From the IMG/VR virus record IMGVR_UViG_3300027667_000003, positions 71,606 to 110,892 of that record: 39,287 bases of DNA. One strand, written 5' to 3'. Source of the stretch: a virus. The notes under the pieces were generated by a model. It did no database searches. It was given only the letters and a program-made list of their open reading frames with translations, and had not been told where the DNA came from. Both the position numbers and the translations under genes were made by a program. Below are positions 1 through 39,287 of this stretch, in pieces. Within the stretch, counting starts at the first letter, position 1. Each line of letters opens with the position of its first letter.

Positions 1-1
1 C

Positions 2-2821
2 GGGATTAAATGCCTCGTTTGGATTTCCAGTGATGACATCCGGACCCCCGCTCCACGGTACGTTGCTGCCGTTTCCCCCCCAAATTCTTTGAAAGTTATA
101 AACCATGGGAAGAAATGAGGAGGGCGGAGGATCATTTTCATCATCGATCGGCGCAGGAATCAAATTGTTCAATCCGGGGAACTGCACACCCGCAACAGTC
201 ATTGCCACATCAGGAAGAAAATCTTGAAAATTCCATGGCTGAGCTATTCCGGCAATCGGAGGCGGGGCTGGAATTTCAGTCAAAAAGAACATATTATCAG
301 GACCGCCGCCATCCGCATCACGCCAAATAACGATTGTATCGATCTGAGGATCTGTTGAACCCAATCCAGAAATAGTATTAACCGCCCCCGTGTTGGCCCC
401 TGTGATAGTAAAAACAGGAGAAGCCGTAGTGATCAAACCGGTTTGACTACCTGTCGGAACGCCCAATCCGTTGGGATATTGAGCTTGTAATCCTGGAGGA
501 GGATTCGTGTTGTAAAAATCTGTGGCTAATCTGGCCTCATAAGAATAGGCATACACATGGCCTTTAGTCCAAACCAAAGAAAACTGCGAATAAAGCGCAA
601 CTGATTCCCATGTTATCGTATTATCTGTGGTTTTACTTCGTATGGGCACAGTATTCCACACGGGCATAGTTGAACCCGATATGCCGGATGTAACTACCGC
701 TTGGACGTAACCCGCCCCTACAACTTCAGATCCACCAAATGGCTGCGCTTGAGATGGGGGGACAAAACCTACTAAGGGTAATTGCCATTGCGTATTGGCA
801 GTCCAACCAGTCGTTTGATTATAATAGGGACCGACGCAAGTCCACTGCACCCCATTATCTAAAGTAATCGCACCGTAAAATGTGCCCCATGTAGGTGCAG
901 TTGCACCGGTAGTACCACCTATGGTGCATACCTGCATATTCGCGCCATCGAAAATGCAAGAAAATACTTGACCTGGAACCGTAAAGGCTTCAACTACAGT
1001 TGTCGCTGTCCAAGTCGCCGACCCCAAACAAAGCCACTGAAGTTGATTATCTAATGTTACACTACCTGCAATTTGAGATCCCGGTCCTGTGGGCGGAATT
1101 CCACTCCAGGGTGTATAAGTCGTATTTGCTGTTGTACCCGCTGTCGTAGCTCCCAACAAATAAATCGCAGGGCCGGTACCGTTAGCATACGCCGTAAGAT
1201 TTGCACTATTAGGAACAAGAGGAAACACTATTCCGGAATCAAGATTTGATGGATCAGAGCCGGATGCCGCAGGTGTCCACATATTATAGTGTGTGTTTTT
1301 CTTCCAAAGCAAAACACCCGTGGGCTCAACACTGACAACGCCTACACACTCCCAACGAGCATTTCCACCGCCCAAACTTTTGGTATTTGTATCATTTATG
1401 TGTGCCCCGGTGCTGGGGTTCATTATTTGAGATGTGTTAAAAACAGGTTTAGTCGGACCTGAAGTACGCGCTGTACTGTGAGACTGAATAAACAAGGCAT
1501 TTGTAGTCGGATCATAAATGCACTGATCTGGTTGATAAAGTGTGTTTGCGACCCAAAGAGTAATAGGTCCGAAACTCGTCCAAGTTACGGTTCCGTCTGT
1601 TGTTGTCGCCCCAGTTGCAGTATTGAAATTTGGAGCGCCGTTTCCGGATGTCCCTAACGTGGCAGGAGGGGGATTCAGCCCGGTGCCGTTGACCGAATAA
1701 AGTTGTTGTGTGTTTCCATTGGGATCGACGATCAAACCCATAGTGGAAAAAACGGTGGAGGGTTGCCAGGCTGTAGCCGCGCTTCCTGACTCTACGATCG
1801 TAACAGTGGGTTGTGCTAAAGGAGTATAACTTCCCCATTGCCAAACGTTATCGTTATTATTTCCGTTTATATTGCTGGGGGTATACTTACGAACATCAAC
1901 ACCGTCGCCCATATAAAGAACGCCGGCAACGGCCACAAAATATGTTTGACCCGCACCCGGAGATTTCGCAAAAAGAAGAATCTTATCTGTTGAAGTTGCG
2001 GTAGCGGCGGCCGTATCAGTTGTTGCCAAAGGATTGGAAAGAATCAAATAAGAACTTGTAGAACCCGTGCAAAGAAAAATACCATTGTTATTGGTTTGAT
2101 CGAATCCCTCTACATTAAAAATCTGACCGGCAAAACCGTTCAATGCGGCGGTAGGCTGGTTTAAAGTAAAATGATAAAAAGCAACGTTGCTGATCTCATC
2201 CACCGCAGACAAAGCATAAGAAGGTCCGTCGTTCTGTTGATCTATATAAACCGCCCCAGAAGAAACGGCCGTAGCCGGGGCAACATCGGTAACTGCTTTG
2301 GTGTTGTTAAGTATGAGATAGGTGGTTGTAGAACCTATACAAGTGAACGGTCCGTTGTTCAAACCATTGTCAAAACCTTGCACATTAAAAATCAAACCCT
2401 CATATGCATTATTATCTGCACAACTAATCGGCGAAGTAAAAATGTAATAGGCTACACCGCTCACTTCATTTACAGCGGACAAATTAAAGGTCGGAGTTGA
2501 AGAAGTATCAATAATTACTTGGATTGTTCCGTTGGTGAGTTGAAACGAAAAAGCACGATCAGGGGGAGTAGGATACGATGCAATAGAAAACGGAGTCAGA
2601 CCGGGACGGCGTTGAAGTGTTAATCGATTAGTTAACTCGATATTTGATCCTGCCAAAAGTGCGTCGGGACGACCGCCGTAAAAACGAGAAGTAGCAATAT
2701 CAGAAGGATCATGCAGCACTGAGCGCTGCGTCCAGATTCCACTAAACATCCGATCCATGAAGATCGGTGCATATTTAGGTGCCTTCTGAGGTTGTGCCCC
2801 AGCGGTTTGAAGTAAATTCAT
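2..2821 (-). CDS. Large tail protein (nozzle/tail-tube-B-like with accessory repeat modules), 3' end outside window
   Basis: Not in ORF track because it is truncated. Manual translation from ATG 2821 (MNLLQTAGAQPQKAPKYAPIFMDRMFSG...LTNRLTLQRRPG) stays open to the window edge (~940 codons). Thr/Gly/Trp-rich with repeated 'T.DG.v.W.c.G' modules; follows two adaptor-like genes. Product inferred from position and composition. Confidence 0.7.
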   Translation of the reverse strand, partial: MNLLQTAGAQPQKAPKYAPIFMDRMFSGIWTQRSVLHDPSDIATSRFYGGRPDALLAGSNIELTNRLTLQRRPGLTPFSIASYPTPPDRAFSFQLTNGTIQVIIDTSSTPTFNLSAVNEVSGVAYYIFTSPISCADNNAYEGLIFNVQGFDNGLNNGPFTCIGSTTTYLILNNTKAVTDVAPATAVSSGAVYIDQQNDGPSYALSAVDEISNVAFYHFTLNQPTAALNGFAGQIFNVEGFDQTNNNGIFLCTGSTSSYLILSNPLATTDTAAATATSTDKILLFAKSPGAGQTYFVAVAGVLYMGDGVDVRKYTPSNINGNNNDNVWQWGSYTPLAQPTVTIVESGSAATAWQPSTVFSTMGLIVDPNGNTQQLYSVNGTGLNPPPATLGTSGNGAPNFNTATGATTTDGTVTWTSFGPITLWVANTLYQPDQCIYDPTTNALFIQSHSTARTSGPTKPVFNTSQIMNPSTGAHINDTNTKSLGGGNARWECVGVVSVEPTGVLLWKKNTHYNMWTPAASGSDPSNLDSGIVFPLVPNSANLTAYANGTGPAIYLLGATTAGTTANTTYTPWSGIPPTGPGSQIAGSVTLDNQLQWLCLGSATWTATTVVEAFTVPGQVFSCIFDGANMQVCTIGGTTGATAPTWGTFYGAITLDNGVQWTCVGPYYNQTTGWTANTQWQLPLVGFVPPSQAQPFGGSEVVGAGYVQAVVTSGISGSTMPVWNTVPIRSKTTDNTITWESVALYSQFSLVWTKGHVYAYSYEARLATDFYNTNPPPGLQAQYPNGLGVPTGSQTGLITTASPVFTITGANTGAVNTISGLGSTDPQIDTIVIWRDADGGGPDNMFFLTEIPAPPPIAGIAQPWNFQDFLPDVAMTVAGVQFPGLNNLIPAPIDDENDPPPSSFLPMVYNFQRIWGGNGSNVPWSGGPDVITGNPNEAFNP

Positions 2822-2935
2822 TTATTTTTTCTTTAGAGGTACAACTTTTGTAATACTAACGATCCCCTGTTGCCTTAATTGAAGCATTAAACTGCGACCC
2901 GCTGCCGCTCTAGTTGCTTGACCTGGCGATGCCAT
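2822..2935 (-). CDS. Small basic hypothetical protein (37 aa, MASPGQATRAAAGRSLMLQLRQQGIVSITKVVPLKKK)
   Basis: AAGGAG RBS upstream; stop abuts the ATG of the tail gene. Confidence 0.6.
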   Translation of the reverse strand: MASPGQATRAAAGRSLMLQLRQQGIVSITKVVPLKKK

Positions 2936-2954
2936 TTATATCTCTCCTTATATA

Positions 2955-3524
2955 TTAATTCTTTTTAGCTGCGTTTCTGTTTCCCCACCGTCTCTTAGAC
3001 TCTCCGATAGCTGATTTTCCACCTAATCTACACGTTTCTACAGAAGGTCTAATTCCCCGAGCTTTCAATGTTTCACTAATCTTTTTACGCTGTTCAATAG
3101 GCACAATTCTACCTTTGGTGGGACTTCCAAATTGTTTCACCCTTCTTTTTTGACCCTCACTCATTTTTCTTAGGGTTTCTAAAGAATAAAGACCTTTTTT
3201 ACCGCTATTCCAAGCGGACATACCAGATCTACCCCCACCCCCGGCCGCTAAATTGTAGCCGATAGATCTATCTTGAGTTCTCAGTTCTGATATCAGCGAT
3301 TTTTCATAGTAATCTAAATCTTTATGGCTGTGCATAACAGCAAGAGCTTCGATCTCAAAAGCTTCTATCCCATATTTACGAATCGCATTATATAAGAAAG
3401 GTCTTCCTGTTTCCCCATTTAAAGCGTTCCAACATACGCGATAAAAATAATCTTTCACTTTTTGAGTAGTCTGCCCAATGTAAATCTTACCGTTAACTTT
3501 GTTACGTATAACATAAATTTGCAT
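2955..3524 (-). CDS. GIY-YIG homing endonuclease with NUMOD3-like C-terminal repeats (free-standing)
   Basis: MQIYVIRNKVNGKIYIGQT, LYNAIRKYG, E...I, GYNL..GG motifs; likely start ATG 3524, 1 nt after the upstream stop. Confidence 0.9.
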   Translation of the reverse strand: MQIYVIRNKVNGKIYIGQTTQKVKDYFYRVCWNALNGETGRPFLYNAIRKYGIEAFEIEALAVMHSHKDLDYYEKSLISELRTQDRSIGYNLAAGGGGRSGMSAWNSGKKGLYSLETLRKMSEGQKRRVKQFGSPTKGRIVPIEQRKKISETLKARGIRPSVETCRLGGKSAIGESKRRWGNRNAAKKN

Positions 3525-3525
3525 T

Positions 3526-4476
3526 TTATACGCCACGTGCTGCGGATCCTTGCTGTGTACGAAGTTGTGCGCCCATCATTTGAGAAGATCCGCGAGATAC
3601 CCACTGTGCTAAGAAAGCATTGGTTTGCATCTCAGTCAAACCTTCGGCCTTTGACAAAAGAGCAGCAATGCCGCGCTGACGGTAATACTGACCTGTTGCA
3701 TCAACGACATCCATTGCTTCAGCTAAAAATAAATTGTTGAAAATATCCATAAAACTATCGGGTATCGGATACCAACTGTGGTTAATCGCGAATGCCTCTG
3801 TGGTTTCCGCCACTCCGTTCGGATTCGCTAATATCAAAGTGGTTGGAGTAACCGATACAATATTAAAAGATCCGTTATTCACCGCACTGTTAAAATTTAC
3901 TATTAAAGCAGGTTGCCCAACAGTGAACAAAGTAGGATTGAAAGTTCCTGTGTACGTTGTATTTCCACCCGCGGCCATTGCTACTGAATCAATATCGAAC
4001 TGTTGAAATGGCAATGCCAATTTTTGATAAGTTAACGTACCTGTATAAGCTTGATCCGGGTTACTCAAAAATCGTAGAGCCATACTTACGCCCGGTATGT
4101 AAAGCTTCACAGATGCGGCATTAGGTTGGGCTTGTGCAGATTCCGCAGGAACACCTAAAATATTTCTATTGTAGATATCTTTAAGCTCATAACCATATGC
4201 GCCGTCTTCACTCAACAATGAAACTTTTTCTAGATAAGCGAAATCTGTGATTGGAAAAACATAATCTTGTGTGCCGGCTGTTAAAGATTTGGGGGTATTT
4301 GGCGATCCAATGGCCCACTCATTGCGGTTCCAAGGCCAGGTGAAAGGAGAATTCATAATAGTGCTGCGGATCATTGACGCGATAGAGAGCGCAGGTTCGA
4401 AACCGGCACCGGCCGTAAGAGGCGAGTACTCAATATACGTCTGTGAAAAATTAATAGTTTGTGTTAAAGTATACAT
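3526..4476 (-). CDS. Virion structural protein, putative head-tail adaptor (paralog 2)
   Basis: 316 aa; 'IMNSPFTWPWN' motif shared with upstream paralog; located between fibre genes and tail gene. Confidence 0.6.
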   Translation of the reverse strand: MYTLTQTINFSQTYIEYSPLTAGAGFEPALSIASMIRSTIMNSPFTWPWNRNEWAIGSPNTPKSLTAGTQDYVFPITDFAYLEKVSLLSEDGAYGYELKDIYNRNILGVPAESAQAQPNAASVKLYIPGVSMALRFLSNPDQAYTGTLTYQKLALPFQQFDIDSVAMAAGGNTTYTGTFNPTLFTVGQPALIVNFNSAVNNGSFNIVSVTPTTLILANPNGVAETTEAFAINHSWYPIPDSFMDIFNNLFLAEAMDVVDATGQYYRQRGIAALLSKAEGLTEMQTNAFLAQWVSRGSSQMMGAQLRTQQGSAARGV

Positions 4477-4485
4477 GAAATCCCT

Positions 4486-5571
4486 TTAATTTATGGGATA
4501 CGGAAACGGCCACTGCGGACCTGTGAATCGATTGCGTCCCGGCTGTCCACCCATGATGCCGCGATCCGGCGTAAATACGTTTTCTTCTAATTCACGATCG
4601 GACTTCTTGCGGCAATCTTCTAAAGCTTTTATAGCCAGTTGCCACTCATCTTTAAATTTGGCGCGGACAGATTTATCATTTGAGTATCGATAACATTGGG
4701 CGATAAACATCTGTCGGAAGTTCGGTTCATACTGATCCGGCAAAGGAAACAAAGTCTGCTGTAAAGTTTTAAATCGAATGGGCAACGCTTGCCCCCAAAG
4801 ATTGAATTGCCACACAACGGAAGTCTGCGTTGGCACAGGAAGAATTCTAAAACCCATACCGTTCGGATCCACAACGGTCCACTGGGTAGTTGCTCCTGCT
4901 CCAAAAACAACCGTACCGGGAAGAGCGTTGGGCGGAGCTAGGGGCGCTGCCGTTCCTTCCGCACCATAACCGGTAAGCACAAGAAAATTTCCGTTAGCAT
5001 CTTGAATTTGAGTAACGGGATTGGCCGGCATACTTTGATTAACCCCATACGGACTGATGTAAATCGAACCGGGAAGTGGGTTGTTTCCCAAGGATGCATT
5101 GCCGTCCTGAAATTCGCCCCAAACTCCGTAATAGAGACTTGTATTTGGAAACCAATTACACAAAAACATGGGATCGCTAAGCGACCAATTAAAAAAAGTT
5201 CCTGTAGCTTGTGGCAACTGGCGACCGACCTCAACCAGCCTATAAGGTTTGGGCTGCGCAGAATTATTGATGTCAATGACTATGCCTCTTTCAAGCCAGC
5301 CCAAATTTGTAACTGATTTTCCATTGGGGTAGATGCCTGCATAATCCTGTTGGTATGAATTTGTTACAAATTGTGGCATCTCAATGTCATTAAATTTCCA
5401 AGGAAAGGGCTCGGAGATAATGGCATTCATAACATCATTAGCGATCGATAGGGGTAACTCTATGCTCGATCCCGCAACGTTCAGAATAGGTTCAATATCT
5501 CCCATTCCTTTTGCGATGTTAATAATTGTCTGAAGCTTAACCGTTGATTGTGTGTTTACATATCCTGCCAT
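4486..5571 (-). CDS. Virion structural protein, putative head-tail adaptor (paralog 1)
   Basis: Start probably MAGYVNTQ at 5571 (GAGG RBS); 'IISEPFPWKFN' motif; helical C-terminus. Confidence 0.6.
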   Translation of the reverse strand: MAGYVNTQSTVKLQTIINIAKGMGDIEPILNVAGSSIELPLSIANDVMNAIISEPFPWKFNDIEMPQFVTNSYQQDYAGIYPNGKSVTNLGWLERGIVIDINNSAQPKPYRLVEVGRQLPQATGTFFNWSLSDPMFLCNWFPNTSLYYGVWGEFQDGNASLGNNPLPGSIYISPYGVNQSMPANPVTQIQDANGNFLVLTGYGAEGTAAPLAPPNALPGTVVFGAGATTQWTVVDPNGMGFRILPVPTQTSVVWQFNLWGQALPIRFKTLQQTLFPLPDQYEPNFRQMFIAQCYRYSNDKSVRAKFKDEWQLAIKALEDCRKKSDRELEENVFTPDRGIMGGQPGRNRFTGPQWPFPYPIN

Positions 5572-5573
5572 TT

Positions 5574-6872
5574 TTATTCCTCTGTCCATTCAAAATCAAC
5601 TGTAACTGTTTGGGTAGCCACTACCGCCGATAAATTCACACAAACTTGTTGTGCTACTCCGCGAAGAACAATAGTGGAATTTCCGGCACCGGTACCGAAT
5701 GACCATAAAACAACTGGGGATGCTTGTGCTTGGTTCCCTGAACTAACAGGATCTAACAATGTCAAAGTTGAAACTGCTCCTACAGCAGTTCCCAATGTAG
5801 GTGCAGCAGTGTATTGGAGTGGAACAGAACTTGCAGCAGCATAAGTAGAATCTAAAGGAACAGCGGTCATGTTCGCATGGGTGCCGCTTGTATCCGCTGT
5901 TGACCTTTTCACCAGCGAGGCATTTATAGATGCCGTCGTTCCTGTTGTATTCAAAGAGATAGCAACACGCGTTACTCGAATTGTTTTTGTGGCACTTCCG
6001 GGTAAAACAGCGATGTCACCCGCAACAGGGGTAAATACTGCTGATGCACGATATGTCGCTTTTCGACCTTCAGAATTCACATATGCCGCGCCCGTAGTAT
6101 CACATTGTTGAGCAGCAGATTGCCCTGTAGTGAGAACAGGAATGGTGGAATTATAGACTCTGAGAGTCGCCAGCCCGTTTGCGGGAGCGGTCGCGGCCGT
6201 AATAACACCATCTAAAATTGCTCCTGCATTTCCAAGTACATCGATCTTACCGATAATATTAGCTCCGGCTGGTAGTGCGTTGGTGATTGCCGTTACTGCG
6301 GTCACCGTAGAGACTGTCCCAATGTTGAAAGCATCCACGCCCGTAGCAACAATGATGGCTCCACGAGCAGTGCTTTGCGCCTCAACCGTCTGACCCGTTG
6401 TGACCGTGGGCTGCGTGGTATTAAATACGCCTCCAATTTGAACAGGATTTCCTGCCTTAGCCGCGCTAGAAGCAGAGTCCCCTTGAATCGTTTGAAGCGC
6501 GGGAAAATTAGAAACAGCAATCGTCCCGCTCACAGGTTGAGTCGCAGGGAAATTTGAAATAGAAACTGTTCCACCAACAATCCAGGGTGATGTCGTCTGA
6601 GTCACAGGCTGAAACTGAGGACTACTATAAGTTCCGTCGGCTAACGATAATGCAATTGAGATTGCCCCAGTAAAAGCCGTGATAAAAGTAAACACTGCGT
6701 TCGATCCAGATACAGCAACTGAGATATTGGAACTCACGTCCGCACCTAGAGCATTAAACGCGCTTACCAAAGAAATTCCTGTAGGAGTCAGTGGTAACGC
6801 CACATTGGCGGACAAGGATACCCCGTCGCCGTTGATAGTGAGTAGTAACGGGAATGAAGGTAAGTTTGCCAT
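5574..6872 (-). CDS. Virion fibre/decoration protein
   Basis: 432 aa, Ala/Thr/Val/Gly-rich beta-type composition, 'SNFPA.Q.VSG' repeats, C-terminal ...WTEE. Confidence 0.6.
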   Translation of the reverse strand: MANLPSFPLLLTINGDGVSLSANVALPLTPTGISLVSAFNALGADVSSNISVAVSGSNAVFTFITAFTGAISIALSLADGTYSSPQFQPVTQTTSPWIVGGTVSISNFPATQPVSGTIAVSNFPALQTIQGDSASSAAKAGNPVQIGGVFNTTQPTVTTGQTVEAQSTARGAIIVATGVDAFNIGTVSTVTAVTAITNALPAGANIIGKIDVLGNAGAILDGVITAATAPANGLATLRVYNSTIPVLTTGQSAAQQCDTTGAAYVNSEGRKATYRASAVFTPVAGDIAVLPGSATKTIRVTRVAISLNTTGTTASINASLVKRSTADTSGTHANMTAVPLDSTYAAASSVPLQYTAAPTLGTAVGAVSTLTLLDPVSSGNQAQASPVVLWSFGTGAGNSTIVLRGVAQQVCVNLSAVVATQTVTVDFEWTEE

Positions 6873-6884
6873 CGGATTTCCTTT

Positions 6885-7175
6885 TTAGACGAGATATCCT
6901 AAATTAAATGTGATCGTGGCCGACCCAGTGAAAGCGGATGAAAAGGTGATAAGAACCTGCTTCCCGTTTTTGGACAGCGTCGCTGATGCGGGTATGTTAC
7001 CTGATGTTTGGCTAAACACCACGGGTGTCGAGACTGAACTGGGTTGAGGGTTGAAATTTGAAATATTTACATGGCTTGTATAAAACGGGGTACTATCCAG
7101 AACAATCGTGGCGGTCGTGGATGACCCATCGCCCAATACCTGAATTAAAATTCCAACATAGGATTGGTTTGCCAT
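6885..7175 (-). CDS. Small beta-rich structural protein
   Basis: 96 aa; resembles the N-terminal domain of 5574..6872 (GDG.S...F..AFTG). Confidence 0.55.
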   Translation of the reverse strand: MANQSYVGILIQVLGDGSSTTATIVLDSTPFYTSHVNISNFNPQPSSVSTPVVFSQTSGNIPASATLSKNGKQVLITFSSAFTGSATITFNLGYLV

Positions 7176-9338
7176 TTATTCCTCAGTCCCACATACTATG
7201 ATATTTACCAAACCAACAGTGACAGCGGCAGATAGATTTATGTTGAGCGCATTTCCAGCTGCCGCCGAAATATATCCGTTTCCCAAGTCAATCCATCCTG
7301 TAGAATAGCCACCAAAAACATTGGTTATAGCGGATGATGGAACGAACGCCGTGAAAGAAACTCCACCGTTGGTTGTATTACTCGCAGCAGGCACGTTTGC
7401 GTTCAGTGCAGTACCCGCATCATTAAGAGATATAGTTAGATTTCCTCCGGCAGTTAAAGCATTCGCCATGACATCAATCATGAATCGCATCAAACGAAAC
7501 TTCTTCCCTGTCGGCGTCCAGACCGCTGTGTTTCCCGTCGCCTGTGTACTTATTGTTTTGAAAACGGTAGGCGTTCTAAGACCAGCAAATTTTATATTAC
7601 TGCCATCTGTTGCAACCCACATTCCAACAGACAACACTTGATGAGTGCCATTAGGCGCGAGGACCGCTCCACTTGTGGCTGTACCATCAGGAGGCGCGTT
7701 ACCATCAACGATAGCAACTGGCACTATATTAGTAATAAGTGGTGCCGTACCTTGTCCCGCGATGGTTGTAACACCAGCTATAGCCTGAATATATGGACGA
7801 AAAACACAAAAAGTTAACGCCCACGGCTCCGAGCCTGCAAGCAGAGCCAACGGAGCATTCGTAGCAAATGTTTGCTGCAGCGGCGAAACACCAGAACCCG
7901 CTGCAAAGGAAAATAATCCAGCAGGAGTAGTCGGATTAACTTGTCCCGAATCGTTAGTCAAAATTTCAGTAAACGGAACACTAGTAGCGACGGGCAATGT
8001 TATATTTTGCGTTGCGGTTCCGACTGCGACCCCAGCAATCATAAAACCGTTAGGCATTGTCTGCACAGCAGAAGCACCCAAGGTTGCAGATGCTGACGTT
8101 GCTGCGTTCGCTGAAAATGCTTCTGGAACCACCCCTGGAGCCAAGCCAGTTACTTCATAAATCTCAGCAGCCATCGAAGCAGCAGCGCCGCTATTTGTGA
8201 CAGTGATGGTGTTCGCGCCCGCTGATTTACTTTTACACCAAAATGTTCCAATGCCAAATGCGTTGGCAGGGCCTACCTGGTAAGCACCAGTTAGTATATA
8301 AACATTTCCCAGTGTATCCGCAACTGTGGGAGTGTTGCTGACTCCAACTGCGACAACAACGATAAGAGTGTTACCTTTCTTGACTGGATTGGGAAACGCA
8401 CAAGCTAGGGACGACACAGAGCCAGTAGATGAGAACGCCGCCTTCTGTACCGCCGTAGGCACTCCACCCAAAATCACGCGAGTATTGCCATTCAAATCCT
8501 CTGATAATAATACTTGACTGCCCTCAGTGTTGACTGGTGCAGTTTGATTTACAAGCGCATTACTATCAATAGCCACAAATAACTGTGTACTGGGTTGATT
8601 TATTAAAGTGACAGGTATGGCACTTTGATCAGTTGCAAGAACTACTGGAATAGAATTCGCGCTAGTTTTTTGACCCAAACTAACCGCGCTGCCTCCAACT
8701 TGTGTAATGTTTGTTGAAGCATTGGCCGGAGGAGTCGTAATTACTGTACCGCTAATCGGTTGAACAGCAGGAAAATTATCAACAGCCACAAATAGTTGTG
8801 TGCTGGGTTGATTTATTAAAGTGACCGGTATAGCGCTTTGATCGGTTGCTAAAACTACAGGGATGGAATTTGCACTATTTTTTTGACCTAAAGAAACTGC
8901 ACCGCCCCCGATCTGAATAATATTTGCGGGCAGAGGGTTTGTAGGAGAAACATTCTGTAAATTCCCCGCGCCGTTAACAATACCAATTTCAGTTGCGGAA
9001 GTCGGAGCCGCAGCGCCGGTTAAACCCACACTAGGATTTGACGCTGAAATAGTTCCGGTAATAGGAAGAGGATTCGCGGCACTTACACCCACTAAATTAC
9101 CACCAACAATTATACCAATCTCTGTAGCAGATGTGGGTGCTGGAACACCCGTGGGTCCAACACTGGCATTGCTAGCGCCGCCGCCGCCCGCAACAACACT
9201 GACAAGAAGATTGCCTTCATTATCAACTTGCAAAGACATCGCTTGTTGATCTGCGGGCGCAGGAGTTGTGACATTATAAGTTCCGGCAACCGGAATCGAA
9301 GTTGTCGGTCGTGAACTATTTGTAGGTCCGGTGCCCAT
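7176..9338 (-). CDS. Virion fibre/decoration protein with internal repeats
   Basis: 720 aa, Ala/Thr/Gly-rich; two pairs of internal repeats; C-terminal ...GTEE. Confidence 0.65.
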   Translation of the reverse strand: MGTGPTNSSRPTTSIPVAGTYNVTTPAPADQQAMSLQVDNEGNLLVSVVAGGGGASNASVGPTGVPAPTSATEIGIIVGGNLVGVSAANPLPITGTISASNPSVGLTGAAAPTSATEIGIVNGAGNLQNVSPTNPLPANIIQIGGGAVSLGQKNSANSIPVVLATDQSAIPVTLINQPSTQLFVAVDNFPAVQPISGTVITTPPANASTNITQVGGSAVSLGQKTSANSIPVVLATDQSAIPVTLINQPSTQLFVAIDSNALVNQTAPVNTEGSQVLLSEDLNGNTRVILGGVPTAVQKAAFSSTGSVSSLACAFPNPVKKGNTLIVVVAVGVSNTPTVADTLGNVYILTGAYQVGPANAFGIGTFWCKSKSAGANTITVTNSGAAASMAAEIYEVTGLAPGVVPEAFSANAATSASATLGASAVQTMPNGFMIAGVAVGTATQNITLPVATSVPFTEILTNDSGQVNPTTPAGLFSFAAGSGVSPLQQTFATNAPLALLAGSEPWALTFCVFRPYIQAIAGVTTIAGQGTAPLITNIVPVAIVDGNAPPDGTATSGAVLAPNGTHQVLSVGMWVATDGSNIKFAGLRTPTVFKTISTQATGNTAVWTPTGKKFRLMRFMIDVMANALTAGGNLTISLNDAGTALNANVPAASNTTNGGVSFTAFVPSSAITNVFGGYSTGWIDLGNGYISAAAGNALNINLSAAVTVGLVNIIVCGTEE
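8571..8920 (-). repeat. Internal ~45-codon duplication (Q[IV]GG.AVSLGQK.SANSIPVVLATDQSAIPVTLINQPSTQLFVA x2)
   Basis: Near-identical peptide and DNA repeats at ~8571-8710 and ~8781-8920. Confidence 0.85.
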
Positions 9339-9901
9339 TATACTTTACCATCCAAACGTATAACTTGTCTCGATTCTCTATCCCAAACAGCCTTTCCGTG
9401 ATTAGCCGCAACACTTACACGAGCCGCCTGTGCAACAACCTCAGAAGCTTTATTAGCCGCCTCTTGAATTTTCTCATGTGTAGCCGCGTTCAATTTATGT
9501 GCCTCTACGTTTGATTGATGTGCTTCGATAAGAGAGGCAGTAGAATTCGCGTGACCTTGCTCAATATTCCCCAATGTCTCAACAATCGCTCGATGAGTTT
9601 CTTTCGTAGTTTCAACAATCGCTCTGTGAGTTTCTTTCGCAGTTGTAACCACAGATTTATTAACGTGTTCTTGAGCCGCAGCTAATTGCGACAAAGAACT
9701 CGTATGAGCGTATGTAATATCCGAAAGAACTTTCTTAAACTGATCTTCATCAAACTGTTGACGATCTTTCAACGCCGTAACAAAATCGGTGATGGCCGCA
9801 TCTCGACGACTCATGAATTTATATGCAAAAACAGAAAACACAACGAACGCAGCATCGGTAAAAATCAAAGAAAAAACTAAAATAGTTTGGGGAGTTATCA
9901 T
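9338..9901 (-). CDS. Membrane-anchored coiled-coil protein
   Basis: N-terminal hydrophobic helix, helical body with KETHRAIVET repeated twice; GGAGG RBS. Confidence 0.7.
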   Translation of the reverse strand: MITPQTILVFSLIFTDAAFVVFSVFAYKFMSRRDAAITDFVTALKDRQQFDEDQFKKVLSDITYAHTSSLSQLAAAQEHVNKSVVTTAKETHRAIVETTKETHRAIVETLGNIEQGHANSTASLIEAHQSNVEAHKLNAATHEKIQEAANKASEVVAQAARVSVAANHGKAVWDRESRQVIRLDGKV

Positions 9902-9973
9902 TGCGCCTCCAGCCGAGTCGGGAATACAATGATTAAAAAAGAGGAGACAATCGAATTCATTCTAGCCTCGGAA

Positions 9974-10005
9974 GAAAAATAAAAGAGGCGAGATGACCCG
10001 CCTCT
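9974..10005 (-). terminator. Rho-independent terminator
   Basis: AGAGGCG-GGTCATCT-CGCCTCT followed by TTTATTTTT on the minus strand, downstream of the head gene block. Confidence 0.7.
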
Positions 10006-10047
10006 ATCTTTAATTTAGAAACTACTTTATCGAGTAATGACCGAAGT

Positions 10048-10716
10048 TTAAAGTGTGTGAACACTGCCGGTGTCGGGGATTTCGTTCTCCGCTTGAACTT
10101 TCGACCAGGCGCTACTTGGAATTTCACTGCTTGACGGCTTATTAGTTGAATCATCCATCATTTGAAGAGCTTCTCTCCAACCAATGCCTGTATGATTAAC
10201 TAAAACTTTGCCACCACGAACGATGCGTTCTTGAGTATCAGTTAAATACCACTTCATCTTGCACAAAAAACATTTAACATACTGAGTATTATCAATGAAA
10301 CGGTGCAAATAAACGGCGTAATCTTTTGCTGCCGTCTTCATTCGAAATGCTCCGCCCTTCAAGTGCTTACAAGCTTTTTGCCTATCGATCATTGCTTGAT
10401 CTGCACCGCTGCGATTACGAGCGTATTGCTGTCTACGGTTCTCTATCCGATTGTACTCGTCTTCCTCAGATTTTGCCAATCGGGCTTCGCGAGCCGATGC
10501 GATCTTAGACTGTTCTAACAGTGCTGCAACTAATGACATAAGCTGATTAGCGTCCGGTGTCGCGGGTGCGGGAGTTGCGGGCGCTACGGGGGCTGCTTGA
10601 GCCGGTGCGTCCAACTTTGCTACCTCTGCTTGTACAACGGGATTCTGGGACTGAGCGCCCTTAGGGTCGCCGTCCTGTGATGCACCCTTATTGGGGTTTG
10701 ATCTCTCGATAATCAT
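10048..10716 (-). CDS. Hypothetical protein with coiled coil and C-x-H...C-x-x-C putative zinc site
   Basis: 222 aa; AGGAG RBS; ACKH...KCFLC. Confidence 0.75.
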   Translation of the reverse strand: MIIERSNPNKGASQDGDPKGAQSQNPVVQAEVAKLDAPAQAAPVAPATPAPATPDANQLMSLVAALLEQSKIASAREARLAKSEEDEYNRIENRRQQYARNRSGADQAMIDRQKACKHLKGGAFRMKTAAKDYAVYLHRFIDNTQYVKCFLCKMKWYLTDTQERIVRGGKVLVNHTGIGWREALQMMDDSTNKPSSSEIPSSAWSKVQAENEIPDTGSVHTL

Positions 10717-10762
10717 TTTACTTCTCCTGTGTGTTGCCTGTTAATATACTGCCGTTTGTTGC

Positions 10763-11416
10763 CTAGAACCCGTCAAGGATCTCAACATCTTTATGTCGAT
10801 GACGGAATTCAAAAAGCGATCTGCGATATCGGCGACTAACGATACTATCTGTAGGCCGTCCAAATATCTCAGTGGCTCGTCGTTCTGTTATAACCTGTCT
10901 CTTTACTAACTCAACTACGACTGACCTCCAACCACGGTATTCAAGTCCGTCGGGAAGCCCGTGCGGGTCGAGATGAAGTACATCCCACTCGATCATTGCC
11001 GGAATTTGAATGAACGTGACGTACCGAACATTCATTCCCGTTTTCGTGGGAACAATTGACCAAAGGCCTGCTGTCCCTGCCATACCATTATAAACCGCTG
11101 CACATCTGATTCCATTGTCTCGAAGCTTTAAAACAAACTCCTTGGACCCGATGATGTTTACGTTGCGGGCTTTGAAGTCGATCAATTGTTCTTGATCTTC
11201 CATACGGTATTCAGCGACCATGTTGCAAGAGGTTTCATAATCGTACGCGGCTGATTCCTTAGCGTATTGTTTGTAATCCTCGGGGTGTGAAAACCAATCT
11301 GGAGTTCCGTCTTTGAGGAGTTCTTTAATTGTTGCTTGTGTAGTTGCTGTATCGTGAGTTGCTACAATCGGATTATTTTCGATCTTCTTATACTCAGGAT
11401 TGATACTCCACGGCAT
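10763..11416 (-). CDS. Hypothetical protein (head module)
   Basis: 217-aa ORF; start overlaps the 3' end of the GIY-YIG gene. Confidence 0.75.
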   Translation of the reverse strand: MPWSINPEYKKIENNPIVATHDTATTQATIKELLKDGTPDWFSHPEDYKQYAKESAAYDYETSCNMVAEYRMEDQEQLIDFKARNVNIIGSKEFVLKLRDNGIRCAAVYNGMAGTAGLWSIVPTKTGMNVRYVTFIQIPAMIEWDVLHLDPHGLPDGLEYRGWRSVVVELVKRQVITERRATEIFGRPTDSIVSRRYRRSLFEFRHRHKDVEILDGF

Positions 11417-12056
11417 TTTGGTTCGCCTCTCTAATACGTCTATTCTTTTGAGCTTCTGCTATTCGCTTCCTTGCTTCGTCTGATCGTTTAACACCTAAAT
11501 GCACTTGATGATGTCTAAGAAGTTGCTCGGGGTTTAACTTTCGTCCTTTCAGTGCTTCAGATTGCTTTCTTTTTGTTTCATCTGATCGTTTCAAACCTCG
11601 ACGAGATTCGTTAGCTCTTAATTGCGACTGCTCAGATAATCTCTTACCTTTGTGAACTTCTGATAGTCTTTTTCTAGTTTCTTCGGATGGTTTTATACCG
11701 AGATGAGATTTTGATATCTTCTTTCTGGTTTCTTCGTTGGGATGAACACCGATCGTGCCGTCTCCACCATCTGTAAGATTATACCCTTTCTCTGAATTTC
11801 TTAGATTAAATGCTTTTATCAAACCGATTTCGTACCTGTCCGTCTCCCACTTAGAACCCACAACGACGAGAGGTCTAATTGAGAAATTTTCTATGCCATA
11901 TTTACAAAATGCTTGATACAATACTATTCGAGTAGTCTTTATAAGCCTCTTAGCGGTACAGACCTTTCTTCTTAGGTATTTTTCTAAATTATTACCTGAA
12001 TGCTGCCCGACATATTGTTTTCCGTTAACTCTATTTGTGATTAGATAAACAAACAT
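11394..12056 (-). CDS. GIY-YIG homing endonuclease with NUMOD3 repeats (free-standing, directly downstream of the intron-containing capsid gene)
   Basis: MFVYLITNRVNGKQYVGQH, GYNLTDGGDG, repeated (H/R)SEET(R/K)K(K/R).S motifs; start ATG 12056 with GAGGAG RBS. Confidence 0.92.
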   Translation of the reverse strand: MFVYLITNRVNGKQYVGQHSGNNLEKYLRRKVCTAKRLIKTTRIVLYQAFCKYGIENFSIRPLVVVGSKWETDRYEIGLIKAFNLRNSEKGYNLTDGGDGTIGVHPNEETRKKISKSHLGIKPSEETRKRLSEVHKGKRLSEQSQLRANESRRGLKRSDETKRKQSEALKGRKLNPEQLLRHHQVHLGVKRSDEARKRIAEAQKNRRIREANQNAVEYQS

Positions 12057-12058
12057 TT

Positions 12059-12106
12059 TTCTCTCCTCAAAAGAGAACGAATCGGGGTGTGTTTGAGGCA
12101 CACCCC
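12059..12106 (-). promoter_or_regulatory. Kissing-loop RBS-sequestering RNA element (copy 1)
   Basis: GGGGTGTG-CCTCAAA-CACACCCC ... TTCTCT-TTTGAGG-AGAGAA; loops are exact complements. Confidence 0.75.
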
Positions 12107-12154
12107 TATCGAGAAACCTTAACACAAGTTGCAACCTATGTCAAGGAGATTTTG

Positions 12155-12239
12155 CTATTGGATCGCGGGCACACTGTCTATAAATCTGATCCTCTGTGTA
12201 TTGAGGCCGGTGGCCGGGGGAAGCGTGATGGTTTGGTGG
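12155..12239 (-). CDS. Major capsid protein, exon 2 ((F)HQTITLPPATGLNTQRIRFIDSVPAIQ*)
   Basis: Removing 12240..12478 joins TT|C (Phe) in frame, giving a 341-aa protein with a plausible capsid C-terminus. Confidence 0.88.
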
Positions 12240-12478
12240 CTAAATGTTACGCCGCTCTTTCGAGCGTGAGTCAGTCATTTCTGCTGACTTCTCATGATTG
12301 TTGTCTCATGAGAACAGACTATCGCATCGCCCCAAAGGGCGTTCTCTCGCTTAGTCGTTCACGGTGCCTTTCGGCTTCCGCCTTGTCGCCCACTCGGGGG
12401 TTCAAGTCGATCAGAGAGAATTATCTACTAACAGATTACGCTGCTAGGAGTCCGCGATCTTCATCTTGAAGATCTTCA
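12240..12478 (-). mobile_element. Group I self-splicing intron (239 nt, no internal ORF) in major capsid gene
   Basis: Exon ends in U with U.G in P1 (AGUU/GACU); intron ends in G. P2 CUAGCAG/CUGUUAG, P3 UUCUCUC/GAGAGAA, P6 GCC-GAAA-GGC, P7 GACUA/UAGUC (AACGACUA...GAUAGUC), P8 CGCCC/GGGCG, P9 hairpins including CGCUC-GAAA-GAGCG. Confidence 0.92.
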
Positions 12479-13419
12479 AACTTATAAGAACACCATCCGC
12501 CAATTGTTGCCGTGGGATCGAAGCTCGACGGTGGCGCGTCGGTTACAACGCGACAGTCGATCGTGCGCCAATCTCCTTCGTCCAGATCCGTGTCGCCCGG
12601 AACTTCGAGCCACACGCCGATCATCGCATAGTTCCCGAACACATAGGAACGATACGCGGTCGAACCAGAACCCTTATAGTTCGGGGTCGTGGTGACGAAC
12701 GGGGTCTGACGGATCACGATATTCGTGCCCGGCAGTTCCAACTCAGCCTTCTGATCGGAACCCGCCATCTTGTCGAACTTATCCTGCATGCCGTACTTCC
12801 AAAAATCCACGATTGAGTTATTAACAGTCGTGGCATTGTAAATATCGCCCAAGACGTTCGAACTCACAACGCCCATATACTTCCCCTTTTTGCAAGGGAG
12901 AACGTTATGTGAAACCAATTGCTGCTTGAGTTCTCGATAAGTTCCGAGATCAAGAGTGAACGGCGAAGACAGCAAACCGCTTTGGTTGACGTTAGCATCG
13001 ACGCCAGCCGCGGAGTCCGCTACTGCGCTGTACAGTTCGGAAATGGTCTGACCGCCCTGGTATCCCAGTTCGACAGCCGAGTTCCCGACCACCTCATCAA
13101 TTGCGGATGCGATAACCATCGAACTGAAGTTCGAATAGTTGTTCCATTCGCCAACCTGCGCCGGAGCGGAGATCTGAGAGATGAGTTCCGGCGATCCAAC
13201 AGTACCGTCCGCTGACTGCGCGGTGTCCGCGCCCAACGTATTGTACTGAAAGAAAGTCCGGTTGATACCCATGTGCAAAGGCTGCACACGTCGTTCTGCG
13301 GCCGCAACGAATGCGTCCGTTTCGCCTTTCAGGTTCGGAATCAATTCTTTGTCGAACAGAATCGCCTGGGCGGTTAATACGTTTCCTACGTTTTGTGCTG
13401 AGGGGTTAGGACCACTCAT
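12479..13419 (-). CDS. Major capsid protein, exon 1 (HK97 fold, N4 gp56-like)
   Basis: Position after portal and scaffold; size; 'FDP...GW..KF' C-terminal region; the ORF-track tail EDLQDEDRGLLAA is intron sequence. Confidence 0.85.
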
Positions 13420-13459
13420 AATTCACCTGCAAAAACTGGAGTCAAGCTTCGTGCTTCGT

Positions 13460-15061
13460 TTAGGCTTTGATGCCTATTGCATTGAGTTGCTTTACGAAGT
13501 TCGGATCCTTCAACTTCCGACGAAAGGTTGCCCTTCCCTCAGGAGTATTAGTCATCCTCGCGACCTCTTGTTTTGTTAGTCCGGCAGGTTTTGTCGTACC
13601 TGTTGCCCGCCCCCCATGGAGCGTGCCTGGTTCGATTCCTGCCGCCGGAAGCTTACGAGCCGGTAGCTCTGGCGGATTAATCGCCGCTACTGGTGCCTCA
13701 ACCGGAGTTGATGCAGCGGCCGAAGCCGTTGCCGCAACTGGTGCAGTAGCCGCCGCGGTATTGGCCGCCGCTTGCTCCTGCTCAATCTTTTTCTTTGCTT
13801 CTACTTCTGCGGCCGCTTTAGCTGTCGCTTCGGCTTCCGCTTGAACTCTTGCTGCCTCGGCATCCGCCGCGGTCGTATCTGCAACCTGGGGAGGATTGTT
13901 CTCCACACGAGGCGCTAATTCTTTTTCTCTTTCTGCAAAAGCTAACTCAAGATTATCCACAGTCCATTCGAGTTTGTTTTCCTGGATATAATCCCCTAAA
14001 ATCTTTGCGTTTGCTTCACAAGCATTAAACTCGGGATGATTCTTTCTGAACTCAAGACTTACCGCTTGTCCTCGATTAAAATCTTCTTGGCGACGATTTT
14101 TAAGCTGTAACTTCCTGGCCTCATTCAACTCAAAAGCGACCTTGGCTTTCGATTGAGCGATCTCGTCTTTAGATTCTAAATCTTTCTGAATCTTTAAAAG
14201 TTGCTCTTCTGATAGAAGCTCTATGGGCACTTCCGGTTGTTTAAATTCCGGCTTGATCGATGCCCGCTTCTTCATACGCTCTGCGAAACGCACAGCATTC
14301 TCATGACAGGCTTGTAACTTCTCTGCCATCTCTTCCCAAGAATCTGCTTCGAGATGTGTAGGACGCCCAATGGGGTTTCCTGCCTCATCCCTATTCTGAT
14401 ACTCACGTATAATCTTTTCTTTAGGCTTAGCCGCCTCTTCTGCAATAATCCGTTGAGCGTCTTCTAAAGATTTTTTCTCGGCTTCTGATTTTGCTGCAAC
14501 GTCGGCTGCGATCTTATCCGCCGCTACTTTATCGGCCGCTGCTTTCTCATCAGCTTCTTTTTGGGCGGCTTCGGCCGCGAGACGCTCAGCTTCTTTAGCT
14601 TGCGCATCTTCCACTGCGGCTTTCTCTGCTACTCGACGATCCAATTCAGCTTGTCTCTCTGCCGGTCGCAATGAGTTCAAATACGAATCGTCTCTTTCTT
14701 GAGCTATCCTAGCGGCTTCTTCTACCCGCTCTGCTTCGGCTTGCGCGGCAATCTGAGCCTCATACTCAGTCTTGCGCTCTTCCGAGGTCATACGCGAAAG
14801 ACGAACAACCTCTGCTTCGCGATCCCTCTGGGCCTTCTCACGCTCTGCATCTAGCTCTTGTTTACGTTGAAGCTTTGCTGCCTCAAGGGCACCCAACCTC
14901 TCATTCTGACCTGTAAGCTGAGCGGCAACTTCCTCTGACTTCTGACGAAGAACCTCGTCAATTTCCGCTCGACGAGTAGCCATCTCGGTCTTCATCTTAG
15001 CGCCGTCCCACTTCATAATTTCTTCATACGTCAAAGTCGTTACTTTCGTTTCGTTTTCCAT
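13460..15061 (-). CDS. Capsid scaffolding protein
   Basis: 533 aa, Glu/Ala/Lys coiled coil, Pro/Ala linker and short basic C-terminal helix; immediately upstream of capsid. Confidence 0.75.
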   Translation of the reverse strand: MENETKVTTLTYEEIMKWDGAKMKTEMATRRAEIDEVLRQKSEEVAAQLTGQNERLGALEAAKLQRKQELDAEREKAQRDREAEVVRLSRMTSEERKTEYEAQIAAQAEAERVEEAARIAQERDDSYLNSLRPAERQAELDRRVAEKAAVEDAQAKEAERLAAEAAQKEADEKAAADKVAADKIAADVAAKSEAEKKSLEDAQRIIAEEAAKPKEKIIREYQNRDEAGNPIGRPTHLEADSWEEMAEKLQACHENAVRFAERMKKRASIKPEFKQPEVPIELLSEEQLLKIQKDLESKDEIAQSKAKVAFELNEARKLQLKNRRQEDFNRGQAVSLEFRKNHPEFNACEANAKILGDYIQENKLEWTVDNLELAFAEREKELAPRVENNPPQVADTTAADAEAARVQAEAEATAKAAAEVEAKKKIEQEQAAANTAAATAPVAATASAAASTPVEAPVAAINPPELPARKLPAAGIEPGTLHGGRATGTTKPAGLTKQEVARMTNTPEGRATFRRKLKDPNFVKQLNAIGIKA

Positions 15062-15090
15062 TTGATTTTCCTTACATTAGATTGTGATAC

Positions 15091-15462
15091 TCAAACCCGT
15101 GGGGGTTTAATTCTTGCCGAACCGAAGACTGAACTAACAACCGAACGATCTACGCCGGCTGCTTCCACGCCTTCTTCAAGCTTTCTCTGCTCTTCCAACA
15201 TCTCACCTGACATCTCGTGCATCGTAACCGATTTAATTATAGCGGCACAAAGCTCATTGATAAGACTTGCATCTGTCTGATATATCTTTACCAGACGATC
15301 GTAATCGGGGTTATCTCTTTTTAATTTGATAACCTTAGTGGTAGCCTGAAGACAAGCATTCTCCAACAACTTTAAAAAAACTAACCAGCCGGGATGTTTT
15401 GTAAGACTGCCTAAATAAAGCTTTTCATCCAAGCCTAAACCTTCATAACTAAGTGCATCCAT
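15091..15462 (-). CDS. Small helical protein between portal and scaffold
   Basis: 123 aa; AGGAG RBS; 'HPGW..F' motif; syntenic position typical of podovirus-like head modules. Confidence 0.7.
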   Translation of the reverse strand: MDALSYEGLGLDEKLYLGSLTKHPGWLVFLKLLENACLQATTKVIKLKRDNPDYDRLVKIYQTDASLINELCAAIIKSVTMHEMSGEMLEEQRKLEEGVEAAGVDRSVVSSVFGSARIKPPRV

Positions 15463-15479
15463 TGGGTACTCCTATTATT

Positions 15480-17624
15480 TTAAAGCGCTGATACATCTCC
15501 GAAACCTTTTGTTGTCGGGGTGCCCTCAACTTCAGGTGTAGTCAAAGCAGCTTCGGTTGTTTGTCGTAATGCTTCCGCACCCGCTTTACCTAATTGTTTT
15601 TGATCTTCTAACGTCTCTTCATGTTGGAATTGTTGTAATTGCGATTGCTGCTGTGCCTGCAACTGTCGGGCTTGCAAAGCTGCCGGCGAATTAGCGTCAT
15701 GCTTCTGCTTCTCATCGGGTGTCATCTTACGCAAGAAATCATTACTAAATTTCCAACCCGACATATCTGTGAGAGCTTTAAAGATTGCCAAGCCGTCGAA
15801 CATATAACCCGCGTCAGCGACGTTGGCCGAAAACGTGGGATTATTCAAAAGCTGCATAACTTGTGGGATGGCCTGAAGCATTTCACGTTTCGGACCCAGA
15901 TGAGCACCGGCCAAAACTTCATATTCAATTTTGGCGTTGCGGAACTCCTCATGATCTACTTCGTACGTCTCATTCATCTCCTCGCTTAATACATCGCGAA
16001 GAACTCGGGACGGAAGATAATCGTTGTTAAGCTCATCCATTTGATACAGCCAGGGTACAAAAATCTGACGGATAAATCTTCCGTCAGGGCCGTCTAGTCT
16101 AGATGCGTTAGCCTGAACGACAGCCGCGGCACCGGTGCCGGATCGAGCACCAGATGTACGAGCACCTGACAAAGTATTGCCTTGTCCGAACAACTCATTT
16201 GAGCCTGATGTCGAAGCTCCCGTTGACTGAGCCTGTTGAATGAACTGCCAAGCCTCACCCGGAACCGGAGGCATGGTCATAAATTTAAATGATTTGTCAA
16301 CATCATCGTCCACATCGATAATGCCGCCCAACTTCCATCGCGTAGCTTGTGTTGGTGTGTTGAAACCTTTTTTACGTATAGCAGTGGGCTGTAGACCGTA
16401 AGCCAATAGATCGAGTGCAAGATTGGTTACACCCTGCTCCACTAATTGTTCGCTTCCGATCAGTACTCCCAATCCCTGTCCGTAAAAACAATCGGGAATG
16501 TTCCGCCAGTTTGCACTGAAGAAGGGAATCTTACCGTAAGGATTCTCTTCGTTACGTATCAAGATGTTATGCCCATTACAAGACAACACAACTATGACAC
16601 GTTCTTTATCCCAACGCTCTAATATCTCAAGACCGTTACCTGTAGGATCTGCGGTAGTCTTATAGTTACGAGGAACGGCGTGTTGAAGATATCCCCTCAT
16701 TCCTTCCGGAATAGTCAAACTAAGATTATCGGAACCGGGTGTACTATCTTTTCCCCGCATGAAGAGTTGTTTTAAAACAGCTTCTTCAGGAATCTCATAA
16801 CCATCAACACCACGAAGAATATCCAAATCCTGGTATGTCGCGAAGTCGCGATAAACAACATGATGAGCCCGGCGGATATCGCCGTAACGACATCCCGGAT
16901 CCACAAACACCGTGCGTATGTCGCAGTATTTAATCCAAGGTCGGGAGACTATCTTATCTTCATACACAACTTCAAAATCATCTGATACCGTTGTATGAAT
17001 TGGTTTGGGGCCGGTCGGAGTCTCAAGAGTCTGAGGCACGCCTTTTCTCCGACGCTTTTTGATCTTATCTTTATGTTCGGTGTATCCCCACTTCATGATA
17101 CAAGTACCCAACAAAGCCATCTGATCTAATGCTCGTTCCGACTCTTCCTCAAACTTCATATCCCAAAGCTGATATGAAAATAAAGCAGTCTTGGCACGAA
17201 CGATATCTTGAGTAGTTCCTGGACGTGGCCGAAGAAGAAACGGGGGATCCTCATAAAAAATTCCGCCCATCAACTTCGGAACAATTGCTGAAATGTGATT
17301 CGAAACCATGAACTTCGGGACATTAGCCTGCGCTACATTGCCGCCGTCAAAAGCGGATGCGGTCGCCGGCGACTGATACAAAGTGTCTGCCAAAGTCCAA
17401 CCTGAAGCCCATTGCAAAACATTAATGTAATTTTCAGCAAAAGACAAGTCATCAATTACGAGTTTAACGGCTGCTTTATCATCGAACTCAAATTGTTCTG
17501 TTAGCGAACTCCAAGTGACATTATCATCAGTCATCTCATTCGCAGGCTCGACGTACAACGCCTCGATTTTCTCTTCGGCTTTAGATGTGCGGGACGAGCC
17601 GGACAATAGATTGTTATCTGACAT
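15480..17624 (-). CDS. Portal protein
   Basis: 714 aa directly after terminase; 'NPYGKIPFF', 'FYGQGLG', Gln-rich C-terminal helix as in P22-like portals. Confidence 0.85.
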   Translation of the reverse strand: MSDNNLLSGSSRTSKAEEKIEALYVEPANEMTDDNVTWSSLTEQFEFDDKAAVKLVIDDLSFAENYINVLQWASGWTLADTLYQSPATASAFDGGNVAQANVPKFMVSNHISAIVPKLMGGIFYEDPPFLLRPRPGTTQDIVRAKTALFSYQLWDMKFEEESERALDQMALLGTCIMKWGYTEHKDKIKKRRRKGVPQTLETPTGPKPIHTTVSDDFEVVYEDKIVSRPWIKYCDIRTVFVDPGCRYGDIRRAHHVVYRDFATYQDLDILRGVDGYEIPEEAVLKQLFMRGKDSTPGSDNLSLTIPEGMRGYLQHAVPRNYKTTADPTGNGLEILERWDKERVIVVLSCNGHNILIRNEENPYGKIPFFSANWRNIPDCFYGQGLGVLIGSEQLVEQGVTNLALDLLAYGLQPTAIRKKGFNTPTQATRWKLGGIIDVDDDVDKSFKFMTMPPVPGEAWQFIQQAQSTGASTSGSNELFGQGNTLSGARTSGARSGTGAAAVVQANASRLDGPDGRFIRQIFVPWLYQMDELNNDYLPSRVLRDVLSEEMNETYEVDHEEFRNAKIEYEVLAGAHLGPKREMLQAIPQVMQLLNNPTFSANVADAGYMFDGLAIFKALTDMSGWKFSNDFLRKMTPDEKQKHDANSPAALQARQLQAQQQSQLQQFQHEETLEDQKQLGKAGAEALRQTTEAALTTPEVEGTPTTKGFGDVSAL

Positions 17625-17630
17625 TAAATC

Positions 17631-19793
17631 TTATTGCTCCTCGTTTCCGTCTTTCTTAGACCCTCGACTGAAACCGATCGTCGGCCCCGATCTTTGAAAT
17701 CTACCCAATTGACTCAATGCTTCATGAATTGGATCTACAGCGGGGGGCTCTTCGAGGGACTGTTGAGTGTTAATATAAGTCGTAGATGTCGGCCCCACGC
17801 CATGAATCATATTATAAAAAGCACGACGACGTTCCTTCTTCTCTAAATCTTCTCGAACTTCTTTTTCTTCTTCTGTATGAACACTTGCAATGTATGGTAA
17901 AATCTTTTCAACGTATCCCATCGCGTCCGGAAGATCGTCTTTCCTACCAGATTTTGAAGTCTTATGTAATTTTTTATCACCGTTGTATCTAACTAACTGC
18001 CTAACCATCTCTTCAATTCCGGTACAATTACCGAACCGCAAAAGTTCTTTCTCGTGTAAAAGTTGAAGGCCGCGAATCCTTTTTTCTTTTGCCCCACGAG
18101 TTCCTTCAGGTGTAAACCAACTTATATTATGAGAAACTCTTCGCAATTGAAGCTGTTGTAAAACTTCATTTTTGAATGAGCCGGCTTGACCTGGAATTTC
18201 TTCTACATATGCAGAACAATCCCACTTAATCATCATCTCGACAATTTGTCGGGCTATTTCTTTATCGGAGGCGTGGACAGCACGAGTCTCTGGGAACCAA
18301 ATAAGAGGATCTTGATCCTCTCCCTTATCTTCAATACCCGCCGCAACCAAAGCATTCCAATCAGATTTTCTTCCGTCCGTAAGGGCTGTGTCTACAAAAA
18401 TCGCTTTTCTCGAAAATGTAACCGGAATCTCAGATATCCTTTTTACTTTTGCATAGATATTTTCTTCAGTAAAAGTGTTAATATAAGGAGCATCATCGCC
18501 ATCTGTCAAAGCTGCTGGTTGATTCAGTTGCTGACAACGGAAATTTCGCTCATTATCTACAGCCTTCGCTTTCAAAATTTTGAAAAGACCGGGACCGTAA
18601 TCCATTAAAAGCTCAACGTCCTCCGAAACATAATCTTTGAACTTCTTTCCGGATGCGTGCGATAAAGTCACCCAGGCGGGTTTTATCAAAATCTCCCACC
18701 TATCATCTTCCGACTTTTCTATACGACGAATAATCTCACCGTACAAATCCCGCACTCGCGTATCTTTCTCGTCGTCCTGCTGACCGTCTGGATTATCGCC
18801 AGGCGCACCGTCCGTGTATCGAGTTCCGACTACAGTACAATAACCGTAAGGTCGAATAATCAACTCGCACACAAGATCAAATGTTTCCGCGACGGACATT
18901 CTCTGTTCAGGTTTTTTATAATTCTTATCATCCTGGGCGTCATCAAATGTCACATGCGTTGCACGAAAACCCGCTGTACTCGATTCAACTGATGTGTAAG
19001 CCAGAGTTGCATACGGAATATCTAAGTGCGCCATTGGGCATCTATACTCTGTGCCTTCGCCGTCACCTACCGGTATACAAAACTCGGGAAAATAGCATTG
19101 AAAATCTGTCGGCTCATTGTAATTCTTGACTTCAAAATGAGATCGAACTTCCTCAATTCTTAGCTTTCCCAATTTTCGAGTACTCGTACAAATCAAATGG
19201 GTTGTGTCTGGTGCGTTCAATATCCACTGAATAATATCAATAAGACACGCTGTAGTTTTTCTGAAACCCCGAGGGAACTCTAATAAGCGATTATGTTTTT
19301 CAGACTGATCTAACAACCACTCGTTGAGTTGGTCCTGTGTATACTTAACAGGAAGCGTACTATTATCTTTTTTGACGAAGAAATCAAACAATATACGATG
19401 TGCCTTCTCGTGCCACTTACCTTTGTGTCCGTATAGATTATTTGCTAGATCCCACATTTCAGCGCGGAGTTCCCGGCGACGGGCAAGCCAAGTATCAATA
19501 TCAATCTCTTTTTCGGAGCCTTCTAGCTTTCGGCCAAAGACTTTGATGCGCTTAATCTTGTTCCGGTCTTCTTTATCTTTTTTCTTGGGCGTGTTATCCG
19601 CAATCGACGATTGGTCGGCATTCTTATCAAAGCCGTTGAAGACGCACCACAACTGAAAAGGCGTTAATAACTCGCCGGGTATAGGCTCACTGTCCTGTAA
19701 ACTTTTTACAAACTCTTTTGCTTCTTTTTTCTTCTGGGCGTACTTCTTATTGTACTCGCGTTTCTCTTCACCTGAAAAAGCCATTGGACACAT
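17631..19793 (-). CDS. terL: Terminase large subunit
   Basis: Walker A-like FPRGFRKTT, Walker B VTFDD, coupling motif VGTRY, nuclease acidic residues (FVDTA, SDWNA, KDDLPDA). Confidence 0.92.
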   Translation of the reverse strand: MCPMAFSGEEKREYNKKYAQKKKEAKEFVKSLQDSEPIPGELLTPFQLWCVFNGFDKNADQSSIADNTPKKKDKEDRNKIKRIKVFGRKLEGSEKEIDIDTWLARRRELRAEMWDLANNLYGHKGKWHEKAHRILFDFFVKKDNSTLPVKYTQDQLNEWLLDQSEKHNRLLEFPRGFRKTTACLIDIIQWILNAPDTTHLICTSTRKLGKLRIEEVRSHFEVKNYNEPTDFQCYFPEFCIPVGDGEGTEYRCPMAHLDIPYATLAYTSVESSTAGFRATHVTFDDAQDDKNYKKPEQRMSVAETFDLVCELIIRPYGYCTVVGTRYTDGAPGDNPDGQQDDEKDTRVRDLYGEIIRRIEKSEDDRWEILIKPAWVTLSHASGKKFKDYVSEDVELLMDYGPGLFKILKAKAVDNERNFRCQQLNQPAALTDGDDAPYINTFTEENIYAKVKRISEIPVTFSRKAIFVDTALTDGRKSDWNALVAAGIEDKGEDQDPLIWFPETRAVHASDKEIARQIVEMMIKWDCSAYVEEIPGQAGSFKNEVLQQLQLRRVSHNISWFTPEGTRGAKEKRIRGLQLLHEKELLRFGNCTGIEEMVRQLVRYNGDKKLHKTSKSGRKDDLPDAMGYVEKILPYIASVHTEEEKEVREDLEKKERRRAFYNMIHGVGPTSTTYINTQQSLEEPPAVDPIHEALSQLGRFQRSGPTIGFSRGSKKDGNEEQ

Positions 19794-19810
19794 CCTATAA
19801 AAACTATTGT

Positions 19811-20068
19811 TTACTGATCAACTGCTTTCGCTTGCTCCTGTCGCCATTTGATTCCGGAAGCGACATCACTGACTTCTTTAGAAAGACCTGCCGGTTTATT
19901 CCCCGAATCGGCGGATGACTTAGCCGCGGATTCGGCCGCTTTATGGGCCATAGCATAAGGCGCGTTGGAATAAGAATGACCGGATTGCTTATCCACGCTA
20001 CCAGTAAAACTCTTCGCTGACTTCAAAGCATTAGCGGCCGCGGTAAGCGGGCCTACTGAACTGGACAT
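19811..20068 (-). CDS. Small Ala/Ser/Lys-rich hypothetical protein
   Basis: 85 aa; AGGAG RBS. Confidence 0.7.
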   Translation of the reverse strand: MSSSVGPLTAAANALKSAKSFTGSVDKQSGHSYSNAPYAMAHKAAESAAKSSADSGNKPAGLSKEVSDVASGIKWRQEQAKAVDQ

Positions 20069-20164
20069 AACATCTCCTAAAAGAATAAGTGGGGATTGTG
20101 CCTACTTCCGCATGGCGGCGGCTTGGATCGATCCCCTGCGACTTTCGCGCTTTGGTAGGCAATC

Positions 20165-21076
20165 TTAAAAAATAAAAAACCACTTTAAAAACGTCATCAC
20201 AACCCTAACAAATATTGAAGATTTTTTCGAATCTCCCATCGCGGGTTTCTTATCTTTTGTAGCCGGTTCGGGTTCGGGTTTCAATCCTGCTGAATCGTCT
20301 TGCATAAAATTCCTAAGATTAGATCCGACTGGAATAATCGCTGCGGCCATCTGCGTTCCTGGAAACATCGCTTCTGTAAGCCCTACTATCTCATGTGTCT
20401 CTTCGTCCACAATTGCAGAACCGGAAGCACCGGGACCGAAAGGGATCTGTACAAAATACCTTCTACGTAAATGGGGATTATCGCCGCTTTCTGTTTCTCC
20501 AACTTGTTTAGAGACGATAGGACCTTCAACAACTTCTTTGGTCACACCCAAACTATAATTCACATTCAAGACGCGAGTACCGATGGGGGGTATGCCCTCA
20601 CCTTTGTACGTTTCAATAATGGGATAGTCCGTTATACTTTGAAACGAGAATACTCCGTAATCATACCGATCGTCGTTTTCAAATTTAAAAAGTTCGATCT
20701 TATGTAAAACAGGTTTTTCTGAGACATTATCCGCTACATAATAATCAATCTTATTCTCTGCTGCCTCATATGAAAAACAATGTCCGGTTGTTAAACCAAT
20801 AAAAGTTCCGTTACCATTTTTATCTACAACTGTGGCTGTGCAAACAAACTGTTCTTTAAATTCGCAGGACCAAAAATCGAACGGCCCAAAAATGGTTTCT
20901 AAAGTCTTATATCCACATACTTGCTTGCCGGCATAAATAGCCAATGTTGCTTGGGAAAGAGTCTCCCGAAAATCAGGTGTAACTTCAATCTGCTTTACAG
21001 ATTCTCTATGAGCCGAGATAAGCATAGGAGATGCAAGCATCACGAGGAGCATTAGTAATGCAAAAGCTTTCTTCAT
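20165..21076 (-). CDS. Trypsin-like serine protease with signal peptide
   Basis: MKKAFALLMLLVMLA signal peptide; triad motifs TTGHC, DYGV, GASGS. Confidence 0.85.
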   Translation of the reverse strand: MKKAFALLMLLVMLASPMLISAHRESVKQIEVTPDFRETLSQATLAIYAGKQVCGYKTLETIFGPFDFWSCEFKEQFVCTATVVDKNGNGTFIGLTTGHCFSYEAAENKIDYYVADNVSEKPVLHKIELFKFENDDRYDYGVFSFQSITDYPIIETYKGEGIPPIGTRVLNVNYSLGVTKEVVEGPIVSKQVGETESGDNPHLRRRYFVQIPFGPGASGSAIVDEETHEIVGLTEAMFPGTQMAAAIIPVGSNLRNFMQDDSAGLKPEPEPATKDKKPAMGDSKKSSIFVRVVMTFLKWFFIF

Positions 21077-21168
21077 TGGCGTACTCGATATTTAATTTCC
21101 TCCCAACAATACAACACAAAACCGATGATATTTAACGTAATAGAGAGGATAGTACCACGTTTTGACAT
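21073..21168 (-). CDS. Small membrane peptide (31 aa)
   Basis: MSKRGTILSITLNIIGFVLYCWEEIKYRVRQ; ATGA overlap with protease start. Confidence 0.5.
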   Translation of the reverse strand: MSKRGTILSITLNIIGFVLYCWEEIKYRVRQ

Positions 21169-21179
21169 TTCAAAGTGTC

Positions 21180-21731
21180 CTACAATGTAACAGTCCGTTG
21201 AGATATCGTAAATTCAACAATACGATTCACCCAAGATAAAAACTCATCTTGGGAAAGATCATTTTTAGCTAGATTACAAATAGAACAGCAAGGCACAACG
21301 TTATTTAACTCATACCCTACGCTATTTTCAACACGATCTATACCGTTCCAGAAATACTTAAAACCGCCTCTGCTTTCTTTTTCTAGTGCGGGGGATGCGC
21401 CGCAATAAAAACAATTACTGGATGTAATTTTACGGAACTCTTCTTTTGTGAGATTGAAAGTATAACCCCTTCTTCGTGCCGAAGATTTGTAGCTATACAT
21501 TATATAATTCAAAGGTGCGTCTGGATTCACGCTAAATTCTCGTCTATAACACCCACAACTTTTTGTTGATCCTGTTTTCAAACTAGCCGAACTTATGGTA
21601 TGATCATTACCGCAATCGCATTTACAAAACCACTGTACCCAATGTCTACCATCTATTGATGTTCTACTTGGAACTTTACTTATAACTACTAGCTTACCGA
21701 ATCTCTTTCCTATAAGATTGCTTACAATCAT
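21180..21731 (-). CDS. HNH-type homing endonuclease with N-terminal CDCG zinc-ribbon domain
   Basis: LIGKRFGKLVV...WFCKCDCG...SCGC; CFYCG...GIDRVENSVGY...NVVPCCSICN. Confidence 0.88.
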   Translation of the reverse strand: MIVSNLIGKRFGKLVVISKVPSRTSIDGRHWVQWFCKCDCGNDHTISSASLKTGSTKSCGCYRREFSVNPDAPLNYIMYSYKSSARRRGYTFNLTKEEFRKITSSNCFYCGASPALEKESRGGFKYFWNGIDRVENSVGYELNNVVPCCSICNLAKNDLSQDEFLSWVNRIVEFTISQRTVTL

Positions 21732-21734
21732 ACC

Positions 21735-21776
21735 TTCTCCTAACAGAATTGATCCGGGGCGTGGTTAGGCACGCCC
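21735..21776 (-). promoter_or_regulatory. Kissing-loop RBS-sequestering RNA element (copy 2)
   Basis: GGGCGTG-CCTAAC-CACGCCC ... TTCT-GTTAGG-AGAA. Confidence 0.7.
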
Positions 21777-21814
21777 ACGAATCTACGCCCCGGTAATGAG
21801 CCGAGGAATGTTTT

Positions 21815-22129
21815 TTATGCCGCGGGAGGTTTGCTCCCGGTTGAATCAACAGTAATGTTATTTACAACTTGCGTTGATTGATTTTGCATTTGGCGATCGT
21901 GATAATCTTGAAGTCCGCTTTTGAAAGTCAACAGTGTTTGAATTGCCCCTGCAAAAAGAGCAAACGATGTTAAATCACGCCCCAAAATTAACCAGCCATA
22001 AACTCCAGCAATTGAAAAAGCTATCGCAAAAAAAGTTGTGCGGCCGTTAAAGAAGCGAAAGAACTTTTGAATGGCTCCGCCTTGCATTGCTTCTACTGCT
22101 TTAGCCTTTACTTTATCTTGAAAGCCCAT
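21815..22129 (-). CDS. Holin-like membrane protein
   Basis: 104 aa, two hydrophobic helices, 'GRTT' before TM1, hydrophilic tail. Confidence 0.55.
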   Translation of the reverse strand: MGFQDKVKAKAVEAMQGGAIQKFFRFFNGRTTFFAIAFSIAGVYGWLILGRDLTSFALFAGAIQTLLTFKSGLQDYHDRQMQNQSTQVVNNITVDSTGSKPPAA

Positions 22130-22141
22130 AGTACTTCCTAA

Positions 22142-22339
22142 TTAGTGTTTCCACTTAGACATCGTGTGTGCAAATTCAGCCATTCGTCTAACGTGCTCTG
22201 ACTTTGAATTCCGAGCAGCCGATAATTTCTCTGCGGGGATTTTCTCATCTTCTGCGACACCTAATGCACGATGGAGGCCCCCTTTACGGAGATGGTGTAT
22301 TGCTCGATACAAACTTGGATTCTTAACTCTATCCGCCAT
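22142..22339 (-). CDS. Small basic hypothetical protein (GGLHRALGV motif)
   Basis: Start MADRVKNP at 22339 with GGAG RBS; 65 aa. Confidence 0.7.
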   Translation of the reverse strand: MADRVKNPSLYRAIHHLRKGGLHRALGVAEDEKIPAEKLSAARNSKSEHVRRMAEFAHTMSKWKH

Positions 22340-22340
22340 G

Positions 22341-22637
22341 TTATGCTCCCATCCCTGAAACACCTGCGGGAGCGGGTGCTGCGGGTAGTCCTGCCGGACC
22401 GGCTTGCGCCTGTGGAACACCGTGATCGCCGGCGTTAGCTTGCATCTCACCCGGATTAGGTTGTCCCAAATTATCTTCCATTGAATGATGAACGCCATCA
22501 AGATTGGCGACGGCGTGTTTCACATCGTGCGCCGCTCCGCTTTCATGTTGATGATGAACCGTATGTGACTTGTCTTTATGATGCTCCACGCTCGTACGAT
22601 GAAATCCGTGGCCTGCGTGTTTCTTTTTATCCGCCAT
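22341..22637 (-). CDS. His-rich protein, paralog B
   Basis: Start MADKKKHAGHGF at 22637; 98 aa. Confidence 0.75.
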   Translation of the reverse strand: MADKKKHAGHGFHRTSVEHHKDKSHTVHHQHESGAAHDVKHAVANLDGVHHSMEDNLGQPNPGEMQANAGDHGVPQAQAGPAGLPAAPAPAGVSGMGA

Positions 22638-22638
22638 C

Positions 22639-22926
22639 TTACTTGTCCTCTGCCATCTCGGCAATCTTCTGATGAATGCCTGGCGAAACCTTCTCTTCGA
22701 GCGCTTCTGGATCCTGACCGCTCTTCTCAATCTTAGATTCGACTTCGTCAGGATTCAAATGCTTTTGAAAACTCTCATGAACGCCATCCAAATCGGCAAC
22801 GGCGTGCTTGACATCGTGCTCCGGGCCGTCTGCATGAACGTGGTGAATCGAAGCGGAACCGTCATCGTGAATGTCAACGTGTGTATGTGTAAACCCGTGC
22901 CCCGCGTGGGGATGCTTACCTTTCAT
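22639..22926 (-). CDS. His-rich protein, paralog A
   Basis: 95 aa; GAGGAG RBS; HAGHGF...HDVKHAVA.LDGVH shared with neighbour. Confidence 0.75.
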   Translation of the reverse strand: MKGKHPHAGHGFTHTHVDIHDDGSASIHHVHADGPEHDVKHAVADLDGVHESFQKHLNPDEVESKIEKSGQDPEALEEKVSPGIHQKIAEMAEDK

Positions 22927-22928
22927 AA

Positions 22929-23598
22929 CTACTCCTCGCCTTTGTCCGAAGGATCAGCTTTCTTATTCTCCCCTAATAAGGGAATAACTTCATCGTTGGG
23001 CATCACTGCGACAACACCGCCCGGATGAATCAAATCTTCTTTGTCTGTTGCATAATCTTTAAGATAACCTCTCAAAGCTTTACTGAGATCTTCCCAGTAA
23101 ATAACATTTGAAAGATGACCGACTACAATTGCTTTCTTATTTGGGTTCTCAGCAGTCCAACTAGAAAGATCTAATGCAAAATCCTTCTGTCTATTTCTAA
23201 AATCACTAACGCTCTCGCCACCCGGAAAAGGTTCAGTCGGGTTTTCAAGATAGTAATCTATTGAAGTGGTAGCTTTATCTTCACCGGTGAAATCGCCCAC
23301 ATTTAGGGGGCGAAGGCGCTGATCCGTGTGAATGTCTTTCAAACCTAAAATTTTACCTATGATAGCGGCCGTATGAAGTGCTCGATCTAAATCTGAGGTG
23401 ATAACGATCCCAAACGAAACAGGTTGTTTTGCTAAGAAACGCCCCGCAACTTTAGCTTGACGAATACCCTTCTTATCCAAAGCAGCCGAATCATCATCGG
23501 ACCAGCCCCTAAATTTGTCAGATTCATTAAAGTTCGGTCGTGCCATGTCTCACAAGAAAGAATAAAGCGTTTCTGACATCTTTATTCTCTAGTGGCAT
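22929..23598 (-). CDS. Histidine phosphatase (phosphoglycerate mutase family) split by a +1 frameshift
   Basis: ATG 23598 gives MPLENKDVRNALFFLVRHGTTEL* (RHG motif). The rest (NESDKFRGW, SDLDRA, GGES, VVGH) is in the +1 frame after CTT-TAA at 23532-23527. Confidence 0.8.
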
Positions 23599-24184
23599 AA
23601 TCTCGACCTTCTCCAATTTCATATCTCGCTATATAGGATTGAACGCGTTCTACAACACCGGGATGATTCTCAATAAAACCAATAAATACGTTGCAACCCC
23701 GATGAACCAACTCTCTACAAAGACCGCTCTCGTGGTCATGATCAAAACATTGGTTTAAAGTTTTTAGTGGATTTAGACAGATTGCACAAATTCCTTTTTG
23801 CTTTTCAAACTGTTCTTTTCTTACCACTGTCCACCAATTTGTATCAAAACCATTTCCTGGATGTTTATATCTACCGTTGACTGGGGCGTTTCTGTTAGAT
23901 GCTCTGAGAGTATTCTTCCTTCCCGAACATTTAAGACAACCCGTTGACCGACCGTTAACCAAAGATCTCTGACCTACTTCTTTTTCTGTTCCGCAATCAC
24001 AGTGGCAAAACCAATAACGAATGCCGTTGCGTATTGATCGTTTCTCTAAAGCAACCCAACGCCCGAATCTCTGCTTTGTTAAATCGCCCGTTCTATCCAA
24101 AGCCTGAGCAATCTTGTTTTTAACTTCTTCAGAAGCAGTATGTCCTTTTACAAACACACCTCTCTCATTTCTTTCCGTTATCAT
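23582..24184 (-). CDS. Endonuclease VII-like (His-Me finger) homing endonuclease
   Basis: QKGICAIC...FDHDHESGLCRELVHRGCN; N-terminal HTASEEVKNKI and WFCHCDCG domains. Confidence 0.88.
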   Translation of the reverse strand: MITERNERGVFVKGHTASEEVKNKIAQALDRTGDLTKQRFGRWVALEKRSIRNGIRYWFCHCDCGTEKEVGQRSLVNGRSTGCLKCSGRKNTLRASNRNAPVNGRYKHPGNGFDTNWWTVVRKEQFEKQKGICAICLNPLKTLNQCFDHDHESGLCRELVHRGCNVFIGFIENHPGVVERVQSYIARYEIGEGRDYATRE

Positions 24185-24188
24185 TTTT

Positions 24189-24230
24189 ACTCTCCGTAAT
24201 AGAGTCGGGGGTGATTACGGCACCCCCAAC
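24189..24230 (-). promoter_or_regulatory. Kissing-loop RBS-sequestering RNA element (copy 3)
   Basis: GGGGGTG-CCGTAAT-CACCCCC GACTCT-ATTACGG-AGAGT. Confidence 0.75.
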
Positions 24231-24400
24231 CGTTTACTACAAAATCTTTAAAGGGCCGTTCGTTCCGAATGCTCTTCTGGGTCGAAGTAGTTTTCGACTT
24301 AGGTAAGATGGTCAAGCTACAACCATGCGGGACCGTTCCCGCGTGCGCTCATCCAGCCCCGTCGGAGATGAGTTCTTCTTCGGAAAGAACCCGAACTTAT

Positions 24401-24685
24401 TTACTCACAATCTCCGTCGCCTTCTGCGTTACCGTTTTCCATCTTCTCTTGACGAGCACGAGATGCAGAAGGCAGGCCTTGAACATGCTTAACATCTTTG
24501 ACGCCTTCTTTCTTGTGCATCTTATGAACCGCACCGTACTCTAAGCCCTCACCCAAAGCAATGTCCGCCTCGTGAGATTTAGAAGGATGTTCATTCGTAC
24601 CGGCACTCGCGGGGGCCGCAGGATGATTCGTTTTTCCAGCCGGCATACTAACGTGGGTATTCGGCTTTGCTTTATCGCTCTTCAT
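24401..24685 (-). CDS. Small hydrophilic (likely disordered) protein
   Basis: Start MKSDKAKP at 24685 with AAGGA RBS; 94 aa. Confidence 0.65.
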   Translation of the reverse strand: MKSDKAKPNTHVSMPAGKTNHPAAPASAGTNEHPSKSHEADIALGEGLEYGAVHKMHKKEGVKDVKHVQGLPSASRARQEKMENGNAEGDGDCE

Positions 24686-24695
24686 AAAAATTCCT

Positions 24696-25031
24696 TTAGG
24701 CTTCGAAATACTCGCCCATGAGTTCATCTTCTTGGATGAGCAAAAGTTTCTCACCCAAAACTTTAACTTCGTTTCCACTGTACTTTCCGAAAACCACTGT
24801 GCTGCCCACTGTAACATCCAAGGGTATGCGCTCGCCGTTTTTAGTACGGCCCTTTCCGACTGCTACTACAACCCCTTCTTGTGGCTTTTCTTTAGCCGTG
24901 TCGGGCTGGTATAGTCCGTTGACCATCTCATCCGTTTCTGGAGTTACCCGAACCAAAACTCTGTCGTGCAATGGCCTCAACAGCTTTTTCTTTTCAACTG
25001 AAATATCTATTGCTGAGTCTGTGCAATTCAT
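24696..25031 (-). CDS. groES: Co-chaperonin GroES (Cpn10)
   Basis: LRPLHDRVLV, PDTAKEKPQEGVVVAVGKG, FGKYSGNEVK hallmark motifs. Confidence 0.95.
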   Translation of the reverse strand: MNCTDSAIDISVEKKKLLRPLHDRVLVRVTPETDEMVNGLYQPDTAKEKPQEGVVVAVGKGRTKNGERIPLDVTVGSTVVFGKYSGNEVKVLGEKLLLIQEDELMGEYFEA

Positions 25032-25039
25032 ATTAACTC

Positions 25040-25231
25040 CTATTGTATTGTGTTATTTATTGTCTGCTTACTTTTTCGAGCGGCCATCTTAAAAGGTGCT
25101 GCTGAAAATTCATTTACTCGTGGTGCCACTGTGTTCAATGGCTCTTGAGGTTTGGGCATCCTGTTCATTTCAGAAACCACGCCAGCATTCTCTGTTGGGA
25201 GGCCGCCTGTCAATCCTTTGTAATCTAACAT
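25040..25231 (-). CDS. Small hypothetical protein
   Basis: 63-aa ORF tightly packed in the operon. Confidence 0.6.
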   Translation of the reverse strand: MLDYKGLTGGLPTENAGVVSEMNRMPKPQEPLNTVAPRVNEFSAAPFKMAARKSKQTINNTIQ

Positions 25232-25233
25232 GA

Positions 25234-25431
25234 TTAACTCTTTTTGTGGACCATAGAATAAGAAGCGTTTTTATGAGCATACGCCGGAAGATGCTTCTCA
25301 CTGGTGGCAGCAAAATCATGAAGTTGAGCATGACTCATCTTCTTCAAACCTTTATTACGAGCATACAACTTTTCTGGTTCGTGCTCGGCGATTGCCATTG
25401 CAATCCTCTGTGCTTTACTTTCTGCCGGCAT
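25234..25431 (-). CDS. DUF3008-like small protein
   Basis: MPAESKAQ...MS..QLHDFA.T..K.LP pattern, recognised from memory of the family. Confidence 0.6.
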   Translation of the reverse strand: MPAESKAQRIAMAIAEHEPEKLYARNKGLKKMSHAQLHDFAATSEKHLPAYAHKNASYSMVHKKS

Positions 25432-25763
25432 TAGAGTTCCTTGTCCGTTGGATCATCAACTAAAGGTTGGGTCGTCCCCATTGGCTCTGCCACTTCTACT
25501 GTATATCCTCTTCGAACACCCAATGCTTTTTCAATGTGCGGAAGATGGTTATTCAAAAGAAGAACCATACCTTCATTCAATGCTCTTTGATTCTTGGTGG
25601 ATTCATCCATAAAAATATTTGCTTTCTTAAAAAAATCGATTGCTGGTTGAATCCAATCTCTAACTTTCCAACCCAAATAACACACGCCTATGGTAGCTAC
25701 TCCATCTCTCAGCAATGTAACTATCTGTCCTACCGATGTTACTGTCGATTGTGGTTCGCCCAC
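25431..25763 (-). CDS. Single-TM membrane protein
   Basis: 110 aa, GTG start, one hydrophobic segment, NNHLPHIE motif. Confidence 0.6.
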   Translation of the reverse strand: MGEPQSTVTSVGQIVTLLRDGVATIGVCYLGWKVRDWIQPAIDFFKKANIFMDESTKNQRALNEGMVLLLNNHLPHIEKALGVRRGYTVEVAEPMGTTQPLVDDPTDKEL

Positions 25764-25877
25764 GAGACACCTAAAGTTTGTTCGCGGCTATAACGCAAAC
25801 TTGCTCGGGATTTCACCTATACGTTGACTGGAGCCGCTTAATGCGTACTGCCAATGTCAATCGAATTTAAAATTTGC

Positions 25878-25922
25878 CGAAGTGCTATACAAGATGCTAT
25901 ACAGTTGTATAGCACCCCGGAC
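25878..25922 (-). terminator. Hairpin/terminator with duplicated 3' arm
   Basis: GTGCTATACA pairs with either of two TGTATAGCA copies; just after the stop of 25929..26567. Confidence 0.45.
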
Positions 25923-25928
25923 TTGGAA

Positions 25929-26567
25929 TTACTGTTGCAGATCAAACTGATACATAGATGCAGAATTACCCGCACCGCTGATCGAGAACGTGATACCGAC
26001 CGCAAGACCGTAAGGAATTGCAGCATTCATGTTCACGCCGCTCAAGCTAGAAACAAGAGCAGGAGTGGCTGAAGCATTGGTTCCGTCCATTACGATTGCT
26101 CCGGAAAGCAACTGCACCAAACCGGAACCGCCGAACTGAGGTTGTGATGCCTGACCTTGCTGAGCCAACAGACCGTCGCCTTCGAGATCTGCCGTCAAAG
26201 CCCACGGAATTATCGAAGACACATCTGCGGAAGCCGCAAACGTATTCGAGAAAATGGGCGTAGCGCCAACAACCGTACATGACAGACCGGATACAACGGT
26301 CGCACTAAACGTCACTGGATACAAACCAATCGTAACGGCCGGAGACGTTAGATCGCCACCGAACGTAATGTTACCGCCCGCACGAACGGATAAGCGCTGT
26401 GCATTAGCTTCACCGTTACCCGGAATAAACAACACACCGGCGCGAGTTGATGCAACGCCGATAGAAGCTCCCGGAACGTAAGGGAAAATTTTAACTGCGG
26501 TTCCCGTTCCACCAACGGTGACTGGATTCAAACCGTTGATCAAAAGATTAGTTACTGGTTGTGCCAT
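25929..26567 (-). CDS. Beta-rich putative virion protein
   Basis: 212 aa; GAGG RBS; AGG.IT and PW.L...l.G.Gl motifs shared with 30433..31122. Confidence 0.65.
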   Translation of the reverse strand: MAQPVTNLLINGLNPVTVGGTGTAVKIFPYVPGASIGVASTRAGVLFIPGNGEANAQRLSVRAGGNITFGGDLTSPAVTIGLYPVTFSATVVSGLSCTVVGATPIFSNTFAASADVSSIIPWALTADLEGDGLLAQQGQASQPQFGGSGLVQLLSGAIVMDGTNASATPALVSSLSGVNMNAAIPYGLAVGITFSISGAGNSASMYQFDLQQ

Positions 26568-26700
26568 TTGTATTACCTCTTGTTTATGTACCGAACCCGT
26601 AGAGGATCACCCCACGAATAAGGCTTTAATGAAGAATAACACAAAAGGTTTTTTGTGCCATTCTATTAGGCGCTTGGATCGAACTGCGCCGAAACTCTTT

Positions 26701-27081
26701 TTAAGTATAAACGATAACAACCGAAACTGAAGAAGATGGGGGTGTGGTTCCCGCGGTCCCACCTGCCGTTACACACGCTGCTGATAGGGCGGTACCGAAT
26801 ACTTTGCCTGCGGCCCCGCCGGTTAACAACTGGTGTGTCACCGTAGATAGACCCGGAACATATATCACTTCGTCCGGAGCGGTCGTACCAACAGTTACAG
26901 AACCGGAAGCCAGGTTGTAAAGCTTCACATAAACCGCTGAAGCATTACCAGAATTATTGACTTGGACAAGATAAACAGTAGCGGAGCTAGCTTTAACCGA
27001 ATCAACCGCATTGCCCATTGCAGAGTCTGTAAAAATAACTTCGTTAGCCGGCGATTGCGAGGCTACTTGAGTAATTGACAA
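26701..27081 (-). CDS. Small beta-rich putative virion protein
   Basis: 126 aa; AGGAG RBS, TTG start; 'YVKLYN.A..VTVGTTAPD' pattern. Confidence 0.65.
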   Translation of the reverse strand: MSITQVASQSPANEVIFTDSAMGNAVDSVKASSATVYLVQVNNSGNASAVYVKLYNLASGSVTVGTTAPDEVIYVPGLSTVTHQLLTGGAAGKVFGTALSAACVTAGGTAGTTPPSSSVSVVIVYT

Positions 27082-27111
27082 TTTAAATCTCCTGTCCGCA
27101 AATTCAACTAG

Positions 27112-28278
27112 TTAAGAGTAGTAAGCCACACCCAAATAATCAACGTGATAAATTCCATTCATACCTTGTCCACGAACTTGGATGATATCTTGCTGATTAT
27201 AATTGCCCCGATAATCTGCATTAGCGGTAGCTGCGGTGGGGGCGGGTTCTCCAAACACATCAGAAAATAATTGGGCTGGAGTAAGTTGCGTCAAACCGGG
27301 CAACAAGTTTGCAGAAGAAAGACGAGTCTTGTACACACCAAATAAGCAACTTCTTGAAAACAAATTTCCGGTTGTGCTGCCTCCGCTGCCGCTTCCTGGT
27401 GACAAAGCCGTTATGGCCGCGGCAATCGTTATAGCACCGCTCGTGGTAACAATACCTGCAAGCATGCGCCCGTTAACAACGCCTCCACCCAATGTGATGC
27501 TGGTATTAGCCAAAACATTTCCTTGCATTGTGGAAGGAAATACAGACGTGAAAGAACTTCCGGGCAACCAAACCACATTAGCTGGTTGAGCACCGTTGAT
27601 GAGTAAAACAGAAGCATTGCTTTCCAAAGTGATCGTGGAACCAGCCTTGAATATAAACAATGCATTAGAATTACCTTGAGCATCCAAAGTGATACTCGTA
27701 GGAATGTCCATGCTTGTACCCGCCGAGTAATTTCCCGGCAGATATGTAGATGCGGTCGAGCCATTACCTAAAACAGCAAGGTTGGCCGAAGATGCACTCA
27801 AGGATGTGAATACTAAACCAGTATAAAAATTATACGCGATGAGAGCAGCGGCCTGAGCGGCTGCGGCGTCCGCATTGTCGATTGTTCCGGGAGGAACAAC
27901 AATTCCTGGAGGAAAACCTGTAATTGATGCGGTCGGAAAAGATCCAATGTTCCCACCGGTAATCACAGAACTACCTGTGTTAGTGATTCCTGCTGCGGCC
28001 AAAAGCTCATAATTAGCGGCCACACCCAATTTAGCTGTAACCGGGGAACTGGCTCCGCCGCCGCCACTTCCGCCACCTGTTGGAACAGAATTGAAAGGAG
28101 GAATTTGCACAACTCCCGTGTTAGTCACGTTGAGTAGAAGATCTCCGCCGATCCCGTAGATCTGAAGCAAATCCAATAATTGTGGATTTGGCAAAGCAGC
28201 TAACGTTTGAAGTGATCCGGGACCGAGTTGCAACTGTCCCCAATCTGCGACTGTCGCGGGTGTCTGTAATGCTGGCAT
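27112..28278 (-). CDS. Protein with central DUF3494 ice-binding-like beta-solenoid domain
   Basis: LGVAANYELLAAAGITNTGSSVITG, ITGFPPG, ITLDAQGN.NALFIF, VLLINGAQPANVVW..GSS, GNVLANTSITL, NGRMLA. Confidence 0.9.
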   Translation of the reverse strand: MPALQTPATVADWGQLQLGPGSLQTLAALPNPQLLDLLQIYGIGGDLLLNVTNTGVVQIPPFNSVPTGGGSGGGGASSPVTAKLGVAANYELLAAAGITNTGSSVITGGNIGSFPTASITGFPPGIVVPPGTIDNADAAAAQAAALIAYNFYTGLVFTSLSASSANLAVLGNGSTASTYLPGNYSAGTSMDIPTSITLDAQGNSNALFIFKAGSTITLESNASVLLINGAQPANVVWLPGSSFTSVFPSTMQGNVLANTSITLGGGVVNGRMLAGIVTTSGAITIAAAITALSPGSGSGGSTTGNLFSRSCLFGVYKTRLSSANLLPGLTQLTPAQLFSDVFGEPAPTAATANADYRGNYNQQDIIQVRGQGMNGIYHVDYLGVAYYS

Positions 28279-28307
28279 ATATAAATCTCCTGATTTCTAA
28301 ATCTAAA

Positions 28308-28478
28308 TTACAGCTTAGCCTTGACATCAGCTACAAGCTTTTTGACTTCCGCAGAAACAGAAGACTCAGCCTTCACGAGTTCTGCCCTAACGGCCGCGAG
28401 CTTACTCGCATTCTTCACACGACCGGCTCCGAAGCCCAACCCTAAACCCAATGCTCCAACTACGATTAAACTCAACAT
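28308..28478 (-). CDS. Small membrane-anchored protein (56 aa)
   Basis: MLSLIVVGALGLGLGFGAGRVK...; AGGAG RBS. Confidence 0.7.
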   Translation of the reverse strand: MLSLIVVGALGLGLGFGAGRVKNASKLAAVRAELVKAESSVSAEVKKLVADVKAKL

Positions 28479-28564
28479 TTAAAATCTCCTATGAAAGCCG
28501 CCACCATTGTGAAGGCCCCAATTAAAAGTGTGAAACCAGCGACAACTGAAATTAAATTATCCAT
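28472..28564 (-). CDS. Small hydrophobic peptide (30 aa)
   Basis: MDNLISVVAGFTLLIGAFTMVAAFIGDFKC; overlaps both neighbours. Confidence 0.4.
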   Translation of the reverse strand: MDNLISVVAGFTLLIGAFTMVAAFIGDFKC

Positions 28565-28841
28565 TGCTCACGATCGAATTAGGCTTGCCGCCCGTACGAA
28601 CAGATGGTATAGATTGGGTATCATGACTGATGCCCGCTCCTGCACCTCTGTGATGCGCGGGAGGAAGAGTATCTTCATTATGCTGAAGTTCTTTGGCCGG
28701 CATTGCGGATTTAGAAAACTTCGCGTTAATCTTACGAGGAGGCACAGCCATTCCCTGAGAAGGTTGTGCGGCTTGCTCTTCGTGTAAATCGACATGAGCC
28801 GAGTTCTTCAAATTCAAATCCGATCGTTTCATATGCTTCAT
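28557..28841 (-). CDS. Small disordered hypothetical protein
   Basis: Start MKHMKRSD at 28841 with AGGAG RBS; 94 aa. Confidence 0.65.
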   Translation of the reverse strand: MKHMKRSDLNLKNSAHVDLHEEQAAQPSQGMAVPPRKINAKFSKSAMPAKELQHNEDTLPPAHHRGAGAGISHDTQSIPSVRTGGKPNSIVSNG

Positions 28842-29081
28842 AACTTCTCCTAAAATGTATACATCCAGCCGAACGTTTCGAACCGGCTTCCTTACGACTA
28901 GATGCCTCTTGCGAGGTATTATCCAATCAAGAGATGCTATCTCAGGACGTGGATCGAATCTCATCAACTCTTAATCCGGCCGAACCAGGAAGCTTGAGTC
29001 TTTGAGATCATATAAAATTTGCGCCACTTACAAAGCTGTCAAGCGGGCAGGCGCTCGCCGTTACGACGTGATACGTCGATA

Positions 29082-29291
29082 TTAAAAAGGAGGTGGGTTA
29101 CGACTGTTCTCCGGAATATTTGCGGCCGTTCGATCGTCCGTCGGTTTAACTATCCGACTGTCCGTACCGGGAACAGAGGAATTATTTGATATTTGTCCTG
29201 TGTATGTTTCAGTCTGTTGTACGTTAATAGCTGTATTCGGAAACGTCGCGTAACCTCTACAATCTGGAACACTGTATGCGACTGTTGACAA
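29082..29291 (-). CDS. Small hypothetical protein
   Basis: 69 aa; AGGAG RBS, TTG start; repeated D[CSD]R/NSR motifs. Confidence 0.65.
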   Translation of the reverse strand: MSTVAYSVPDCRGYATFPNTAINVQQTETYTGQISNNSSVPGTDSRIVKPTDDRTAANIPENSRNPPPF

Positions 29292-29404
29292 ATGATTCTC
29301 CTGTCAAAATTTTGCGATGGCCTATTGAGAGCCTCACGCAATCGCTATTGCGCCCGGTAGTGACCGGAATAGTCTATCCTACAGATAGACACGTTTGCAA
29401 AGTC

Positions 29405-29698
29405 TTAACGCTCTTTGTAATTGTTGGGGTCGGTGGCTGAATTCGAATCACCCCCGCTGTTGCTGTGGGGCTCGTTATCAGTGAGCGCCGGGGGATGTCC
29501 AGTCTGCTTCGCGATTGCTTTCTTAGCTGCACCCACATCTTCTTGAGCATCCTTCACAGATTCTTTTTCGTATGACGAGGGCTTGCCTAATGCGTCGTTC
29601 TCGTCGTCCGTCTTACCCGCAGGCACTCGTGTGCCCATGGATGGATCAGCGACCTGACCGTAAGCCTTTTTATAATCTTCTGACATATTTTTATTCAT
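29405..29698 (-). CDS. Small acidic disordered protein
   Basis: 97 aa; AAGGA RBS. Confidence 0.65.
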   Translation of the reverse strand: MNKNMSEDYKKAYGQVADPSMGTRVPAGKTDDENDALGKPSSYEKESVKDAQEDVGAAKKAIAKQTGHPPALTDNEPHSNSGGDSNSATDPNNYKER

Positions 29699-29706
29699 AC
29701 AATTCC

Positions 29707-29928
29707 TTAATTGGTTTGACTACCCCAAGTGATGATTGGTTGGTAGGGACTAAAATCCGGAGTCCGAGGTACAATCACCGGTGGGTAGTAAGGATAGATC
29801 GGCGCGGCCGGGGCGGGGGTCGGTACCGTAATTACGGCCGGGCCTCTCAATGCCAACTCCAAAAGCTGCTTTCGAAGATCTTTCACTTCTGCTTCTAACT
29901 CTGCGATTCTCTTTTCTAATCTTTTCAT
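29707..29928 (-). CDS. Small coiled-coil/Pro-rich protein
   Basis: 73 aa; AGGAAGG RBS. Confidence 0.65.
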   Translation of the reverse strand: MKRLEKRIAELEAEVKDLRKQLLELALRGPAVITVPTPAPAAPIYPYYPPVIVPRTPDFSPYQPIITWGSQTN

Positions 29929-29942
29929 GGCCTTCCTAAAAT

Positions 29943-30016
29943 TGGAGCGGGGTGGAGGAATTGAACCTCCGACCTTCCGATTAAAATCCGGTGCTCTTTC
30001 TCTGAGCTAACCCCGC
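29943..30016 (-). tRNA. tRNA-Lys(UUU)-like, atypical anticodon arm
   Basis: Acceptor GCGGGGT/ACCCCGC, encoded CCA, D stem GCTC/GAGC, T arm GGAGG-TTCAATT-CCTCC; anticodon arm CCGG-ATTTTAA-TCGG is one nt short. Confidence 0.8.
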
Positions 30017-30021
30017 GTAGA

Positions 30022-30411
30022 TTACTTAATCTCATTGACTATGTTGCAGGCACAGCGCCAAGACTTTAAATCATTAAGAACTATACAGGAACCTTTCTCA
30101 ATGGGGAACAAAGCCAAAGCCGTTGTTGCGCCCTCAGTCATGTGCGAAAAATGTCGATTAAGGTTATCTCGGTATTCCAAGAAGTCAACGCTGGAATCCG
30201 CGAGTTTCTTTTTTAAATCTTCAAGATCGTTCGAGGTCGGCACTTCAAGTACGATCAGATCTAACTGATCGGCCTTCACATGATGCTGTGCCAACAATAC
30301 CGCAATATGAGCGGCGTGAGCAGCCATACGGCCACAGGACATACAAATGTTATTTCCTTGTGTGTCATAAACAGTTCTAGGAATGATGATGTATATCCGG
30401 GGCGATTGCAT
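30022..30411 (-). CDS. Peptidyl-tRNA hydrolase, Pth2-like
   Basis: IYIII.R...MS.GRMAAHAAH...IVLEV...L..L...RD...T.LAL.P matches the PTH2 pattern (canonical GK.AAQ..H). Confidence 0.72.
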   Translation of the reverse strand: MQSPRIYIIIPRTVYDTQGNNICMSCGRMAAHAAHIAVLLAQHHVKADQLDLIVLEVPTSNDLEDLKKKLADSSVDFLEYRDNLNRHFSHMTEGATTALALFPIEKGSCIVLNDLKSWRCACNIVNEIK

Positions 30412-30432
30412 TATGCCTCTCTTCCAAATCGA

Positions 30433-31122
30433 TTATCGTTCGCTTTGCTTTGCAGTGAAACTTGTTAATGTGGCCGCTATACTATCTGGAGGTACTACTG
30501 CTCCTGTGAACACTAACCCTAAACTCAATTGCACTGAAGGAGCCAAACCAAACTGATTCATGCGGCTTGAAAACATAGCGCCTAAATAAGACATCGTTCC
30601 AATAGTTAAAGTGAAGCTGCTGGATAACTGTCCCAAACCCCCGCCTCGAATAAGACACTTCAAACTCCAGGGCACTTGTGTTTTAGAGCCGGCTAAAGGA
30701 AACTGTGCGCCCGGCAGGACCAAGGGATCAGCCACTACTGAAATGTTTGCAACGCCTGTTCCCACTTGTGAAAAGTAATTCTGATCCAATTCAAAAGTAC
30801 AAGAGGTTCCGGTTGCCAAAGGACTTGTGATTGTACCTCCGGCGTTGATAATACATTTATTGGAAACAAGCCATGCATAACTAGGCATAACCAAAAGCTC
30901 ATTGGGCATTTTATAATAACCCAAATTGCTTTGTCCGTTCGGCAGTGTGCGACCGGTTAGAGGCGCGGATGGTATCTGTTGAAAAGACGAACGAGAAGGA
31001 TAGTTGGGCCAAATAAAATTCTGTTTACCCGTACTCGTAAGATTTATGAGAGAGGGGGTAACAACAGAAGCGTTGTCAAATGACTGCCCTACAATGCTCT
31101 CGTTACCTGGCGGGAAATCCAT
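30433..31122 (-). CDS. Beta-rich putative virion protein (paralog of 25929..26567)
   Basis: 229 aa; GGAG RBS; shared motifs. Confidence 0.6.
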   Translation of the reverse strand: MDFPPGNESIVGQSFDNASVVTPSLINLTSTGKQNFIWPNYPSRSSFQQIPSAPLTGRTLPNGQSNLGYYKMPNELLVMPSYAWLVSNKCIINAGGTITSPLATGTSCTFELDQNYFSQVGTGVANISVVADPLVLPGAQFPLAGSKTQVPWSLKCLIRGGGLGQLSSSFTLTIGTMSYLGAMFSSRMNQFGLAPSVQLSLGLVFTGAVVPPDSIAATLTSFTAKQSER

Positions 31123-31369
31123 AGGACTCCAAAATTAAAAGGGTTCGTCTTATCGGGGGCTGTGATATTATCCCGAACCTTTTTAGCCGTGTAAATCTCA
31201 GGATGCCGCTAGACGGGATAGCACTCTTAGAGTGATCAACAGCCAAACCGGCAATACCCAGTGACCTCGTTTTTAGAGATTACAGACGTAACTGACATCG
31301 CCAACTATGTTGGTGATAAGCCTCTGATCAGGGAGGACAATATCCGAATCGATGTCTTCTCTCGCGAGA

Positions 31370-31462
31370 TTAATAATCTTTCCAAACTTTAACAAGCACT
31401 TCAACAGCGGCCACAGCACACAGGGATCCAAAAGCCGATAAGGCCAGTATTCCCAAAATCAA
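31370..31462 (-). CDS. Small membrane peptide (30 aa)
   Basis: TTG start, MILGILALSAFGSLCAVAAVEVLVKVWKDY. Confidence 0.4.
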   Translation of the reverse strand: MILGILALSAFGSLCAVAAVEVLVKVWKDY

Positions 31463-31463
31463 T

Positions 31464-31673
31464 TCAATCTTCTCTAGAGGGCTCATCTTTCACCAGCTTT
31501 CCGCGGTGATCAACTTCTCGGCCGGCCGAATCTTTTCCTTCACCTACTTCATAGACGGGCGCGGTGGGCTCTACTTCGGGATCCTGAGAACCCCGGCTAC
31601 AAACAGATTCTTCGGGATGACGGATACCACAGAAGCGGCAAATCTTATTTTGTTCCCAGATGTTATTAGACAT
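31464..31673 (-). CDS. Small protein with CxxC-H site and DSAGR motif
   Basis: 69 aa; AGGA RBS. Confidence 0.6.
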   Translation of the reverse strand: MSNNIWEQNKICRFCGIRHPEESVCSRGSQDPEVEPTAPVYEVGEGKDSAGREVDHRGKLVKDEPSRED

Positions 31674-31842
31674 TTTTAAATCCTATTCGTCGATTTAAAT
31701 CTATGTGACCGGTCTTCTCTAAATCCTTACGAGCGGTTTGCTTAATCAACTTGCCGGCTCTATCTAGCTTGCGGCCCGCCGAGTCTTCCGTTCCGAAGTT
31801 GCCCGCGTTGCCTTTTCCCGGTCGCATATAATCTTGACTCAT
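31666..31842 (-). CDS. Small protein with DSAGR motif
   Basis: Start MSQDYMR at 31842 (TAATG overlap, GAGG RBS). Confidence 0.6.
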   Translation of the reverse strand: MSQDYMRPGKGNAGNFGTEDSAGRKLDRAGKLIKQTARKDLEKTGHIDLNRRIGFKNV

Positions 31843-32015
31843 TAAAACCTCTGAGAGCAAATCAATTTACAAATTTTTTCTTTGAGTTCCTCTGTTAAGA
31901 CGGGCTCTTTTGATTTATCAATGCCCGCAATGTAAATATCATCGGCAAAGACGGGATGGGAGTCTTGATACTCGCGAACCCACTTAATTGTGTCTTGCAA
32001 TTTAAAAGTTTTCAT
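31842..32015 (-). CDS. Small hypothetical protein (57 aa, MKTFKLQDTIKW...)
   Basis: ATGA and TAATG overlaps with both neighbours. Confidence 0.55.
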   Translation of the reverse strand: MKTFKLQDTIKWVREYQDSHPVFADDIYIAGIDKSKEPVLTEELKEKICKLICSQRF

Positions 32016-32254
32016 TGAAGGGGTAGAACCGGCACGTCTAGTATCCGACCTTCCTCAACTGCTTCGGTTGTGAAATCGGATAACACTTTCATCATCCTAA
32101 CGGGATCGTCCTTCGTGTTGCGCATCATGCCTACCGCCGGGCTAGGATCAGTTCGGAACACGAAACCGAAGACGGCACATTTGTGCTTCGTCATGTCTCG
32201 AATAAAAGATTCCATCAAATTGATTACTTCTGGACTGAGTTGATTGTCGCTCAT
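32012..32254 (-). CDS. Small hypothetical protein
   Basis: 80 aa; ATGA overlaps. Confidence 0.6.
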   Translation of the reverse strand: MSDNQLSPEVINLMESFIRDMTKHKCAVFGFVFRTDPSPAVGMMRNTKDDPVRMMKVLSDFTTEAVEEGRILDVPVLPLQ

Positions 32255-32376
32255 GAATACTCATCAAACAGTTTGTGACAGCGCATACATTCTTGAACGG
32301 AGGTAGCGCCAGGCGCAGGTTCAAGTTCCGGTCGAGGTTTCAGTTTATGATCATTACTGCTTTTGCAATCTGCCAT
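32251..32376 (-). CDS. Small Cys/His zinc-binding protein (MADCKSSNDH...ECMRCH)
   Basis: GAGGAG RBS before ATG 32376; an alternative longer start at 32475 also has AGGAG. Confidence 0.6.
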   Translation of the reverse strand: MADCKSSNDHKLKPRPELEPAPGATSVQECMRCHKLFDEYS

Positions 32377-32543
32377 ATTCTCCTCTTCGGACGATTCGAA
32401 AACTGGGCCACCGGTGTACTTTGAGAACTGGATCAGAAAACTGATGGTGCGCGACCAGAGGCCTCGGGCGTTCATGAAAAGCTCCTAGTTCACGGAAGCG
32501 TGAACACGCCAACCATGGGTGTACAAAAGAAACGAATATTAAA

Positions 32544-33017
32544 CTATGCGGCTTTCTTCCAACAGACAGAACATACTCTTTGAAAAGGTTTCATAGGCTG
32601 TCCGCATTTACATTGCGGGCCTTCGTGTTTATTCTGTATTTTGGGATTGAGCTTTGATTTAATATCTTCGGCCAAGGCTGCGATTTCTCTGTCTTCCGCA
32701 TTGCCTTTCAATTCATTTGCTCGCCAAGATATAATCCTGATATTGCCGGGCACGTAGCCGATTGAATTATCTATGCGGTCTAGCGACGGTGTGTCGGGAT
32801 ACTTAAAACCTCGGCCCATGCCACCTACTCGATATTGCAATTTTATCCAGGAAAACACCGGACAAAACTCAGGTATCTCTGGAATGTCCTGTAAACTCAA
32901 AGAGCACTCAATACCTTTCGTCTTGGCATTATGTCGGGCTCGATACAAAATGAACCTTGCCGGGAAAGCTTCTCGTCTTTGATGCTGTAACTGCTTACGA
33001 CGGTCATTCACTTCCAT
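32544..33017 (-). CDS. HNH-like (His-Me finger) endonuclease
   Basis: RAR..AK.KG...CPV...PSLDRIDNSIGYVPGNIRIISWRAN.LK; C-terminal CKC...CSVC. Confidence 0.85.
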   Translation of the reverse strand: MEVNDRRKQLQHQRREAFPARFILYRARHNAKTKGIECSLSLQDIPEIPEFCPVFSWIKLQYRVGGMGRGFKYPDTPSLDRIDNSIGYVPGNIRIISWRANELKGNAEDREIAALAEDIKSKLNPKIQNKHEGPQCKCGQPMKPFQRVCSVCWKKAA

Positions 33018-33021
33018 GTTA

Positions 33022-33070
33022 GTCCCTCCTCGAAAGAGACAGCCGCGGGGAGTTCGAGGCTCCCCCGGCT
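33022..33070 (-). promoter_or_regulatory. Kissing-loop RBS-sequestering RNA element (copy 4)
   Basis: GGGGAG-CCTCGAA-CTCCCC ... GTCTCT-TTCGAGG-AGGGAC. Confidence 0.75.
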
Positions 33071-33895
33071 TAGGATTGTAGCTACAAACTTTTTAAAAAT
33101 AAGGCCGGGAGTGGGTCTGAACCTGTAACCCTTTTAGAATCAGTAAAATACTAAAAAATTAGCCACCGGCCTATTGAGTTGCCTTCGTAATCGTCTCTGG
33201 CCCTCGACCCGCCTGGGGGCGACTGCACCCAGTGAAAACCCAAAATCTTTTTCTGAAAAATTCTTCTAACCTCAACAAACTAAACAATATAAAGACTTAC
33301 TGTCTCCCGTCAATTGGCCTTGTTCCGCTCGCTTAAAATCGTTCAATCTCTTTGCTTGTTATTCGCTCTACTGGTTTTGTTGCACTTGCTTGCGTGCTAA
33401 ATCCTTTATCATCTGTAGCGAAATCACTAGAGAATTGATTCCTGTTTGTTTGGGTTATCTCGGGCCGATATCGTTTGAGCTTAAAGCCTTTAGAATCAAT
33501 AGATTGTGTAAATTGTGCGGAAATTATCGAGTCATCTCGTTTGTTTTCAACACTGTACGATCATCTAAAAAATTCTCACGGCTACTTGCTCACTTGATTA
33601 AGGAATGATTAGACCAATAACTCGTTTGTTTAGAGAATGATACAAGAAATTTCGCTTGTGTTATTTCGGCCTCTGGCTCGGTAAGGTCTATCTGTCCGGT
33701 GGCTAAAGGATGTTTGAGTACGGGCATGATTATTGTAAACCCTTTATAATCAATATGCTACTCCCAGCAAGTGCTAATCAACGCGCTATTGATTTTCCTT
33801 CGGGTCTTGAATCCGGCCAATCTGCGCGACTCGCGGCCTCGCTGTGCTACCTAATAACACTAGCATATCATGGTGACACCTTTCAGAGTTAATCT

Positions 33896-33921
33896 GGTGA
33901 CACTTTCCCAGTGGTGTCACC
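33896..33921. promoter_or_regulatory. Operator-like palindrome GGTGACAC-N10-GTGTCACC (copy 1)
   Basis: Perfect 8-bp inverted repeat with 10-bp spacer; extra half-site at 33872. Confidence 0.65.
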
Positions 33922-34108
33922 TCGGCCTCGGATACGCGAGAAACACTTGCGCAAGCTTATTAAGATCGATTTGACTATATCAAAAATGATGTGCTAGTAC
34001 TGTTATATACATTACGCGTAACGGGACGCGAGAGTTTTTTAGATAAATATCTTATATTCTTTGGCTTAGCTAACCTACCTAAGCTTATCCTCGTGTATCT
34101 GAGGCCGT

Positions 34109-34134
34109 GGTGACACCGCTCGTATTGTGTCACC
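34109..34134. promoter_or_regulatory. Operator-like palindrome GGTGACAC-N10-GTGTCACC (copy 2)
   Basis: Same arms and spacer length as copy 1; just upstream of TTGACA (34150). Confidence 0.65.
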
Positions 34135-34194
34135 AATTTAAAAACGGCCTTGACACCTTACATACTAATATGATACATATACTTAGGAGGCTTT

Positions 34195-34656
34195 ATGTCC
34201 TTAAAGGAAAAGATGGCTCGCGATTTGGAATCGCAAGGCTTTATTGTGATTAGAGCTTGGCAGCTAAGCTCGCCTGATATAATCGCATTCCGCGCCCAGC
34301 ACGCGGCGCAGATCACAGCCATTAGCATTGTGACTGGCGATGAGCCCCGCACAGGTCAAAAGGCCGTTTTAGAATCTCTTCGAATACAGGGTATAAATGT
34401 TACATTTGATTATCCCGAAGAGGCCGCAGCTTCTACGCGCATTCACCGGACGCATGCCGAGCTTATCGAATTTCAAGAGGATTTAAAACAAATGGGACGC
34501 TTGGCTTATTGGTCTAACGCTGCCCGTGAGGCTTTTCCTCAAGACTTTAAGAAGGGCACTAACTCATGGTATCATCAAAAGAACGCTTGGCAAGAGGGCT
34601 GGGACGATGCTCACAAGTTTAAACCTATCTCATCCGCGCCAGTCAGCGAAGATTAG
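34195..34656 (+). CDS. Hypothetical protein: degenerate PD-(D/E)xK/VRR-NUC-like N-terminus plus Rmf-like C-terminal motif
   Basis: AGGAGG RBS; L...GF.V.R...SPDIIA...Q...L..L...G; G..AY...AW.EGW..A. Confidence 0.6.
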   Translation: MSLKEKMARDLESQGFIVIRAWQLSSPDIIAFRAQHAAQITAISIVTGDEPRTGQKAVLESLRIQGINVTFDYPEEAAASTRIHRTHAELIEFQEDLKQMGRLAYWSNAAREAFPQDFKKGTNSWYHQKNAWQEGWDDAHKFKPISSAPVSED

Positions 34657-34679
34657 TACTAAGGAAAAATAGGCCTTTC

Positions 34680-34723
34680 GTACCATTGCCTTTGCACATG
34701 CCTTTCTTTATCATTCAATCATG
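34680..34723 (+). promoter_or_regulatory. Sigma70-type early promoter, probably leaderless
   Basis: GTACCA-TTGCCT-17-TATCAT-6-ATG. Confidence 0.6.
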
Positions 34724-34942
34724 GAGCTTAACCCCATGAACGAACCAATTCAAATAGGCCCACAATTCGATTATGATTTACAGGTTTGGTTTGATGAGGA
34801 CGGAACAATCCAGCCTTGCTCACATCCCCTCAAGATGTCTAAACTCTCAAAGCCTTGCTGTGCGGCCTCTTTGCACGCGTACGGCGGCCTACAGATCGAA
34901 AATGCGAGACATCTTAAAGCAACCGGCCAATATCTCAAATAG
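34721..34942 (+). CDS. Small hypothetical protein
   Basis: 73 aa; FDYDLQVW...C.HP...CC.A...H motif. Confidence 0.65.
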   Translation: MELNPMNEPIQIGPQFDYDLQVWFDEDGTIQPCSHPLKMSKLSKPCCAASLHAYGGLQIENARHLKATGQYLK

Positions 34943-34949
34943 GAGCTTT

Positions 34950-35150
34950 ATGACAATCACATTTAAAGACGAACAGACACGCGAATACTTCGAAAGCCAG
35001 CTATGGGCTCGTCTTATGAATCGTCCGCGTGTAACGCTCGAATCCGCGAGGGCCGCTATTCTGCGCAATCGGAAAGCCTACACTAAAGACGGACTGAAAG
35101 AGGCCATCCGTACGATTCGACAAGCTCAGGCCGCTATCCGTAACGATTAA
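34950..35150 (+). CDS. Small basic hypothetical protein
   Basis: AGGAG RBS before ATG 34950 (MTITFKDEQ). Confidence 0.6.
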   Translation: MTITFKDEQTREYFESQLWARLMNRPRVTLESARAAILRNRKAYTKDGLKEAIRTIRQAQAAIRND

Positions 35151-35154
35151 GCGC

Positions 35155-35811
35155 ATGTTAGACGATTCGCCCGATACATCCTATCTGGGTGAATACGGAA
35201 ACGAGGCCGAGTCTGATTATGCAATTGATCGGAGACACGATACGGATTGCGCAGTTAATAGGCCTATCAACAAAAAAGCCCTACAAACTCTCTTCAACGC
35301 ACGCGGTACAGTAGCGGATATTCAATTTCGTGTGAATTCCGAAAGCGATAATCAAGAATGGGAAGCACTAGAAGAGGCTTATACTCTTTTGGACGGGTTA
35401 GCCGAAGGCCTACAAGATTGTGATTGCGGAGGCCGCGGAATTGACTCTCACTCATATGAGTACTTCAATCCCAATCAAGAGAATTACGCGGGTTTAGAGG
35501 AGGATGAAATAAAGAAGTATTGCCTCCAGGATTATGAACGTATGGAAAGCCTCGACGCGGGCTACTGGCATTTTGTAGGCATACGTGCGGAGGCCCGAAT
35601 TGCTGTAGGTGAAGGTTCAGCTAAACCAGTTAGCACGCAAACAATCACATCCGGAGGCCTTTGGGGTTTAGAGTCTGATATGAGCAAGTCCGACTTTGAA
35701 GAAACCGAGGCCGAGGAGTTATCTCAATTAAAGAGCCAGCTAAAAGCATTGGGCTTTTCGACTCGCGCCATTAGCGCAGCATTCAAAAACGTAGAACACA
35801 AGGAGGCTTAA
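35155..35811 (+). CDS. Acidic hypothetical early protein
   Basis: 218 aa, Asp/Glu-rich; PDTSYLGEY and SGGLWG.ESD motifs. Confidence 0.75.
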   Translation: MLDDSPDTSYLGEYGNEAESDYAIDRRHDTDCAVNRPINKKALQTLFNARGTVADIQFRVNSESDNQEWEALEEAYTLLDGLAEGLQDCDCGGRGIDSHSYEYFNPNQENYAGLEEDEIKKYCLQDYERMESLDAGYWHFVGIRAEARIAVGEGSAKPVSTQTITSGGLWGLESDMSKSDFEETEAEELSQLKSQLKALGFSTRAISAAFKNVEHKEA

Positions 35812-35830
35812 GGCCGCATAGGCACAGAAT

Positions 35831-36136
35831 ATGAACCTCAATCCTAAGCTAACACTCCGCGAACAGCTAAAGGCCGATGCCGAAGAAAAGCATCTAGATA
35901 CACATTTACCTAATGGGTGTGACTGCGACAAACCCGAGCCCGCATCCGGCCTTGCATTCGAATTGCTAACGGAATATATCGATGTCTCATTGACTCAAAC
36001 AAAAGACGGCCTCTTTAATGTCCGTAATGGCTCGAAAGTCTCAATGGGTTTAAAGTATCAGCTAGCCGGTACGGTATTAGGCCATGCGATTATGGAAGCT
36101 TTGGTTTATCAAGGCCGTATCAAACTAGTACCTTAG
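35831..36136 (+). CDS. Hypothetical protein
   Basis: 101-aa ORF. Confidence 0.6.
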   Translation: MNLNPKLTLREQLKADAEEKHLDTHLPNGCDCDKPEPASGLAFELLTEYIDVSLTQTKDGLFNVRNGSKVSMGLKYQLAGTVLGHAIMEALVYQGRIKLVP

Positions 36137-36179
36137 TACCATTGACTCCAAAAAGGAAAAGATTAGAATAAGAAACATG
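36136..36179 (+). promoter_or_regulatory. Sigma70-type early promoter, probably leaderless
   Basis: GTACCA-TTGACT-16-TAGAAT-7-ATG. Confidence 0.6.
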
Positions 36180-36254
36180 GTACCACATTTAACAATCGTG
36201 CTTCTGATAGCAGCCCTTTACGGGCTGATAAAGACTGCGCGAGGGGAAAATTAA
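36177..36254 (+). CDS. Small membrane peptide (25 aa)
   Basis: MVPHLTIVLLIAALYGLIKTARGEN; starts at the predicted +1. Confidence 0.45.
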   Translation: MVPHLTIVLLIAALYGLIKTARGEN

Positions 36255-36256
36255 AT

Positions 36257-36487
36257 ATGACTCTCCGCACAAAAACGAATCCCCGCTTAATAGCCGTCAA
36301 GAAACTAGACGGTACAATGGCAATAGGATTGCAAGGAGAAAGGCGAGCACATCCCCGCCTAGCCGGAGCATTCAAGGCCGCAGAAGATAACGCCTATGGA
36401 ATGCTTCGAAAGATCAAACCCACTAAGGCCGAAGAAAGAGCAGAGCGGGCTCAAGTATTACGCGAATTATCCAAAGAGGGTATCTAA
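36257..36487 (+). CDS. Small basic protein
   Basis: 76 aa; GAGGGG RBS. Confidence 0.65.
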   Translation: MTLRTKTNPRLIAVKKLDGTMAIGLQGERRAHPRLAGAFKAAEDNAYGMLRKIKPTKAEERAERAQVLRELSKEGI

Positions 36488-36652
36488 ATGCACACGCTCA
36501 GATACGCTTGGCTGCACATACCGACAGGTACGCGAGGCACACGCGAGGTAGAGGCCTGTTACCCCTTAGGCTGGGCTGAAACCGAGCTAAAGGCTCGTCT
36601 AGATCGATGGAATGCGCAGCAACCGGGTATTTGGCAGTACTGGAGTCTATAA
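36488..36652 (+). CDS. Small hypothetical protein (54 aa, MHTLRYAWLHIPTG...)
   Basis: GAGG RBS; abuts upstream stop. Confidence 0.6.
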   Translation: MHTLRYAWLHIPTGTRGTREVEACYPLGWAETELKARLDRWNAQQPGIWQYWSL

Positions 36653-36742
36653 CATGCGATTCCTATGCCGTTGCGGACGCGCCATGATAGCAGCCCGATT
36701 GTGCAAAAGTTGCAAGCAATTGAAGGGCCAAAGGAGCAAAAA

Positions 36743-36958
36743 TTGAGAGAATCACATAAAGAAGCTTACCGGTTAAACGCTAGGGCTACGCTTCAAATGA
36801 TTAACGCGAATGCGAATCAAGACTTTCACACGCTAAGCTCTGCGCAGATCGATGCTTTGTTGATAGAGGCAGATCGTGTCCACTATCAAAAGCCCGTTAA
36901 CGCGAATGGCTCTAGGGCTCGATACTTCTTTGCGCGGTTACAACGTCAAGCTAACTAA
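36743..36958 (+). CDS. Small hypothetical protein
   Basis: Likely TTG start at 36743 after AAGGAG; DFHTL...YQKP.NANGSRARYF motif. Confidence 0.65.
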   Translation: MRESHKEAYRLNARATLQMINANANQDFHTLSSAQIDALLIEADRVHYQKPVNANGSRARYFFARLQRQAN

Positions 36959-36959
36959 A

Positions 36960-37002
36960 GTACTATAGACTCGAAACAATCTTAATAGGATAATGAATCA
37001 TG
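36960..37002 (+). promoter_or_regulatory. Sigma70-type early promoter
   Basis: GTACTA-TAGACT-17-GATAAT-5-ATG. Confidence 0.5.
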
Positions 37003-37437
37003 GCGAAGAAGCGAGCCAAAAAATTTGACGGGATAGCGCAGCACGATTCTGGCGGATCAAGCTTATCTCGTCTCTCCTCTTGGAAAGTTATAGATGTCCT
37101 TTCTGAAAGCTTTACTTGCGAGCATTGCAAAGTTTATAGGCCTCGCAAAATTTCCTATCAAATCCAAAATAAGGCAGGCCGCAAAATGATTGTAGGTAGT
37201 TCATGCGTCAATCTGTTCGTTACTGCATCGGCATCGGACGCGGCCTTAAAACTCAAGATCGAAACTAGTTTACAGGCTCGCATTGCGGACGAATCTCACC
37301 ATATGGATATGATTGCGAATCCCGATGCAACGCTCGCACATGCCATGTGTCATCTCTATAAGATATCTGAAGAGTATACATTCTCTAGCTACGGGCTCGC
37401 AATCAATGCGTTACAGACCGCAAGAGATGGGTTATGA
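37000..37437 (+). CDS. Hypothetical protein with CxxC...VGSSC motif
   Basis: 145 aa. Confidence 0.65.
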   Translation: MAKKRAKKFDGIAQHDSGGSSLSRLSSWKVIDVLSESFTCEHCKVYRPRKISYQIQNKAGRKMIVGSSCVNLFVTASASDAALKLKIETSLQARIADESHHMDMIANPDATLAHAMCHLYKISEEYTFSSYGLAINALQTARDGL

Positions 37438-37505
37438 TAATCCTTATTTTGGCTTTAACGCTTATTTCTGCGTACTCGATGTTAGATCAAATTAGGAGGC
37501 TATAA

Positions 37506-37682
37506 ATGTTCTGCCCTGAATGCGGTAAGAAGTGCGAAACAATTAAATCCCGAGGCTGCGTATGGGTTTATAAATGCGCAGAGGATGGCTACTTTGGATA
37601 CAACGGCTATACTGAGCCCGCACAATACGAATGTTACGGCGCAGTTAATCCCTTGGACAAGGACGAGGAGCTAGGCCAATGA
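37506..37682 (+). CDS. Small zinc-finger protein (MFCPECGKKC...)
   Basis: AGGAGG RBS; 58 aa. Confidence 0.65.
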   Translation: MFCPECGKKCETIKSRGCVWVYKCAEDGYFGYNGYTEPAQYECYGAVNPLDKDEELGQ

Positions 37683-37972
37683 GCTTTATGGAAAAACAGA
37701 TTACACGGAAATGTCAATGGTATCGCGTTGAGACTTCAGCGGGTACGGAATTCGTTGATGCGGATGCGGTAGGCAAACAAGAGGTAGCAGATTCGGATGG
37801 GTTAAAGGATTATTGCGAAGGCCGTCCCATCTCTTGGGAATTGATTGAGGGGTATGGCGCAAGGTTGAGCGCACCCGGCTATTTGGATTGCACAGAATGG
37901 GCTGTATTTGACACATCCGAAGAGGCCGAAGAGTATTTAGAAGAAAACTATCCGGAGGAGCAAGGCGAATGA
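37679..37972 (+). CDS. Small acidic protein (ARLSAPGYLDCTEW motif)
   Basis: 97 aa; GAGGAG RBS; strongly acidic. Confidence 0.7.
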   Translation: MSFMEKQITRKCQWYRVETSAGTEFVDADAVGKQEVADSDGLKDYCEGRPISWELIEGYGARLSAPGYLDCTEWAVFDTSEEAEEYLEENYPEEQGE

Positions 37973-38148
37973 AAAACCTCTGTATTGACTGCGGTAAACG
38001 TCCGGCCTCAGATAATCATTTTCTGTGCTACCAATGCAAGAGTACTGACAATGCCCGCGAGTACGATCGAATAGACACGCAAAACTCGCGCATGTTCAAG
38101 CTGGCTTTTCGAGAGAATCAGGAAATTCCCACAAGGAGAGTACGCTAA
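37969..38148 (+). CDS. Small zinc-finger protein (CIDC...CYQC)
   Basis: 59 aa; GGAG RBS; overlaps with neighbours. Confidence 0.6.
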   Translation: MKNLCIDCGKRPASDNHFLCYQCKSTDNAREYDRIDTQNSRMFKLAFRENQEIPTRRVR

Positions 38149-38429
38149 TGGAATACAGAAAAGAAAAAAGTTGGCTTGCAGAACCTTGGCGCGTAAACTC
38201 TGGCATGGTAGAAACGAAACAAGGTGTGCCTATCGCTCATATGGATAGGAGTTATGACAACGGTACGCTACCCGTCGAGCGGGATGCGAATGCTAAAGCA
38301 ATCGCGGCCTTACCGGAATTAATCGACGTATTACAATGGGTAAAAAGACGTTGGGATAAGTATGACGAGGCGGACGCGCCAGAATTAGGCAGAGCAATAC
38401 GCGAAACACTCAAAAAGGCGGGTGTCTAA
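38148..38429 (+). CDS. Hypothetical protein (PW...ANA..IAA.PEL motif common in phage early proteins)
   Basis: 93 aa; AAGGAG RBS. Confidence 0.7.
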   Translation: MEYRKEKSWLAEPWRVNSGMVETKQGVPIAHMDRSYDNGTLPVERDANAKAIAALPELIDVLQWVKRRWDKYDEADAPELGRAIRETLKKAGV

Positions 38430-38608
38430 TGTCTATCAAAATATATTGCTCTACATACTGCAATTTTGGGCACATAGTTTCGACAGGAAAACCTGTTGCT
38501 CATGAATGCCGCATCATTCCGCCCACAGCGCTTAAGGCTGAGATGGCAGGAGATTTTAAGACTGCTATTAAAATCTTACAAGATACACATAAAAAGAGGG
38601 GTGTCTAA
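38429..38608 (+). CDS. Small Cys/His-containing protein (59 aa)
   Basis: TAATG overlaps on both sides. Confidence 0.55.
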   Translation: MSIKIYCSTYCNFGHIVSTGKPVAHECRIIPPTALKAEMAGDFKTAIKILQDTHKKRGV

Positions 38609-38742
38609 TGTCGGAATTCCTACGCTGGCTCTTTATCAAGATCGTCCTTTTCTATTTTGGCACCACAATGTTAGGCCTGTTTGCACTCGTAGGCGCGGCC
38701 TATTGCCTATATCGAATCATTAAATGCCGGAGGGTTTCTTGA
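38608..38742 (+). CDS. Small membrane protein (44 aa)
   Basis: MSEFLRWLFIKIVLFYFGTTMLGLFALVGAAYCLY...; GAGGGG RBS. Confidence 0.55.
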   Translation: MSEFLRWLFIKIVLFYFGTTMLGLFALVGAAYCLYRIIKCRRVS

Positions 38743-39056
38743 GTCTCACATGGCGCAAGGTAACGCTCTTCGGCCTTAACATCCCATTTCCGTTTTTGGC
38801 TCGTATCATTTTCAAGATCAATGATGCGCAACGGGATGACTTTAAACAATTTTGTGAGGGCATGGCTAACTGTGAAACCTGCCATAGATTGTTTAATACT
38901 CGTTTTTGGAATCGCTTTATCTTGCATTTACAGGACACGCACAAGATCGAGCAAGGTCACTCAATCATTATCGCCGAGCGTATAGGCAAGAGGTTGCTAT
39001 ATGCTAAGCGTTTACATCGTGAAAAGATAGCCAAGGAGGCTATTGCCAATGATTAA
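38739..39056 (+). CDS. Hypothetical protein with C2H2-like motif (CETC...HLQDTH)
   Basis: Likely TTG start at 38739 after GGAGG. Confidence 0.6.
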   Translation: MSLTWRKVTLFGLNIPFPFLARIIFKINDAQRDDFKQFCEGMANCETCHRLFNTRFWNRFILHLQDTHKIEQGHSIIIAERIGKRLLYAKRLHREKIAKEAIAND

Positions 39057-39189
39057 ATATGAGGAAGACCATTCACACGCACATCGCGAGTATTGGAATC
39101 AGATTTTAGCAGAAGTACGCGAGGAAATGAAAAATGAAGTAGAGAAAATTGCGGGCCACTCGCAAGAGGAGGATATAAACAATGGTTAA
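39049..39189 (+). CDS. Small hypothetical protein (46 aa)
   Basis: AGGAGG RBS. Confidence 0.5.
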   Translation: MIKYEEDHSHAHREYWNQILAEVREEMKNEVEKIAGHSQEEDINNG

Positions 39190-39287
39190 GACGATTCAAC
39201 AATTAGCAGAAGAACTAAACAACGCATTAACCCACGACAAGCGCAACGACGCTCAAGAATTCGTACACCTCAAAGACGGTTCACCCT
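39182..39287 (+). CDS. Hypothetical protein, truncated by window end (MVKTIQQLAEELNNAL...)
   Basis: GAGGAGG RBS; open to the edge. Confidence 0.55.
   Translation, partial: MVKTIQQLAEELNNALTHDKRNDAQEFVHLKDGSP

Follow-up and report, generated by a model that had tools for sequence, protein, structure and literature searches.

We found that each of four nuclease genes in the window (the whole 39,287-nt stretch analysed here, from the 110,892-bp genome of an uncultured 111-kb soil phage) has a cis-acting leader RNA of ~50–60 nt 5′ of it. The leader is likely to form a pseudoknot between a hairpin loop and the ribosome-binding site (RBS), perhaps nucleated by a loop–loop kiss, which would keep translation of the nuclease low.

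All four leaders (W1–W4) and their genes lie on the minus strand, and re-reading of that strand confirmed the order given in the original prediction at every site: a G-rich stem, loop A, stem, linker, short stem, loop B, stem and ATG. In W1 (12054..12111), an outer helix (12111-12109/12080-12078) precedes the first stem, P1 (12106-12099/12091-12084), which carries loop A (12098-12092); the second stem, P2 (12076-12072/12064-12060), carries loop B (12071-12065), which ends in the GG of the Shine–Dalgarno (SD) sequence, and the ATG is at 12056-12054. W1 folds at −23.3 kcal/mol (z −3.7; covariance model E 5e-14) and stands before a 220-aa GIY-YIG + NUMOD3 homing endonuclease gene (11394..12056; phrog_314, 5e-36). 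W2 (21729..21782; E 5e-10) has its outer helix at 21782-21778/21756-21752, P1 at 21776-21770/21763-21757, loop A at 21769-21764, P2 at 21748-21745/21738-21735, loop B at 21744-21739 and the ATG at 21731-21729, and is followed by an HNH-type endonuclease gene of 183 aa (21180..21731; phrog_374, 2e-20; phrog_1035, 2e-20). In W3 (24182..24231; E 2e-9), P1 (24227-24221/24213-24207) is extendable to 24231/24203, loop A is at 24220-24214, P2 at 24204-24201/24193-24190, loop B at 24200-24194 and the ATG at 24184-24182; the gene behind it, of 200 aa (23582..24184; PF02945, 5e-10), is of the Endonuclease VII type (HNH fold). W4 (33015..33069; E 5e-9) comprises an outer helix (33069-33066/33045-33042), P1 (33065-33060/33052-33047), loop A (33059-33053), P2 (33039-33035/33027-33023), loop B (33034-33028) and the ATG (33017-33015), and leads into a 157-aa HNH-type endonuclease gene (32544..33017; phrog_3322, 5e-27; phrog_3118, 2e-10).

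The four loop pairs are exactly those predicted, and are perfectly complementary over 7, 6, 7 and 7 nt in W1–W4, respectively. Loop A is the exact complement of 6–7 nt that end in the SD GG, 7–10 nt 5′ of the ATG. At all four sites loop A begins with CC, and loop B finishes with GG followed by AG. The rule that loop A always begins with CC holds in the window but is looser family-wide, where ~85–90% of copies have C as their second loop base.

The leaders stand out from the rest of the genome. They were the only strong cases in a genome-wide descriptor scan, and their −55..+3 regions rank 1, 2, 3 and 5 in folding energy among ~125 genes. A covariance model (R1), built with P1 and P2 only and thus blind to the loop–loop pairing, recovered the four leaders from the 110,892-bp genome with E values between 5e-14 and 5e-9, the next match having E 1.6. 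When the whole window was compared with Rfam 15 at gathering scores, the sole match was a tRNA, and in four 3-kb regions that enclose the leaders none of its families (which include int-alpA, preQ1 and mini-ykkC) was matched at E≤1. The leader, which had been suspected to belong to no named RNA family, is indeed absent from Rfam 15, and is a candidate new Rfam family.

R1 added 18 copies from six related ~100-kb phage records, nearly all with a nuclease gene downstream, and in 18 out of 18 the loop was complementary to the SD flank. Scanning IMG/VR with a pattern that made no demand for complementarity yielded 67 matches, 52 of which had a perfect 7-nt complement. In all, the family comprises 69 distinct copies, among which 46 loop sequences occur. 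The loop was fully complementary in 38 of 39 parsed copies, versus 9 of 1444 (0.6%) after loops were swapped between copies. In alignment A3, the loop–loop helix is 92.8% paired (50–57% in slid controls), with double-sided changes at 6 of 7 pairs and all four Watson–Crick pairs at its middle positions. P1 is 92.3% paired; together the two helices show double changes at 14 of 15 pairs, and the observed values were reached by none of 500 shuffles. P2 also covaries (82.6% paired). The predicted conserved structure with a covarying loop–loop helix is thus borne out. The loop consensus is C-C/U-N-N-N-A-A: loop base 1 (C) and the G-C closing pair (41/44) are near-invariant and the 3′ end is mostly A, while bases 3–5 take all four values, always compensated in the SD flank, and the loop and flank sequences appear to have drifted by compensatory change. 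The stems contain 20 G·U versus 1 A·C, and the structure therefore lies in RNA of the gene's own strand. In most copies loop B ends 7–9 nt 5′ of the start codon, with AGG or AGA behind it, so that a strong SD (GGAGG or GGAGA) is kept.

We considered whether the fold is a pseudoknot or a kissing complex. Median energies were −13.8 kcal/mol for P1, −0.2 kcal/mol for P2 alone and −7.2 kcal/mol for the loop duplex. Under nested folding alone the SD is 28–66% unpaired, and any masking must therefore come from the loop pairing. The leader has two interleaved helices with covariation behind both (alignment A3 and permutation), as in an H-type pseudoknot, and complementary 6–7-nt loops that pair over their full length, as in kissing loops. 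From core P1 (6–8 bp) to loop B there are 5–16 nt (mode 9–12, none below 5), which is long enough to traverse the first stem. At the other crossing 0 nt are left over; such complete loop pairing, with no nucleotide to spare for spanning the groove, is known for kissing loops, of which ColE1 RNAI/RNAII and TAR/TAR* are the structural paradigm at 6–7 nt, and is unusual for H-type pseudoknots. Of the kissing-loop complex originally proposed, the full complementarity of the loops stands, but the two closed hairpins are less certain. P2 is marginal (3–5 bp), the gap between core P1 and P2 is only 2 nt in W3, and in many copies the helix-to-helix linker is 0–2 nt if the outer P1 helix is included, where two intact kissing hairpins are sterically doubtful. 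Because of these linkers, an H-type pseudoknot with an opened P2 fits better than a two-hairpin kiss.

In the mechanism that we favour, the very stable G-rich hairpin P1 would display a 6–7-nt loop, beginning with C, that pairs with the 6–7 nt whose last two are the GG of the strong SD. The rest of the SD, AG(G/A), could find a partner in a run of pyrimidines immediately 5′ of it, giving the short helix P2, and loop pairing and P2 together would bury the RBS in the pseudoknot. As both partners are presented in loops, the pseudoknot may nucleate as a fast loop–loop kiss. Binding of 30S subunits would then be rare, resulting in a low nuclease level from whichever transcript carries the gene. T-even homing-endonuclease genes are known to be held down by RBS-sequestering structures (PMC2988022). 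The sequence comparison bears out the structure, its covariation, its strand and the link to nuclease genes, and from it we infer the influence on translation, whether down or up, and the precise shape in three dimensions; the retention of a strong SD that is yet masked is a hint that repression is conditional and not constant.

The nuclease genes had been placed inside a late operon, which is right by position, but W1-type cassettes carry a promoter of their own. In the W1 cassette it is a sigma-70-like promoter (12116..12144, minus strand), with TTGACA at 12144-12139, a 17-nt spacer, and TGn and TAAGGT at 12121-12116. A consensus promoter scanner did not call it, because its −10 element matches at only 3 of 6 positions; TTGACA-17/18-TGnTAnnnT is, nevertheless, kept in W1-homologous cassettes despite differing −10 hexamers. 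Promoters of this type, the only recognisable ones, stand upstream of the whole leader, and the locked form would thus be the main transcript of those cassettes.

Rather than a constant brake, the leader could be a two-state switch, which we regard as possible, though unlikely. An open nested fold, made of the extended P1 and the weak P2 and leaving the SD largely free, would alternate with a locked pseudoknot made of core P1 and the loop–SD helix; the balance would be set by transcript start, temperature, a helicase or an RNase, and would result in nuclease synthesis at one stage of infection. P1 has an outer extension that reaches 4–5 bp in roughly one-half to three-quarters of the copies; its length exceeds that in permuted controls (4.2 versus 3.05 bp, and 3.3 versus 2.5 bp), and it shows compensatory variants. 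The outer helix and the loop pairing are mutually exclusive, because only 2–6 nt would be left to span 12–14 bp. The covariation of P2 and the strong SD also fit a switch, as does the start predicted for the W1-type promoter, which coincides roughly with the foot of the leader hairpin and with the 5′ strand of the outer helix; transcript 5′ ends are put to the same use in T4 (PMC2988022). However, the outer helix is absent from roughly half of the pattern-scan copies, and its support is modest beside that of the loop helix. For steric reasons the outer extension and P2 compete with loop pairing, and the masked form may thus be only part of an equilibrium. We tentatively suggest, as a minority view, a bistable switch free of protein and ligand, with two exclusive folds kept by covariation, between which the 5′ end, temperature or unwinding decides. 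If so, any selfish nuclease gene could obtain the leader by cassette exchange, and with it a portable timing device, and the leader could be a beacon for unknown mobile genes.

Hairpin-loop-to-RBS pseudoknots can also activate translation, as in the IncB/IncI-alpha rep genes. By analogy, the pseudoknot could activate or stabilise, with a 5′-terminal hairpin protecting the mRNA and loop pairing positioning the start region. Indeed, transcripts of W1-type cassettes would begin directly with P1, and the AGG/AGA half of the SD would be single-stranded in a pseudoknot with P2 open. We nevertheless consider activation improbable: what is paired is the SD itself, at its GG core, and not a neighbouring site, the genes encode potentially harmful nucleases, and the comparable endonuclease leaders studied so far all repress (PMC2988022). 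A further reading takes P1 as an operator for a protein, which could be the nuclease itself or an RNA-binding repressor from phage or host, with loop complementarity being secondary. The near-invariant bases at the closing pair and loop ends would suit a protein site, but it would have no need of loop bases 3–5 that vary freely with compensation in the SD flank, which makes this reading very improbable. Autoregulation by the cognate nuclease, raised in the original prediction, is unlikely, as five different nuclease folds share the leader and five RNA-binding specificities would be needed. Finally, a DNA-level feature of the cassette (a boundary, recombination or homing site), or a terminator combined with a chance-complementary RBS hairpin, is strongly disfavoured and has the slightest probability of all: the leader does mark the 5′ edge of cassettes and the W1 hairpin was flagged, if weakly, as terminator-like, but the G·U excess indicates selection on one transcribed strand, the register to SD and start codon is fixed, chance complementarity is 0.6% by permutation, W2–W4 were unflagged and three of the four hairpins lack a U-run.

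Among the known systems closest to the proposed masking are the RBS-sequestering hairpins of T-even phages, such as those of I-TevI, I-TevII, I-TevIII, segB and Aeh1 mobE: these, too, are cis RNA structures directly 5′ of homing-endonuclease ORFs of several families, pair with the SD, and serve genes that lie among essential phage genes (PMC2988022). RBS occlusion of endonuclease genes is thus already known, and the leader family is an extension and not a new category. However, the T-even hairpins are single and simple, with the SD in the stem, idiosyncratic for each gene and opened by an internal late promoter (PMC2988022), whereas the leader is one alignable family of 69 copies, has its promoter, where one is recognisable, upstream of the entire structure, and pairs its SD with the loop of a separate stable hairpin. 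A simple SD-in-stem hairpin was rejected, given the P2 median of −0.2 kcal/mol and a covarying SD partner in the P1 loop. In S. aureus, C-rich loops of RNAIII pair with the loop-presented SD of coa, rot and spa mRNAs, but in trans (PMC2837412); the leader loops are private to each copy, and their partners share one molecule, a few nucleotides apart, which sets the geometry against two intact coaxial hairpins. In preQ1-class and SAM-II riboswitches a hairpin loop likewise pairs with a 3′ strand holding part of the SD, and the H-type pseudoknot blocks initiation, but they keep an invariant ligand pocket (PMC11625349). The leader's loop bases, in contrast, are all Watson–Crick paired and freely varying, and it has neither an Rfam match at E≤1 nor a metabolic gene context. 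Guanidine-II (mini-ykkC) also has two adjacent small hairpins with kissing loops 5′ of the start codon, but its ACGR tetraloops are conserved and pair only with ligand bound (PMC9300104); the fully complementary, variable 6–7-nt leader loops, with their own consensus and 46 sequences, rule out identity with it. Leader structures also restrain transposase translation in IS elements, as in the fold-back inhibition of IS10. In IS200, a stem-loop of the tnpA 5′UTR similarly lets a selfish element damp its own potentially harmful enzyme via an SD-occluding fold (PMC4513863). IS leaders, unlike the phage leader, are simple stem-loops of different elements, with neither a loop-mediated pseudoknot nor a family spanning enzyme classes.

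How essential phage operons tolerate free-standing homing endonucleases is, to our knowledge, understood for only a few T4-type genes, each with a one-off hairpin. In these phages, one alignable RNA family with dozens of members and textbook loop-to-SD covariation would serve at least five nuclease folds, providing a testable hypothesis for dosage control of selfish genes. It would also offer a small natural system for the study of SD masking by a loop of the same molecule, with 46 'orthogonal' loop pairs already available, and a sequence tag for mobile nuclease cassettes, including ORFs without a known family. Not every nuclease gene has the leader: many in the same phages are without it, including, in the window, an additional GIY-YIG gene (2955-3524, minus strand) with no such leader upstream. 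Nuclease genes stand behind 21 of the 22 model matches in seven near-complete genomes, the exception being a 74-aa ORF, and make up 32 of the 35 ORFs behind the IMG/VR pattern matches. As had been proposed, the module accompanies free-standing endonucleases of unrelated families, at least five in number (Seg-like GIY-YIG, T5orf172-type GIY-YIG, EndoVII, several HNH groups and VRR-NUC); closely related leaders precede unrelated nuclease ORFs, which suggests a portable module. The carriers of the family form a clade of uncultured ~100-kb soil phages.

Our analysis confirms the leader as a genuine RNA element that is widespread, contains a covarying pseudoknot and occurs specifically with nuclease cassettes. 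The window covers the right-hand 39 kb of an uncultured soil phage (record length 110,892 bp), and its four leaders precede a GIY-YIG (W1), an HNH (W2), an Endonuclease VII-type (W3) and a second HNH (W4) gene. Direct reading of the minus strand showed, at each site, the order of elements described in the original prediction: a G-rich stem of 6–8 bp (P1) around a 6–7-nt loop beginning with CC (loop A), a linker, and a 4–5-bp pyrimidine/purine stem (P2) around loop B. Loop B is the exact reverse complement of loop A, with GG at its end, and is followed by AG(A/G) and, 4–9 nt further, by ATG. Both hairpins were predicted at 4/4 sites by single-sequence folding (−19 to −29 kcal/mol, z −1.8 to −3.7), and a descriptor scan of both strands of the whole genome returned these sites as the only strong cases of a hairpin loop with a downstream complement before a start codon. 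The downstream proteins are nucleases of the types that had been proposed, namely GIY-YIG/NUMOD3, two HNH-type and one Endonuclease_7-type.

Relatives of the GIY-YIG protein in IMG/VR revealed the same arrangement directly 5′ of the start codon in many contigs, where the loop sequence differs each time with a matching change before the Shine–Dalgarno (SD) sequence; for the EndoVII-type protein, only one weak locus was found there. We built a covariance model of the leader (R1) from 24 copies. As R1 holds only the two nested hairpins, it is unable to reward loop–loop complementarity. The model, a check proposed in advance, matched exactly W1–W4 in their own genome (E 5e-14 to 5e-9; next E 1.6), and found 18 sites in six related phage records of 64–119 kb. 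No copy was found by R1 in three unrelated large phages carrying GIY-YIG relatives, used as a specificity control, or in Tunturiibacter phage Tunturi_3, which alone among cultured phages has a recognizable relative of the terminase. At every newly found R1 site the loop is fully complementary to the bases leading into the SD. A second sample was chosen without any protein, by a pattern scan of all IMG/VR in which only G/C stem ends, CC, and GGAG 8–22 nt later are fixed; 52 of its 67 matches have a perfect 7-nt loop complement just 5′ of the SD, and the other 15 look like chance matches in GC-rich DNA. One further copy, missed by R1, turned up among the nuclease-like genes of five related genomes. 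Overall, there are 69 distinct leader copies with 46 loop sequences.

We analysed covariation between the loops. Full complementarity was seen in 38 of 39 parsed copies, compared with 9/1444 after exchanging loops between copies. In an alignment put in register, the helix of loop A with loop B (the loop–SD helix) reached 92.8% pairing; both sides varied in six of the seven pairs, and all four Watson–Crick pairs occurred at central positions. The observed values were equalled by 0/500 shuffles, and sliding the partner by 1–3 columns lowered pairing to 50–57%. The loop–loop covariation expected among homologues is thus present; we give the permutation tests more weight than the alignment figures, because the alignment was fitted to this helix. 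At the seven stem positions beside loop A and the three beside loop B, we counted 20 G·U against one A·C. These would be mismatches if read on the opposite strand, and the selected structure is therefore the RNA of the sense strand of the nuclease gene. In most copies loop B ends 7–9 nt 5′ of the start codon, with AGG or AGA next, so that its paired GG forms the core of an SD of the type GGAGG/GGAGA. The idea that loops are kept distinct within a genome to avoid cross-pairing was unsupported, as one contig (L048) has one loop twice and the diversity of the pool suffices to explain the differences.

The original prediction read the interaction as a kissing loop. Fully paired loops of 6–7 nt are a hallmark of kissing complexes such as TAR/TAR* and ColE1 RNAI/RNAII, and to that extent the reading stands. 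However, both hairpins are on one chain, and an intact two-stem kiss would need a linker spanning roughly the whole stack. The linker is 7–8 nt at W1, W2 and W4 and 2 nt at W3, and in many relatives it shrinks to 0–2 nt once the outer pairs at the base of P1 (an extension of 4–5 bp in about half to three quarters of copies) are counted. An H-type pseudoknot, in contrast, is sterically feasible in every copy. In this form core P1 would stack on the loop–SD helix, with P1 crossed by the linker and the 5′ strand of P2, a segment of 5–16 nt and never shorter. Since the pseudoknot is feasible in all copies and the linker is probably too short for a kiss in many, we read the loop–SD helix as the conserved core. 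P2 (3.7 against 2.6 bp of pairing in permuted controls, with extensions including six-pair versions) and outer P1 would then have an auxiliary role or serve as alternative helices; they may offer the SD flank for rapid capture, or may form an open state.

Median energies were −13.8 kcal/mol for P1 and a marginal −0.2 kcal/mol for P2 alone; a further contribution of about −7 kcal/mol comes from the loop duplex, if treated as a bimolecular helix. By folding energy of the −55 to +3 region, the four leaders rank 1, 2, 3 and 5 among about 125 genes of this phage. In nested folds, their SDs are 0.28–0.66 unpaired against a median of 0.54, and so are no more hidden than average; any masking must, therefore, stem from the loop–SD helix. 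The best-supported mechanism, which we infer to be the probable one, is that the leader throttles translation by hiding the SD. Among the remaining readings, a two-state switch is the most interesting, though less probable. In structure, the leader resembles the guanidine-II switch with its two hairpins and the pseudoknot riboswitches that act on translation, but it has no conserved pocket. Coupling to upstream translation is unlikely: upstream ORFs, where present, terminate about 35–40 nt before P1, and at that distance a terminating ribosome would not open P1.

The comparison with Rfam called for at the outset returned no existing family, no leader matching Rfam 15 at gathering scores or at E≤1; the int-alpA motif is thereby ruled out as well. 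The region around W1 (window 10556–13619; L082) likewise had no Rfam match at E≤1, and hence none to a group I intron model. Our literature search, which covered the 2023 catalogue of phage candidate RNAs by its main text, found no published description of the leader; the main text of that catalogue (10,006 candidates; PMC10690425) names no endonuclease leader, and that of Weinberg 2017 (PMC5737381) has no relevant motif. Mechanistically, the leader is a cis version of the kisses between C-rich loops of S. aureus RNAIII and SD loops. In function, the hairpins that sequester the RBS of T-even endonuclease genes come nearest to it, with the same position and presumed purpose; it falls outside the structural definition of these, being more than one hairpin, and the only promoters recognizable (W1 type) lie upstream of the whole leader. 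In T4, a gene-proximal promoter removes the inhibitory arm of the endonuclease RBS structure (PMC2988022), whereas in W1-type cassettes a putative promoter lies upstream and the leader would make up the 5′ end of its transcript. A TTGACA box 17–18 nt from a TGn-TAnnnT box is shared by W1 and homologues on nine or more further contigs; the TGn-TAnnnT box ends about 9–10 nt 5′ of core P1 (21 nt in one copy). This kept arrangement suggests that W1-type cassettes carry their own host-type promoter. The −10 hexamers vary between contigs, and the W1 promoter, recognized by conservation across homologues, was not called by a consensus promoter scanner.

Other subfamilies have different elements upstream of the leader, in place of the putative promoter. 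Within 1–11 nt 5′ of 9/77 leaders, ahead of different nuclease families, stands either a perfect 12-bp palindrome (TTGTAGCTACAA or TTGTACGTACAA) or TTTTGTAGTA, which resembles a half-site (W4, 33087–33076, minus strand; also L098, L132–L134, L137 and L154/L186); in the intergenic DNA of this genome it precedes W3 and W4 only, and may serve as a promoter or an operator. A TTTGTAG-type motif was ruled out as a general phage promoter, as its only intergenic occurrences in this genome are before W3 and W4. W2 has an extra small hairpin with covarying stems just past the upstream stop codon (21806–21788, minus strand), common to many peat and soil contigs (for example, L016, L048 and L064). In these relatives an AAATCTC-like motif lies before it and a CTAGAG-like one after it, the latter supplying the 5′ strand of outer P1.

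The proposed association with nucleases of several families was borne out by both samples. All 22 R1 sites in seven near-complete genomes precede nuclease genes, save one before a 74-aa ORF without family (L096:1501–1785, behind an intact leader). The nucleases are Seg-like GIY-YIG, a short GIY-YIG type, T5orf172-type, Endonuclease_7, VRR-NUC and several HNH groups, including PF01844, HNH_2 and phrog_2255. The 35 distinct complete ORFs downstream of pattern-scan matches comprise 15 Endonuclease_7, eight GIY-YIG and one T5orf172, most of the rest being HNH; three have no family. Nearly all of these genes are nucleases, and the unassigned ORFs are the 74-aa one and these three, a 300-aa protein (L133:3337–4236) and two related proteins of 122–125 aa behind typical leaders (L136:474–839 and L183:4752–5126). 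The related pair had no Pfam or PHROG match, and Atlas gave hypothetical proteins and weak NTF2-like leads only; they are possibly new cargo of leader cassettes. Across five related genomes, some sixteen more nuclease-like genes have no leader. Neither does a fifth GIY-YIG gene of the window (2955–3524, minus strand; homing-type, phrog_314, 6e-28), whose ATG lies one base past the stop of the preceding gene (TAA-A-ATG) with no SD visible. This suggests low-level expression by termination–reinitiation, which may be another way to restrain such a gene. Record G002, from a related phage, holds a pair of almost identical leaders, one before an EndoVII-type gene (L093) and the other before an HNH-type gene (L099), suggesting that either ORFs have been swapped behind a conserved leader or leaders have moved between cassettes. 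With closely similar leaders before unrelated ORFs, the leader behaves as an exchangeable module.

Among GenBank phages, nothing matched 14 kb of the window by megablast. The large terminase (17631–19793, minus strand) has only a distant relative there (22% identity), in Tunturi_3, a phage of Tunturiibacter (Acidobacteriota) from Finnish soil, and this gives the sole indication of host range for the phage clade. A tRNA gene lies at 29946–30016 (minus strand; Rfam RF00005, 51.5 bits). A decayed leader was seen at L054:111–170; it retains P1 and loop A in full but has lost the complementary loop B segment, with no ORF behind it.
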